Counted from the stretch's first letter, positions 1-53,427 are shown. The stretch: 53,427 bases of DNA from a virus (IMGVR_UViG_3300020045_001964:1-53427), one strand, 5' to 3'. Notes: generated by a model from the sequence alone, not told the origin. Program-made: numbers and translations.

Positions 1-121
1 GGTGCTATAGAATTAGATGAAAAGTTAGGATTTTTAACTACTGAAAACTTTAAAACTATTAAAAGTTTAAGCGATTTGGGTAAAACTGCCGAAGTTCAAA
101 AATTCATTATTGACAAGTTAA
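1..121. repeat. 121-bp terminal overlap, identical to 53307-53427 (circularity signature)
   Basis: Direct comparison of both ends; falls inside the tape-measure ORF and the frame is continuous across the join. Confidence 0.97.
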
Positions 122-2124
122 AAGAATCAATTGGCGGTTTGGCAACTGATGCGTTAACACCAATGCAAAAAGCATCTAACGATTTGGGAAATGCTTGGAA
201 TAAATTCACCGGGGAATTGTCTAATACGGGGCCGATAAAAGCCGTTAATGAATTTTTAACTAATTTATTAAATCGACTGACTGATATTTTAAATGCGCTT
301 AGTAACTATAAAGCACCCGCTTGGTTAGAAAAAATGGCGCGTGGTGGTTTGAATGGGATGGTTGCAGATTTAGTAAAAGGCAAAACTGAAAATACAGGCG
401 GTGCAACTGGTTCGTGGGATGCGCCAGCCCGTACTGCTGCCCAAACTATGCCCACAAAAACTAAAACTGATGCTGCTGGAATTACCGGAACTAAAAAAAC
501 TGATAAAGCAAATAAAGCATTTAATGATGAAATTAATGCACAAATTGAAGCATTACGCGGTGCTCAAAAAGTAAAAGAATTAATTGCTAGACAAACTGTA
601 GACCGCGTTACAAGTGAATACAATCGCGGAATGATTACCGAATTGGCAGCAATAAATACTATTGCTGAAGCCGATAAGGCTGCGTTACAGTCTGCAATTG
701 TTACAGCACAAGGTGAATTAGAATTAGCCAATAAAAAGAAAAACAATAAAAAAGAAATTGCAAATTTAAGTTCTAAAGTTGCCGAAGCTCAGGAAAAATA
801 TAACACTCGTGAATTAGCGCAAGGTTATACAGTTTTAGAGTTAGAATACAAAATTGCTGCTGAAAAAACTAAATTTTATAATGAATCTGCACGTATAACT
901 ATTGCCGAACTTGCAGATTTAGAAGCTAAAAACAAGGCTACTAAATTAGAAATAGAATCTATGGGTTTAATTGGTCAAGCGCTGGCTAATTTAACCGATA
1001 GGCGATACGCTGAAATAATAGCAAAACAACAAGAAAAAATTGCAGTTATGGAATTATTTTCAGCTTCTGGTGAAAATGTAACACAAATTCAATTAGAAAC
1101 TGACAAATTAAATCAATTAAAGATTGCTAGAGACTTGGCTTATAAAGTAAATACTACAAGTTCTAATGAAAGTAGACTATCTGGTTTAAATGCTGAAATT
1201 TTGGCAATGACTTCTTTAAATTCATTGACCGATCAACAAGCAGTTAAGGTTAATCAGTTAGGTTTGGAAGCTGCAAATTTACGATTACAAATGGGTGGTA
1301 CGGACCCATTTGATGCAATGTTAGTTTCATTGGGTAAGCTGACAGAAGGTTATAGTGGCTTATTATCTGGTCTAGGTGAAGGTTATGGTAATTTCTTTAA
1401 ATCGTTAGAAGATGGTTTTGCAAATAGCGTAGGTCGTGCAATTGTTTATTCTGAAAATTTAGGTGATGCTTTACGCAATGTTGCACAAAGTGCAGTTTCT
1501 GAATTAATTAGTTCTTTAGTTAAATTAGGCATTCAGTATGCAGCTAATGCATTATTGGGAAATACTATTGCGGCTACAGCTACCGCTACACAAACTGGAA
1601 TTTCAGTAGCTGCTGCCGCTACAACCGCTGGGGCCTGGGCACCTGCCGCTGCAATGGTTTCATTAGCTAGTTTTGGTGCAAATAGTGTACCTGCTATGGC
1701 TGGGATTGGAGCTACTTCAGCATTAACCGAAAGTTTAGCATTAGCTTCTTTAGCTGGTTTTAAAAGTGGTGGCTATACTGGGAGTGGGGGAATTAATGAG
1801 CCTATGGGCGTTGTTCATGGTAAAGAATTTGTGTTCGATGCTGCTGCAACGTCGCGCATAGGTGTGAGCAATCTACAAGCCCTACAAGATGGATCCACAT
1901 CGGTCGCAGCCAATAGTAAAGTGGTAGGTGTACCCACAGGTAGTCAAAGCGGTTCAAGCGCCTCTACGGGACAACAACAACCTCAAAATAATATCCGCGT
2001 GGTGAACGTGCTGGACCCTGCGCTGATAGGCGACTTTTTATCTACGCCTGCTGGTGAACAAGTATTCATGAATACTATTCGTAAAAACTCTAGCGGTATT
2101 AAACAAACTATTCAAAATGGCTAA
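1..2124 (+). CDS. Tail tape measure protein, C-terminal part
   Basis: Ala-rich helical sequence with C-terminal FKSGGYTG...GVVHGKEFV motif typical of TMPs; open frame from base 1. Confidence 0.9.
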   Translation, partial: GAIELDEKLGFLTTENFKTIKSLSDLGKTAEVQKFIIDKLKESIGGLATDALTPMQKASNDLGNAWNKFTGELSNTGPIKAVNEFLTNLLNRLTDILNALSNYKAPAWLEKMARGGLNGMVADLVKGKTENTGGATGSWDAPARTAAQTMPTKTKTDAAGITGTKKTDKANKAFNDEINAQIEALRGAQKVKELIARQTVDRVTSEYNRGMITELAAINTIAEADKAALQSAIVTAQGELELANKKKNNKKEIANLSSKVAEAQEKYNTRELAQGYTVLELEYKIAAEKTKFYNESARITIAELADLEAKNKATKLEIESMGLIGQALANLTDRRYAEIIAKQQEKIAVMELFSASGENVTQIQLETDKLNQLKIARDLAYKVNTTSSNESRLSGLNAEILAMTSLNSLTDQQAVKVNQLGLEAANLRLQMGGTDPFDAMLVSLGKLTEGYSGLLSGLGEGYGNFFKSLEDGFANSVGRAIVYSENLGDALRNVAQSAVSELISSLVKLGIQYAANALLGNTIAATATATQTGISVAAAATTAGAWAPAAAMVSLASFGANSVPAMAGIGATSALTESLALASLAGFKSGGYTGSGGINEPMGVVHGKEFVFDAAATSRIGVSNLQALQDGSTSVAANSKVVGVPTGSQSGSSASTGQQQPQNNIRVVNVLDPALIGDFLSTPAGEQVFMNTIRKNSSGIKQTIQNG

Positions 2125-3280
2125 AATTAATACTACATTATACGGAGAATTGGCATTTTTACCAGAAATTGCAGAAATACCAGTTACTGAAACATTAAGT
2201 TTTTTAACGGATTCGATTATTCATTATGACGGTACAGAGCAAAATATCCAACTACGCTCTAAGCCGCGCCAAAAATTTGAGTATTCGATACCTATAAAGT
2301 ATAAAGATAACGCAGATTTATTTAATACTTTATCTGGTGCGATACGCCAAAAATGGGCTGTGCCAAACTGGACAGACTTACAATCTGTGGGCACTATAAA
2401 CTCAGGTGATACCAGTATAGTTTGCAATACAGTAGATTATGATTTGCGCGATGATTCGTTAGCAATGATATTTACAAATTGTGATAATTATAAAGTAATT
2501 GAAATTACAAGTTTGACAAGTTCAAATATAACTTTATCTAGTGCTATTGCATCTAATATACGAAATGCTTATTTAGTACCTATTAGAATTGGTTATATTA
2601 ATGGCTCTGTATCACGTTCTATAAATGGTTATAATGGGAAATTAAATTTAAATTTTGAGGTATTGGATTTAAAAGAATTTACAACTTCAGCACCAACACA
2701 ATATTTATCTAACGATATTTATTATGATGAAAATTTGTTAAGCTCTAATTTTGCAGAAACTGATATTAGTAAACGCGAAGACATAATTGATTTTGATTTA
2801 GGTATAGTCGATAGACGTTCACCTTGGACAGCATCTAAATTTGGGCGAACTTACAGATCATTAACGGTATTGCCCACAGAAAGAACCAACTTTCGTAATT
2901 TTATCTTGCGCAGATATGGCAAATTTAGACCTTTTTGGATGCCATCGTTTGAAAATAACTTAATAATAAAAAATACAGGTGTTGTAGTTTCTACTTTAGT
3001 AACTTACCTAGATTCTTATATTGATTATGCAAACAATAGAATTCATGTTGCAATTCAATCTAACGGGTTGTGGTATCCTAGAATTATTTCATCACCCACT
3101 CAAACAGATTCGGACACAGTACAATATACGCTAGACACGGCATTAAATTTACCATCTGAATCTATAACTAGAGTTTCGTATTTAAGTTTATATAGATTGG
3201 ATGCTGACAATATAGAATTTAATTATAATTCGCCATTATCAGTAGAAACTTCAGTTAGAATTTTAGAAATACAATCATGA
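2117..3280 (+). CDS. Distal tail / tail-tip structural protein
   Basis: Position right after TMP; G.EQ.I.LR..PR and G...PFW.P motifs. Confidence 0.7.
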   Translation: MAKINTTLYGELAFLPEIAEIPVTETLSFLTDSIIHYDGTEQNIQLRSKPRQKFEYSIPIKYKDNADLFNTLSGAIRQKWAVPNWTDLQSVGTINSGDTSIVCNTVDYDLRDDSLAMIFTNCDNYKVIEITSLTSSNITLSSAIASNIRNAYLVPIRIGYINGSVSRSINGYNGKLNLNFEVLDLKEFTTSAPTQYLSNDIYYDENLLSSNFAETDISKREDIIDFDLGIVDRRSPWTASKFGRTYRSLTVLPTERTNFRNFILRRYGKFRPFWMPSFENNLIIKNTGVVVSTLVTYLDSYIDYANNRIHVAIQSNGLWYPRIISSPTQTDSDTVQYTLDTALNLPSESITRVSYLSLYRLDADNIEFNYNSPLSVETSVRILEIQS

Positions 3281-4053
3281 GAATAGTAGAATTTTATAAA
3301 ATTGTAGAAGGTTCTACTGAATTTCATATAACTAGTTCTGATTCCATTATTGAATATCTTGGCGATACATACATACCTGTACCAGTTGGGCGTAGCGAAG
3401 CTGAAATTAAAAATGAATTATCTAAAGCAAATATTGAATTAACTTTAGGTATTGATGATCCAATCGCGCAACGTTATATGAATAGTATAGTGGATGCTGT
3501 TGTATCGTTAACGTGTTTTTCGATGGAAGATTCGGACGTTACCGTCGCTTGGAAAGGTCGTTTGTCTGCTGTAAAGCCTGAAACTGCTAAAGTTAAATTA
3601 GTTTTTGAATCTGTATTTACATCACTCCGTAGGCCGGGTTTGCGCCGTAGGTATCAGCGTAATTGTCAGCATGTTTTATACGGTCGTGGTTGTAATTTAG
3701 ACAAAGAAAACTTTGATTATGCGGGTATAGCTACGGCTGTGAATAACGGTAATACGATAACTGTACCAATTGCAGCACCCTATGCAAATGATACGTTTAC
3801 TGGCGGTATGTTAGAAGCGCCTGATTTAACATTGCGTTTTATAATATCGCATATCGGTGATCAATTAGAATTAATTCGCAGCATTGAATCTTTGAATACT
3901 GCTATTTTAAGCGGTCCACAAAATATTAGAATATTCCCAGGTTGTGACCGAACCAGAGAAACCTGTCAGTCTAAATTTAATAATTTAAACAATAACGGTT
4001 CGTTTCCATTTATACCAATTAGAAACCCATATTCGGGCAGTTCATTTAACTAA
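3277..4053 (+). CDS. Tail hub protein (DUF2163/BR0599-like)
   Basis: C.H.LY..GC and PGCD....C..KFNN..N...FPFIP motifs. Confidence 0.85.
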   Translation: MRIVEFYKIVEGSTEFHITSSDSIIEYLGDTYIPVPVGRSEAEIKNELSKANIELTLGIDDPIAQRYMNSIVDAVVSLTCFSMEDSDVTVAWKGRLSAVKPETAKVKLVFESVFTSLRRPGLRRRYQRNCQHVLYGRGCNLDKENFDYAGIATAVNNGNTITVPIAAPYANDTFTGGMLEAPDLTLRFIISHIGDQLELIRSIESLNTAILSGPQNIRIFPGCDRTRETCQSKFNNLNNNGSFPFIPIRNPYSGSSFN

Positions 4054-4063
4054 AGTTTAAATT

Positions 4064-4279
4064 ATGTGGTGGTTTGTTGCTATATTTGTTGTTTCTTTGG
4101 TTGTCGCATATTCGATGCGACCGAAAAATCAATCTGTCAAACCTTCAGGTTTAGAAGATATTACAGTGCCCACAGCGGAAGATGGGCGGGAAATTCCTGT
4201 ATTATTCGGAACAAGAATAATCGAAGGTGCTAATTTAGTTTGGTATGGCGATTTAAAAACCGAGCCTATTAGAAAATGA
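4064..4279 (+). CDS. Small tail-assembly protein with N-terminal hydrophobic helix
   Basis: PTAEDGREIPVLFGT...N..WYGD motif; synteny. Confidence 0.75.
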   Translation: MWWFVAIFVVSLVVAYSMRPKNQSVKPSGLEDITVPTAEDGREIPVLFGTRIIEGANLVWYGDLKTEPIRK

Positions 4280-4473
4280 TCGCTACCAAAGTTTACGTTT
4301 CAGATTGTCGCGCTTTGGGTATGTGCATTACACCGGGTGTAAAATATTTCTGTGAACGTAATAATTTAGACTACAAAGATTTTATAAAAAATGGTATTGA
4401 TATATCAATACTTGAATTATTAAATGATCCGCTAGCAAATAAAGTTATAGAGGCTGCAAAAAATGGGCGGTAA
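4276..4473 (+). CDS. Small tail-tip assembly protein
   Basis: C..G...F.....LD...F...GI pattern; start/stop overlaps with neighbours. Confidence 0.7.
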   Translation: MIATKVYVSDCRALGMCITPGVKYFCERNNLDYKDFIKNGIDISILELLNDPLANKVIEAAKNGR

Positions 4474-7400
4474 GAAAAAACAAACGGTCGGATATAAATA
4501 TTATTTAGGTCAACATTTAATATTATCACATGGCCCTATTGATAATGTTAGTGAAATTATCGCTGATGATAAAATCGCATTTGTAGCTACTAATTGGACT
4601 GGTGGTTCCATACAAGTAAATAGCCCTAATTTATTTGGTGGTGAAGATGGCGAAGGTGGCATATCTGGAAAATTTGATTTGGATGTGGGCGGTCCAACAC
4701 AAACAGCGAATTCTTATTTAGTTTCAAAATTATCGCCTGAATTAGTGCCTTCGTTTAGAGGTGTTGCAGGTGTTGTTTTAAATCAAGTTTATATAGGCAC
4801 ACAAGCTTATTTAAAAAAATTAGCATTTAAAGCTACTAGAATTCATAAAACAAAATCTGAAGGTTTAACGCAATGGTATGATGAAAAATCGGAACTGTTA
4901 TATGTTAATCCTAAAGGTGGCTTGTATACGTTTAGTTCGCTTACAGCACATATGACCCCTGGATATAATACTTCGGAAGCTGAGGTTGTATTATCCAATA
5001 ATGAAACAATCGCAATAGAAGTTTACGGGGGTTCCGCAAGTGCTTATTCATTATGGCCCGATGATGATGAAGTCCCTGTAGATAGAAAGCCGTGGCGTTT
5101 CACACTAAACGTTTCAAAAGACGGTGCGTTTCCAACTTCTTATTACCCAACAGAATTTGATACACCTACAGATGCAGCAAATGCAGCAAGCGTTGAGGGC
5201 CCAATAATATTAACCGGACCTGGGACATTTAAAGTTTATTTGTGGGATGGTGATGGTGAGGCATCTAACAATAGAGGTGCTTTAACATTTGGTATTGGTA
5301 TATCAAAAAATAGAGATATGAACCCTGCCCACATTATTCGGGAGTGTTTGACTAATCCTGATTGGGGTATGGGTTATCAAGATGCGGATATTGACGATGC
5401 GTCATTTACAGTTGCTGCTGATAAATTGTATGCTGAAACAATGGGTATGTCGCTATTGTGGAATCGTCAGAATACAATAGATGAATTTATTAGCGAAATA
5501 ACTAAGCATATTGATGCGTCAGTTTATGTTGATAAATCTACAGGTAAATTTAAATTAAAGCTTGTGCGGTTTGATTATAATGTTGATGATTTAATTTCAT
5601 TAAACCCTAGCAACATAAGCCACATATCTGATTTTACCCGCCCTAGTTTTGGTGAACTTACAAATTCTATAACAGTTAAATATTATGACGGTAATACCGG
5701 TAAAGATTCTTCAGTAACTATTCAAGATATTGCATTATCCCAAATGCAAGGTGTTACTATTAACACAACTGCGCAATATCCAGGTTTTACAAATGCTTCA
5801 ATCGCTGCTAGAGTTGCCCAACGAGATTTAAAAACTTTATCCACACCTATTGCATCATGCACAATTTATGCAAACCGTGATGCATACCCATTAAGTATTG
5901 GTGATGTATTTAAATTAACTTGGCCTGATTATGGTATTATCGATTTGGTAATGCGTGCCACAGCTTTAGCCTATGGTGATGGTAAATCTAATCAGGTTCG
6001 CATTAGCTGCACGGAAGATGTTTACGCATTGCCGGCTAACGCGATAATTGTGCCTACCCCCCCTGTATGGGTAGACCCAAGCGCAAAACCTGCCGTAGCT
6101 CAAAATAGGCTGCTCTATGAAGTTCCATATTTGGAAGCAATCCAGCAAAACGGGCAGGCTGCTGTAGATGCTGTAATTGCTATAGATCCTGAAATTGGAT
6201 ATGTAGGGTCCTCAGTCGGTCGGCCTAGCGGTTCTAGTTTATATGCAAATATGTATGTAAATTCAGGAGGTGGTTATACAAATAACGCAACTGTGGATTT
6301 TTCACCAACTGCAAAACTTGTTTCCGATATTGGAAAAATGACAACAAGCTTTAGCATATCTGAGACTGTTGATATCGCTAACGCTCCTGTGGGTACATGG
6401 TTTCAAATAGATAATGAATTAATGTCTATTGTTTCTTATGTTGACCCAGTATTAACTGTAAAACGTGGAATTTTAGATACCGTACCGGAAAATCATTCAA
6501 TAAATTCAGTTTTATATTTTTGGGATAATTACAGCGTTAATGATGAAACCCAATATGTTGATGGTGAAAGTTTAAATATTAAAATTACACCTGTAACCGG
6601 ACAAGGTGAATTACCATTATTATTGGCACCGGTAGACACGTTAGAAATTAAAGGTCGTTTAGCACGCCCTTACCCACCTGCAAATTTTAAAATTAATGAT
6701 GAATATTTTCCAAATACCGCAGAAGGTAGTTTAATATTAACATGGTCCCATAGAGATAGATCATTACAAACGAGCAATGTGTATTTGGACTTTACTGATA
6801 ATTCTATAGGGCCTGAGCCCGGTACATTATACAACGTAAGAGTTTATGAGAATGCATCAAATACTTTAGTATATTCTAATTTAGCGATATCAGGTTTGTC
6901 CGATAGCGTTACAGTTTCAGCAGGATTTACAGCTAGAGTTGAATTAGAAAGCGAACGATCCGCGCTAACCAGTTATCAAAAATTATCACATATTATCGAA
7001 TTAATATCTGTGTATTTTAATTTTAGCCCGCGTGGTTTAAATGTACCCACAGGTGCAGCCAAATTAGCAAAAACTATTTCCAGTTCTATTTATGCTATTC
7101 AGCAAAATATTTTAACTAGAATGTCTAATTCTGATTTATCTATAATTAACACAGTTACTTTAGATAATAACATAACCGGCTTGTCTGTTGACGGAACTTC
7201 AATTTTTGTTTCAGATAAAGGTACATCGTCTGTTTTAGGAAAATTATATAAATACTCTAATGATTTTTCTACAACATCAAATATAAATTTACCTACATAC
7301 GGTGATGGTAAAGGATTAACTTTTGTTGCAGGATCGTTATGGGTATCACTACCGACCACAGGTGTAATTCGTAGAATAAACCCATCAGATTTATCAACAG

Positions 7401-8983
7401 TTGCAAATGTTACAATTGCAGGTTTACCATGCCGACTTACAAATGATGGGACATACGTTTATTGCGTAGATAGCACAGCATCTAAAATTTATAAAATTGA
7501 TCCAGCTACAAATACAATAGTTTTAACTATAAATATTAGCAGTGCTCCTGTAGATGAAAGTGAAATTGCAGTGGCAAATAGTTTGGTGTTTGTATCTCAA
7601 GGTTTTGCGATAAGAGCTTACGATGTGAATACAGGTGCTGAATATTCATCTGGCCCTATATTTTTAGGCACATCTTATGTAAAATTTATACCTATATTTA
7701 CATCAGGTTCAAAAACTTTAGGTAAAAGTTCAATTACTTACGGTTCAAAAACTATATATGAATATTATGAAAGTTCTGATAATGGTCAGACTTTTAATAA
7801 ATTAGGTGCTGGTGATTATATAAGTTCATTGCATGAAGTAACACCATGCCTAACTGATGGAACTTACATTAGTTTTGAAATTGAAAAGTCTTTTGATTCA
7901 TCAAAAACTGATTTTTTTATAACTAAAGGTTTATTAGGTTCAGTACCAAGTTTAACAACTAGTAAATTTTCCAGACCTTACATTCCTGTAACCATAGGTT
8001 CGGACGGTTCTAAATTTATTGCAGTTACCACAGGAAATAATGTATATACGTCAACAGATGGTACAACTTGGACTTTAGTTGGAAACATTACTACCATAGG
8101 CGGTGTGTACACTCAAGATTTTGGTTCTAGTAATTATGGATTAGCCGTATCATTATTATGGGTAAACGACAGATGGTTTATCCGCGCTCCTAATGGGCTT
8201 CAACTATATTACACAACCGATGTCAATGCTGTATCAGGTTGGATATTATGTAATTTACCAATAAGTGTATTTCCACAGTTCAATACAATAGCAGTCCATA
8301 GTGGTAATCTTTTTGCTAGTGCTTTAAAACAAGAATCAGGAACCAACATACCTTTAATTATTAAATCTACTGATAATGGGTCTAACTGGACAACTGCAAT
8401 ATATCCATTAACTGGCGGTGTATCAAGTTTGTACAATGTCGGTGGTGATTTAATAGGCGTTGAATTTGGCTTCGTAGGTAAAACCGTGAAGTCTACAGAC
8501 GGCGGCACCACGTGGGTTGAAGTGTCTAATGGAATACCATTAGTTAAATTTGGAGAATATCCAGTTTTAGCCAATTCAAATATTTTAGTTACACAAGGTT
8601 TAACTTCTACACCTCCTGGGGAATCAGATCAAAAGTTAATTTATACATCAAACGGTACAACATTTGCCAATTCTGTGGGCATTGATATAAAAGCTTCTGC
8701 ATTAGTTATTAATTCAGTAAATACTATACTTGCAGTTCGTAATGGTTTAGATGTTACAGTTATTGATACTACTGATATGCATACTGTAGGATCATTAAAT
8801 ATTGAACAGCCTTTAGGATATACACATTTTTCAGAAATATCTTTAATTGATACCACCCGATTAATAGTTGATAACGGCCTAACCGTTGATTATTATGATA
8901 ATATGTCAACAGGTATTAGAATTATAGAAGACGGTAATACTCGAATTACTGAATCTGGCGATATTAGAATTTTAGAAAGTTAA
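4463..8983 (+). CDS. Central tail fibre / tip attachment protein (J-like) with C-terminal beta-propeller and BNR/Asp-box repeats
   Basis: MNPAHIIRECLT..WGMG motif; S-x-D-x-G-x-x-W/F repeats (ESSDNGQTF, KSTDNGSNW, KSTDGGTTW); 1506 aa. Confidence 0.85.
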   Translation: MGGKKKQTVGYKYYLGQHLILSHGPIDNVSEIIADDKIAFVATNWTGGSIQVNSPNLFGGEDGEGGISGKFDLDVGGPTQTANSYLVSKLSPELVPSFRGVAGVVLNQVYIGTQAYLKKLAFKATRIHKTKSEGLTQWYDEKSELLYVNPKGGLYTFSSLTAHMTPGYNTSEAEVVLSNNETIAIEVYGGSASAYSLWPDDDEVPVDRKPWRFTLNVSKDGAFPTSYYPTEFDTPTDAANAASVEGPIILTGPGTFKVYLWDGDGEASNNRGALTFGIGISKNRDMNPAHIIRECLTNPDWGMGYQDADIDDASFTVAADKLYAETMGMSLLWNRQNTIDEFISEITKHIDASVYVDKSTGKFKLKLVRFDYNVDDLISLNPSNISHISDFTRPSFGELTNSITVKYYDGNTGKDSSVTIQDIALSQMQGVTINTTAQYPGFTNASIAARVAQRDLKTLSTPIASCTIYANRDAYPLSIGDVFKLTWPDYGIIDLVMRATALAYGDGKSNQVRISCTEDVYALPANAIIVPTPPVWVDPSAKPAVAQNRLLYEVPYLEAIQQNGQAAVDAVIAIDPEIGYVGSSVGRPSGSSLYANMYVNSGGGYTNNATVDFSPTAKLVSDIGKMTTSFSISETVDIANAPVGTWFQIDNELMSIVSYVDPVLTVKRGILDTVPENHSINSVLYFWDNYSVNDETQYVDGESLNIKITPVTGQGELPLLLAPVDTLEIKGRLARPYPPANFKINDEYFPNTAEGSLILTWSHRDRSLQTSNVYLDFTDNSIGPEPGTLYNVRVYENASNTLVYSNLAISGLSDSVTVSAGFTARVELESERSALTSYQKLSHIIELISVYFNFSPRGLNVPTGAAKLAKTISSSIYAIQQNILTRMSNSDLSIINTVTLDNNITGLSVDGTSIFVSDKGTSSVLGKLYKYSNDFSTTSNINLPTYGDGKGLTFVAGSLWVSLPTTGVIRRINPSDLSTVANVTIAGLPCRLTNDGTYVYCVDSTASKIYKIDPATNTIVLTINISSAPVDESEIAVANSLVFVSQGFAIRAYDVNTGAEYSSGPIFLGTSYVKFIPIFTSGSKTLGKSSITYGSKTIYEYYESSDNGQTFNKLGAGDYISSLHEVTPCLTDGTYISFEIEKSFDSSKTDFFITKGLLGSVPSLTTSKFSRPYIPVTIGSDGSKFIAVTTGNNVYTSTDGTTWTLVGNITTIGGVYTQDFGSSNYGLAVSLLWVNDRWFIRAPNGLQLYYTTDVNAVSGWILCNLPISVFPQFNTIAVHSGNLFASALKQESGTNIPLIIKSTDNGSNWTTAIYPLTGGVSSLYNVGGDLIGVEFGFVGKTVKSTDGGTTWVEVSNGIPLVKFGEYPVLANSNILVTQGLTSTPPGESDQKLIYTSNGTTFANSVGIDIKASALVINSVNTILAVRNGLDVTVIDTTDMHTVGSLNIEQPLGYTHFSEISLIDTTRLIVDNGLTVDYYDNMSTGIRIIEDGNTRITESGDIRILES

Positions 8984-8985
8984 AA

Positions 8986-9474
8986 ATGCCAAGTTATAAA
9001 ATAAGCGATTTAGTTGCAGCTACAATAGCTGCTGATGCAGATTTAATAGAAATTACACAATCTGCGGGCGGTCCAACATCAAAAAAATTAACATTATCTT
9101 TATTAAACTTTGGTATTGAAAAAGATATTGCATGTGGTGATGAAACCACAGCTTTAACTACAGGCAATAAAGTAACTTTTAGATGGAAGTCTAAAGCTAT
9201 AACACAGGCTTTAAAAATTACAGCATCGCTAACTACTGCACAATCCAGCGGGGCTACTCTAGTGACTGTTGATGTAAAGAAAAACGGTACGTCTATGTTT
9301 AGTACAAAACCAACATTCGATAATACTGAAAAAATTACAGATACTGCCACAACTGTCGCTGTATTGACAGCTACGGGTATTGCCTACAATGATGAAATTG
9401 TTGTAAGTGTGGATGCGATTCAATCGGGCACAGTTGCTGCCGGATTGAAAGTTTACATTGAAGGGTTAGCGTAA
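8986..9474 (+). CDS. Tail fibre-associated protein
   Basis: N-terminal KISDL fibre-anchor motif; beta-rich C-terminus; follows the tip gene. Confidence 0.6.
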   Translation: MPSYKISDLVAATIAADADLIEITQSAGGPTSKKLTLSLLNFGIEKDIACGDETTALTTGNKVTFRWKSKAITQALKITASLTTAQSSGATLVTVDVKKNGTSMFSTKPTFDNTEKITDTATTVAVLTATGIAYNDEIVVSVDAIQSGTVAAGLKVYIEGLA

Positions 9475-10187
9475 TGCTTTTAAATCCTTTCAGATTTGGT
9501 CCGACTGTACAAGACGAATATTTTACAAATGTAACATTGTTGTTACATGCTAATGGCACTAACGGATCAATAACTACTGTAGATTCGTCAAATTCTGCAA
9601 AAACTATATCTAGAATAGGTGGGCCTGTTTTAAGTACAGCACAAGCAAAATTTGGAAATGCGTCATTACTATTTACTAACGGTGGCGACGCATTTACAGC
9701 GCCGTCTAGTAGTGATTTTGATTTTGGTACTGGTGATTTTACTATAGAGTGTTGGATATATCCAACAACATCCGACACATCTATAGATAGAGGTTTAATA
9801 GTTCGTGATTCTATTGGCGGTACGCGAGGTTGGTTATTATATATTGCAAATTCAACAGGACATTTAAATTTTGCAGCATGGGGTGATTATCCAACCGCTG
9901 TTTGTAGTTCTACTGTAATACCAACTATAAATACTTGGAGTTTTATACAAGTCGTTAGAGAATCTGGTGCATTTATATTATATTTAAACGGTTCATCTAT
10001 TGCTTCAGATTCATCTAAACTTAGCTTAAATATAGGATCGTCGGGAACGCCACTTTGTATAGGTTCTCTATATGGGGTTTCTTCACCGACCCTTACTACA
10101 TTTATAGGTCACATTGATGATGTTCGTGTAACCAAGGGCATCGCACGCCCTGTAGCTATACCCACATTAGAATTTCCAAACAGCTAA
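9474..10187 (+). CDS. LamG/concanavalin-A-like lectin domain tail protein (receptor binding)
   Basis: LLLHANG..G, FGTGDFTIECWIY, GHIDDVRVTKG motifs. Confidence 0.85.
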   Translation: MLLNPFRFGPTVQDEYFTNVTLLLHANGTNGSITTVDSSNSAKTISRIGGPVLSTAQAKFGNASLLFTNGGDAFTAPSSSDFDFGTGDFTIECWIYPTTSDTSIDRGLIVRDSIGGTRGWLLYIANSTGHLNFAAWGDYPTAVCSSTVIPTINTWSFIQVVRESGAFILYLNGSSIASDSSKLSLNIGSSGTPLCIGSLYGVSSPTLTTFIGHIDDVRVTKGIARPVAIPTLEFPNS

Positions 10188-10381
10188 CCTGCATTACGCC
10201 AGATATTTAATTTGGCTATCAATTTATCATATTCTGTAACTTTTTGATTATGATGAATTGCCATAGCGCAGGCAAAGAAAAGGAGGTTTTGAGCCTCCTT
10301 TTTTGTTTTTGTAACCCATATTGCTGTAAGAATAGTTTCTACTCCTGAGCAACAAATTAATATAATTTCTAAATTAGTCAT
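10184..10381 (-). CDS. Hypothetical small hydrophobic protein (doubtful)
   Basis: Start overlaps the polymerase stop, but a terminator hairpin lies inside it. Confidence 0.3.
   Translation of the reverse strand: MTNLEIILICCSGVETILTAIWVTKTKKEAQNLLFFACAMAIHHNQKVTEYDKLIAKLNIWRNAG
10278..10304. terminator. Bidirectional intrinsic terminator between the convergent late and replication operons
   Basis: AAAAGGAGG-loop-CCTCCTTTTTT. Confidence 0.75.
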
Positions 10382-12476
10382 CGAATAAACTTACAGTTTC
10401 TGGTTTTTTATAATATGCAATATCGTAAAGCATTTTATTAGCTTTTTCAATATAAAAATTGTAATCTAAATCTGATGGAAATTCGTCCGGCATGTCCATG
10501 ATAGGTTTAGCTCCATCGCTATCACCTACTTTGTTTCCGTTTGTCACATAGTTGATTTGCCCGCGAACGTCTTGAGCGTAATACCATCGCGCTTCCTTGC
10601 CTAGATATACACCATCTTTGTGGGCACCTCCTGCAACCGATTTAACCACTATAAACCGATTTATATTGGTGCACTCCCTGATAGATTCCTCTATAGGTTT
10701 TTTGCTGATTAAAAAATCTTTAACTGCTTCAATGCAAACAGTTGTAACAGGATTTTTATGAAACCGGAAAATTGCTAATTCTGGATCATCCCAAGGATTT
10801 TTATAAGCTCCAATTGCTTTAGCTTTAACAATACCATTTTTATCTGGTGTTTTAATAGCAATATAGTTGTTAACGTCTTTACTATATACTGCAAGATAAT
10901 TAGTATTTTCAGTTTTAAACCCTGTATGATTTTCCCAAGATTTAATAATATCAGCTTTTAATCCTTTTAACTTTTTATTATATTTGGTAACTATGCCGTC
11001 TGTATTGGCAGATATTACTGGTATGTTATTTAATTCAAACATTTCTATAAGCATTAACAATAATAATTGACCGCTTAAAGTAACTTGAATCATTAGGTCT
11101 GGTGCGTAAATAGCTGACCATATAGAACCCAATTTGCCGAATGACCCGTTAATAACAATCTTTAAAGAATCGCTAATAACTTTCCACATTAAAGCGCCAT
11201 CTTTATCGCCATTTTTTTTGCATTTTGCAGAATTACGTTTAGCAGTTACTCGCTGTTCAACAATTGCAGCATAAACTGTTAAAAAAGCTTCAGTTAAATG
11301 TTTTGGAAAAAGTTTCAGGATTAAAATAATACGCGGGTAATAACTTTCAACATCATCATCATCAATATCTGTTTCTTCATCTGCATAATGGGCTATAGTT
11401 TTTTCACAACTATGCAAACCGCCCATACCCATTTTGTAAAGCTTATTTGCAATATTAACTTTTAAACTCCAAATACCCTTACCGTTATCAGGATCGTTTA
11501 TATCGTCTTGAACTAATTCGCCTAATCCAGCAGGCCAAAGCGGTGCACCTGATTCAGACGTAATAAATTCTGCGCGTTTAATATCCTCATAAACACTTTT
11601 TAGATAATCTGTTTGAAATTCGATAAATGGTGGTGGTATATATTTAAATGATGTGCCAGGGGGTATATTAGCTTTTTTTACTTTCTTGCCTGTTATACGT
11701 TCAATCTCTTTTGTAATAACAGCTTCTGCAATTTGTGCATCTGATTTAGACCTTAAATCCACACCATACTTTTCAGTAAGGTTATATCGTAAGTTCATTT
11801 GCTCTGATAATTCATCTAGAATTAATTCAGTAGCTGGAATATCTGAGCCTAAACAATAATTTTTTACTTCTTCAGCTTCTTCTAAAGTAAGTTCTTTATT
11901 ATGGTCGAATGGTAAATCTTGAATACGTTTTGACATTAACCGCGCCGCATACTTCTTTAAAGAACCTTGCAACGGGCACACTTCAATTAAATCTATATGA
12001 TCTATATTTGGTAGACGTAATCCAAATTCTTCACATGCCTCAAAAACTGTTAAACCTTTATGAATATCTTTTTGTGCAATAATTTTATTAGAATATTCTT
12101 TTAATCGCTCTGCGCTGTATCCGCGTAGAGATAAAAGCAACATTAGTTCATCATATTTTTTACTGTTGAAACCTATCAATTGAAAATTGAATATTACCCA
12201 ATTCAATAGATTTAGGTCCATAGTGCCCACAGGAGACACTTCAAATGTCCAATATTTCTTTAATTCTTTGCATTTGAATCCAATAAGAAAATAATTCTTA
12301 AAGCATTCAATATCCCATATCATTTTATAGCCACGTCCACCGGCAGCTATCAATTCATCAATTGTGAAATAATCAATTGGTATTGGGCTACGCTTAACGC
12401 TAGTAGTTTTTACAAACGCTTTTGGCTTTTTCGATAGCGCATTGCCATTTTCATCGGCAAAGAATTTAGGCGCCAT
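10374..12476 (-). CDS. DNA polymerase, family-B-like, with 3'-5' exonuclease
   Basis: WDIEC exo I; D.ESYYP motif A; K...NG.FGK motif B; NTDG motif C; start MAPKFF chosen at 12476 directly after the MTase stop (track start 12578 overlaps the MTase). Confidence 0.88.
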   Translation of the reverse strand: MAPKFFADENGNALSKKPKAFVKTTSVKRSPIPIDYFTIDELIAAGGRGYKMIWDIECFKNYFLIGFKCKELKKYWTFEVSPVGTMDLNLLNWVIFNFQLIGFNSKKYDELMLLLSLRGYSAERLKEYSNKIIAQKDIHKGLTVFEACEEFGLRLPNIDHIDLIEVCPLQGSLKKYAARLMSKRIQDLPFDHNKELTLEEAEEVKNYCLGSDIPATELILDELSEQMNLRYNLTEKYGVDLRSKSDAQIAEAVITKEIERITGKKVKKANIPPGTSFKYIPPPFIEFQTDYLKSVYEDIKRAEFITSESGAPLWPAGLGELVQDDINDPDNGKGIWSLKVNIANKLYKMGMGGLHSCEKTIAHYADEETDIDDDDVESYYPRIILILKLFPKHLTEAFLTVYAAIVEQRVTAKRNSAKCKKNGDKDGALMWKVISDSLKIVINGSFGKLGSIWSAIYAPDLMIQVTLSGQLLLLMLIEMFELNNIPVISANTDGIVTKYNKKLKGLKADIIKSWENHTGFKTENTNYLAVYSKDVNNYIAIKTPDKNGIVKAKAIGAYKNPWDDPELAIFRFHKNPVTTVCIEAVKDFLISKKPIEESIRECTNINRFIVVKSVAGGAHKDGVYLGKEARWYYAQDVRGQINYVTNGNKVGDSDGAKPIMDMPDEFPSDLDYNFYIEKANKMLYDIAYYKKPETVSLFDD

Positions 12477-12477
12477 A

Positions 12478-13026
12478 TCAAGGTCTAGCCAAAGGCATAT
12501 AAATAGTGTTTTCGCAAGGTGCTGTATCCCATACTGTCCATAAAACTTCCATTGTCGGGCTACCGCCTTTAGTACCAAAATGAAAGTCTGGTCGCCATGT
12601 TAATGGTAAGACTGCCATAGGTTTATGTTTATTAAATAATTTTTGACGTTTCGATGAATGCCAATATTGACTTTTTAGTAACATCGCAAAAGGTTTTTTA
12701 AAATTTATAGATTGAACTATAAAATCTTCAGCATATTTAAATGGCGGATTTGTAATTATAGCATCACAGTCTACGCAGTTTGTATTTAAATAATCTATGT
12801 CACCAATACCATAATTTTGATAATTTAATTCTGTAGATATTACATTTGCACCACATTTAATTAGTGCCTCAGACATATGACCAGCGCCGCAAGCAGGTTC
12901 CCATATTTTCATACCGGAAACTTTTAAATAATTAGCAAGTGCAATTGTTGCGTTTTCTGGCGTTGGGTAAAAATCTGTAGAATTTCTATCTATAGCACTT
13001 GCATTAGTTAATGTTATTCCATCCAT
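12478..13026 (-). CDS. DNA amino-methyltransferase (N6-adenine type), solitary
   Basis: DFYPTP, EPACGAG SAM-binding motif, NPPF catalytic motif. Confidence 0.85.
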   Translation of the reverse strand: MDGITLTNASAIDRNSTDFYPTPENATIALANYLKVSGMKIWEPACGAGHMSEALIKCGANVISTELNYQNYGIGDIDYLNTNCVDCDAIITNPPFKYAEDFIVQSINFKKPFAMLLKSQYWHSSKRQKLFNKHKPMAVLPLTWRPDFHFGTKGGSPTMEVLWTVWDTAPCENTIYMPLARP

Positions 13027-14033
13027 TAGACAATCCCCATGATTCCACCGCGCACATTTTCACCAAAAAATAAAGCAAGTTTTTTGGCATTGACATTGAA
13101 CTGGATACTGTGGGCATGTGACCTAATTAATTCCAAATAATTAGCATTAAATATTAAATCGTTTGTCAAGCCTTCAACATCATATGTTGTAGCATCATTG
13201 ATGTTAGCCGATGATGCCATTTTACCATCAATAAAGTAAACTCTATCGTTATCTAGAAAAGATTTTACAATATCTAAAGCTTCATAAAAGCCTGCCGGTA
13301 AAGGCCAGGGGTTAGCTTCAACATTTAAAATTTTGTTGTAGTCTGGATAAATACATGCAAACAATTGTGTTTTAATAAAACTATCGTCTGCAAAATAAAA
13401 CGTCGCACTATTAGAACTAAAACCAAAAGCCTTTAAGGGTTTATCAGATTTGCAAACTGCATTAGCTGAGGCTTTTGGTAATAGAATATTTGGCGGTAAA
13501 TCTATGCCGTGAAATGCTTCAATAACCACATGCCGATTTGTGGCAACTGCCGTATGCGCCTGAAGCAAGACCGCGCACAGAAAAGGCTCTGTGCCGTTGT
13601 CCTGCGCAAGCGGTACGCAGGCACGCAGCGCCGTTTTTAGGTCGTCGGTAAGTGCTGCTATAGGTGGGTCGGGTTGGATCGCTGGAAGGTCGCCAAAGGG
13701 CACGCATGGGACCAGTGCGCGGAATTTTCCAGACTTGATAGAAAGCCTACCCGAATCTAGCTCTGTGATCGAAATAGCTTCTTTACATTTAGACAATGCT
13801 TTAACCAAAGTCTGTGTATGTGGACATACATTAATATTTTCATCAATGTAATGGCCCGCTGCTAAACCGCCGTCAAAACCTATAACCGTTTTGTCAGATA
13901 TACGGCAATGCGTTTGCATTGGCGTGCCGTCTGAATGCTGTGCAACTGAAATAAATTTAAGGGCTTCTAGTAATGTAGAAGCTGGTTTATCTTTATCTAC
14001 AGCTTTGCGGGCGCGTGGTTTAGCGGTTGCCAT
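13026..14033 (-). CDS. Sliding clamp (DnaN/beta-clamp-like)
   Basis: 335 aa; AVATN.H, YPDY..I, FNA.YL, FFGE..RG.IM patterns; next to the polymerase. Confidence 0.7.
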   Translation of the reverse strand: MATAKPRARKAVDKDKPASTLLEALKFISVAQHSDGTPMQTHCRISDKTVIGFDGGLAAGHYIDENINVCPHTQTLVKALSKCKEAISITELDSGRLSIKSGKFRALVPCVPFGDLPAIQPDPPIAALTDDLKTALRACVPLAQDNGTEPFLCAVLLQAHTAVATNRHVVIEAFHGIDLPPNILLPKASANAVCKSDKPLKAFGFSSNSATFYFADDSFIKTQLFACIYPDYNKILNVEANPWPLPAGFYEALDIVKSFLDNDRVYFIDGKMASSANINDATTYDVEGLTNDLIFNANYLELIRSHAHSIQFNVNAKKLALFFGENVRGGIMGIV

Positions 14034-14380
14034 TATTTGTTATCGTCCGATTGTTTATCCAATTCCATAATTGCACGCTTTAGATAATTTGCATGGTCTA
14101 GGCATTCTTCATAACTGTGCTGGAGCCAATATCTTAAATCGCCCATATTTTCATATAAAGTAGTACCGTATTTAACTATACCCACATGAGAGCGGTTAAG
14201 TAAATCTTGTCGGACTGCTTCGACTACCGGATCGGCACATTTTTCAGTTAATTTATTATCAGCCACATGAACTAAATCAAATATACTTTTCATCCCATCT
14301 GATTTTATATTATTTTTAGCAATTACTTCTATTGACCCTAAAACATCATTATTTATTTCACTCATAATTAATCCAATCAA
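14033..14380 (-). CDS. Conserved phage protein, all-alpha NTP-pyrophosphatase-like
   Basis: G..KYG..L...WLQH..EE.LD...Y motif. Confidence 0.5.
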   Translation of the reverse strand: MIGLIMSEINNDVLGSIEVIAKNNIKSDGMKSIFDLVHVADNKLTEKCADPVVEAVRQDLLNRSHVGIVKYGTTLYENMGDLRYWLQHSYEECLDHANYLKRAIMELDKQSDDNK

Positions 14381-14577
14381 AAAGGAATATCCTGTTCATA
14401 CTCTTTACAACCACTAACTATAATATACGCTGGTGGTCGCGCTTTAAATAAATCGCAAGTTTCATCTTTTAAAAAATTGGAACAGTTTAAGCATGTTTGC
14501 CATACATAAGCTGCAACCATTTTATCCTGCAATTTGATTTTTAATTCTAATTGATTTTGTGTGTATTGATTTGACAT
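14377..14577 (-). CDS. Small Cys-rich (Zn) protein with C-terminal DIPF
   Basis: CxxC-x7-C-x14-C; ends EYEQDIPF; coupled to neighbours. Confidence 0.7.
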   Translation of the reverse strand: MSNQYTQNQLELKIKLQDKMVAAYVWQTCLNCSNFLKDETCDLFKARPPAYIIVSGCKEYEQDIPF

Positions 14578-14578
14578 A

Positions 14579-17500
14579 TTAGAATTCGTAATTCATTATT
14601 TCAGGAAATTTTAAATTAGTATGCACCATAATAGATTTGGGTACACGTAATTCTCCAGTTCGATTTAAAAATTCTTCTACTGTTGCAGGGGGTTCGTTAA
14701 CGCTATGACGTTTCCACCATTCATGGGCAATTCTACGCGGTTTTCCGGTATGTTCAAAGCACAAAAACACATTTAAAGAACGAATACCAAAAGGATAAAT
14801 TGCCTTTACACTAGGTGGACTAACGATACCTAAACCCTTATCTTTACCCTCATGCTTTACATACTGAATCGGACGTTTAATTTCTGTAGTTTCAAAAATT
14901 GGGTTTTCGTCCGGTTTCATCGGTGCATCATTAAATGCAGTAGCAAACAATTTAGTCGCAAAATTAAATTCTTCTGCACAATCGCAGCAAAATCTAGCCG
15001 ATGCGTGGTTATATTCACCACAACCTAATTTCCAATTTTTAGGGTCTTTATCTTTATTCGTTAACAGTTTGTCAGCACTGCAAATTTTAATAGGTGGTGG
15101 TTCGCCTGTTTTAGCACCGGGTTTGCGCGGCAATACCGGATCGTCAATAGGACCATTGCGGCCAATATTACCGACAAAATCAGCTATACGGCAATTCTGT
15201 TTATCAAACCAAACTCGCGTACCGCGCCCGTATTTCTGCACATGCTTACCAGGGCTGCAAGTAGGTTGAAAATCGCCAATTAAATCAATACGTGGATTGT
15301 CATAACCAGTAGTCAACATATTAGCGCCGACAATGCACCAATATTCATCATTATCGTAAGCGGCCAGACGTTTTTTATTTTCGTCTGCGCTTAATTTAGA
15401 ATGTACATAAGTAACTGACGCGCCAAATGATTCCAACATGCTCGCAATATGTTCGGCATTTTTTACACCCGCTGCAAATATCATTGCCTTGTTACGGTCG
15501 TATCCAATTTCTAAAAACTCTTTGCACGCTGAATATGTAATCTCGTCAGTGTCTACTAAATCTTCAGCTTGTTTTTGATTAAAATCGCCTGCGGTAATAG
15601 ACAAATTAGAAATGCCATTAATTACTGTCGATGTTGGTTTACCTACCAATGGGCTTAAATAGCCTTCAGCAACTAAACGTTTAAACCATTCGTGCGTACA
15701 AATATTAAAACAAATATCGCTAAATAATCCACCATCCGTAAGTGTGCCCATTTTTAAACGGTATGGGGTGGCTGTAAATCCGATTACCTTTAGATATGGG
15801 TTTATTTTAGTTAATGCTGCAATAATTTTTAAATATGCACTATCTTCATCTGAACCTAAAAGGTGGCAATTTCCAGTAATAATAACTTTACCTCCACGCC
15901 TTGTAATAATATTACCTTCTGGCATACTCACACAATAAACATCACCTGAGTATTCAATTTTTTCAGGTTTCCAAGTTTGTGTTTGAATTTCATTTATTGA
16001 TTTTGTTATAAATAATCTATAACAGTCACTGAAAGTTTCTTTTCGATTATCAACAACCATTGTCAAATTAGTTCTATATCCTGCTAAAGTGGCAACGGCT
16101 TGATAAAAATCGGCCATTTTTTTATTTACAGTCGTATATAAATAAGTATTTTCATTTGCAACGTGCCCATCCCAAAGATTCATATATTCTATAATAGACT
16201 TAGCTTTATTTAAGCTCATTGTAGTTATATTAAAATAATCAACAATCGTTTTATCTATTAATGCTGGTAAATAAACCATATATCTGAATCGCTTTTTTAC
16301 ATTACCTTTAGATTCTCTTTCATCTAATAATTTATACTTAAATTTGGTTTCTTGCATTAATAATTCAAATTCTTTTAATTTTCTATCTTTAGAAAATGTA
16401 AATGAACAAATGCACGTACCGTCGATATTTTTTCTATGTAAATTTCCGTCAGCTTGAAAACATATTGCGAATTTCTCCCAATATTCTAAATTTTCATCTT
16501 CACCACAAGCGAAACCTGCAACCGGAATTTTGCTGTAGCCATTCGATTTAACTTTATCAGCTCTTATTTTTTCATCGTTAACAATCATTTCATGACCCGG
16601 AGTCACCATAAAATTGAAATTTTTTGCAGTTTCTAATTTTAATAACCCGTCGGTAGCTGGTCGTTTTATATACTTTATAGGGTTATCAAAATTAATAATT
16701 CTACTTTTAATGTTGTATTGCGCTACTTTCTGCAAACCTAATTCGTCAAACCTTATAAATCCAGACTCTGTTAAAATTTCAGTATCTGGTGAAAAACATT
16801 CATCTACTAAAATTAAATCTCTATGGCCAAATGCATTTGAATCTTTCTCTAAAGTTTTTACTACACTTTGAACCCCACCAAAAATAATAGGCATCGTAGT
16901 ATCTCTAGCACCTAACCCTGCGCTATGAATTCCTAAAGGTGCGGTAGGCCAAAATTGCTGAAGTCTTTGCGCATTTTGTTGAATTAGTTTCCAAACATGA
17001 GTAAGCATTAATACTCGTTGATTTGGAAAATGTCTAAATACAGATTGTAAAAAGTCTGCGATTACCACAGATTTACCACTATTATGATGAACCATAAAGT
17101 CTGAAGTTAAATATAAATGATCGTCACTTATATTAAATCCATAATAGTAATCTTTTTCAACTTCTTCTATAGAAAATCCTGTAACACTCGGGTCTTTTTT
17201 CTGAAGTCTGGGTAATGCTTTTTTACGCGCAAGATGGACCGGAACGATACTAATATTACCTGAAATACAAACTCTATAGTAAGTACCGATCGCGCCAGTT
17301 TGGCAACCTTTTCGGCATTCGGATAAATTAGCTGATAAACCTAGACTTCTAGCAATAAATTGAACGTCTTTGGCCAATTGTTTTGATTTAGACACATAAT
17401 CATAAATAGAATTTTTCGACAAAGATCCGTCAGTGTCAATCAATCCAGCTAAAACATTCAATCGAGTTTCAACATCACCGAGTTTATAACAATCTGGAAT

Positions 17501-18235
17501 AAATTTATTATTTGATGTAGAACCATATAATCGAAGATTATAAATTGCCAATATTAGGCTATTATATTTTCCTTTTTCGCCAGTAATATAATAAGTAGAT
17601 GCCAAATTATTCGCTTTTGTTTCAACTCTAACTTTTAAATCAAACTGTTTAGCTAAAGAATACGCAGCCAAAGCAATTTCATTATCCATAGTAGTTAAAT
17701 TTATGGAATTCAATAAACTCCCATCGCCTAATAAACAACCGAAAATCCAAGGGTCTATAGTGCATTTTTCCTGAACTGGAAAATTAGCGGGCGCACGCCA
17801 AAGTTTTCTAGTATGTTTATACCATTTAGATTTATTTAAATAATCGGAAACTGTGATATTTTCAACATTACCTTTTATTAATCTACCTGGAATATAAAAT
17901 TCGTTAGATTTTTCTTGTGTGGTTTTTAATGATAATATATGATCGCCGTTGACAATGAACGATTCCCCTTTAATCGGAGTAATTTTAAACATTCTGCCAT
18001 ACCCGCGAATTAGTGTGTAAACAGTGCGTGATTTAAAATCAGGCCCCATCAACTTATCACCTTCGCGCACATGCTGTACGGTTTTCACCGAACCATCATA
18101 CATAAGTATTTCAGTATTTTTAGCATGACAACCTGTGGGCATACACACCAACGGATTACCCTTACCACCATTTTCAAAATAATTAAAAATGGCGTTTTTA
18201 GCGTCAGTTTGAAAATAATGTGGTGTGATTTTCAT
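14579..18235 (-). CDS. Superfamily-2 DNA helicase with two inteins (spliced product about 558 aa)
   Basis: Walker A PTG^SGKS, DE^CH, TATPYR, LTTGYD, Q..GRG.R, C-terminal Cys motifs. Confidence 0.93.
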   Translation of the reverse strand: MKITPHYFQTDAKNAIFNYFENGGKGNPLVCMPTGCHAKNTEILMYDGSVKTVQHVREGDKLMGPDFKSRTVYTLIRGYGRMFKITPIKGESFIVNGDHILSLKTTQEKSNEFYIPGRLIKGNVENITVSDYLNKSKWYKHTRKLWRAPANFPVQEKCTIDPWIFGCLLGDGSLLNSINLTTMDNEIALAAYSLAKQFDLKVRVETKANNLASTYYITGEKGKYNSLILAIYNLRLYGSTSNNKFIPDCYKLGDVETRLNVLAGLIDTDGSLSKNSIYDYVSKSKQLAKDVQFIARSLGLSANLSECRKGCQTGAIGTYYRVCISGNISIVPVHLARKKALPRLQKKDPSVTGFSIEEVEKDYYYGFNISDDHLYLTSDFMVHHNSGKSVVIADFLQSVFRHFPNQRVLMLTHVWKLIQQNAQRLQQFWPTAPLGIHSAGLGARDTTMPIIFGGVQSVVKTLEKDSNAFGHRDLILVDECFSPDTEILTESGFIRFDELGLQKVAQYNIKSRIINFDNPIKYIKRPATDGLLKLETAKNFNFMVTPGHEMIVNDEKIRADKVKSNGYSKIPVAGFACGEDENLEYWEKFAICFQADGNLHRKNIDGTCICSFTFSKDRKLKEFELLMQETKFKYKLLDERESKGNVKKRFRYMVYLPALIDKTIVDYFNITTMSLNKAKSIIEYMNLWDGHVANENTYLYTTVNKKMADFYQAVATLAGYRTNLTMVVDNRKETFSDCYRLFITKSINEIQTQTWKPEKIEYSGDVYCVSMPEGNIITRRGGKVIITGNCHLLGSDEDSAYLKIIAALTKINPYLKVIGFTATPYRLKMGTLTDGGLFSDICFNICTHEWFKRLVAEGYLSPLVGKPTSTVINGISNLSITAGDFNQKQAEDLVDTDEITYSACKEFLEIGYDRNKAMIFAAGVKNAEHIASMLESFGASVTYVHSKLSADENKKRLAAYDNDEYWCIVGANMLTTGYDNPRIDLIGDFQPTCSPGKHVQKYGRGTRVWFDKQNCRIADFVGNIGRNGPIDDPVLPRKPGAKTGEPPPIKICSADKLLTNKDKDPKNWKLGCGEYNHASARFCCDCAEEFNFATKLFATAFNDAPMKPDENPIFETTEIKRPIQYVKHEGKDKGLGIVSPPSVKAIYPFGIRSLNVFLCFEHTGKPRRIAHEWWKRHSVNEPPATVEEFLNRTGELRVPKSIMVHTNLKFPEIMNYEF
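15869..16798 (-). mobile_element. Intein 2 (310 aa), degenerate LAGLIDADG, in helicase DECH box
   Basis: Starts CFSPDTEILT, block B VTPGH, ends IITGN, followed by Cys; FQADG and LWDG remnants. Confidence 0.9.
17081..18130 (-). mobile_element. Intein 1 (350 aa) with LAGLIDADG homing endonuclease, in helicase Walker A
   Basis: Starts CHAKNTEILMYDG, ends VHHN, followed by Ser; GCLLGDG and LAGLIDTDG motifs. Confidence 0.93.
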
Positions 18236-19245
18236 TATCCCAATTCCAAGCCTGATTCAATTTCAAAACCACTAGAAACAATTTTAATTACTTTGCCCAC
18301 AGTAGTAATATCTATCCATTCAGGGCAACCATTTGGTACTTCGGCGCGGGGTATGACAGAATCCCATTTTGAACAATAAAATTCGGCGTTATCCACAGCC
18401 TGACAGTTAGAGCAACTGCGACAATTTTTAACCGCTGGTTTGTTCGCATGGCAAATATCCTTAAAATCGCACATACTTTTACATTGAAAAAATGTAGGAT
18501 TCTCACTAATTTTAGGCGGTGCGTCTTGACTGTAAATGATGGAATGTGCTTTAGCTTCCATATCTTTAGCTAATTTAAAATCTAATTTAGCAACTTCGAT
18601 ATAAAGATCATCGTCATTTTTATTAGCGCAAATATACAAAACGTGCTCTATTTTATAATCAGCACCATAAATCGAGTTTTGAATATAATGGGCGGGCTTT
18701 GCTTTAGCCATACCTTTGGACTCTAAACTATTAAATCCAGCACCAGTACCGCTAGTTTTAGATTCTAGAATTGCGTATCCATTAATTTTGTAACGCTCTG
18801 GAAACTGCACAATTCCATCTAGCGAACCGCCCAAATGCCCGCCACATTTATTTTTAATGCGTAATTGTGGGTGTGCACCGTCTGGTTTAGTTTGGGATTC
18901 GTCGTGAGTCCAAACATTAAAACCCAAACCTTTAAGCCATTCAGAATGCCGTTTTTCTTCCAAATGGCCGCGATTGAATAGGCGCTGCATACGCCCACTT
19001 TTACGGGTTGGATATACCCATCGAAACCCATACCACAAAGCCCGCTTGCATTCATCGCCTATTTTAGATGCGCCTAAATGCCATCTAAAACCATCATCGT
19101 AAATAGCCGCCGTATGCTCGTCTATTTCATCTTTAATACGACTAGATAATGATGCGCATACACCGGGTGTATTTAAATTAACTAGATTTTCGTCTTCCGA
19201 TTTTGTCGTTTTCTCTAGAGAATCGGGCTGTTCGTTTTGCTGCAT
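18235..19245 (-). CDS. Cas4-like / RecB-family PD-(D/E)XK exonuclease
   Basis: LGAS.IG..C.R.LWY, GSLDG, ESKT, Q...Y, C-terminal Cys cluster. Confidence 0.85.
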   Translation of the reverse strand: MQQNEQPDSLEKTTKSEDENLVNLNTPGVCASLSSRIKDEIDEHTAAIYDDGFRWHLGASKIGDECKRALWYGFRWVYPTRKSGRMQRLFNRGHLEEKRHSEWLKGLGFNVWTHDESQTKPDGAHPQLRIKNKCGGHLGGSLDGIVQFPERYKINGYAILESKTSGTGAGFNSLESKGMAKAKPAHYIQNSIYGADYKIEHVLYICANKNDDDLYIEVAKLDFKLAKDMEAKAHSIIYSQDAPPKISENPTFFQCKSMCDFKDICHANKPAVKNCRSCSNCQAVDNAEFYCSKWDSVIPRAEVPNGCPEWIDITTVGKVIKIVSSGFEIESGLELG

Positions 19246-19670
19246 TTTTTTTCTTTACGCCTTTTAAATTGAATGTAATCGTTTTTACTGTGGGCATTCA
19301 TAATGTCTAATGCTTGCTGTAATTTTGTCGGATTTAATAATCCTATATGACAATCAATATCTGATGGTAAATCTAATTCTTTTGCCAACCATTTGTATGC
19401 ATCATCACGACTTAAATACTTAAATTCCCATACAGGATCAAAAACTTCGTGCAATTTAGCGCGCTTGCGTCTAATTGCCGATGAAGCCATTAAGCCCATC
19501 GGGTTATTAGTATTGGGATGACAGGCAACCATTGCAGCACAATCATCACAATAATAACAATAAGGCCAATTACCGCGCTCTTTACCAAATAAAACAGAAT
19601 TGGAAGTTAAACCCATTCGGGAAGAACTACAATTATCGCATTTGGTCGGAGGTGGTAATTTATTGTGCAT
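19215..19670 (-). CDS. Zinc-finger protein (DUF3268-like)
   Basis: CxxC...CxxC.A.V.CH....PMG..A...R..R...H..FD..W...R..AY.WLA...CHIG; start placed downstream of the terminator at 19683-19711. Confidence 0.75.
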   Translation of the reverse strand: MHNKLPPPTKCDNCSSSRMGLTSNSVLFGKERGNWPYCYYCDDCAAMVACHPNTNNPMGLMASSAIRRKRAKLHEVFDPVWEFKYLSRDDAYKWLAKELDLPSDIDCHIGLLNPTKLQQALDIMNAHSKNDYIQFKRRKEKKCSKTNSPIL

Positions 19671-19682
19671 ATTCAGATAATA

Positions 19683-19711
19683 AAATACCCCGATATTTCT
19701 ACCGGGGCTTT
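19683..19711 (-). terminator. Intrinsic terminator after ssb
   Basis: Minus strand CCCCGGTAGAAATATCGGGG followed by TATTTTATT. Confidence 0.6.
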
Positions 19712-19718
19712 CCATTAA

Positions 19719-20393
19719 TTAACGCTTACCCCATGCAGGTTGACCGCCTGCCGCTGGTGCCTGCTGGGACCATCCTGCCGCTGGTGCTGGTGCAGGGGCT
19801 TGTGCGGGCGCTGGTGCCTGTTGTGCTGGCTGTTGGCCCCATTGCTGTGCAGCTGGCGCTTGCGCGGCCTGTGCGGTAGGTGCTGCCCATTGTTGCGTCG
19901 CCGCTGGCTGTTGCTGTGCCGGTGCAGCCTGACCGCCAGATTTGCCGGGTTCGTTACCGGCCATATCGTAAACTTTATTTACTTGCGTAAACGGGTTTAC
20001 AGTTTCACCTGCATCTTTTTTCGTCTTTTGATCGGGTGTCAAAGGTTGTTCTTTAACTTCGACCACAAACGGAATACCATGCAGTTGTGCAGTATCAGTA
20101 ACCAAAAACACACCAGTCACATGGCAAAGCGCAGACATTTGCGATTCTGCAATTTGACGGGCTTTATCGCTTGCATTGTAGAGATTAACGCGATGCAAGC
20201 CTGTAGCACCTGCGAATGGGCTACCGGGAATTGCAAGCAGTTCAAACACCACCATACCGCCATCGCCAGCAGAAGTAGGCTTAATTTCAGACGCGGTAAT
20301 AACTACTGGATATTTACCGACTGGTAATTGTGAAAATCCGCTACCTTGGGTGGGGTCAATAGCGTTTGCGTTAAATTGTTGTTGCAGTTGCAT
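19719..20393 (-). CDS. ssDNA-binding protein (DUF669-like) with Ala/Gln/Pro-rich tail
   Basis: LP.G.Y...I...E.K, NL.N....A..IA motifs; synteny with Sak4 and Cas4. Confidence 0.75.
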   Translation of the reverse strand: MQLQQQFNANAIDPTQGSGFSQLPVGKYPVVITASEIKPTSAGDGGMVVFELLAIPGSPFAGATGLHRVNLYNASDKARQIAESQMSALCHVTGVFLVTDTAQLHGIPFVVEVKEQPLTPDQKTKKDAGETVNPFTQVNKVYDMAGNEPGKSGGQAAPAQQQPAATQQWAAPTAQAAQAPAAQQWGQQPAQQAPAPAQAPAPAPAAGWSQQAPAAGGQPAWGKR

Positions 20394-20453
20394 TTAAAGT
20401 TCCTTGATTTGCCCACAGTTAACCGCCTGTGAGGCTATGCGGATAAAGCCAGA

Positions 20454-20696
20454 TTATTGAATTTCAATATCTTTTTTAGTAAGAGATTCTGCCAGATCGC
20501 ACAGAGTTTTAGCCACAAACAATTTTTCGTTTTCAGGCAAAGTTTGTGCAATTGTATTCAATGTCGAAAGACAAACATTAAATGCTACAACCATTTCACG
20601 GCCAGCAAGAATACGCATAAAAATATCAGTGATTTGTGTTACTTCTTTTGTAACTTTTTCACTAATATCATCGTCAATATCTACAAATTCAGTCAT
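20454..20696 (-). CDS. Hypothetical protein
   Basis: ORF coupled to upstream gene. Confidence 0.6.
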   Translation of the reverse strand: MTEFVDIDDDISEKVTKEVTQITDIFMRILAGREMVVAFNVCLSTLNTIAQTLPENEKLFVAKTLCDLAESLTKKDIEIQ

Positions 20697-21370
20697 GACA
20701 TTGCCTTATTAAAAATATCGGTTAAGTTTGGGGGTTCAAAGGTTGCTAATTTGCCGGACCTATCACGCGCAAATACGTCAAACTGTTCGCTTGTACAAAA
20801 TGCTTTTTGTTGACCAATCACACCAGGGATGGTGTGATTACCTAAATGCAAAATTTCATCAAATAAATGGGGAATCTTTACATTTAATTCTTTTCCAGGG
20901 AAATATGGTTTACGTTTTTGTGCGCCACTTTCATCTACTGTGGTTTGTTTAGCAATAAGGTATAAATGTTTCTGTGGGAAATAATATAACTTATTGATGT
21001 TAATCATTATTTCTTCAGCCATTTCACCATATGCTTTTAAACCGTGCTTATGAACTCTAAGTGTATCCTCTAAAATAATTTCACAATATTGACTTACAGA
21101 ATCAATAACCAGAGTATCAAATTTTTTAGTTTCTGCTGATTCAAAAAACCATTTGAAAAACTCACGAATTTTAACGGCTGTGTACGCTTCAAATGCAGGA
21201 ATGTTAGAGCCGCGCATTGAAAGCATACCGGGTTCTACGCACATCATTACCGGGTTTGGGGCGGTGTTTGAAACTGGCGTTTTTCCCGATCCGGGGCCAC
21301 CAAAAGCCAAAACTTTAACACCGTAAAACTGTGCTAATGATCCTGCTGGTTTTAAACTTTTAATGTCCAT
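20693..21370 (-). CDS. Sak4-like AAA ATPase (ssDNA annealing protein)
   Basis: GGPGSGKT Walker A; VIDSVS Walker B; A.DRSG.L..FEPP. Confidence 0.82.
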   Translation of the reverse strand: MDIKSLKPAGSLAQFYGVKVLAFGGPGSGKTPVSNTAPNPVMMCVEPGMLSMRGSNIPAFEAYTAVKIREFFKWFFESAETKKFDTLVIDSVSQYCEIILEDTLRVHKHGLKAYGEMAEEIMININKLYYFPQKHLYLIAKQTTVDESGAQKRKPYFPGKELNVKIPHLFDEILHLGNHTIPGVIGQQKAFCTSEQFDVFARDRSGKLATFEPPNLTDIFNKAMS

Positions 21371-21385
21371 ATGTAAACTTTATTA

Positions 21386-21460
21386 TGGTGCAACGAATTG
21401 GAATTGAACCAATATAATACAAATTATGAGTTTGTGGCATTGCCATTATGCTATCGTTGC
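21386..21460 (-). tRNA. tRNA with CAT anticodon (Ile2 or elongator Met)
   Basis: GCAACGA/TCGTTGC acceptor, ACAAA-CTCATAA-TTTGT anticodon arm, ATTGG-TTCAATT-CCAAT T arm, encoded CCA. Confidence 0.9.
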
Positions 21461-21471
21461 TATTTATTATT

Positions 21472-21556
21472 TGGTGCCGCTGACCGGAATCGAACCGGTA
21501 AGCCGTGAAGCGTTTGATTTTAAGTCAAATGAGTTTACCAATTTCTCCACAGCGGC
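21472..21556 (-). tRNA. tRNA-Leu(TAA)
   Basis: GCCGCTG/CAGCGGC acceptor, TTTGA-CTTAAAA-TCAAA, long variable arm, ACCGG-TTCGATT-CCGGT, encoded CCA. Confidence 0.95.
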
Positions 21557-21569
21557 AATTATTTGTTAC

Positions 21570-22109
21570 TTAAAGTTTCTTAGCATTCTTAGGACTAATA
21601 ATTTCCAAAGTTGGAGCACCTTCAGAAGTTGTAATAGCCTTATCAATCAAAACTTTATACTTTGGATCAAGCAATTTGTATTCAGTCATTGACAAGTCAG
21701 CTTTCCATTTAACCAAACGTTCGGCAATGATTTTACCTTCGGCACCGCCAATATTTTCGATTGCATCCAAACAATCATTAACCAAATCTTGATTCAGATT
21801 GTAGTTAATCTTTTTAACGGCTTTGGCTTCATAGCCGTTAGCCAATTCGATGCGCTCTGTACCTGATTTTTTATTTGGATCAAAAGCAAATGCAACAAAC
21901 GCTTTACGTTTATCCATTTCAGATTGTTTTGCAGTCTCTAAAGCAACTTTAGACTGTTCCCAAGATTCTAGCAAATAATCACGATATGTTACATGATCGT
22001 GTTCTGACAATTCTTTTTTGTCTTTAATCAATTTTTCAATTGCAGTAACTTTATCAAGATTTGTCAAAAAATCACGTTCGGATAAAGTATACACTTCTTG
22101 TTCAGACAT
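21570..22109 (-). CDS. Hypothetical coiled-coil protein of the recombination module
   Basis: AAGGAA RBS; 179 aa; upstream of Sak4. Confidence 0.75.
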   Translation of the reverse strand: MSEQEVYTLSERDFLTNLDKVTAIEKLIKDKKELSEHDHVTYRDYLLESWEQSKVALETAKQSEMDKRKAFVAFAFDPNKKSGTERIELANGYEAKAVKKINYNLNQDLVNDCLDAIENIGGAEGKIIAERLVKWKADLSMTEYKLLDPKYKVLIDKAITTSEGAPTLEIISPKNAKKL

Positions 22110-22129
22110 AATTTAAATTCCTTTATTTG

Positions 22130-22360
22130 TTATTCGCCATCGCCAGAGCCAGAGCCAGAGCCAGAGCCATCGCCAGAGCCATAGCCAGAGCCAGAGCCAG
22201 AGCCATCGCCAGAGCCATAGCCAGAGCCAGAGCCAGAGCCATCGCCATAGCCATAGCCAGAGCCATAGCCATCGCCAGAGCCAGAGCCAGAGCCATCGCC
22301 ATAGCCATAGCCAGAGCCATAGCCAGAGCCATCGCCAGAGCTAAATTTATTTTTAGCCAT
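22130..22360 (-). CDS. Gly-X dipeptide repeat protein (G-[S/Y/D])n
   Basis: ATG at 22360 overlaps upstream stop; about 34 GX units. Confidence 0.65.
   Translation of the reverse strand: MAKNKFSSGDGSGYGSGYGYGDGSGSGSGDGYGSGYGYGDGSGSGSGYGSGDGSGSGSGYGSGDGSGSGSGSGDGE
22134..22341. repeat. Hexamer minisatellite (TCT/TAT/GAT-GGC on minus strand)
   Basis: Direct reading of gccaga/gccata/gccatc units. Confidence 0.95.
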
Positions 22361-22715
22361 TGATAGACCCCTTGGCAATTTCTGAACATGGAATCAATTC
22401 ACAAACACCTGTCAAATAAATTTCTGGATTATTAACATCTAACTTTGATTTTTCAATATTCAAACCATTTTGCGCAACCGCAGAAAGTGCCAAACCATCT
22501 TTAGCTTTCCAAGACCAAAGCCGTTTACTATTTTTAAGAATAATATTTTCACCGTCAACACTGACAACTTCACCGGCATGCACACCTGCCGAATAACACC
22601 GCGCAATTACAAATTTTCCAATCATCGGATGTTTTGGAACAATAGCTACAATGTTATTGCCAAACATAGCAACAATTTCTTTAATTTCGCCAAAAGTCAG
22701 ATCGTTAATATTCAT
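22353..22715 (-). CDS. Conserved phage protein (DUF6948-like)
   Basis: VI.R.YSAGVH.G......L..S.RLW.W....LS.VA..G motif. Confidence 0.75.
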   Translation of the reverse strand: MNINDLTFGEIKEIVAMFGNNIVAIVPKHPMIGKFVIARCYSAGVHAGEVVSVDGENIILKNSKRLWSWKAKDGLALSAVAQNGLNIEKSKLDVNNPEIYLTGVCELIPCSEIAKGSING

Positions 22716-22762
22716 TTTACATACTCCAAGTTTTTCTAAGAAACTGCTTAGTCAGTTAGTAA

Positions 22763-22790
22763 ATTATAACTACAATTTTTAACTTGTCAA
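22763..22790 (-). promoter_or_regulatory. Consensus sigma70 promoter driving the replication operon
   Basis: TTGACA-N16-TATAAT on minus strand. Confidence 0.75.
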
Positions 22791-22793
22791 CTT

Positions 22794-23405
22794 TTATTTT
22801 TCAAGAATTTCACGTTCTAAAAAAAGATCACGGTTATTTGCATCGTATTCTGAAAACTTATTAGGAAACCGCGCACGCAACTTAGCAATGTTGGTTTTTT
22901 GAACTTCGCTAAAATTAGAACCTACAGCTTCTAGCCCTACCGCGTCATACCACAAACCGTCCCCAATTTCCTCTTTAAAATTTGTAACGTCAAATTTTGC
23001 ACCTTGAAAAATTGTAGCATAAAGCAATTCCAACAATTCGCCAGCTTCTGTAGCTTTACCAATGATTGAATGAATAATATCAATAGCTTTTATTGGATCG
23101 GGGAATGAAAAAATTACACTTTCACAAGATTTGTAATGTTGACTTGGTGTTATAAATTTATTTTCTTTACCATAAAACAAAGTTTTTTTAACTGCATCCA
23201 AAAGCTGCAAGGCTTGGATAGATTCCATAAGGCAATCGGCAAGTGTAATTTCAGCAACCAAATTACCATGAAATTGGTCACTTTTTGTTTGTTGCGCTTC
23301 AGCTTGGTAGTTAAATGGTTGTACTTCAGCAATAGCAGCTTTAATTACAGCTTTAACTTCGGATGCGTCAACCTTAATCCTTAAGGTTTGTTCGTTACTG
23401 CTCAT
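22794..23405 (-). CDS. mazG: MazG-like nucleoside triphosphate pyrophosphohydrolase
   Basis: G..TEAGE, EEIGD.LWY, NI.KL..RFP motifs. Confidence 0.85.
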   Translation of the reverse strand: MSSNEQTLRIKVDASEVKAVIKAAIAEVQPFNYQAEAQQTKSDQFHGNLVAEITLADCLMESIQALQLLDAVKKTLFYGKENKFITPSQHYKSCESVIFSFPDPIKAIDIIHSIIGKATEAGELLELLYATIFQGAKFDVTNFKEEIGDGLWYDAVGLEAVGSNFSEVQKTNIAKLRARFPNKFSEYDANNRDLFLEREILEK

Positions 23406-23564
23406 ATATGTATATCCTAGTTGTTGTCGACATCTTGTGGGCTACAGTCTGGACCGATAACGCTAGTTTAGCATGAAAATTTCTTATCTGCAAAAAAATA
23501 TTTGGTGTATGATCACCCTAGACCGCGCTGCACTATAGCAGTGCCCACAGGTATCGCTACATAT

Positions 23565-23768
23565 ATGAACACTCCAAACAATTGCCCTTGGTTAGATGAC
23601 TCGTTAGAGTTGCTAGAAAAATTACCACGCGGAACTACGTTACAATACGTTGCAATTTCTGCAAACATCCCTTTGTCTTGGTTGTCAAAATTTAAAGATG
23701 GTAAATTTAAAACGCCTAACATTTACCACGTTTATAATTTGCTTAAATTTTTGACAGATAACAAATAA
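23565..23768 (+). CDS. Small Cro/XRE-like HTH protein
   Basis: TLQYVAISANIPLSWLSKFKDG..KTP pattern; ATG at 23565; stop overlaps primase start. Confidence 0.65.
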   Translation: MNTPNNCPWLDDSLELLEKLPRGTTLQYVAISANIPLSWLSKFKDGKFKTPNIYHVYNLLKFLTDNK

Positions 23769-26137
23769 TGCTTGACAACATACCCGCAGAGATGCGCGTA
23801 TTCAATAGTTGGGTTGTTTGGCGTTTAGAGGATACCGAAAGCGGTAGACCGACAAAGATTCCATATAATCCTGTTACTGGATACCCTGCAAAATCAACCG
23901 ATGAATCCACATGGGTAAGTTATGAGACAGCTAAAAATGAATTCTTAAATAACCCTACCAAATGGTCAGGTATTGGTTTTGTATTGTCTGAACGTGACCC
24001 CTATGGATTTATTGATTTAGACAAACCTAAAAATCCAGACGGTAGTGCTTTAGACGCTGTTGAATTTGATAAGCGCATAGCACGCCAGAAAAGTATTTTT
24101 AATGCTTTTGATAGCTATGCCGAGTTGTCGCCAAGTGGTGAAGGTTTACACATTATCGTAAAAGCCACATTACCTAACGGTCGTAAGCGGTCAAGTATAG
24201 AGGTTTACACCAATCAACGATTTATGACGATGACCGGTAACGTATATCGCAATGCGTCTATCGTTGATTACAACGAACTTTTAAATTCTCTGTGGGCAGA
24301 AATGGGGAAAGGTCAAGTTGCAGTGCAAGCATATGCAGGCATGGAACAAGCAACAATGAGCCCCGACGAAGTTTTTCACATGGCATCCACTGCCAGTAAT
24401 TCAGAAAAATTTTTAGATTTGTTTGTACATGGTAATTGGCAAAAATATTATCCTTCGCAATCTGAAGCTGATTTTGCATTAGTTGATATTCTTGCATTTT
24501 ATTCAAAAAATAGAGCGCAAGTTAAAATGATGTTTTTAGCATCTAAATTAGCTGAACGTGAAAAATCGCGTGCTGAATATCGAATTGGATATATGTTAAA
24601 TCGTTGCTTTGATAATATGTTACCGCCTGTTGATTTTGAAGGTTTGCGGAATCAGGTTAACGAAGCAATAGAAAAAGCTAAAATTTATGAGTATGTGCCA
24701 CCAGCATCTACCAAAGCTATTGAAATTGATGTAGGTCGTGAGTTTTTAAATTTAGGCAATCCAGCATTACTAAAGGATGATCCTAATTTTATTTACAACC
24801 CACCCCCAGGATTACTAGGTGAAATTGCACAATATATTTATGCACAATCCCCTATACCAGTACCTGAAATAGCTTTAGCTGGTGCTATTGGTTTAATGTC
24901 TGGTATTTGTGGCAAAGCATTCAACATATCAGGCACTGGGTTAAATCAATACACATTGTTATTGGCCGCTACAGGTACGGGTAAAGAATCTGCTGCTGGT
25001 GGAATCGGTAAATTGATTAGCGAAATTGTCAAGCACGTGCCGCCCGCCGGTGAATTCATTGGACCATCTAGCATTAGTAGCCCGCAGGCATTATCCAAAG
25101 CACTGAGTAACACACCGTGTATCGTTTCAGTAGTTGGCGAATTCGGTTTATATCTAAAGCAAATGGGGGCTGATAACGCATCGCCACATATGCTAGGTTT
25201 AAAATCTATGATTTTGGACTTATACAATAAATCGGGTGAAGGTGCAAAACTAGGTAATATTGTTTATTCTGATAAAGAAAAGAATACAACTGTTATTAGT
25301 TCGCCATCATTTAGTATTTTCTGCGAATCTGCACCCGAGCCGTTTTACGAAACTCTTACCGAATCCATGATTAGCGGTGGATTGTTACCACGATTTACCA
25401 TTATTGAATATCATGGCGACCGTTTAGAGCGTAATAAAGGCGCTGGAATGGTAAAGCCATCACAGGAATTAATACAGCAACTTTGTACACTATGTGCGTC
25501 TACGCTGGGGCTAATTCATCAAAAGAAAGTAAATCACGTTCAAATTGCACCTGATGCTGAAAAGATTTTAGACAAATTTGAGAAACTTGCCCACAGTAGC
25601 ATAGTTGGTTCAATGGAACTTAGACGGCAATTGTGGAACCGGGCTCATATCAAGGTGCTGAAGCTGGCTTCTTTGGTTGCTGTGGGTATGCATCCATTTG
25701 AACCGATAATTGATGCTGAAGCGGCTAAATGGGCAATTCGTATCGTAGAAGCTGATGTTAAAAATATGTTGTCTCGCTTTGAATCCGGTGAAGTCGGTGT
25801 AAATAATGGTGAAAACAAACAGTTGCAATTAGTTACTAAAGCCATTAAAAAATATGTTATGTCAGCATGGTCTGAAGTTGAAAAATCAGCGGGTGAAAAG
25901 AATAGAACTTTACATGCTGAACGTGTAATTCCATACAGTTATATTCAACGCTGCACCGCAACTGCTGGACCATTCAAGAATGACAAAATCGGAGCAACCA
26001 ATGCACTAAAACGCACACTAAAAACTATGGTTGATAGTGGCGACTTGCAACAAATGCAACGAGCGGATTTAGTAAAAAAGTTTGGAACTTATGCAGAAGC
26101 CTATGCAATAAGTTCACCTTCAACATTTGGAATTTAA
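23768..26137 (+). CDS. Primase-polymerase (AEP) fused to a P-loop helicase-like domain
   Basis: KIPY, GIGFV, IDLD, E.SPSG.GLH; AATGTGKE; GLLPRF. Confidence 0.85.
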   Translation: MLDNIPAEMRVFNSWVVWRLEDTESGRPTKIPYNPVTGYPAKSTDESTWVSYETAKNEFLNNPTKWSGIGFVLSERDPYGFIDLDKPKNPDGSALDAVEFDKRIARQKSIFNAFDSYAELSPSGEGLHIIVKATLPNGRKRSSIEVYTNQRFMTMTGNVYRNASIVDYNELLNSLWAEMGKGQVAVQAYAGMEQATMSPDEVFHMASTASNSEKFLDLFVHGNWQKYYPSQSEADFALVDILAFYSKNRAQVKMMFLASKLAEREKSRAEYRIGYMLNRCFDNMLPPVDFEGLRNQVNEAIEKAKIYEYVPPASTKAIEIDVGREFLNLGNPALLKDDPNFIYNPPPGLLGEIAQYIYAQSPIPVPEIALAGAIGLMSGICGKAFNISGTGLNQYTLLLAATGTGKESAAGGIGKLISEIVKHVPPAGEFIGPSSISSPQALSKALSNTPCIVSVVGEFGLYLKQMGADNASPHMLGLKSMILDLYNKSGEGAKLGNIVYSDKEKNTTVISSPSFSIFCESAPEPFYETLTESMISGGLLPRFTIIEYHGDRLERNKGAGMVKPSQELIQQLCTLCASTLGLIHQKKVNHVQIAPDAEKILDKFEKLAHSSIVGSMELRRQLWNRAHIKVLKLASLVAVGMHPFEPIIDAEAAKWAIRIVEADVKNMLSRFESGEVGVNNGENKQLQLVTKAIKKYVMSAWSEVEKSAGEKNRTLHAERVIPYSYIQRCTATAGPFKNDKIGATNALKRTLKTMVDSGDLQQMQRADLVKKFGTYAEAYAISSPSTFGI

Positions 26138-26142
26138 ATACA

Positions 26143-26170
26143 AAAGCCGCTAACTAAGCGGCTTTATTTT
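26143..26170 (+). terminator. Intrinsic terminator after primase
   Basis: AAAGCCGCT-AACTA-AGCGGCTTT then T-run. Confidence 0.8.
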
Positions 26171-26180
26171 TGGTCCTATG

Positions 26181-26304
26181 TTTCCATCGGGGGTCAAAAT
26201 ACTCCCGCATTCCCATCGGGGGTACTTGCTACCGCATTTCCACTGGGGGTAATAACTCCTACATTTCCACTGGGGGTATCTGGCCGGGACTTTCCATCGG
26301 GGGT
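26181..26304. repeat. Five copies of TTYCCAYYGGGGGT, period 29/27/27/27 bp
   Basis: Copies start at 26181, 26210, 26237, 26264, 26291. Confidence 0.92.
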
Positions 26305-26326
26305 GGTTTGAGAGCGCCCGCTAGCC

Positions 26327-26361
26327 CAGGGCAGGGCAGGGCAGGGCAGGGCAGGGCAGGG
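26327..26361. repeat. (CAGGG)7 perfect tandem repeat
   Basis: Direct reading. Confidence 0.97.
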
Positions 26362-26384
26362 CTGCAATCGGCCACAGAAGCGCC

Positions 26385-26406
26385 AAAACCCCAATTAAGG
26401 GGGTTT
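26385..26406 (-). terminator. Intrinsic terminator for the leftward early genes
   Basis: AAAACCCC-AATTAAG-GGGGTTT. Confidence 0.65.
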
Positions 26407-26412
26407 GTTGGG

Positions 26413-26601
26413 TTAGATTTTATTATTAATAAAATCTTTTAATTTTAATTCTTCAATTAAATCTGCTTCTTTATCGCCATTAAGAGATTTAAATTCTGGT
26501 TTTTCAATTCTAATTAATGCTACAACTGCGGCCCAATGACTAGAAAAAGTGGCTAAAGTTTTCCCGCTTTCATTGCATACTTTATTTGAATAAACGTACA
26601 T
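26413..26601 (-). CDS. Hypothetical early protein
   Basis: AAGG RBS; tandem leftward cluster. Confidence 0.6.
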   Translation of the reverse strand: MYVYSNKVCNESGKTLATFSSHWAAVVALIRIEKPEFKSLNGDKEADLIEELKLKDFINNKI

Positions 26602-26609
26602 GTTTAACC

Positions 26610-26792
26610 TTAAATAGTAAAACCTTGATAACCTTTACGAATCAAATCATTGACTTGACGTTTTGTAACATTTGCACCTACTTCGTAAGCGCCATCTGTG
26701 CGAATAGCACCCCATACAATACGGTATGGAAAATATGCTTTCAAACGCGCCATTTCTTCAGACATTAAATGTTTGGCCGTATCGTAGTTCAT
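26610..26792 (-). CDS. Hypothetical early protein (start MNYDTAK)
   Basis: GGAG RBS before the internal ATG of track ORF 26610..26852. Confidence 0.6.
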   Translation of the reverse strand: MNYDTAKHLMSEEMARLKAYFPYRIVWGAIRTDGAYEVGANVTKRQVNDLIRKGYQGFTI

Positions 26793-26858
26793 TTCGTTTA
26801 CTCCAAGTTGTTGATGTTTCAAGTATAGCCTACTTTTTGACTTACGCAACAATTATTT

Positions 26859-27077
26859 TTAGTTAGCCAAATATTCTTTAAGATATTTTTTAGCAGTTGC
26901 CAGCACTTTAGTATTGAAATTAACATAGAAAAATAAGTCTTCGTAAACAATGTAATGGCCTTGGTTATGGTCAAATTCAAATGTATACATTTTGTCGCCA
27001 ACTTTAAGAAACCCTGGTTTTGCGTTAGCTGCTTGCTTTGTTGCAACTTCTAAGCATTTGTTGTAATTGATAGTCAT
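26859..27077 (-). CDS. Hypothetical early protein
   Basis: AAGGGG RBS; first gene after the leftward promoter. Confidence 0.65.
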   Translation of the reverse strand: MTINYNKCLEVATKQAANAKPGFLKVGDKMYTFEFDHNQGHYIVYEDLFFYVNFNTKVLATAKKYLKEYLAN

Positions 27078-27104
27078 CTTAAACCCCTTAGTGTGTATGT
27101 CTGT

Positions 27105-27209
27105 ATTGTAGCATCAATTCTCAGCGTTAAATCAACTTTATTTGTAAAGTTGCATCTTTACACAATGTTACAATTTACTATAACTTTTTGACTAAAATTG
27201 CTATACAAT
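27105..27209. promoter_or_regulatory. Divergent early promoters with TTTACA/GTTACA boxes
   Basis: TACAAT on both strands (27105-27110 minus; 27204-27209 plus); box TTTACACAATGTTACA at 27157-27172; inverted TGTAAAG..CTTTACA. Confidence 0.65.
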
Positions 27210-27237
27210 AGAGACATCAAAACAAGGAAATAGTATC

Positions 27238-27498
27238 ATGCAAACACTAACAACATCTGTTTTTTTAAAACTGATAGACTTAAAATCTACAAAATGTGTA
27301 TCGTCTTTTGATGGTAGATATTTATATGAAATCAAGCTAACTCCAATTTTTCGCCAAAAATACATGGATATATTTGGCCGTATGACTTTTCATTCTGACT
27401 TTGAAATTAAAGAAAAATCTTTGGTTACTGGTGTAGTTAGTGATAACGGCCACATTCTTATAGATAAAAGAGAACAAAACAAAAAGCGTTTTGGGTAA
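27238..27498 (+). CDS. Hypothetical early protein
   Basis: AAGGA RBS. Confidence 0.65.
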   Translation: MQTLTTSVFLKLIDLKSTKCVSSFDGRYLYEIKLTPIFRQKYMDIFGRMTFHSDFEIKEKSLVTGVVSDNGHILIDKREQNKKRFG

Positions 27499-27500
27499 CT

Positions 27501-27554
27501 GTTACACTTTATTACAAATAACTATTGTATAAACCATAAAATTGTAGTTATAAT
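27501..27554 (+). promoter_or_regulatory. Early promoter with GTTACA-N4-ATTACA box
   Basis: Box 27501-27516; TATAAT 27549. Confidence 0.7.
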
Positions 27555-27581
27555 AGATTCACACTAACCCGAAAGCCTAAA

Positions 27582-27776
27582 ATGCAAGTTACCACAGCAC
27601 AATTGAACGAAGTTGCAACCCTTCTAAACACAACAGATAAGAACCTTGTTTTTAATACTGTAATCACAACCCTTGTAAAAAATGGTGTTGATATTGTTAT
27701 TGCATTTGATGCTGTTTTTGGTGAAGGTGCTTACAAAAAATTTGCCGGTGAAGTGTGGAAAGCATTGCAAAAATAA
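27582..27776 (+). CDS. Hypothetical early protein
   Basis: Follows promoter. Confidence 0.65.
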   Translation: MQVTTAQLNEVATLLNTTDKNLVFNTVITTLVKNGVDIVIAFDAVFGEGAYKKFAGEVWKALQK

Positions 27777-27809
27777 GTTATAATTGTTTTACATTAAAAG
27801 GAAACCAAA

Positions 27810-27971
27810 ATGTACTCAAAATTTGCAAAATCACATAGCTATGCACGCCACAATGGTTATAAGGGTACATACGAAGAATACATCGTATTGCAATATCAAG
27901 CATACAAAAATACTTGTAAACGATGCGAAATTAAGCCACTTAGTAAACAAAATTGGTTTGATAACCAATAA
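27810..27971 (+). CDS. Hypothetical 53-aa protein (MYSKFAKSH...), not in ORF track
   Basis: AAGGA RBS; CxxC. Confidence 0.6.
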   Translation: MYSKFAKSHSYARHNGYKGTYEEYIVLQYQAYKNTCKRCEIKPLSKQNWFDNQ

Positions 27972-28009
27972 ATTTAAGTTATAATTAGTTAACTTCAAAG
28001 GAAAACGAA

Positions 28010-28174
28010 ATGACAATCGACCAAAAAGGCAAATTAATTTCTGCAATTCTCACACACTTAGAATTTGCAGCAAAAAATCAAAACAAGGCGTTTGATCGTG
28101 GTGATACGTTTTTTATGCTTGCATTTAGAACCGATTCGCAACTAAAGAAAATTGCAAAATTGGCGGGAATCTAA
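28010..28174 (+). CDS. Hypothetical 54-aa protein (MTIDQKGK...), not in ORF track
   Basis: AAGGA RBS; next ATG follows the stop after 1 nt. Confidence 0.65.
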   Translation: MTIDQKGKLISAILTHLEFAAKNQNKAFDRGDTFFMLAFRTDSQLKKIAKLAGI

Positions 28175-28175
28175 A

Positions 28176-28361
28176 ATGAAAAATTCTAACTGGTTCAATG
28201 CAATGGTAGAGTTCAAATGGACTACAAAAAATATTTCTAGCACCTTTGGAGTGCGTAGGTTTATTGCTGAACAAATACAAGCAGTAGCTTGGAAAAATCA
28301 AAACGATGCATTCAATATCGCTAATGCTTCACGCGAATTGTGCAACCAAGTGGGATTTTAA
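28176..28361 (+). CDS. Hypothetical early protein
   Basis: Coupled ATG (MKNSNW). Confidence 0.6.
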   Translation: MKNSNWFNAMVEFKWTTKNISSTFGVRRFIAEQIQAVAWKNQNDAFNIANASRELCNQVGF

Positions 28362-28362
28362 A

Positions 28363-28605
28363 ATGAAAACTGCAAACGATGTATTGTTAGAAATTTTGGC
28401 AATTGTTAACAATTATTTGCCACCTGACGGTATTGAAATTAAAGATGCTATGTCACAAATTATTAAATGTGTCGATCCGTGGTCTTTGGTTGATAGCCCA
28501 CAGAGTGTGCAGCCGCTACCTGCCGCCCAGCCACCACCACTGGCTGCGCGGCCCGTTGGGGTGCAGTCGATATGCTGGAATTGTGGTTGTAAGATTAAAC
28601 CATAA
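28363..28605 (+). CDS. Hypothetical protein with Pro-rich linker and C-terminal CxxC
   Basis: Coupled ATG (MKTAND). Confidence 0.55.
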   Translation: MKTANDVLLEILAIVNNYLPPDGIEIKDAMSQIIKCVDPWSLVDSPQSVQPLPAAQPPPLAARPVGVQSICWNCGCKIKP

Positions 28606-28606
28606 T

Positions 28607-28669
28607 TTTACAATTTGTTACACTTTAGTATGAATTTTTAGTTGTGTAGCGGTAAATTTGAACTATAAT
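28607..28669 (+). promoter_or_regulatory. Early promoter with TTTACA-N4-GTTACA box
   Basis: Box 28607-28622; TTGTGT-N16-TATAAT. Confidence 0.7.
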
Positions 28670-28694
28670 TCATTCACATTAACAAGGAATCGAA

Positions 28695-28919
28695 ATGTTT
28701 TACACACTACGCGAAAAAATTGCTTATAGTAAATTTGGTAAAATTGTCGCTACAGTTTTACGCAATAAAAAATATAAAATAGTCGTGTGCATTGGGTTCA
28801 ACAAGCCATTGCCGATTTTGATATGTCAAGATTATCAAAATAATCAAAGACCCTTCGGGGTCTTTTTTTTGTTACAAATAGTTACAACTAAATTTAAGTT
28901 TTATATTGTAGTTCGTTAA
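28695..28919 (+). CDS. Hypothetical protein, possibly frameshifted
   Basis: Good AAGGA RBS, but the frame runs through a terminator and the next promoter. Confidence 0.4.
   Translation: MFYTLREKIAYSKFGKIVATVLRNKKYKIVVCIGFNKPLPILICQDYQNNQRPFGVFFLLQIVTTKFKFYIVVR
28846..28870 (+). terminator. Intrinsic terminator with UUCG loop
   Basis: AAAGACCC-TTCG-GGGTCTTTTTTTT. Confidence 0.9.
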
Positions 28920-28933
28920 AAGTAGGCTATAAT
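28871..28933 (+). promoter_or_regulatory. Early promoter with GTTACA-N4-GTTACA box
   Basis: Box 28871-28886; TTGTAG-N16-TATAAT. Confidence 0.7.
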
Positions 28934-28959
28934 TGCTACATACCAACTAAGGAACTAAA

Positions 28960-29127
28960 ATGCACACCACCGAACAAACAGCAAAACTTAACGAAAAGCT
29001 TGCTGAAATCAAAGCCAAGTATGTGACTATGCAAGATCACATGGAATTGCGCAAAATTGTTGGTGCTAAACCTTTTGAATCAATCGATCGTGTAATGCGT
29101 CGTTATGCCGTCCGACTTGTTGGCTGA
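28960..29127 (+). CDS. Hypothetical 55-aa protein (MHTTEQTAK...), not in ORF track
   Basis: TAAGGA RBS after promoter. Confidence 0.65.
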   Translation: MHTTEQTAKLNEKLAEIKAKYVTMQDHMELRKIVGAKPFESIDRVMRRYAVRLVG

Positions 29128-29374
29128 AATAAATTCTCTGTGGGCAATAGCAAATGCCCGCCGTGATGCCCAAGAGTCACCCAGGCGGCATATCGCTCTA
29201 GCCTATAGCATGATGCCCGGTGACTCTGAAATAAGCGCAAGGGCTTGGCTAGATGAAGCCGAATCCGATAGGCTGCACGCTCTCACGTTAAGCCTACCAA
29301 GCCCAGATGATGAAGCAATTGCAGCACACCAAAGAATTTTAGCTAAAATTAAGTTACGAAAAGTTACACTTTAA
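29105..29374 (+). CDS. Hypothetical protein
   Basis: ORF fills the gap; GC-richer than flanks. Confidence 0.5.
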   Translation: MPSDLLAEINSLWAIANARRDAQESPRRHIALAYSMMPGDSEISARAWLDEAESDRLHALTLSLPSPDDEAIAAHQRILAKIKLRKVTL

Positions 29375-29416
29375 TTTTTAACTATTGCTTGCAAACTATA
29401 AAAACATAGTTATAAT
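29353..29416 (+). promoter_or_regulatory. Early promoter with GTTACG-N4-GTTACA box
   Basis: Box 29353-29368; TTGCAA-N16-TATAAT. Confidence 0.7.
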
Positions 29417-29450
29417 TACTACATCGCAACAAATTAACTGAAAGTTAAAA

Positions 29451-29681
29451 ATGTTCACAGCCTTCAAATTTCCCTTCCAAGTAGTGTTGTTTGGTAATTC
29501 CGACTTAGGTTCTACACAAACAACCCTGGCGTCTGCGATGACTCACGAAGGCTGCCTGTCCAAATTTATGCAGTTCATTGTTTCGCAACCTTTGCATCAC
29601 TTTGGTATCACTAACGAATCCACAATCAAAATGTGGAATGTTGATGATGGTTTTATGTATGACTTGCCAATGATTTGTTAA
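29451..29681 (+). CDS. Hypothetical early protein
   Basis: Own promoter and terminator. Confidence 0.65.
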   Translation: MFTAFKFPFQVVLFGNSDLGSTQTTLASAMTHEGCLSKFMQFIVSQPLHHFGITNESTIKMWNVDDGFMYDLPMIC

Positions 29682-29697
29682 TTTTTAACCATAACCC

Positions 29698-29731
29698 AAA
29701 ACCCCTAACGTGTAATAACTTAGGGGTTTTT
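29698..29731 (+). terminator. Intrinsic terminator
   Basis: AAAACCCCTAA...TTAGGGGTTTTT. Confidence 0.8.
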
Positions 29732-29734
29732 GTT

Positions 29735-30150
29735 GTCTGTTAATATGTTGCATGTTGGATGTTAATGTTTAATATGTAATGCTTAATGTTTAATAGTGTA
29801 ATGCAGCAATAAAAGATATTTACCCACATATAAAGACCCCATATACGTCGTAAGTGCTTGATTTATATGATGTTTTTGGCACAAATATAAAATATAAAAA
29901 TATAAAAAAGAACTCCCCGTTAACCCTTTAATACCGTGTAATATTTCATGACATATTAAAGGCTATTACTGTAACGTACACGTCATTAAGCATTACATAG
30001 GGTACAGTATTATTATTATTATATATTATATATATTTATTATTAGTATTAGAAGCAACATCCATTAAGATCGTGTAATAGTAATGTTTAATATCGGTTGC
30101 TTGTTAATAGAAACTACAGAAAAAACCACTGAGCTTTCACAGTGGTAGAA
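29735..30150. other. AT-rich non-coding region; candidate replication origin or packaging-initiation region
   Basis: Largest ORF-free gap; TAATGTTTAATA x3; IHF-consensus site; near-pure AT tract at about 30008-30050. Confidence 0.5.
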
Positions 30151-30168
30151 ATACAACATAAAATTCTC

Positions 30169-30197
30169 TTGACAGTGCGTGTAATTTGGCCTAAGAT
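30169..30197 (+). promoter_or_regulatory. sigma70 promoter
   Basis: TTGACA-N17-TAAGAT. Confidence 0.65.
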
Positions 30198-30223
30198 CAA
30201 GGCTTATTAATTAAGGGGCTGTA

Positions 30224-30682
30224 ATGTCAGAATACAAATTCTTTGATCCGTCTGAAGTTGCCGCTAATGGCAATGAACACCACTTCAAACAAAAATACGA
30301 TTTTCCGTTTGCTGAAGTACCTGTGGGCAAGTCGTTTGAAATAGCGCCAGATAAAGTACCAAACTCTAACGTATTGCGAGTTTTGGCTAGTCGCTATGGT
30401 AAGAAATTAAAACGAACGTTTAGAGTTGTAGACCATAAAGAATTAGGTTATGAGGTTTATTGTGTAAAGGAAAACACAACTGTAGAAGCCGCTATTGATA
30501 AGCCAGTAGAAGCGCCTAAATTTGAAGTGCCCGACTATGTAGATAATCCTGCACTATCTAATGAAGAAAATATGCGACGTTCTGCCAGTCGGTTTTTAGT
30601 TGCACCTGCACAAACTAAATACGTTGATCCTGAAGACGTTAGTGGATCGACCTGGGTACCACCTAAGCATAATGGATGGTGA
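30224..30682 (+). CDS. Hypothetical protein, PF..L.VG.SF family (putative DNA-binding)
   Basis: YDFPFAEVPVGKSFEI motif shared with two other ORFs. Confidence 0.7.
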   Translation: MSEYKFFDPSEVAANGNEHHFKQKYDFPFAEVPVGKSFEIAPDKVPNSNVLRVLASRYGKKLKRTFRVVDHKELGYEVYCVKENTTVEAAIDKPVEAPKFEVPDYVDNPALSNEENMRRSASRFLVAPAQTKYVDPEDVSGSTWVPPKHNGW

Positions 30683-30683
30683 A

Positions 30684-30977
30684 ATGACTAAATACGATAT
30701 TAATTACCGGTTCGGATTGTGCAGTGATAAGGCACGGTCGTTTATTGTGGGTACTAAAGAAACACCTAATCCATTAGGTAGCAAAGCCCGCATACTACCA
30801 TTTGGAAATTTAGGTGTAGGTGAAAGCCTATTTTTCCATGTTGATGAAATGATTTATGGAAAGATTATGCGGGCCAGGGAAGCAATGAATAGACTTAATA
30901 GTTACTACGATAATAGGTTCGTTTTAGTTAAACATGACGAACCAATTAAAATGGTTGAAATTGTGAGGATTAAATAA
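30684..30977 (+). CDS. Hypothetical protein, PF..L.VG.SF family
   Basis: LPFGNLGVGESLFF; ATG follows the upstream stop after 1 nt. Confidence 0.65.
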   Translation: MTKYDINYRFGLCSDKARSFIVGTKETPNPLGSKARILPFGNLGVGESLFFHVDEMIYGKIMRAREAMNRLNSYYDNRFVLVKHDEPIKMVEIVRIK

Positions 30978-31234
30978 TGATTAAACCTAACATTAAAATA
31001 AATAATGGTTTTTATACCATTACAAATTACAGTACGTGTAATTTGGTTTTATTTATGAAGTGTTTAAAATGGTGCCTGGATCGGAACGCCAAAGTTTTGG
31101 ATTTTGAGGCGTTTTAAGCCTTAACCTAGGCCGGCATACCAACCCGGCATGAAAAGAGCGCCTAGGGGCCATTCAATAGCCATGCTGGGCGTTTTGTCGG
31201 GCTTGGATTGCCTTAGCCTTTTAATTTTGTAGCT

Positions 31235-31297
31235 GTTACACACTGTTACAATTTAATTATAGTTTAGGATTGACGTTTAGGTTTTATGATACAGAAT
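31235..31297 (+). promoter_or_regulatory. Early promoter with GTTACA-N4-GTTACA box
   Basis: Box 31235-31250; TTGACG at 31270. Confidence 0.65.
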
Positions 31298-31326
31298 TTA
31301 AGCATCACTAACAAAGGATAAATAAA

Positions 31327-31536
31327 ATGAAAACATTTCTACAGTCGGCAATTGATTGTTTTGAAATTAAACATTCACGTACCCTTGACGCATATATAAC
31401 TGATGATGAACAATCCGATATTTGTTTACAATTTTATGATGCATCTTGCGGTGAACGGTTTGGTAATGAAGTTACTAATGAATCTAGTGTCTATTTCCTA
31501 TTATTTATTGCAGCCGAAAGGGGTGAATTGCGATGA
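31327..31536 (+). CDS. Hypothetical protein
   Basis: AAGGA RBS. Confidence 0.65.
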   Translation: MKTFLQSAIDCFEIKHSRTLDAYITDDEQSDICLQFYDASCGERFGNEVTNESSVYFLLFIAAERGELR

Positions 31537-31739
31537 ATATTTCCGAACTGCTACTATATGACGCCAAATGGTGGTTAGAACCTAAAAAATCACATATGCT
31601 AAGTGAGGCCAATTTGATTAAGGTTTTAGCTATTCGGCGCACATACGGCATTGATGCACTATCCAAAGGTACAATAATTAAAGCTAACGCCGAAACCGAT
31701 TGTTTATTTAACTTATTAATACGTGAGGCTATTAAATGA
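31533..31739 (+). CDS. Hypothetical protein
   Basis: ATGA coupling. Confidence 0.6.
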   Translation: MNISELLLYDAKWWLEPKKSHMLSEANLIKVLAIRRTYGIDALSKGTIIKANAETDCLFNLLIREAIK

Positions 31740-32014
31740 TTAATTCACATAAACCCAAAGGCTTTCAGCGTGGACAAGTTATTGCCAGTTTTGCTAATGA
31801 ATTATTGGTTAACCTGGAAGGCTTTGAACCGGTTCCTGTGGGCATACAAGAATCTCATGACCGCTTAGACAAATTTCTAGTCGCATTACGTGAATTGAAT
31901 TATCAGTTTGCAATTACTGGTATGCAATATACAAAGAATCCAGATTATCGGCTAAAACTGGCAAATTTGAAGTCTGATTTTATTCGTGATTTGTATACTA
32001 TTATTGGTGAATAA
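31736..32014 (+). CDS. Hypothetical protein
   Basis: ATGA coupling. Confidence 0.6.
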   Translation: MINSHKPKGFQRGQVIASFANELLVNLEGFEPVPVGIQESHDRLDKFLVALRELNYQFAITGMQYTKNPDYRLKLANLKSDFIRDLYTIIGE

Positions 32015-32015
32015 T

Positions 32016-32231
32016 ATGGTAACTAATGTAGTCAGCCAGCAACAAAAGTTAACTATGGCAATGCGAATAGCTAAGGATTATGGCTACTATCTAGCAAGTG
32101 TCGGCACAGTAGATAAACCTAAATATTTACTGTATAAAGTTGACAAACCTAAATTTAAATTTGTTGGCAAACGCATAACAATTGATGGTATAGTTAGGCT
32201 TACTAAGTTAACTACTGGGTTTAGATTATGA
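32016..32231 (+). CDS. Hypothetical basic protein
   Basis: Coupled ATG (MVTNVV). Confidence 0.55.
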   Translation: MVTNVVSQQQKLTMAMRIAKDYGYYLASVGTVDKPKYLLYKVDKPKFKFVGKRITIDGIVRLTKLTTGFRL

Positions 32232-32455
32232 AACATTCAACCGACATAAAAATTCTAGGCGGTTTGCCTGTTACTGTAAAGTTTGAACATTTTACTGATA
32301 CCGGTGTTGGTGAATGGTGGATTACACATATAAATAATAAAAAGTGCAAAAAGCCACCAGAATGGTTGTATAATAGAATTAACGATGCTGAAGAAGACCG
32401 AATTATTGACAAGTGTAACGATTCTGTAACTTATTGGGATGATAATTATGACTAA
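32228..32455 (+). CDS. Hypothetical protein
   Basis: ATGA coupling. Confidence 0.6.
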   Translation: MKHSTDIKILGGLPVTVKFEHFTDTGVGEWWITHINNKKCKKPPEWLYNRINDAEEDRIIDKCNDSVTYWDDNYD

Positions 32456-32599
32456 TAGCGAATGGTTTTTAATTGGTGCTTTGTGTGCAATAGTTATTGT
32501 TTATTTTATTACCTGGGCATTGTGCAATGCTACGCAAATGGACGATGATGAACAATTCGACTATCATTCAAATTTTAGTGATATTAAAATAAAGGACAA

Positions 32600-32830
32600 A
32601 TGATGCTATTTAAAAATATAATGTCTAAAGGTGTGCATATTAACCATGATCGTCCAATCATCGGCAAACACCACAGCACTACACCAAAAGCTTATGTTGA
32701 TGGTCGCAACGGTGACTACTGGGAAACGTATCCGCAGATCACTCAAGATGGTGCAAAGTTACAAAAAGCTTTGCTAAAACTTAACAAACCGACCAAAGTT
32801 TATGTACAATATCATTTTATTTGGAAATAA
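32600..32830 (+). CDS. Hypothetical protein
   Basis: AAGGA RBS. Confidence 0.6.
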   Translation: MMLFKNIMSKGVHINHDRPIIGKHHSTTPKAYVDGRNGDYWETYPQITQDGAKLQKALLKLNKPTKVYVQYHFIWK

Positions 32831-32906
32831 ACCTAATGTCTAAACGCAAACCCGGCGAACTATACAAGCCTTCGCTGTTGAAATTAATTGCACAATCTGT
32901 TTATAG

Positions 32907-33098
32907 GTGGCTATAATGTTTAAACCATTTCACACTCGATTTAAAATTAAAATTGTCGAATACAAGGGTATGTATCCTATGTATGTAATTTTGATGCGTA
33001 AATGGTATTGGTTTACATACAAATTTAAATATAATACTTATTATGCTAGTGAAGTTGCAGCACGTTTAAAAATGGCTAGTCTTAATTTTGTAGGATAA
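32907..33098 (+). CDS. Hypothetical protein
   Basis: In operon orientation. Confidence 0.5.
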   Translation: MAIMFKPFHTRFKIKIVEYKGMYPMYVILMRKWYWFTYKFKYNTYYASEVAARLKMASLNFVG

Positions 33099-33100
33099 AT

Positions 33101-33343
33101 ATGTATGCTGAGTTGGATTCATTTATATTAAAAGCAATTAAACGATGTGGAACTATAACTGTTTGTTTCTTGTCAAATATTTTATATGAACACTCAGTAT
33201 TGATTGAATCTAAACGTTTGGCAAATTTAACATCCAGACAATCATTTAGAATTGTTGATGGTCGTTTGCAAGCATTACGTAAAAAGCGTATAATTAGCTT
33301 TAACTCTAAAGAAGGATGGATTATTAATGGCACAATTTACTGA
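33101..33343 (+). CDS. Hypothetical protein, possible winged helix
   Basis: R..D.RLQALRK...I.F....GW pattern. Confidence 0.55.
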   Translation: MYAELDSFILKAIKRCGTITVCFLSNILYEHSVLIESKRLANLTSRQSFRIVDGRLQALRKKRIISFNSKEGWIINGTIY

Positions 33344-33509
33344 TGTAGTAGGCACATATAGGATAGTGCTAGAAGTTGATATTGAAAAGGCGGCATCTAA
33401 AGATATTGTAAAGCTGGTTGAACAACGCGCATTTACCATTCAAGGTGTAAATGCAGTCCGACTTACCGAATCGTCTTATATACCTAAAGGGGTTATTAAA
33501 AATGAATAA
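33327..33509 (+). CDS. Hypothetical protein
   Basis: Operon packing. Confidence 0.55.
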   Translation: MAQFTDVVGTYRIVLEVDIEKAASKDIVKLVEQRAFTIQGVNAVRLTESSYIPKGVIKNE

Positions 33510-33678
33510 TACCGAATTGCGTGATAGTATTGCTAAAGAATTGTTTACAAAACCGGGAAGCCTTAGTGAACTTGACGCAAAAATGTCATTTGATGCCGCT
33601 GATATTTTCATGGAAGAAAAATTGCGCCGTGAAAATCGTCATTATTTAGGTAAATTTAATGACGAAGAAAAATCATAA
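33502..33678 (+). CDS. Hypothetical protein (LRD.IA...ADIFM family)
   Basis: Start MNNTELRD. Confidence 0.55.
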   Translation: MNNTELRDSIAKELFTKPGSLSELDAKMSFDAADIFMEEKLRRENRHYLGKFNDEEKS

Positions 33679-33973
33679 CCAAGATTTAATATTAAGTTTG
33701 TTACCGGATACTGCCGACAATTTGATAATTAAATCAAAGTTATCGAAAGCTGGTGTATATAGAATATTAGAAATATTGATTAGTACAAACTTAGCGCATA
33801 AGACAAGCAGTGTTGATAAAAATTGTAGACATTCAATATATAAACCAGGCGCGGGTTTTGAGAAAATCAGTAAATCTAAAATAAAAAATGTAGTTAAAAC
33901 GGGAATTTACCCAATAGCGATAAATAAGGTTAATATAAAAACATATCCGTTAATGATTATGTTTGGACTATAA
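33659..33973 (+). CDS. Hypothetical winged-HTH-like protein
   Basis: SKLSKAGVYRILEIL pattern. Confidence 0.55.
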   Translation: MTKKNHNQDLILSLLPDTADNLIIKSKLSKAGVYRILEILISTNLAHKTSSVDKNCRHSIYKPGAGFEKISKSKIKNVVKTGIYPIAINKVNIKTYPLMIMFGL

Positions 33974-34159
33974 ATGGACGAAGCTGATACATCTGATGTA
34001 AGAATTGAAATTGCGCAAGCGAATAGTTTGCGCAATGTTCAAATGAAATTGGCTAAATTTGTTGTCGGCGTTCCTGGTGAATGCGACAAGTGCGGCGAGT
34101 ACATGCCACGCCTAGTAAATGATTGGTGCTGCTTTTGTCGTGATAAATTTAAAGTTTGA
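33974..34159 (+). CDS. TraR/DksA-family C4 zinc-finger protein
   Basis: N-terminal MDEAD (DxxD tip); CDKCGE...R...CCFC. Confidence 0.75.
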   Translation: MDEADTSDVRIEIAQANSLRNVQMKLAKFVVGVPGECDKCGEYMPRLVNDWCCFCRDKFKV

Positions 34160-34162
34160 ATT

Positions 34163-34184
34163 GCCCCTTTGCTGGGGCTTTTTT
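34163..34184 (+). terminator. Intrinsic terminator
   Basis: GCCCC-TTTGCT-GGGGC-TTTTTT. Confidence 0.75.
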
Positions 34185-34218
34185 GTTGTATACTTTATAT
34201 TTCAAATAAGGACATAAA

Positions 34219-34704
34219 ATGACCCCATGGCAAATAGCAAAAGATTCTGAATCTAGTCACCAAATTGCATTATTTTGTTTTGCTGCTAAGGCGCAAAGAA
34301 TTGGATTTAAATTTGCTAAAAAAGAAGCTGCGTATAGCTTAGGATTAAGCACATTAAATGATTCAGATACCATACCAGAACTATCATTTTTGCATCACTG
34401 TCCGAATGGTGGCTCAAGAGGTGATAATGCAAAGTCACGTGCGATTGCTGGCGGCCTATTGAAAGCCGAAGGTGTTAAAGCTGGCGTGTTGGATATATTT
34501 TGGCCTTTGAGTAAAAGTGTTTATTGCGGCCTATATATCGAAATGAAAAAACCAAGCCTAAAGAATGCAAAAAATGAATATGCAGGCTGTAGCGATGCTC
34601 AATTGGAGTTTGGCAAATTTGTAACAGACCAAGGTTATTGCGCTAAAGTATGTTATACTTGGTTGGAAGCTGCTGAAACTCTCGAATGGTATTATAATTT
34701 ATGA
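34219..34704 (+). CDS. VRR-NUC domain nuclease
   Basis: HCPNGG.R...LK.EGV..GV.D, L.IEMK, S..Q..F. Confidence 0.85.
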   Translation: MTPWQIAKDSESSHQIALFCFAAKAQRIGFKFAKKEAAYSLGLSTLNDSDTIPELSFLHHCPNGGSRGDNAKSRAIAGGLLKAEGVKAGVLDIFWPLSKSVYCGLYIEMKKPSLKNAKNEYAGCSDAQLEFGKFVTDQGYCAKVCYTWLEAAETLEWYYNL

Positions 34705-35144
34705 AATTTGATGAACTAAATAAATGGGATAAGCGTTTTATATACCTTGCTACTATGGTAGGTGGATGGTCCAAAGAGCCTAGAAGCCGCGTAGGTGCTG
34801 TGATCGTGCGGCCTGATAAGTCGATAACCAGCTTAGGATTTAATGGTTTTCCGCGAGGTGTAGATGATTCTGATGAACGTTTAGCTAACCGTGAACTAAA
34901 AAATTCGATTGCTGTACATGCTGAAATGAATGCCATTCTTTCTGCTCATGGTAGCGTGCAAGGTTGCACAATTTATATAACGCCACTCCTACCGTGTTCC
35001 CATTGTGCAGGCTCTATAGTGCAAGCTGGCATAAAACGGGTTGTGGCTTACTGTGGGTATATGTCTGACGATTGGAAAGAATCCGCAAAAATAAGTGAAA
35101 TTATTTTTAAAGAAGCTGGTGTTGAATATATTTGCGTTGTATAA
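34701..35144 (+). CDS. dCMP deaminase
   Basis: G.NG.P.G, HAE.NA, PC..C zinc motifs. Confidence 0.92.
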   Translation: MKFDELNKWDKRFIYLATMVGGWSKEPRSRVGAVIVRPDKSITSLGFNGFPRGVDDSDERLANRELKNSIAVHAEMNAILSAHGSVQGCTIYITPLLPCSHCAGSIVQAGIKRVVAYCGYMSDDWKESAKISEIIFKEAGVEYICVV

Positions 35145-35188
35145 TTGCAGCGTCAACCGACACAAACCCAACAAAAGGAATTTTTATC

Positions 35189-35806
35189 ATGGCCGCATCT
35201 CCACGTAAGAACAAACCCGCTGCTACCGCACATGTAGAAGCTAGCGCACCTGAAATGACGCTAGAAATTGTGCGTCAAGCTACCGAAGCTGGAAATATCG
35301 TATATACTAGCGCCGAATTTCATAACCCGCTGATTGAATCGGGTGATGTTGAAATTAATTCTGGAATGATTGATGAACACGGCAATATTGCCACACGTGC
35401 TATTTTTAAAGAAACCCCTATGATTGAAACCACCGAAATCAATGTTACCGAAAAGCCTAAGTTTGAAATTGAATCCGACGTTGTGATTCCTGACCGTGTT
35501 CGCAAGGTGAGCGGCAATCGTGCTGGCCGTACGCCTGTGTACCCTTTTGATGCGCTTGAAGTTGGTCAAGCATTCCACGTTGCCGATAAGTCGGCAGACA
35601 AGCCCGCAGCTAAGGCAATGGCATCTACTGTTGCCGGTGCTAACGCACGTTACGCTGAAGTTGTTGAAGGTGAATTCCGCACTAACCGTAAGGGTGTGAG
35701 CGTGCCAGTTACTAAGCAACTGCGTCAGTTCAAAGTTTTTGAAGCTACTAAAACCATGCTTGACGGTTCTGTTGTTCCTGGGGCTTACATTAAGCGTATG
35801 CTGTAA
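35189..35806 (+). CDS. Putative abundant DNA-binding protein (YPF..LEVG..F family)
   Basis: AAGGAA RBS; GR...YPFDALEVGQAFHV; codon usage of highly expressed genes; own terminator. Confidence 0.7.
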   Translation: MAASPRKNKPAATAHVEASAPEMTLEIVRQATEAGNIVYTSAEFHNPLIESGDVEINSGMIDEHGNIATRAIFKETPMIETTEINVTEKPKFEIESDVVIPDRVRKVSGNRAGRTPVYPFDALEVGQAFHVADKSADKPAAKAMASTVAGANARYAEVVEGEFRTNRKGVSVPVTKQLRQFKVFEATKTMLDGSVVPGAYIKRML

Positions 35807-35851
35807 AAAGTTTATTTATAGTGCATTTATTGCACTGTCGAAATGAGCTTC

Positions 35852-35889
35852 AAAAGCCCCTAGATTAAGTTTTAGGGGCTTTTGTTTTG
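35852..35889 (+). terminator. Intrinsic terminator
   Basis: AAAAGCCCCTAG...TTAGGGGCTTTT. Confidence 0.8.
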
Positions 35890-35958
35890 CACGGTTACAA
35901 AGTCTGCGATATGATTAGTTCCCAGCGCCTGAAAAGGCCGAACTAAATTATTTTCAAA

Positions 35959-36294
35959 ATGCCTGAAAAAGATTCAAACTTTGGTAAGTTATACGATAGT
36001 ACAGGACACAGTGTGGTTAAATATTGGCCTATTATTAGCGCACTAGTAATTGCATCTGTATCGGTCGGCGGTATCTATGTAAAGCTAGACTATATTGCAA
36101 AAGCAATAGACCGTACGGATAACCAATTTCAAGTTATTAATAGTCGTCAAGATTTAACAACACAATCCGTAATTGAAATGCGCGGCCAAATTGGAACAAT
36201 TAATGAAATCAATTTGCGCAATGTACAAAATATTAACGATTTAAGCAGACGTGTCGATTCTATTCAGGACAAAGTTAGATGGGCTCCAAAATGA
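35959..36294 (+). CDS. Membrane-anchored coiled-coil protein of the lysis cassette
   Basis: One TM helix followed by coiled coil. Confidence 0.6.
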   Translation: MPEKDSNFGKLYDSTGHSVVKYWPIISALVIASVSVGGIYVKLDYIAKAIDRTDNQFQVINSRQDLTTQSVIEMRGQIGTINEINLRNVQNINDLSRRVDSIQDKVRWAPK

Positions 36295-36566
36295 TTAAAC
36301 TAACTTTAATTGATAGTGCCAAAAGTTTTTACAAAATGTGGTCCATTCGATTTACGGCAATGGGTACGGCACTGTTAGGTTATATTTCAATTTCACCTGA
36401 CATTATTTCTAGCGCCTGGAATAACTTACCCGCAGAAATTAAAGGTTATTTACCGCAAGAATATTTAATGTATGTGACCATAGGGTTATTTATTTTGGGT
36501 ATGTTTTCTCGTGTAATTAAGCAAGAGAAATTAACATCGAAGGGCGATGACAATGGCACGCTTTAA
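36291..36566 (+). CDS. Holin
   Basis: Two TM segments, WS.R and R.IKQ motifs; upstream of endolysin. Confidence 0.75.
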   Translation: MIKLTLIDSAKSFYKMWSIRFTAMGTALLGYISISPDIISSAWNNLPAEIKGYLPQEYLMYVTIGLFILGMFSRVIKQEKLTSKGDDNGTL

Positions 36567-37230
36567 AGGTATTAGCGCAAACCTTAATGCGTTATTAGAT
36601 ACCATTGCATATGCAGAAGGTGTTATATCTAAATTGCATCCATTAACTAAAGACGATGGTTATGATGTAATTGTTACAGGCGTAGATGGTCCTGAAATTT
36701 TTACAGACTACACAAAACATCCATTTGCAGACGGTCGAAAATCTAAAGTTATAAACAGTAAAGGCTTAACGTCTAACGCTTCAGGACGTTATCAGTTTAT
36801 GCTTAAAGATTATAACCATTATAAAAAACTATTAAATCTTTTCGACTTTGGCCCAATATCGCAGGATAAATGGGCTATTCAATTAATTAAAGAACGTAAA
36901 GCGTTACCATTAATTGAAGCTGGTAAATTTGAGGAAGCTGTAAACGCAATTAGTAATCTGTGGGCATCATTACCCGGCGCAGGATACAATCAGCGTGAAC
37001 ATTTAATGTCGGATTTAAAAAATATTTATTTGGTGAAAGGTGGTAAAGTATGGGACTCGAAACCATTATCAGTATTATTATCGCAGCCATTACCGCAACC
37101 TTTGGAGCCTTCTTTGTCGGAAGGTATAAAGGTAAATCCAAAGCCGATACCGACAACCGAATTAAAGAAGCCGACGAACGTAGTTTCCGCATTATTCAAT
37201 CTAATAAAGAATCTACGCAAGCCCAAATAA
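36553..37230 (+). CDS. Endolysin, lambda R-like lytic transglycosylase
   Basis: LDTIA.AEG, S.ASGRYQ, DF.P.SQD..A, WASLPGAGYNQ.E. Confidence 0.92.
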   Translation: MARFKGISANLNALLDTIAYAEGVISKLHPLTKDDGYDVIVTGVDGPEIFTDYTKHPFADGRKSKVINSKGLTSNASGRYQFMLKDYNHYKKLLNLFDFGPISQDKWAIQLIKERKALPLIEAGKFEEAVNAISNLWASLPGAGYNQREHLMSDLKNIYLVKGGKVWDSKPLSVLLSQPLPQPLEPSLSEGIKVNPKPIPTTELKKPTNVVSALFNLIKNLRKPK

Positions 37231-37349
37231 AAGCTAGTAATAGCGCAACGGAAGTTAAAAATGAAATTATTAATCTTAATGATGGTGATGCTATTAATGA
37301 GTTGCGCAAACACTATGCCCGCGATTCAGACGGAAACAAAAGTAATTGA
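37050..37349 (+). CDS. Rz: Inner-membrane spanin
   Basis: N-terminal TM then helical periplasmic region; AAGGTGGT RBS. Confidence 0.75.
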   Translation: MGLETIISIIIAAITATFGAFFVGRYKGKSKADTDNRIKEADERSFRIIQSNKESTQAQIKASNSATEVKNEIINLNDGDAINELRKHYARDSDGNKSN

Positions 37350-37467
37350 TACTGCTTGTAATTGGGTTAGTTTAATTTCTATTTCAATTAAAGATGAATT
37401 CACAGACGCTACCGCTAGACAAGTATTAGCCCACAATAAACTGGTGGTAAAGAATTGTCCGAAATGA
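37261..37467 (+). CDS. Rz1: Outer-membrane spanin lipoprotein
   Basis: Signal peptide II lipobox LMSC; overlaps Rz; DTAC.W...HN motif. Confidence 0.8.
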   Translation: MKLLILMMVMLLMSCANTMPAIQTETKVIDTACNWVSLISISIKDEFTDATARQVLAHNKLVVKNCPK

Positions 37468-37493
37468 TGTTATATTCGGGCTAAGGCCCAACT

Positions 37494-37895
37494 ATGGATA
37501 TTGATAAAAATGACCCACGTTTAAAGGCTGCTTACGCGGCCTTTTTACTTGATTCTGCTACTAATTATGAAGCAGCTTTCAAGCTATACCCTGCTGAAAA
37601 AGACCGGGGTGAAGCCTTGCGCATTGCGTTTGCATGGCCGAATGATCCTGTTGTCATTTTGGAAATAGAGCGGTTGCGTAAAGACGGTACTAACAATAAA
37701 GACATTCCGACCAAAGAAGAAATGATTGCCGAAATGTGGCGATTAACTCAGAATGAAAAAGTTGCACCTAAAGACCGTGCCACTATGGCTAGACTTGTTG
37801 CTGAAATGTTAAGTTTCATTCCTAAAGTTACCGACGGTAGCGAAACGTCTAAACGTATGCCTACTGCACCAATTTATAAGATTGTAAATGAATAA
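37494..37895 (+). CDS. terS: Terminase small subunit
   Basis: Directly upstream of and overlapping terL; helical. Confidence 0.6.
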   Translation: MDIDKNDPRLKAAYAAFLLDSATNYEAAFKLYPAEKDRGEALRIAFAWPNDPVVILEIERLRKDGTNNKDIPTKEEMIAEMWRLTQNEKVAPKDRATMARLVAEMLSFIPKVTDGSETSKRMPTAPIYKIVNE

Positions 37896-40401
37896 TGTTT
37901 TTGATAGAAATAAGGATTACTTCGATGATCCTTTAGAAGCTGCAATAACCGAAATATTTGCAGCGTATTCCAGATTACTACAACCATCGCGTTTTAAAGT
38001 TGCGTATGGTGGGCGCGGTTCAGCTAAGTGTTTAGGCAAAGGTACTTTAATTTTAAAATCCGACGCAAGCCTAATAGCTGTCGAAGATATTAAAGTTGGT
38101 GATATGTTAATGGGTCCTGATGGGTGGCCGCGTACTGTATTGAGTTTGGCCCACGGTGAAGCTGAAATGTATAAAGTTACTCAAACCACAGGCGTTTCTT
38201 ATATTTGTAACGATGAGCACATATTAGTTTTAGAACGTTCAAATTCAAGCATAACCGACTACGGCTCTTTTAGTGCGACTGGTAACCCACAAAGACCAAA
38301 CGGCAGGTATTCACATTATGATACGGGTAATGGCTATTCTTTAATAACTGCTAAAGAATATCACGAAAAGTCAGAGCGATTTAAATGTCACCATTTTGGA
38401 TTTAGACGCGCTATTGTCGGTAGAGAAAAACAACTACCCGTTGACCCATACTTGTTAGGGTTGTGGTTAGGTGACGGTTCATCAAAAGCGCCAGAAATAA
38501 CAACGATAGATCACGAAATCGTCACATACTTAGAAAATATCGCAGCCTCCAATAATTGGGAACTAAAAGTTATTAAAACTGCAAATAGAACGAATAGATA
38601 TTATTTAGGTTCTAACTATGACAGAAACGATAACTTTAGAAACCAACTTAGGTTGGCAAACGTTTATAAAAATAAGCACATACCCGAAATTTATTTTGGC
38701 GCCTCGATAAAACAGCGGCGGTCGTTATTGGCAGGTTTAACCGATACTGATGGGAATGTTAAAGACGGTTGTATTGTAATAAGTCAGGCTAGGGAACATT
38801 TGATAGACGATATAATAAGATTAGCTCATGGGTTGGGGTTGAAAGCAAGTAAAAAATTTATGCTTGCCAATTGCAATGGTGTAGAGTGTGATGCTTGGCG
38901 TACACATATCGGCGGGGATATTGATAAAATTCCATTGTTAATTGAAAGAAAAAAACTAGGTGGTATTGTAAATAAAAATAAAGATTGGCGTAAAACTAGG
39001 ATTGACGTAGAACCTATCGGAAAAGGTGAATATTTTGGATTTGAATTAGATGGTGATCGTTTATTTATGTTGTCCGATGGGACTGTTAGCCACAACACTC
39101 GCACGTTTGTAACTATACTTTTAAATAACGTGCAGTATTATGGTTGGCGATTAGCTTGCTTCAGAGAAATCATGAAGTCATTAGACGATTCGGTATTTCA
39201 AGAATTTGTTGATGAAATAGAGCGTGGTGGGCGTAGCGAATATTTTAAAATTATTAAAGGTGCAATTAGTTGCCCTTTATCTGGTGGGCTGATTAGGTTT
39301 GATGGTTTATTTAGAAATCAGCAAAAGCTAAAAGGTTATGCGGGTTTTGATGCAGCATGGGTAGAAGAAGCTGAATCAGTTACCGCTGAAAGCTGGAAGT
39401 TTTTAATTCCTACATTGCGTAAAGATGGGTCAGAAATATGGGTTTCGTATAACCCCGATGATCCATTATCAGCTACTCATACAATGTTTGTAACTGACTG
39501 TAAATACCCAAAAACAGTTAAAGATAAAGATGGTAAAGAACGTGCGTATTGTGTCGTATTAAAAGTTAATTACACTGAAAACCCTAGGTTTCCTGAAGAA
39601 CTTAGAATAGATATGGAATTAATGAAAGAAAACGATTATGAACTTTATTTGCATGTTTATGAAGGTGAACCCGTAGGAAATAGTGATTTGGCAGTTATTA
39701 AGCCTATGTGGATAGCTGCTGCTATAGATGCCCACATAAAGCTAGGGATCGAGCCTACAGGGGGTTGGATGGCAGGGTTTGACGTTGCTGACGAAGGTAA
39801 AGATAAAAACGCATTTGTTTGGCGGCATGGGTTTGTTGTACGCGGTGCTGAAGAATGGAAAGATGAAGACCCTAATACAGCTGCACGTTTTGTATTTATG
39901 AATTCTCTTAAAATGGGGATGGATACTGTCACTTACGATAACATTGGTGTAGGTGCTGGAGCTAAAGGTGCGATACGCGAAGAAAAGAAAAAGTTATCAA
40001 TTAAAGTAAAAGCACCACAGTATCGCGGATTTACGGCTAACGAATCACCGCTAAATCCTGATGCTGAATATATGCCGGGTAAAACAAATAAAGATATGTT
40101 TGTGAATTTAAAAGCACAAACATGGTGGTTAGTTCGTGATAGATTTAAAAATACATATGACGCAATAGCGGGTAAGCCTTATGATCCAGCTAAATTAATC
40201 AGCTTAGATTCAACAATACCTTCTGTGGGCAAATTGGCTGCTGAATTGGCGCAACCTAGACGCGATTTGCAAAATGGTAAAGTTATAATTGAATCCAAAA
40301 AAGATATGAAAAAGCGCGGTGTAATGTCGCCGAATTTAGCTGATGGCTTGGTTATGGCATTTGCACCCGAATCTGGATTCAAAATAGAAAACTTAATTTA
40401 G
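37888..40401 (+). CDS. terL: Terminase large subunit with intein (spliced product about 481 aa)
   Basis: YGGRGSAK^T Walker A, WVEEA Walker B, SYNP, GFDVADEG.D, SPNLAD. Confidence 0.95.
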   Translation: MNNVFDRNKDYFDDPLEAAITEIFAAYSRLLQPSRFKVAYGGRGSAKCLGKGTLILKSDASLIAVEDIKVGDMLMGPDGWPRTVLSLAHGEAEMYKVTQTTGVSYICNDEHILVLERSNSSITDYGSFSATGNPQRPNGRYSHYDTGNGYSLITAKEYHEKSERFKCHHFGFRRAIVGREKQLPVDPYLLGLWLGDGSSKAPEITTIDHEIVTYLENIAASNNWELKVIKTANRTNRYYLGSNYDRNDNFRNQLRLANVYKNKHIPEIYFGASIKQRRSLLAGLTDTDGNVKDGCIVISQAREHLIDDIIRLAHGLGLKASKKFMLANCNGVECDAWRTHIGGDIDKIPLLIERKKLGGIVNKNKDWRKTRIDVEPIGKGEYFGFELDGDRLFMLSDGTVSHNTRTFVTILLNNVQYYGWRLACFREIMKSLDDSVFQEFVDEIERGGRSEYFKIIKGAISCPLSGGLIRFDGLFRNQQKLKGYAGFDAAWVEEAESVTAESWKFLIPTLRKDGSEIWVSYNPDDPLSATHTMFVTDCKYPKTVKDKDGKERAYCVVLKVNYTENPRFPEELRIDMELMKENDYELYLHVYEGEPVGNSDLAVIKPMWIAAAIDAHIKLGIEPTGGWMAGFDVADEGKDKNAFVWRHGFVVRGAEEWKDEDPNTAARFVFMNSLKMGMDTVTYDNIGVGAGAKGAIREEKKKLSIKVKAPQYRGFTANESPLNPDAEYMPGKTNKDMFVNLKAQTWWLVRDRFKNTYDAIAGKPYDPAKLISLDSTIPSVGKLAAELAQPRRDLQNGKVIIESKKDMKKRGVMSPNLADGLVMAFAPESGFKIENLI
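38029..39096 (+). mobile_element. Intein 3 (356 aa) with LAGLIDADG homing endonuclease, in terminase Walker A
   Basis: Starts CLGKGTLIL, ends VSHN, followed by Thr; GLWLGDG and LAGLTDTDG. Confidence 0.93.
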
Positions 40402-40410
40402 GATATTAAA

Positions 40411-41799
40411 ATGGCTACGCGACAAAAAATTAGAATTGATAGCGGTTATATGAATGCGCTAGTTCCTGGCGGTCGTACTCGCATGGGAAACTATAGTTCT
40501 GAAATGATGGCAGGCTCTGCACAGTTACCGCAAACTGTATTGCAGTCTATGTATATTCATAACGGTTTTGCGCGCGTTATATGTGATACGCCTGCTGAAG
40601 AAATGATGCGTGCAGGATTTGAAATTGAAGGTTTACCGGAAGAAACCGAAGAATTGGTAATGTCGCGTTTAGAGGAACTAGACGTTGTTAGACATTTTAA
40701 TGAAGCGCTTAAATGGCAGCGTGCTTTTGGTGGCGGTTTAATTGTTTTAGGTTTATCGGACGGTGGTAATCTTGAAAAAGAATTAAATGAGGATCGCATA
40801 AACGCTGTTGAATTTATGAGGGTTTATGATCGATTTGAAGCGTTAGCTTACAGCCGATATGCTGATCCAAGTAACGCCAAATACGGCAAAATTGAATTGT
40901 GGCAAATATCGCCTAAAACTGGCGGTGCTAGTTATTTAGTACATGAAACTAGAGTTTTAGTATTTGATGGTGAATCAGTACCTAATGATGTTCGTGTTTT
41001 AAATCAGGGATGGGGTGCTTCTGTAATTCAGACCTGCTTTAAAGAACTTATTCGTTTGGATAGTTCTCACAAATGGGCAGGTTTAATGCTTGAACGTATG
41101 CAGCAAGCTGTGCATGGTATACCTAATTTGTCTGACCAAATTCAAGACAAAGAAGGTGAAGCAAACGTAACTAAACGTATCAATATTGTTGATACCGTGC
41201 GCAGCGCATTAAATACGGTTGTGATTGATTCGTTAGAAACTTATGAAATTAAATCTGTTAGCTTGTCTGGCGTTAAAGACATTGTAGAAGGGCATGGTGA
41301 GGCTTTAAGTGCAGTCAGCCGCGTGCCTACCTTTATTCTCATGGGGCGCACTGTAGGCGGTTTGGGCGGCAATGGTGACTCATCTAAAAAGGGATGGGAA
41401 GCGCAGATTGAATCCTGGCAAAATAATAGCGTACGTAAACCATTAGACCGCTTGGTTTCGTTTGTTTTGCTGGAGGCTAGCGAAGGTGCTACCGATGGTG
41501 GTAAATATACACTTAAATTCAAACCACTTTCTAAAATGAGTGATTTAGAAGAAGCTGATGTTGAATTGAAAAAAGAACAAGCCAAAAAAGCTAACGCCGA
41601 TACTCTTGCAGTTTATGTGAATATGGGCGCTATGGACCCTGACGAAGTTCGTGATGAAATTCGTGAAGAGTATTCATTAGTTGGTGATGCGCCTGAGCCT
41701 GAAGCCGAACCAGTTGCACCAATGGTACTAAATCAAGGTCAAAAGCTAGTTGACCCTATAGCGGGTGAACATAATCCGGCACCTGTGGGCAAAGCATGA
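40411..41799 (+). CDS. Portal protein (DUF1073-like)
   Basis: Position after terL; D.PAE.M.R.G, R.FGG, GWG.S, P...L.G...GG motifs. Confidence 0.88.
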   Translation: MATRQKIRIDSGYMNALVPGGRTRMGNYSSEMMAGSAQLPQTVLQSMYIHNGFARVICDTPAEEMMRAGFEIEGLPEETEELVMSRLEELDVVRHFNEALKWQRAFGGGLIVLGLSDGGNLEKELNEDRINAVEFMRVYDRFEALAYSRYADPSNAKYGKIELWQISPKTGGASYLVHETRVLVFDGESVPNDVRVLNQGWGASVIQTCFKELIRLDSSHKWAGLMLERMQQAVHGIPNLSDQIQDKEGEANVTKRINIVDTVRSALNTVVIDSLETYEIKSVSLSGVKDIVEGHGEALSAVSRVPTFILMGRTVGGLGGNGDSSKKGWEAQIESWQNNSVRKPLDRLVSFVLLEASEGATDGGKYTLKFKPLSKMSDLEEADVELKKEQAKKANADTLAVYVNMGAMDPDEVRDEIREEYSLVGDAPEPEAEPVAPMVLNQGQKLVDPIAGEHNPAPVGKA

Positions 41800-42653
41800 A
41801 AGTTTGGCTAAAACCAAGTAATTACGAAAGGCGATATTCTCGCCTATTTGTAAAACTTTTAATTGAATTTAAAGCTGAAATTTTAAATCAATTAAAAATA
41901 GTTAAACAACGTAAAGATGATAATGAACCATTAGAGGAAGATTCTAATGATATTGATTATTTAATTGCCGCACTTTTATTGTGGTGGCAATCTCGCAGGC
42001 GAACGCTATATGTAAATTTTAGCGGTTATTTTAATGAAGTTAATAATTTTAATGATAACCAATTTAGATTGGTTATTAAAAGTATAACAGGATTATCCAT
42101 ATCGCCTAACAAATTGGCACTATATTCACCAACTACACTAGTTAGTCAAACTGAAAGTTTATTTAAATACTTTGGTGAATCTGCCGATATTTATCGTGAA
42201 GAGTCATATTTAAAACCAATTCGTGAAAATTGGGAAACTATTCAGCAAGTTTATATAGATAAAGTTATAAATGAGTCAATATCGAACATTGAATTAGCAG
42301 CGCGTAATGCTGTTGTTAGTGGTGTGACTAGAAAAGGTTTATTAGGAATAATCGATAAACTTTTAGATACAACGTCTAACCGTGTTGACAAATTTGCAAA
42401 AGATCAAATTAATAATTTGGATACACAGTTAACTACTAATAGGCAACAGTCTTTAGGTTTCGATGAATATATATGGATAACTCGCAGAGATGAACGAGTA
42501 CGTGGTAATCCTAACGGTATATATCCAAAAATGAAACCATCACACTTTCATCGTGATAATGTCATATTTAAATGGTCTAAACCGCCTGAAGGTGGTCACC
42601 CAGGACAAGCGCCCGGATGCCGCTGTACGGCCCAAATAAAACCAAGAAAATAA
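41796..42653 (+). CDS. Head morphogenesis protein (MuF/SPP1 gp7-like)
   Basis: Y.W.T..DERVR...H...F.W..PP..HPG....CRC. Confidence 0.88.
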   Translation: MKVWLKPSNYERRYSRLFVKLLIEFKAEILNQLKIVKQRKDDNEPLEEDSNDIDYLIAALLLWWQSRRRTLYVNFSGYFNEVNNFNDNQFRLVIKSITGLSISPNKLALYSPTTLVSQTESLFKYFGESADIYREESYLKPIRENWETIQQVYIDKVINESISNIELAARNAVVSGVTRKGLLGIIDKLLDTTSNRVDKFAKDQINNLDTQLTTNRQQSLGFDEYIWITRRDERVRGNPNGIYPKMKPSHFHRDNVIFKWSKPPEGGHPGQAPGCRCTAQIKPRK

Positions 42654-42695
42654 ATATTTTCACAGTGCCCACAAATAGGTTATATACTCGCGGCT

Positions 42696-43760
42696 ATGTC
42701 TAAATTGCGTTTTGATTATGTCGAGCTAAAGGTCGAAAAGACCGATGAGGGCTATCTAATAGATACGCCCAATGTCGCCCGTACTGGGATTTTAGAATAT
42801 CGTAATGATGATGGGTCTATTCGTAGAGAATTGCGTTTACCTGAAGATGTATTTCATGAAGATTCATTGAATAGTTTTAAAGGTAAACCAATTACGGTAG
42901 ATCATCCCAAAGGTCTAGTTGGTAAATCAAATGTAGATAAATATCAAGTCGGTACGATGTTATCCTCCGGTCGTAAAGACGGCGATAATGCTAAAGTTGA
43001 TATTGTTATTCACCAATCTGACAAAATCGGTGATCGTCGGCAATTATCGTTAGGATATAATGTAGATTTAGAAGAAACACCCGGCGAATGGAATGGGCAA
43101 AAATATGACGCAATTCAGCGTAACATTAGAGTTAATCATTTGTCGGTAGTTAAAAGCGCCCGCGCAGGTGCGCAAGCTCGTTTGAATATGGATTCAGACG
43201 AAGAACCTTTATTAATGGAGCTAGTTAAAATGCCTAAAATTCGCTTGGATTCCGGTATTGAATACGAAGCCGCACCAGAAGTTATCGTTGCAGTTGAAAA
43301 ATTGCGCGCTGACTCGCAGGCGCTGGCCGATGTAATCAAGACCAAAGATACTGAATTGACCACTCTTAAAGCTGCTAAAGATACGCTACAAGCGCGTGTT
43401 GATGGTTTGCCCGCTGAGATTGAAAAAGCACGTAAAGATGCCGCTGAATTGCTGGCTAACCGTGCTAAGTTGGAAGTTGTAGCAACTCGGTTTAAGATTG
43501 ATTCCAAGGATAAAACCGACGATGAAATTAAACATGCTGTTATTAAAACTTTCAATAAAGACTTTGATCCTAAAGATAAGTCTACCGATTATGTGCAAGC
43601 CTGTTTCGATATTGCATTTAGTAATTTCAAAACTGATGCTATGCAAAGTCAACGCCAAAGTGTTAACGGTGCCCCAGTTATTAAACTGGATGCTGCCGAA
43701 GATTCGTACGCGCAATATCGTAAAACTTTAGGTTCTAACGGCGTAAAAGCTAAGGAGTAA
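42696..43760 (+). CDS. Prohead protease/scaffold (DUF2213-like)
   Basis: ARTG...Y, SF.GKP.T..HP, LS.GY, NHL.VV..ARAG; coiled-coil C-terminus. Confidence 0.88.
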   Translation: MSKLRFDYVELKVEKTDEGYLIDTPNVARTGILEYRNDDGSIRRELRLPEDVFHEDSLNSFKGKPITVDHPKGLVGKSNVDKYQVGTMLSSGRKDGDNAKVDIVIHQSDKIGDRRQLSLGYNVDLEETPGEWNGQKYDAIQRNIRVNHLSVVKSARAGAQARLNMDSDEEPLLMELVKMPKIRLDSGIEYEAAPEVIVAVEKLRADSQALADVIKTKDTELTTLKAAKDTLQARVDGLPAEIEKARKDAAELLANRAKLEVVATRFKIDSKDKTDDEIKHAVIKTFNKDFDPKDKSTDYVQACFDIAFSNFKTDAMQSQRQSVNGAPVIKLDAAEDSYAQYRKTLGSNGVKAKE

Positions 43761-43762
43761 TT

Positions 43763-44236
43763 ATGCAAACTGTTTACACTCAATATAATGACGAACTGCA
43801 ATTGGGCCATATTGCAGACACGTCTTTGCGCCAAGTTGATAGCTTTTTGGCACAAGGCTCTATAGGTATCGCTAAGGCTGTTGTGCGCGGTACTGATACA
43901 CAACGACAAGTCGTGCAAGCCGGTACTGGTGCTGGTCAAGGTGCTTTAATTATCGGTGTTACGATTCTGTCGCAATCGGTAGAGCAAACTACCGCAGGTT
44001 TAGTGCAATATGCAGATAAAGATGCTGTATCAGTCATGCGCAAAGGTCGCATTGTGGTTCAAGCAGATTCTGCTGTTGTTGCCGGTGCAACTGCTAATTT
44101 TATTTTAGCTACTGGTAATTGGGATGATACCGCCGTAGGCGCTGGTGTTGAAGCTACCCCAATGCTTAAAGCACGTTTCATTACAGGTACTACTGCCGCC
44201 GGTTTGGCTGTTATTGAAATTCACAATACTAACTAA
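43763..44236 (+). CDS. Capsid decoration/cement protein
   Basis: Between scaffold and MCP; V.V.R.G.I.V motif. Confidence 0.75.
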   Translation: MQTVYTQYNDELQLGHIADTSLRQVDSFLAQGSIGIAKAVVRGTDTQRQVVQAGTGAGQGALIIGVTILSQSVEQTTAGLVQYADKDAVSVMRKGRIVVQADSAVVAGATANFILATGNWDDTAVGAGVEATPMLKARFITGTTAAGLAVIEIHNTN

Positions 44237-44249
44237 TTAGGGGGTTATT

Positions 44250-45215
44250 ATGCCAACTCGTTTTGATGAAGATTTTAGCGCCATTCAAGCGCAAACGCAC
44301 ATTTTGCACATGGATGCAAATGAGACTGTATTCTTTGCACGTCAACTGGAATACATTCGCCCTAAGATTTATGACGTAAAGCGCCCATTGCTGTCGGCAT
44401 TAGCTACTTTCCCGATTGATTCTACAGTTCCCGAATGGGCTGAAACTGTAACGTACACCATGTACGATGCAACTGGTGTAGCTAAAATCATTGCTAGTTA
44501 TGCTGATGATTTGCCCATGGTTGGTATCAACGGTAAACAGTTTAGCTCTAAAGTTAAGTCTTTGGGTGATGCTTATGGCTGGTCTACTGCCGAAATCCGT
44601 GCCGCCGCTGCAACCAATACCCCATTGACTTCCAAGTTAGCTACTATGGCTAAACGAGGTCATGATATTGCAGTTAACAAAATTGCATGGTTTGGTGATG
44701 CTGCTGCTAATTTGCAAGGTTTCTTGACTAACGCAAATATTCCACTGTATGTGGTTCCTGCCGATGGTACTGGCGCAAGCAAACTGTTTAGCACTAAAAC
44801 ACCTGACCAAATTTTGCGCGATATGAATGGAATTGTAAATTCTGTTTATGTGCAATCTAAAGGTGTTCACCGTGCTGGTGAATTGTGGTTGCCATTGGCA
44901 CAACACGCATACATTAAAAACACCATTCGTGGTAGCAATAGTGATGCGACTATCTGGAAAGTTTGGACAGATGCCAATCCCGGCATTGTTGTAAAACCCA
45001 TTCTCGAATTGTCGGCTGTTGCTGCGTATTCCGGTTTAGATGTTATGGTTGCAATCGAAAACAGCTTAGAAAATCTGCAATTGATTCTCCCTATGCCTTT
45101 CCGTGAGTATCCCCCACAAGCTGAAAACTTGGCTTGGAAAGTTCCGTGTGAGTCTCGTGTTGGTGGTGTGGTGATCGAATATCCATTTGCAATGGCTATT
45201 GCAACGGGTATTTAA
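44250..45215 (+). CDS. Major capsid protein (DUF2184-like, HK97 fold)
   Basis: ARQLEYI, G.A..I...ADDLP, GD......GFL; 321 aa. Confidence 0.9.
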   Translation: MPTRFDEDFSAIQAQTHILHMDANETVFFARQLEYIRPKIYDVKRPLLSALATFPIDSTVPEWAETVTYTMYDATGVAKIIASYADDLPMVGINGKQFSSKVKSLGDAYGWSTAEIRAAAATNTPLTSKLATMAKRGHDIAVNKIAWFGDAAANLQGFLTNANIPLYVVPADGTGASKLFSTKTPDQILRDMNGIVNSVYVQSKGVHRAGELWLPLAQHAYIKNTIRGSNSDATIWKVWTDANPGIVVKPILELSAVAAYSGLDVMVAIENSLENLQLILPMPFREYPPQAENLAWKVPCESRVGGVVIEYPFAMAIATGI

Positions 45216-45224
45216 TTTTAACAA

Positions 45225-45266
45225 ACCTCTTAGGTGCTCACTGTGGGCATTTAAGAGGCTTATTTT
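45225..45266 (+). terminator. Long hairpin after MCP containing a CTGTGGGCA copy
   Basis: CCTCTTAGGTGCTCA-CTG-TGGGCATTTAAGAGG. Confidence 0.6.
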
Positions 45267-45277
45267 AGGAAATTATA

Positions 45278-45547
45278 ATGGCTAATGAAGAAATTAAGAC
45301 TTTTAACGTATATAACAACAGCGTTCGTCTTATCCATATTGGCGGCGTGCAAATTTTGCCTGAAACTGTGGTTTCTGTTATTGATGATGTTGGTGGTATT
45401 AACCGGGCTGATGTTGATAGCTGTGAATTTTTGGAATTTACAGATCAAGACGAAACTAACGAACCTAAAGAAGCTGTAAAAGCTAAGCCTAAAACCGCTG
45501 CAAAAGTAACTAGCGCTACTGGTGCCAGTTGGTCTAGCAAGGGTTAA
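45278..45547 (+). CDS. Hypothetical virion-associated protein
   Basis: AGGA RBS; after MCP. Confidence 0.65.
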   Translation: MANEEIKTFNVYNNSVRLIHIGGVQILPETVVSVIDDVGGINRADVDSCEFLEFTDQDETNEPKEAVKAKPKTAAKVTSATGASWSSKG

Positions 45548-45551
45548 ATAA

Positions 45552-45926
45552 ATGACGCGCTTAGAATTGTTTCGCCAGCAAGCACCAGAATTTAATGGTT
45601 TGACAGACGAATCTGTTAATGCTTGGTTTTCTAGCGCGTTAATTTATATGGATAGTTATTTATCCAGCATTTCATCGATTAAATTAGATTTGTCGGTTGC
45701 ATTATATGCTGCTCATTTATGCTGGATAAATAAATACCCAGCTAATAGTGGGGCTAGTCGTGGTCCTATTATTAGCGAAAAAGATGATAAACGCGAAAAA
45801 AAGTATCAAGCTATTAAAGATAGCGATACATGGTTACAGCAATCCCCATATGGGCAAAGTTTTTTTAATTTAACTAAACTTGGCACTAATTCACGCTCTG
45901 CTATTTTAACTAGATTTGGAACTTAA
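45552..45926 (+). CDS. Head-tail adaptor (DUF4054-like)
   Basis: FR...PEF, LYAAHL, QSPYGQ.F. Confidence 0.8.
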   Translation: MTRLELFRQQAPEFNGLTDESVNAWFSSALIYMDSYLSSISSIKLDLSVALYAAHLCWINKYPANSGASRGPIISEKDDKREKKYQAIKDSDTWLQQSPYGQSFFNLTKLGTNSRSAILTRFGT

Positions 45927-45927
45927 T

Positions 45928-46260
45928 ATGCCAGGAACTTCCCGCGTAAAATTACCATTATGTACTGACATTACGACTACTGGCGCACAACCTAGCGTAA
46001 GTCTTTTTGGTTATGAAATTTACGATGCCGCATTTCAGGCTACTGTAGTTGGTACTGGCACAGTTTCGGCTACTGTACAAATTGAAATGTCTAATGACAA
46101 TATTGGATGGTTGGTTGATTCTACTTCCACATTAACGTTAAGCGGTACCACTGTTGCTAGTAATGGTTTTGTATCTAGTGGACCGTGGCAATATGCGCGT
46201 GCAAATATTACTGCTATTTCTGGCACTAATGCTAAAGTGACCTGCACGGTAGGGGGTTAA
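45928..46260 (+). CDS. Small beta-rich virion protein (possible head-fibre adaptor)
   Basis: G.G...ATV.IE.SND...W...W.Y.RAN.TAISGT pattern. Confidence 0.6.
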   Translation: MPGTSRVKLPLCTDITTTGAQPSVSLFGYEIYDAAFQATVVGTGTVSATVQIEMSNDNIGWLVDSTSTLTLSGTTVASNGFVSSGPWQYARANITAISGTNAKVTCTVGG

Positions 46261-46261
46261 C

Positions 46262-47428
46262 ATGAGTTTATTAGGGCATAGTAAAGATATTAGAAGTGCG
46301 GGTGCATTACCGGGTTCGGTGGATGGGGCTGGGAATTCGGGTGCAGGCGCGCCCAATGTCTCTAACTACTCGTCAGCCTACTTTGCCAAGTACCGCGCAG
46401 CGTTAGCGCTCACCCGCTTAGGTATCTCGGATACACCCGTGGCTTTTGTCGGGGATTCGACAGGGACCGGGCAGTGGGGTTTTGGTGGAGCATTCGCGAA
46501 CAACCGGCAGTATGCATATCCAGTAATCATGGCGGGCCTTTTGTCTGCACAAGGCATCCCCGCATCTTGCGAAGGTGTCTATTGCGACAACAACGTTACA
46601 AACCAAGGGTCCACGCTGCCCGCGTACGACCCACGAGTCAGTTTCAGCGGGTCCGCTACTGCCGCCCCTGGAGCGGGTTTCCCTGGGCGACTTTTGCAAA
46701 TGACTGCTGCTGGCACGATAACCCTGGCACCTGGCACGGCGTACGACACCATTGAACTGTACACCCCTACAAACGCAGGGCTAGGTTCGGCGACAGTTAA
46801 TAACGGTGGTGCAACACTTGGCACAATCAATTCCAATGGAACTCTTGCGCTGACAAAAACGACATACAGCGTGACATTAGGGTCAGCGCCTATCAATATT
46901 GTTTGGGCCGCTGGCGGGACTTTCTATAACTCCATCATCCGGCCCTATGTTGCTGCAAACAAAAAGGTAGTTCTCCACAATCTCAGCGGCTGCACCTACA
47001 AAGCTTCTGACCTGACAGATACCACACGCCCGTGGTATGGACTTGGCATGCTTGGACTGTTGGCCCCTAAGCTGACAGTGCTTAACATGACAATCAACGA
47101 CGCTACGGCTCAAACCCCGATTGCCACCTACAAGGCAAACATGCAAGGCATCATCGATGTGGCAAAAATCACGGGCGACGTGCTGATTGTTGTGGGCAAC
47201 CCCGCAAATATCACTCGCGCCACGGTTGCTGTGCAACAGATTTACGCCACGGCAGCAAAGGAACTTGCGGCGCTGAACAATTGCGTAGTGCTGGATTTGA
47301 TTGACCGTTGGGTGTCGTACGACTTTGTTCAGCCATTGGGCTATTACGGAGACACCGACGTGCATCCAAGCCGCATCGGCAGCGGAGATATTGCCAACGC
47401 AATCACTCGGCTGATTGCTCAGCCTTAA
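46262..47428 (+). CDS. SGNH/GDSL hydrolase domain virion protein
   Basis: FVGDST block I, TINDA block III, D..HPS block V; markedly GC-rich. Confidence 0.82.
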   Translation: MSLLGHSKDIRSAGALPGSVDGAGNSGAGAPNVSNYSSAYFAKYRAALALTRLGISDTPVAFVGDSTGTGQWGFGGAFANNRQYAYPVIMAGLLSAQGIPASCEGVYCDNNVTNQGSTLPAYDPRVSFSGSATAAPGAGFPGRLLQMTAAGTITLAPGTAYDTIELYTPTNAGLGSATVNNGGATLGTINSNGTLALTKTTYSVTLGSAPINIVWAAGGTFYNSIIRPYVAANKKVVLHNLSGCTYKASDLTDTTRPWYGLGMLGLLAPKLTVLNMTINDATAQTPIATYKANMQGIIDVAKITGDVLIVVGNPANITRATVAVQQIYATAAKELAALNNCVVLDLIDRWVSYDFVQPLGYYGDTDVHPSRIGSGDIANAITRLIAQP

Positions 47429-47506
47429 ATTCCCGTCCCCGCCGGTGAACATCAACATTTTCAACAATTAATGTAAAATTGTAACTTTATAAAATACTAG
47501 AATATT

Positions 47507-48016
47507 ATGTTAATTGTTGAAAATGGTTCTATTGTTGCTAATGCTAATTCATATGTAGATTTAGTATTCGCTCGTACTTATGCAAGTTCTATAGGTTTAG
47601 CATTACCTGTAGATGACGCTGAATGTGAAAAATTGTTATTAAACGGCATGGAGTTTATAGAATCTTTTAGACAAAGATTCCAAGGCCACATTGTAGATAT
47701 AGATCAAACTACACAATTTCCACGCAATTTAGTTTATGTAGGTGGATATTTAGTTTCAAACACATCAATACCCGATAATTTAAAAAAGGCTCAGGTTAGA
47801 GCTGCAATTGAAATATCAAATGGTACAGATTTTTTCGAAACTGTAAATGGTCAATTTATTACTGAAGAAACAGTAGGTCCATTAACTACTAAATATTCGG
47901 ATGAATTTTTAGCTACTTTTGATGGTACACCTATTTATAAAGCAGTTACAAGTTTTATAGATGAATTTTTAGTGCAAGATAGTGGCTATCGTCTAAGTAA
48001 ATCGTTTGGATTTTAA
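47507..48016 (+). CDS. Head-tail adaptor (DnaT-like family)
   Basis: LIVE.G..VA.ANSYV, Q...FPR, IP..LK.AQ, E.VGPL...Y. Confidence 0.8.
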   Translation: MLIVENGSIVANANSYVDLVFARTYASSIGLALPVDDAECEKLLLNGMEFIESFRQRFQGHIVDIDQTTQFPRNLVYVGGYLVSNTSIPDNLKKAQVRAAIEISNGTDFFETVNGQFITEETVGPLTTKYSDEFLATFDGTPIYKAVTSFIDEFLVQDSGYRLSKSFGF

Positions 48017-48394
48017 ATGGCCCAATTTGATAGACAAATTGCAACCGCATTACGGCTAATTAAAAAAAATGGTCAAAAGGTGCAATGGCGAAAAGAAGCC
48101 GCAAGTATTCCAGACCCATTAAAACCCTGGCTACCTGTGGGCACATCGCCAATAATTTACGAACCGTTTATTGTATTTCTATCGTTAGATTTACAAGGTA
48201 AAGAATTTTTATTTTCTTTAAATGGTTCTGAAGCTGTAACAGGTGCATATTACGGTTTAATGGGTAATGTAAGTTTTGAACCAAACACATTAGATATTGT
48301 TACGCGAGATGGTATTAAATTAGATATTAATAGTATCGATTTATTATCACCAAATGGTCAAAAGATTTTGTATACTATTATTTTTAATGGGTAA
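48017..48394 (+). CDS. Head closure / head-tail joining protein
   Basis: A.RLI.K.GQ, L.P.G...LY; synteny. Confidence 0.7.
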   Translation: MAQFDRQIATALRLIKKNGQKVQWRKEAASIPDPLKPWLPVGTSPIIYEPFIVFLSLDLQGKEFLFSLNGSEAVTGAYYGLMGNVSFEPNTLDIVTRDGIKLDINSIDLLSPNGQKILYTIIFNG

Positions 48395-48396
48395 AA

Positions 48397-48639
48397 ATGA
48401 ATAATCAAATTTTGTATTTTATTGCCGGTGAAGTTCCAACTAATGATGAATTTGAAAAAGCTTCTGTTTTTATGGGTAAAGGTCCATTTTTAGAATTTAC
48501 TAGTCTTTTACAATTGAATATTAATGACGAATTAATTAGTAATGTCGGTGTTGCTGGCGCAGTCCCCGATAGCTATAAAAATTGCAAAATTTTAGATTTA
48601 CCTAAAACTAATAAAGTAAAAACTAAAGAAGTTGAATAA
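48397..48639 (+). CDS. Hypothetical virion protein
   Basis: ILYF..G..PT, VAGAVP..Y. Confidence 0.6.
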   Translation: MNNQILYFIAGEVPTNDEFEKASVFMGKGPFLEFTSLLQLNINDELISNVGVAGAVPDSYKNCKILDLPKTNKVKTKEVE

Positions 48640-49082
48640 TGATTGATAATTATTCTAGCGGTCGTAATGAAATATTTGCACAGTTAACCGCCGTATTACC
48701 TGCGCTTAATACGCTTTTAGGCTACACGCCGAATATTGTTTATCAGGGTGTAGAAACTGCCGCTAAAATGCCCACAGATAAGCTCTGGATGCGCATTTCT
48801 CAGCAAACCGTTATAGAGACTCAGGCTACATTACGGGACGATAATGGTAGGCGATACAGAACTGAGGGTTTAGTTTTTGTGCAAGTTTTTATACCAAAAA
48901 CAGAACCACAAAATTATGCGTTTGGTTTGTCATGCACCAATGTAATTAAAAATGCATATCGTGGTAAACAAACTAATGGCTGCATATGGTTTAGAAATGT
49001 TCGGATTCAAGAATTACCCGCTGAAATGGCATGGTTTAGGGTTAATGTTGTGGCTGAATATCAATATGACGAAATAGGATAA
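48639..49082 (+). CDS. Tail terminator protein
   Basis: W.R, G...VQ.F.P, WFRNVR, WF..NV...Y.YD. Confidence 0.75.
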   Translation: MIDNYSSGRNEIFAQLTAVLPALNTLLGYTPNIVYQGVETAAKMPTDKLWMRISQQTVIETQATLRDDNGRRYRTEGLVFVQVFIPKTEPQNYAFGLSCTNVIKNAYRGKQTNGCIWFRNVRIQELPAEMAWFRVNVVAEYQYDEIG

Positions 49083-49091
49083 GGAAATTAT

Positions 49092-50648
49092 ATGGTTTGC
49101 GCAATTAATAAAATTGATTCTAATATCACTGGTTTGGCCTATGCTGAAGAAGTTTGTTTAAAACAACTTCCGGTTTTAGGTACTGATGGTTTCGACCCTA
49201 CATGGTACGGTTTGGAACCTAACAGTTATTCTGATTTTGGTGGTGAAATCTCTACGGTGGCACGTTCACCTATTGACCCATCGCGCCAAAATAAAAAGGG
49301 TACTATTACTGATTTGGATGCGTCAGGTGGTTTCAATACCGACTTTACACAAACTAATTTAACGCGACTGTTGCAAGGTTTCTTTTTTGCCGATGCGCGT
49401 CAACCTGCCAGCACGCAAGGTTTGAACACTACCCAAATTCCTATTACTGGTGTTGTTTCATCTAGCAAAACTTATTCAGCCGCATCCGGCCTATCGGTTT
49501 TTGCAGTTTCTCAGCTTGTAAAGGCTACAGGTTTTAACACTGCTGCTAATAACGGTATTAAAACTGTCGCTACTGCTGCAACCGGTGCGATTACTGTAGC
49601 TGAAACTTTGGTCGATGAAGCAAGCCCGCCAGCAACTTCTAAGTTAGAGCGCGTAGGTTTTCAGTTTGCGTCTGCTGATATTAATATTGCAGTTGTCGGC
49701 GGTATCCCATCGCTAACTTCTACAGTTGCAACTTTTACAGCTTTGCCTGATTTATTCCCCGGTAAGTGGGTTTATTTGGGTGATGATGTAGCCGGTAATA
49801 AATTTGCAAATAACAATGGTTATGCACGTATTAAAACTATTGCGGCTAAATCGTTGACGTTTGACGATACAAGCTGGACCCCAGTTAATGAAACTGGGAC
49901 CGCCAAAACGATTCGTATCTATGTGGGCACATCCATTAAAAACGAATTGTTGCCAGCTTTGATTAAAAAGCGTAGCTATAATATTGAACGTCAATTAGGT
50001 TTAGGTGCATCAACTACACAAGCTGAATACTTAGAAGGTGCTGTTGCTAACGAATTCACTTTAAATATTCCACAGGCTGATAAACTTAATGCTGATTTAA
50101 CTTTTGTCGCAAGCGGTAATACACAACGTTCTGGCGATGTTGGAGATTTGATTAAAACCGGCGCTCGAGTTAGTTCTGCTGGTGAGTCTGCTTTTAACAC
50201 TTCGTCAAATATTTACCGCATGAAATTATCGGTAAATAGCACCACTAGTTCTAACGCTTCGTCTTTATTCGGTTATGCTACAGAAGCTAACGTTTCAGTT
50301 GCAAATGGTGTTAGCACTGACAAAGCAATCGGTGTTTTAGGTGGTTTTGATGTTAGCTTAGGTAATTTTGAAGTTAGCGGTTCTGTAACCGCTTATTTCA
50401 CTACAGTTGCTGCTGTTAAGGCGGTTCGTAATAATGCTGATGTTGGATTAAGCATTATTGGTGCAGCCGCTAATGCTGGATTCATCTTTGATATTCCATT
50501 ATTGGGCTTAGGTGGTGGTCGCGCTACGGTTGAAAAAGATACTGCTGTGATGTTGCCATTGGAAACTATGGGTGCGCAAAACGCCAATGGTTACACAATG
50601 CTTTATGACAATTTTCCATATCTGCCAACTGCCGCTATGCCAGTCTAA
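49092..50648 (+). CDS. Major tail tube protein
   Basis: KIDSN.TGL.YAEE, PNSYSDFGG; 518 aa; precedes chaperones. Confidence 0.85.
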   Translation: MVCAINKIDSNITGLAYAEEVCLKQLPVLGTDGFDPTWYGLEPNSYSDFGGEISTVARSPIDPSRQNKKGTITDLDASGGFNTDFTQTNLTRLLQGFFFADARQPASTQGLNTTQIPITGVVSSSKTYSAASGLSVFAVSQLVKATGFNTAANNGIKTVATAATGAITVAETLVDEASPPATSKLERVGFQFASADINIAVVGGIPSLTSTVATFTALPDLFPGKWVYLGDDVAGNKFANNNGYARIKTIAAKSLTFDDTSWTPVNETGTAKTIRIYVGTSIKNELLPALIKKRSYNIERQLGLGASTTQAEYLEGAVANEFTLNIPQADKLNADLTFVASGNTQRSGDVGDLIKTGARVSSAGESAFNTSSNIYRMKLSVNSTTSSNASSLFGYATEANVSVANGVSTDKAIGVLGGFDVSLGNFEVSGSVTAYFTTVAAVKAVRNNADVGLSIIGAAANAGFIFDIPLLGLGGGRATVEKDTAVMLPLETMGAQNANGYTMLYDNFPYLPTAAMPV

Positions 50649-50666
50649 CAAAGCGTAGTACACTGA

Positions 50667-50697
50667 AAGGGCCGCGTAAAACCGGCCCTTTTTTATT
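50667..50697 (+). terminator. Intrinsic terminator
   Basis: AAAGGGCCG...CGGCCCTTTTTT. Confidence 0.8.
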
Positions 50698-50722
50698 GTC
50701 TAACATTTTGGAGTAATTAATA

Positions 50723-51142
50723 ATGAGTTTATACAAAAATTGGTCTACCGATATTAACAAAGAAGTTAATGGTATTCCTGTAGAGTTTGAAGCTAATGAC
50801 GATGGGACAGTGCCCACATTCATCATCAGCCGCATGGGTGCTACCAATAAACCGTATTTGCGTGCATTGGAACAAGCCCAAAAACCGTATCTGCGTCAAA
50901 TTCAGTTAAAGACGATGGATAAGGATAAACATGAAAAATTGATTCTTGAAGTATTTGCAACCAATATTATTAAAGGTTGGTCTAATATTCAAGATGAAAA
51001 CGGTAATGTTTTGGCATATAGCAAAGAAAATGCAGTTAAGATTTTGACTGATTTGCCAGAAATTTATGATAACTTGTTTCAAGTTGCAATGTCTGCCGAT
51101 ATGTTCAAAAAAGACGAATTGGAAGAAAGCGCAAAAAACTAA
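50723..51142 (+). CDS. Tail assembly chaperone (G-like)
   Basis: After the tail tube gene; R.G..N..Y, GW; ends at slippery site. Confidence 0.82.
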   Translation: MSLYKNWSTDINKEVNGIPVEFEANDDGTVPTFIISRMGATNKPYLRALEQAQKPYLRQIQLKTMDKDKHEKLILEVFATNIIKGWSNIQDENGNVLAYSKENAVKILTDLPEIYDNLFQVAMSADMFKKDELEESAKN

Positions 51143-51501
51143 TTGAAGTTTCGGGGTATTTGCAAGACGTTGGCCTAATTGAGCAAACGTTAGCTAGACA
51201 ATCTAAACAAATGGGTCAACCATTGCCGGAACGTATATCTAACGCCCCTGAACTTTATGATGGCTTGCAAATATACCTACAGGCGTTTAATGATTTAGAT
51301 AGCGAAAGATCGCATGCTATGGGAATTACACAAATTCCTTGGAGTGCCATTATAAATTATGCAAAAGTCAATGATTTTAGTCAAGATCAAACTGACGATT
51401 TAGTTTATTTAGTTAGAGCTATGGATTCAGAGCATTGTAAAAAATTAGACGCTAAACAAAAAAGTAAAAATGGCTCGAAATCTGAACGACTTGGCCAATA
51501 G
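51133..51501 (+). CDS. Tail chaperone frameshift extension (GT-like) via -1 slip at A AAA AAC
   Basis: Heptamer 51133-51139 just before the stop; -1 frame (LIEVSGYLQDV...) is continuous with ORF 51160..51501, which lacks its own ATG/RBS. Confidence 0.82.
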   Translation, partial: KKLIEVSGYLQDVGLIEQTLARQSKQMGQPLPERISNAPELYDGLQIYLQAFNDLDSERSHAMGITQIPWSAIINYAKVNDFSQDQTDDLVYLVRAMDSEHCKKLDAKQKSKNGSKSERLGQ

Positions 51502-51889
51502 TTTAGACACATACGTTAAAACTATTGATAAAAAGGCTTCTGAAAAAGCTGTAAAAATTGCCATGATCGGGCTTGAAGTTTTGTATTGGCGAACCCCAGT
51601 GGATACTACAAAAGCTGTATCTAATTGGGTGGTTTCTTTAGACAATCCAGACTTTAAAGTTATTGATCCTTACGTGCCAGGGTTTTTAGGTTATACGGCT
51701 AGCGCTAGTATTGCAGTCGCCAAATCTCAAGCCGAATCAACATTATCGAATAAAAAACCCGGACAAACTATATACATAACTAATAACACAGAGTATATAA
51801 GAGGTTTGAATTCTGGTACATCGAAACAAGACCCCGGCGGTTTTGTTGAAGCCGCTGCAATGATTATGCGTAAATCGCTAAACAATTAG
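51470..51889 (+). CDS. HK97 gp10-like neck/tail completion protein
   Basis: TPVDT....SNW, IY.TNN..YI..LN.G.S.Q.P.GFV. Confidence 0.8.
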   Translation: MARNLNDLANSLDTYVKTIDKKASEKAVKIAMIGLEVLYWRTPVDTTKAVSNWVVSLDNPDFKVIDPYVPGFLGYTASASIAVAKSQAESTLSNKKPGQTIYITNNTEYIRGLNSGTSKQDPGGFVEAAAMIMRKSLNN

Positions 51890-51896
51890 GATAATT

Positions 51897-53427
51897 ATGG
51901 CTGACGAAAGTATTGTAATTGAGATTAAAGACGGTATTGATAGCGGCATTGCAGCCAAAATTAAACTAATTGCAGTTGAAGCTAGAATAACGCAAAAAGA
52001 TTTAGACGGTTTACAGAAAACTATAAATGGTTTAGGCGTTAGTAAACTTAATGCTGTCGGTGCGGCATTGGCTAGCACTTCAGCAGGTGCCTTAAAAGCT
52101 GCGCTGGCTAATGAAAAATTGGCTGTTGCACAACTTAAAACTGAGGTTGTCGCGCAAGCTGTAGCCCTTGCTGAAGCCAAAGTGGCGATTGCTGCTGCAC
52201 AGGTATCGGCTGCACAAGAAAAAGCTGCTAAGGCCACCGTACAGGCATCCACGGCTGCGCAGCAACTAGCCACGGAAACGCTACGGACTCAAAAGGCGCA
52301 AGATGCTGCCGCGCTGTCTGCTATTCGATTGGCTAACGCACAAAAACAACCTACAAGTACCACAGGCTCACAACTTTTAGATAATTTGCAGGAACAAGTT
52401 AGGCTTTATGGTAAAAGTTCTGACGAAATATTAAAGTATCGTGCTACGCAAGCTGGTGTACTTGCACAAGCAAGCCCGTTAATTTTACAACTACAAAATA
52501 TAAAGGCTGCACAAGAAGGTATTGCACAATCAGCGCGTGATGCAGCAAAAGCACAAAAAGAATTAGATGCTGCCGAATCAAATAAATCTTCTTTTATTAA
52601 TTCGTTAAAATCACAATCAGATGCAATTGGTAAAAGTAATGCTGATTTGTTAGAAATGAAAGCTGCAAAAATGGGGGTTACTTCACAAGCCGCCCCATTT
52701 ATAGCTAAATTGCGTGAAGAAGAAAATGCAATACGTTCAAACGGTAAACAATTTAACGCAGCAGGATTAAGCGTAAAACAATATAACGCTTCGATGCGTG
52801 GTGTACCTGCACAGATTACAGACATTGTAGTTTCGTTACAAGGTGGTCAAGCACCATTAACAGTATTGCTCCAACAAGGTGGACAATTAAAAGATATGTT
52901 TGGCGGTATTGGTCCTGCCGCAAAAGCGTTATCTGCTTCATTACTGGCAATGATTAATCCGTTTACGGTCGTTGCAGCCGCTATCGGCGTATTTCTATTT
53001 ACTGTGGGCAAAGTCGAATCTAGCTTGCGCGAACTTAACGGATTGGCTGCACAATTTTCAGCTACCGGGCGCGGTGATATTGATAATTCTTTTATTGTCC
53101 AATTGCGTAAAGAATTAGCTCTGTTGCCTGGAGTTTCTAAAACCGCCGCGACTGCAATTATTTCAGAGTTTGCCAATATTAGAAATATTGGCGGTGAAAA
53201 TTTAAAAGCTGCTGCCGGTACTGTTGCTGATTTGGCTGCTGCTTTAGGGACTGATTCGCCAAAAGCTGCAAAAATATTAGCTGAAGCATTTAAAGACCCC
53301 GTTAAAGGTGCTATAGAATTAGATGAAAAGTTAGGATTTTTAACTACTGAAAACTTTAAAACTATTAAAAGTTTAAGCGATTTGGGTAAAACTGCCGAAG
53401 TTCAAAAATTCATTATTGACAAGTTAA
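51897..53427 (+). CDS. Tail tape measure protein, N-terminal part (continues at 1..2124; about 1177 aa in total)
   Basis: ATG at 51897 after AGGA (MADESIVIEIKDG); lambda-type TMP block GVPAQITDIVVSLQGGQAPLTVLLQQGGQLKDMFGG; 470 codons to 53306 join frame 1 of window start; not in the ORF track because it lacks a stop. Confidence 0.9.
   Translation, partial: MADESIVIEIKDGIDSGIAAKIKLIAVEARITQKDLDGLQKTINGLGVSKLNAVGAALASTSAGALKAALANEKLAVAQLKTEVVAQAVALAEAKVAIAAAQVSAAQEKAAKATVQASTAAQQLATETLRTQKAQDAAALSAIRLANAQKQPTSTTGSQLLDNLQEQVRLYGKSSDEILKYRATQAGVLAQASPLILQLQNIKAAQEGIAQSARDAAKAQKELDAAESNKSSFINSLKSQSDAIGKSNADLLEMKAAKMGVTSQAAPFIAKLREEENAIRSNGKQFNAAGLSVKQYNASMRGVPAQITDIVVSLQGGQAPLTVLLQQGGQLKDMFGGIGPAAKALSASLLAMINPFTVVAAAIGVFLFTVGKVESSLRELNGLAAQFSATGRGDIDNSFIVQLRKELALLPGVSKTAATAIISEFANIRNIGGENLKAAAGTVADLAAALGTDSPKAAKILAEAFKDPVKGAIELDEKLGFLTTENFKTIKSLSDLGKTAEVQKFIIDKL
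53307..53427. repeat. 121-bp terminal overlap, copy of 1-121
   Basis: Identical to window start. Confidence 0.97.

What the first reader, a model, noticed from the sequence alone, without database searches (positions are those of the whole stretch)
449..53010. Genome-wide, frame-independent 9-mer CTGTGGGCA: a candidate dispersed DNA signal system
Seen: 23 exact copies by eye. Plus orientation: 2385, 8673, 13108, 18133, 19288, 24290, 29138, 30321, 31836, 36958, 40223, 41783, 45241, 48135, 53002. Reverse (TGCCCACAG): 2871, 4167, 12224, 18294, 20410, 23542, 25588, 48769. Eight more have the TGTGGGCA core (449, 5326, 10618, 39729, 42666, 47190, 49921, 50811) and four are CTGTGGGTA (1931, 6387, 7044, 35051). 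At about 36% GC (my estimate) a zero-order model gives about 0.1 expected exact copies. The motif is read in different frames and strands (VPT/LPT/MPT, PVGK/SVG, SLWA, AHS), so a shared peptide cannot explain it. It also occurs intergenically before ssb, the HTH-primase operon and the protease gene. It is spread fairly evenly, and I saw none inside the three inteins (about 3 kb of recently acquired DNA). Inference: DNA-level selection for a protein-binding or processing site. Options are a phage nucleoid/stoperator-type site, a nick site, a Chi-like protective site, or a DnaA-box mimic (TTGCCCACA vs canonical TTATCCACA) that could titrate host DnaA.
Basis: partly seen in the sequence, partly recalled or inferred. 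Interest (0 to 1): 0.9.

Follow-up and report, generated by a model that had tools for sequence, protein, structure and literature searches.

The report
Dispersed phage primase recognition motif
A nine-letter DNA word spread evenly over both strands of this phage genome is most likely the start signal its own primase needs to begin copying DNA, and closely related words mark a large group of phages that infect many different bacteria.

Summary
CTGTGGGCA occurs 23 times (15 +, 8 -) against 0.19 expected. The working motif is HTGTGGGYA, with 40 sites. Codon-preserving shuffles give 2.4-2.6 exact copies, and 21 of 35 positions where the protein sequence permits the word carry it.

The signal is not specific to this phage. 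The core TGTGGGCA is the top or near-top 8-mer in 8 of 8 cultured phages examined that share the closer form of this replication module, and 53 of 81 IMG/VR loci are significantly enriched for it. A sister clade (Queuovirinae, Beaumontvirinae, a Sphingomonas phage) carries TGTGGTCA or TGTGGTTA, 33-49 copies per genome.

The word tracks phage lineage, not host. Sites are evenly spaced, alternate between strands and are conserved between relatives.

The module encodes a primase-helicase whose N-terminal 300 residues match the NrS-1 PrimPol. That enzyme recognises 5'-GTGG-3' and 5'-TTTGGTTA-3' (PMC8718748).

Best reading (about 0.55): these are extended primase recognition sites distributed over both strands. 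The DnaA-mimic, host-Chi and stoperator readings are not supported. No paper describing the pattern was found in 7 of the 8 literature searches run.

The parts
2385..2393 (+). CTGTGGGCA exact copy
2871..2879 (-). CTGTGGGCA exact copy
4167..4175 (-). CTGTGGGCA exact copy
8673..8681 (+). CTGTGGGCA exact copy
12224..12232 (-). CTGTGGGCA exact copy
13108..13116 (+). CTGTGGGCA exact copy
18133..18141 (+). CTGTGGGCA exact copy, just outside the first helicase intein
18294..18302 (-). CTGTGGGCA exact copy
19288..19296 (+). CTGTGGGCA exact copy
20410..20418 (-). CTGTGGGCA exact copy, intergenic, 17 nt upstream of the ssb start
23542..23550 (-). CTGTGGGCA exact copy in the leader of the HTH-primase operon. 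Twenty-one of 71 related loci have a copy at the matching place (203-245 nt upstream of the primase start).
24290..24298 (+). CTGTGGGCA exact copy, in the primase gene
25588..25596 (-). CTGTGGGCA exact copy, in the primase gene; several relatives have a minus-strand copy at a similar offset
29138..29146 (+). CTGTGGGCA exact copy
30321..30329 (+). CTGTGGGCA exact copy
31836..31844 (+). CTGTGGGCA exact copy
36958..36966 (+). CTGTGGGCA exact copy
40223..40231 (+). CTGTGGGCA exact copy
41783..41791 (+). CTGTGGGCA exact copy
45241..45249 (+). CTGTGGGCA exact copy, intergenic
48135..48143 (+). CTGTGGGCA exact copy
48769..48777 (-). CTGTGGGCA exact copy
53002..53010 (+). CTGTGGGCA exact copy
449..457 (-). 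variant TTGTGGGCA
1931..1939 (-). variant CTGTGGGTA
5326..5334 (-). variant ATGTGGGCA
6387..6395 (+). variant CTGTGGGTA
7044..7052 (-). variant CTGTGGGTA
10159..10167 (-). variant ATGTGGGTA
10618..10626 (+). variant TTGTGGGCA
14179..14187 (-). variant ATGTGGGTA
29821..29829 (-). variant ATGTGGGTA, intergenic
30745..30753 (+). variant TTGTGGGTA, intergenic
35051..35059 (+). variant CTGTGGGTA
39729..39737 (-). variant ATGTGGGCA
42666..42674 (-). variant TTGTGGGCA, intergenic, before the DUF2213 gene
47190..47198 (+). variant TTGTGGGCA
49921..49929 (+). variant ATGTGGGCA
50811..50819 (-). variant ATGTGGGCA
23768..26137 (+). Primase-helicase, the proposed reader. Domains: AEP PrimPol fold (about aa 1-180), helix-bundle domain (about 199-309), AAA+/MCM-like helicase (about 332-680), C-terminal winged-helix-like domain (about 720-789).
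   Evidence: PHROG 3022, E 6e-230. Pfam NrS1-1_pol-like_HBD, E 3e-5, below the curated cut-off. PDB sequence hits to NrS-1 primase, E about 1e-21. Model pLDDT 89. Foldseek top six hits are NrS-1 N300, E 3e-14 to 1.5e-13.
23565..23768 (+). Small putative HTH gene whose end overlaps the primase start.
   Evidence: The upstream small proteins of relatives fall into several unrelated-looking families. No Pfam or PHROG hit.
10374..23405 (-). The co-inherited replication and recombination module: DNA polymerase, clamp-like factor, SNF2 helicase with two inteins, Cas4-type exonuclease, DUF3268, SSB, Sak4, DUF7173, DUF6948, MazG, plus two tRNAs.

Best explanation
The dispersed word is the extended recognition and start site of the phage's own primase-helicase. 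This enzyme has an NrS-1-type PrimPol with a helix-bundle domain (HBD), fused to an MCM-like helicase. I read the motif as follows (inference). The GTGG core is read in single-stranded template DNA by the HBD. The invariant T on its 5' side is the first templating base, so the primer would start with A. The 3' bases (GCA here, TCA or TTA in sister clades) extend the specificity. An 8-9-nt site is too rare by chance, about one per 65 kb per strand. Selection has therefore written it into both strands about every 2.4-3 kb, wherever the proteins tolerate it. This would let lagging-strand and restart priming occur anywhere on the phage chromosome, and hardly at all on host DNA. The copy in the leader of the HTH-primase operon may be the leading-strand start. 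What is shown: the enrichment, the spacing, the strand alternation, the conservation, the lineage-not-host tracking, and the homology of the primase to NrS-1 N300.
For: 1) Selection acts at the DNA level. There are 23 exact copies against 0.19 expected and 2.4-2.6 under codon shuffles. Twenty-one of 35 permitted positions are used. Twenty-one of 27 one-mismatch variants are absent.
2) The signal is a lineage property. Of 17 cultured phages examined that have a full-length homolog of this primase-helicase (24-55% identity), 16 have a TGTGG-type 8-mer as the top-scoring 8-mer or among the top four. Counts per genome: TGTGGGCA 11-18; TGTGGTCA 33-49; TGTGGTTA 47-48. One, RHEph04, has a weaker CTGTGG-type signal. 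In 81 IMG/VR loci around primase homologs there are 458 TGTGGGCA against 6 for the reversed control in 1,198,778 bp, and 62 of 81 loci are individually significant.
Phages of the same host carry different words. The window has a different head module, yet keeps the replication and tail modules and the word.
4) The signature is strand-specific. The spacing coefficient of variation (CV) is 0.49-0.71 in 13 of 13 genomes. Orientation alternates more often than with shuffled labels: MMDA13 38/49, p<2e-4; Kmi2C 22/28, p=6e-4; window 28/40, p=0.012. Fisher-combined p is 4e-16 for spacing and 3e-10 for alternation.
5) Purifying selection. KL1 against Ab26 (78% identity): 9 of 9 aligned sites kept, 0 of 72 motif nucleotides changed against 15.9 expected. 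slur01 against SD04: 39 of 43 sites kept, 5 of 344 changed against 31 expected.
6) Mechanistic precedent. Residues 10-202 match the NrS-1 primase by sequence (E about 1e-21). The top six Foldseek hits of the model are NrS-1 N300, with about 305-315 aligned columns. NrS-1 N300 recognises 5'-GTGG-3' or 5'-GTGA-3' (GTG critical) and 5'-TTTGGTTA-3' through its HBD, and starts at the first base upstream (PMC8718748, passages read). TTTGGTTA differs from the Seuratvirus word TGTGGTTA at 1 of 8 positions.
7) Other candidates are weaker. The upstream HTH is not conserved. Cas4 exonuclease and SSB gave no hit in Axy19, which keeps the motif. Three phages with only distant homologs of the polymerase (one also of the SNF2 helicase) and no primase hit show no dispersed word.
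Against: There is no biochemistry for any member of this group.
DNA polymerase, the clamp-like factor, the SNF2 helicase, Sak4 and the primase-helicase are each present in 16 of the 16 motif-bearing cultured phages in that comparison (Bhz55 was checked later, where the clamp-like factor gave no hit). Presence and absence therefore cannot single out the primase. The negative controls are distant relatives.
NrS-1 N300 needs only GTG, so an 8-9-nt requirement is an extrapolation.
NrS-1 itself has one TTTGGTTA and a cluster of 11 AAAGTGTAAC repeats at 17062-17370, that is, a classical origin and not dispersed sites.
The conserved copy next to the operon promoter, which is flipped in Loki, would also suit a duplex-DNA operator or loading site.
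Strand bias relative to the primase gene is 258:151 in the G-clade loci. By my tally it is reversed in the T-clade genomes, so no single replication polarity explains it.
Nineteen of 81 loci are not individually significant. Most are short, but L075 and L103 carry a different top word, ATAGGGG.
Phages with only N-terminal AEP homology (phi105, A2, PSA, Sasha, 7-7-1) have no dispersed word.
Confidence: 0.55

Rival explanations
1. The same primase-helicase reads the word, but as duplex DNA through its C-terminal winged-helix-like domain. The sites would then be dispersed helicase-loading sites or origin iterons rather than primer start sites.
For: The model shows a C-terminal helix-helix-helix-strand-strand domain at about aa 720-789, after an MCM-like AAA+ core. 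A conserved copy lies beside the promoter of the HTH-primase operon in 21 of 71 loci, with flipped orientation in Loki. NrS-1 has clustered inverted repeats at a presumptive origin. From memory: P4 alpha and SaPI Rep proteins bind origin iterons through C-terminal domains.
Against: Iterons of known systems are clustered; here the sites are single and evenly spread (CV 0.49-0.71). The alternation of orientation, meaning each strand is populated evenly on its own, is not expected for orientation-blind duplex binding. The GTGG core and the one-letter distance from the NrS-1 site, which was defined with the N300 fragment that lacks the helicase and C-terminus, point to the N-terminal head.
Confidence: 0.15
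2. A phage-encoded Chi-like self marker. The phage's own helicase, nuclease or recombination proteins (SNF2 helicase, Cas4-type exonuclease, Sak4) would recognise the word in single-stranded DNA and switch from degradation to recombination. Marked phage DNA would be spared and host DNA would not.
For: The word is G/T-rich, is needed on both strands at regular density, tracks phage lineage, and is co-inherited with the SNF2 helicase and Sak4 in 16 of 16 phages.
Against: No Cas4-exonuclease hit in Axy19, which keeps the motif. PEAT2 has a distant SNF2-helicase homolog but no dispersed word. I know of no precedent for sequence reading by these families (memory), whereas the primase homolog has a defined GTGG/TTTGGTTA specificity.
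Confidence: 0.08
3. Dispersed binding sites for another phage DNA-binding protein, in the manner of a stoperator, a nucleoid organiser or a regulator.
For: The sites are short, asymmetric and dispersed, with one copy in a promoter leader. Several small conserved proteins of unknown function sit in the module: DUF3268 zinc finger, DUF7173, DUF6948.
Against: There is no orientation with transcription (19 co-oriented, 16 anti). The adjacent HTH is not conserved while the core word is. DUF3268, DUF7173 and MazG are each missing from several motif-bearing phages. Strand alternation is unexplained by this reading.
Confidence: 0.08
4. A site for nicking or base modification of virion DNA.
For: Not excluded by sequence alone. 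The window carries a methyltransferase-like fragment at 12478-13026.
Against: Modification or nicking does not by itself select for more sites or for even spacing. The methyltransferase fragment gave no tblastn hit in any of the 20 genomes compared. From memory: T5-type nicks are confined to one strand, whereas these sites alternate between strands.
Confidence: 0.05
5. A host-factor site: a DnaA-box mimic, a host Chi or a DNA uptake sequence.
For: The reverse complement TGCCCACA shares CCACA with the DnaA box. The Seuratvirus word TGTGGTTAA is one letter from the relaxed box (consensus recalled from memory). One locus, L086, is enriched for TGTGGATA.
Against: Phages of the same host carry different words, and hosts from alpha-, beta- and gammaproteobacteria share the same word. 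Consensus boxes TTATNCACA number 0-4 per genome, and E. coli Chi occurs only 2-4 times in the three E. coli phages. The conserved 5' flank lies outside a DnaA box.
Confidence: 0.03

Closest known systems
NrS-1 PrimPol recognition sequences (5'-GTGG/GTGA-3' and 5'-TTTGGTTA-3'), read by the helix-bundle domain (PMC8718748)
   Same: The enzyme head is homologous by sequence (E about 1e-21) and by fold (Foldseek E about 1e-14). The word has a GTGG core. The NrS-1 8-nt site differs at one letter from the Seuratvirus word. A template base 5' of the core is available for initiation.
   Different: In NrS-1 the 8-mer occurs once, inside a clustered origin. Here the word is written 30-50 times across both strands, and no biochemistry exists.
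pRN1 ORF904 prim-pol, template motif GTG (cited in PMC8718748; details recalled)
   Same: An AEP primase with a helix-bundle domain that reads a GTG template motif.
   Different: The site is three letters long, frequent by chance, so there is no genome-wide enrichment. It is an archaeal plasmid enzyme.
T7 gp4 primase sites 5'-(G/T)2GTC-3' (abstract of PMC12839067 seen in the listing)
   Same: Sequence-specific priming sites used for lagging-strand synthesis across a phage genome.
   Different: The primase fold is unrelated (DnaG/Toprim type, recalled). The sites are 5 nt and common by chance, so they need no selection.
Origin iterons of primase-helicase replicons (phage P4 alpha, SaPI Rep; recalled) and the NrS-1 repeat cluster
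   Same: Short asymmetric words in both orientations tied to a primase-helicase. One copy here sits beside the enzyme's own operon.
   Different: Iterons are clustered within a few hundred bp at one origin. Here the sites are single and spread over the whole chromosome.
Stoperators of cluster A mycobacteriophages (recalled)
   Same: Twenty to forty asymmetric short sites dispersed through coding DNA of a phage genome.
   Different: Stoperators are read by the immunity repressor of temperate phages and are oriented with transcription. Here there is no such orientation, and the neighbouring HTH is not conserved.
Chi sites (recalled)
   Same: G/T-rich 8-mers read strand-specifically, enriched and spread through a genome.
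   Different: Chi is set by the host RecBCD/AddAB. This word is set by phage lineage and is the same across hosts of three proteobacterial classes.

Membership tests
PrimPol (AEP + helix-bundle domain) primase recognition site | The genome encodes an AEP PrimPol with a helix-bundle domain | tested here: met
   PDB sequence hits to the NrS-1 primase, E about 1e-21. The model has a helical bundle at aa 199-309. The Foldseek top six hits are NrS-1 N300, about 305-315 aligned columns. The Pfam HBD hit (24.2 bits) is below the 27.9-bit cut-off.
PrimPol (AEP + helix-bundle domain) primase recognition site | The site contains the GTG(G/A) core with a template base 5' of it | tested here: met
   T-GTGG is invariant in the TGTGG-type words (TGTGGGCA, TGTGGTCA, TGTGGTTA) found in all 17 genomes with a full-length primase homolog. 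The known specificity comes from PMC8718748.
PrimPol (AEP + helix-bundle domain) primase recognition site | The word co-varies with the primase lineage, not with the host | tested here: met
   Primases closer to the window's (32-55% identity) go with TGTGGGCA. The 24-33% clade goes with TGTGGTCA or TGTGGTTA. Phages of the same host carry different words.
PrimPol (AEP + helix-bundle domain) primase recognition site | Primer synthesis starts at the site | not testable with these tools
   Needs a priming assay or mapping of primer 5' ends.
Origin iterons of a primase-helicase | Several copies clustered at one origin | tested here: not met
   The window's sites are dispersed (CV 0.69, minimum spacing 160 bp). 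NrS-1, by contrast, has 11 repeats within about 300 bp.
Stoperators | Sites oriented with the direction of transcription | tested here: not met
   19 co-oriented against 16 anti-oriented.
Stoperators | Read by a conserved immunity repressor | tested here: inconclusive
   The only adjacent HTH varies between unrelated-looking families. Not every small ORF of the window was searched for a repressor or integrase.
Chi / DNA uptake sequence | The sequence is set by the host and shared by that host's phages | tested here: not met
   Phages of the same host carry different words, and different hosts share the same word. Host genomes themselves were not counted.
DnaA box | Match to TTATNCACA (consensus recalled) | tested here: not met
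   TGCCCACA departs at two box positions. Only 4 consensus boxes occur in the window, and 0-4 in the other genomes.
T5-type nick sites | Single-strand interruptions at the word in virion DNA | not testable with these tools
   No virion DNA data were available.

The most novel reading that the evidence does not exclude
A large cross-host phage supergroup carries a chromosome-wide 'priming barcode'. The group includes Septimatrevirus, Lokivirus, Titanvirus, Kilunavirus, Queuovirinae, Beaumontvirinae and many uncultured relatives. In each, a lineage-specific 8-9-mer (T-GTGG-GCA, -TCA or -TTA) is written alternately on the two strands about every 2.5 kb. The phage's PrimPol-helicase strictly needs this word to start DNA chains. 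Replication would then have no single origin, would be confined to self DNA, and the word variants would define replicon specificity groups that co-evolve with the primase.
Probability: 0.4. Interest if true: 0.9.

Novelty: new variant of a known kind. Interest (0 to 1): 0.85.

Why it matters
If the reading holds, it shows how a sequence-specific primase shapes a whole chromosome. Dozens of codon choices, and some amino-acid choices, would be fixed to keep a start signal on each strand every few kilobases.

It would give a simple sequence test for a replication system shared by many phages now under study as therapy candidates, including phages of Pseudomonas, Acinetobacter, Stenotrophomonas, Klebsiella and Xanthomonas.

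It would explain self-restricted replication without a classical origin. It would also provide a natural series of enzyme-and-word pairs (GCA, TCA, TTA) for studying how helix-bundle domains read DNA.

In practice, the word density flags recently acquired DNA: here, the inteins sit in the largest site-free gap. It also predicts which synonymous recodings of such phages would harm replication.

Tried and rejected
Near-identity search of 12.8 kb against cultured phages found no match.

Portal-based relatives (phiEt88, Meifeng) share only the head module and have no dispersed word.

The search for related loci with single proteins gave one locus each. An alignment query was needed.

Host identification was not achieved. 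The one search for sequencing runs gave three runs with small shares (0.06-0.07) that I did not lay, so I draw no habitat or host inference.

A single replication polarity: the strand bias is not consistent between clades (my tally).

Promoter (-10-like) reading of the 5' flank TAWTGT: it fits the cultured G-clade phages, but the window has C at -1 and no A preference at -2, and most sites are intragenic on both strands. Dropped.

Literature: string searches for TGTGGGCA, TGCCCACA, TGTGGTCA and TGTGGTTA, three of them combined with 'bacteriophage' (two with a further word), returned only primers and unrelated papers. A concept search returned the NrS-1 paper and nothing on genome-wide enrichment. 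The Loki genome paper does not contain 'TGTGGG' (find mode). Most subscription journals and all supplements are outside this library. The supplementary figures S3-S6 of PMC8718748, which hold part of the site-mapping data, were not seen.

The metagenome contigs and genome-contig scans, complex prediction, read laying and the protein-atlas search were not used.

Full report
**The window.** It is a complete IMG/VR virus record of 53,427 bp with a 121-bp terminal repeat, classed 100% complete. GC is 0.37.

Genes on the plus strand run from about 23.5 kb through the junction to 10.2 kb. A minus-strand block at 10.2-23.4 kb holds the replication genes:
- DNA polymerase
- clamp-like factor
- SNF2 helicase with two inteins
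- Cas4-type exonuclease
- DUF3268
- SSB
- Sak4
- two tRNAs
- DUF7173, DUF6948 and MazG

Opposite this block, on the plus strand, lies a small HTH gene (23565-23768) whose end overlaps the start of a 789-aa primase-helicase (23768-26137).

The tail genes resemble those of Pseudomonas phage Ab26; the major tail protein is 66% identical. The head genes (terminase with an intein, portal, capsid region) come from another lineage.

- All 23 coordinates are exact, against 0.19 expected. The 8-mer core occurs 31 times against 1.72 expected.
- The word is the commonest 9-mer in the genome.
- The flanks carry no longer conserved sequence, apart from avoidance of G at positions -3 to -1 and +1.
- Of the 27 single-mismatch variants, 21 are absent. 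Only C>A/T at position 1 and C>T at position 8 recur, which gives HTGTGGGYA and 40 sites.
- Shuffling synonymous codons within genes or genome-wide, which keeps all proteins and the codon usage, gives 2.4-2.6 exact copies (maximum 6 in 300 shuffles) and 7.6 degenerate sites (maximum 13).
- Of the 35 places where the encoded peptide allows the exact word by synonymous choice, 21 carry it.
- Sites fall in five frame and strand classes, 19 in the gene sense and 16 antisense.

**The signal is not private to this phage.** The primase-helicase and the DNA polymerase are 45-53% identical to those of a large set of cultured siphoviruses, and the module is syntenic in Ab26 and Loki.

TGTGGGCA is the top or near-top 8-mer in all eight cultured members examined from the clade that carries TGTGGGCA (the G-clade):

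| Phage | Copies of TGTGGGCA |
|---|---|
| Ab26 | 18 |
| Loki | 13 |
| RcTitan | 17 |
| KL1 | 18 |
| Kmi2C | 12 (plus 15 TGTGGGCT) |
| Pfeifenkraut | 18 |
| FtMidnight | 16 |
| Axy19 | 11 (CTGTGGGC 18) |

The reversed control gave 0 in the five genomes where it was counted.

In 81 IMG/VR loci fetched around primase homologs there are 458 copies, against 6 of the reversed word, in 1,198,778 bp. Sixty-two loci are individually significant; most of the remainder are short.

Genomes whose primase is only 24-33% identical (the T-clade) carry a sister word:

| Phage | Word and copies |
|---|---|
| Quinobequin-P09 | TGTGGTCA 36 |
| MMDA13 | TGTGGTCA 49 |
| 20Sep420 | TGTGGTCA 42 |
| pVco-14 | TGTGGTCA 35 |
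| SP8 | TGTGGTCA 33 |
| Bhz55 | TGTGGTCA 41 |
| slur01 | TGTGGTTA 47 |
| SD04 | TGTGGTTA 48 |

RHEph04 shows only a weaker CTGTGG-type enrichment.

Twelve comparison genomes show no dispersed word of this kind:
- portal-only relatives phiEt88 and Meifeng
- N-terminal-only primase matches phi105, A2, PSA, Sasha, 7-7-1 and NrS-1
- C-terminal-only match Bigdog
- distant polymerase-only matches MW202897, DELF1 and PEAT2

**Host factor or phage factor?** The word follows the phage lineage within a single host.
- P. aeruginosa: Ab26 has 18 TGTGGGCA and 0 TGTGGTCA; Quinobequin has 5 and 36; 20Sep420 has 2 and 42.
- E. coli: FtMidnight has 16 TGTGGGCA; slur01 has 47 TGTGGTTA; SP8 has 33 TGTGGTCA.

The same word also serves hosts from three proteobacterial classes. 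Consensus DnaA boxes number 0-4 per genome, and E. coli Chi occurs only 2-4 times in the three E. coli phages. This removes the DnaA-mimic, host-Chi and uptake-sequence readings.

**How the sites are arranged.** Spacing is more even than random in 13 of 13 genomes (CV 0.49-0.71; Fisher-combined p about 4e-16; the genomes are not fully independent).

Orientation alternates more often than with shuffled labels: MMDA13 38 of 49 adjacent pairs, Kmi2C 22 of 28, FtMidnight 14 of 16. The combined p is about 3e-10.

In the window the 40 sites give 28 switches (p=0.012), an overall CV of 0.69 (p=0.009) and a plus-strand CV of 0.51 (p=0.0006).

Two interleaved regular series are what one expects if each strand separately needs a site every few kilobases. 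This points to strand-specific reading that is needed on both strands.

Sites are also protected in evolution. In KL1 against Ab26, 9 of 9 aligned sites are kept at 78% background identity. In slur01 against SD04, 39 of 43 are kept, with 5 changed motif letters against 31 expected.

The largest site-free stretch of the window is the helicase gene that holds two inteins. This fits recent arrival of DNA that does not yet carry the word.

**Who reads it?** The small HTH next to the primase is not a good candidate. In relatives the corresponding protein belongs to several unrelated-looking families while the core word never changes, and a separate palindrome sits at the operon promoter.

Within the module, the polymerase, clamp-like factor, SNF2 helicase, Sak4 and primase-helicase are each present in 16 of the 16 motif-bearing cultured phages in that comparison. 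The Cas4 exonuclease is present in 15 and SSB in 14. Presence and absence therefore cannot decide the question.

Prior knowledge can. The primase-helicase's first 200 residues match the NrS-1 primase by sequence (E about 1e-21). An AlphaFold model (pLDDT 89) shows an AEP fold, a helical bundle at 199-309, an MCM-like AAA+ core and a C-terminal winged-helix-like domain. The six best Foldseek hits are NrS-1 N300, E 3e-14 to 1.5e-13 over about 305-315 aligned columns.

The passages I read of PMC8718748 state three things about NrS-1 N300:
- It recognises 5'-TTTGGTTA-3', and more efficiently 5'-GTGG-3' or 5'-GTGA-3', with GTG critical.
- The helix-bundle domain binds the recognition site.

The words found here are T-GTGG-GCA, T-GTGG-TCA and T-GTGG-TTA, and the last is one letter from the NrS-1 8-mer. 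I therefore read the word as an extended primase recognition site. In this reading, the invariant T is the first templating base. This last point is inference.

**Points that do not fit neatly.**
- NrS-1 itself has a single TTTGGTTA, which lies inside a cluster of 11 AAAGTGTAAC repeats at 17062-17370. That is a classical origin, not dispersed sites.
- A conserved copy lies 203-245 nt upstream of the primase start in 21 of 71 dereplicated loci, downstream of a recognisable promoter. The window's copy at 23542 is one of these. In Loki the copy is flipped. This would also suit a duplex operator or a loading site, perhaps read by the C-terminal domain of the same enzyme.
- Strand bias relative to the primase gene is 258:151 in the G-clade loci. 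By my tally it is reversed in the T-clade genomes.
- A few loci with the primase carry other top words: ATAGGGG in L075 and L103, TGTGGATA in L086, TGTGGACA in L080.

**Comparison with what is known.** Sequence-specific priming is well known. Examples are T7 gp4, the pRN1 prim-pol and NrS-1. Clustered iterons for primase-helicases, stoperators and Chi are also known.

I could not find any description of a primase-type word written evenly and alternately over both strands of whole phage chromosomes and conserved across a supergroup. Eight of the ten allowed literature searches were run; five searched the motif strings and one the concept. The Loki genome paper does not contain the word. The library lacks most subscription journals and all supplements, so prior description cannot be excluded.

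**Verdict.** The best mechanism is dispersed PrimPol recognition sites (about 0.55). Duplex loading sites of the same enzyme are the main rival (about 0.15). Host-factor readings are essentially excluded. I class it as a new variant of a known kind and rate its interest as high.

Noticed in passing
window 22142-22331 (ORF 22123-22389, minus strand): GCCAGAGCCA occurs 18 times as a tandem hexamer-based repeat. It encodes a Gly-Ser-rich stretch in a small ORF of the replication module, and it is the second most over-represented word in the genome.
   Followed up: partly
window 14579-18235 (-) and 37888-40401 (+): Three intein-like insertions with Hint and LAGLIDADG/homing-endonuclease domains, two in the SNF2 helicase and one in the large terminase. 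None carries the motif. The helicase gene is the largest motif-free gap (3,954 bp).
   Followed up: partly
L152-L153 (Nitratiruptor phage NrS-1, AB746912) 17062-17370: Eleven AAAGTGTAAC(C) repeats in both orientations are clustered within about 300 bp. The single genomic copy of the published primase site TTTGGTTA overlaps one of them, and a TGTGGTCA lies at the edge. This looks like the phage's origin.
   Followed up: partly
L004 (Ab26) about 33040-33060, and the matching places in L030-L034, L042, L051, L079, L089: A palindrome of the type TGTCAAC-N4-GTTGACA overlaps the -35 region of the HTH-primase operon promoter. It is probably the operator of the small HTH protein and is distinct from the dispersed word.
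   Followed up: no
window 37888-47428 compared with 47507-2124 and 10374-26137: Mosaic genome. The head module resembles phiEt88 and RHEph04-type phages. The tail and replication modules resemble Septimatrevirus-like siphoviruses.
   Followed up: partly
L001 (IMG/VR contig, portal 41% identical to the window's): This contig carries the sister word, about 8 copies of (CA)GTGTGGTCA(C) in 18 kb. A relative of the window's head module therefore sits in a T-clade genome.
   Followed up: partly
L075, L103, L086, L080, L083: Loci with a homologous primase but other top words: ATAGGGG (9-10 copies), TGTGGATA (6, DnaA-box-like), TGTGGACA (6) and AAAGTGATA (8-9). These may be further specificity variants.
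   Followed up: no
window 12478-13026 (-): A 182-aa fragment resembling an N6-adenine DNA methyltransferase (PHROG 799, E 3e-48; Pfam hits only weak). It overlaps the annotated start of the polymerase ORF and gave no hit in any of the 20 genomes compared.
   Followed up: no
window 21386-21556 (-): tRNA-Met(CAT) and tRNA-Leu(TAA) genes inside the replication module.
   Followed up: no
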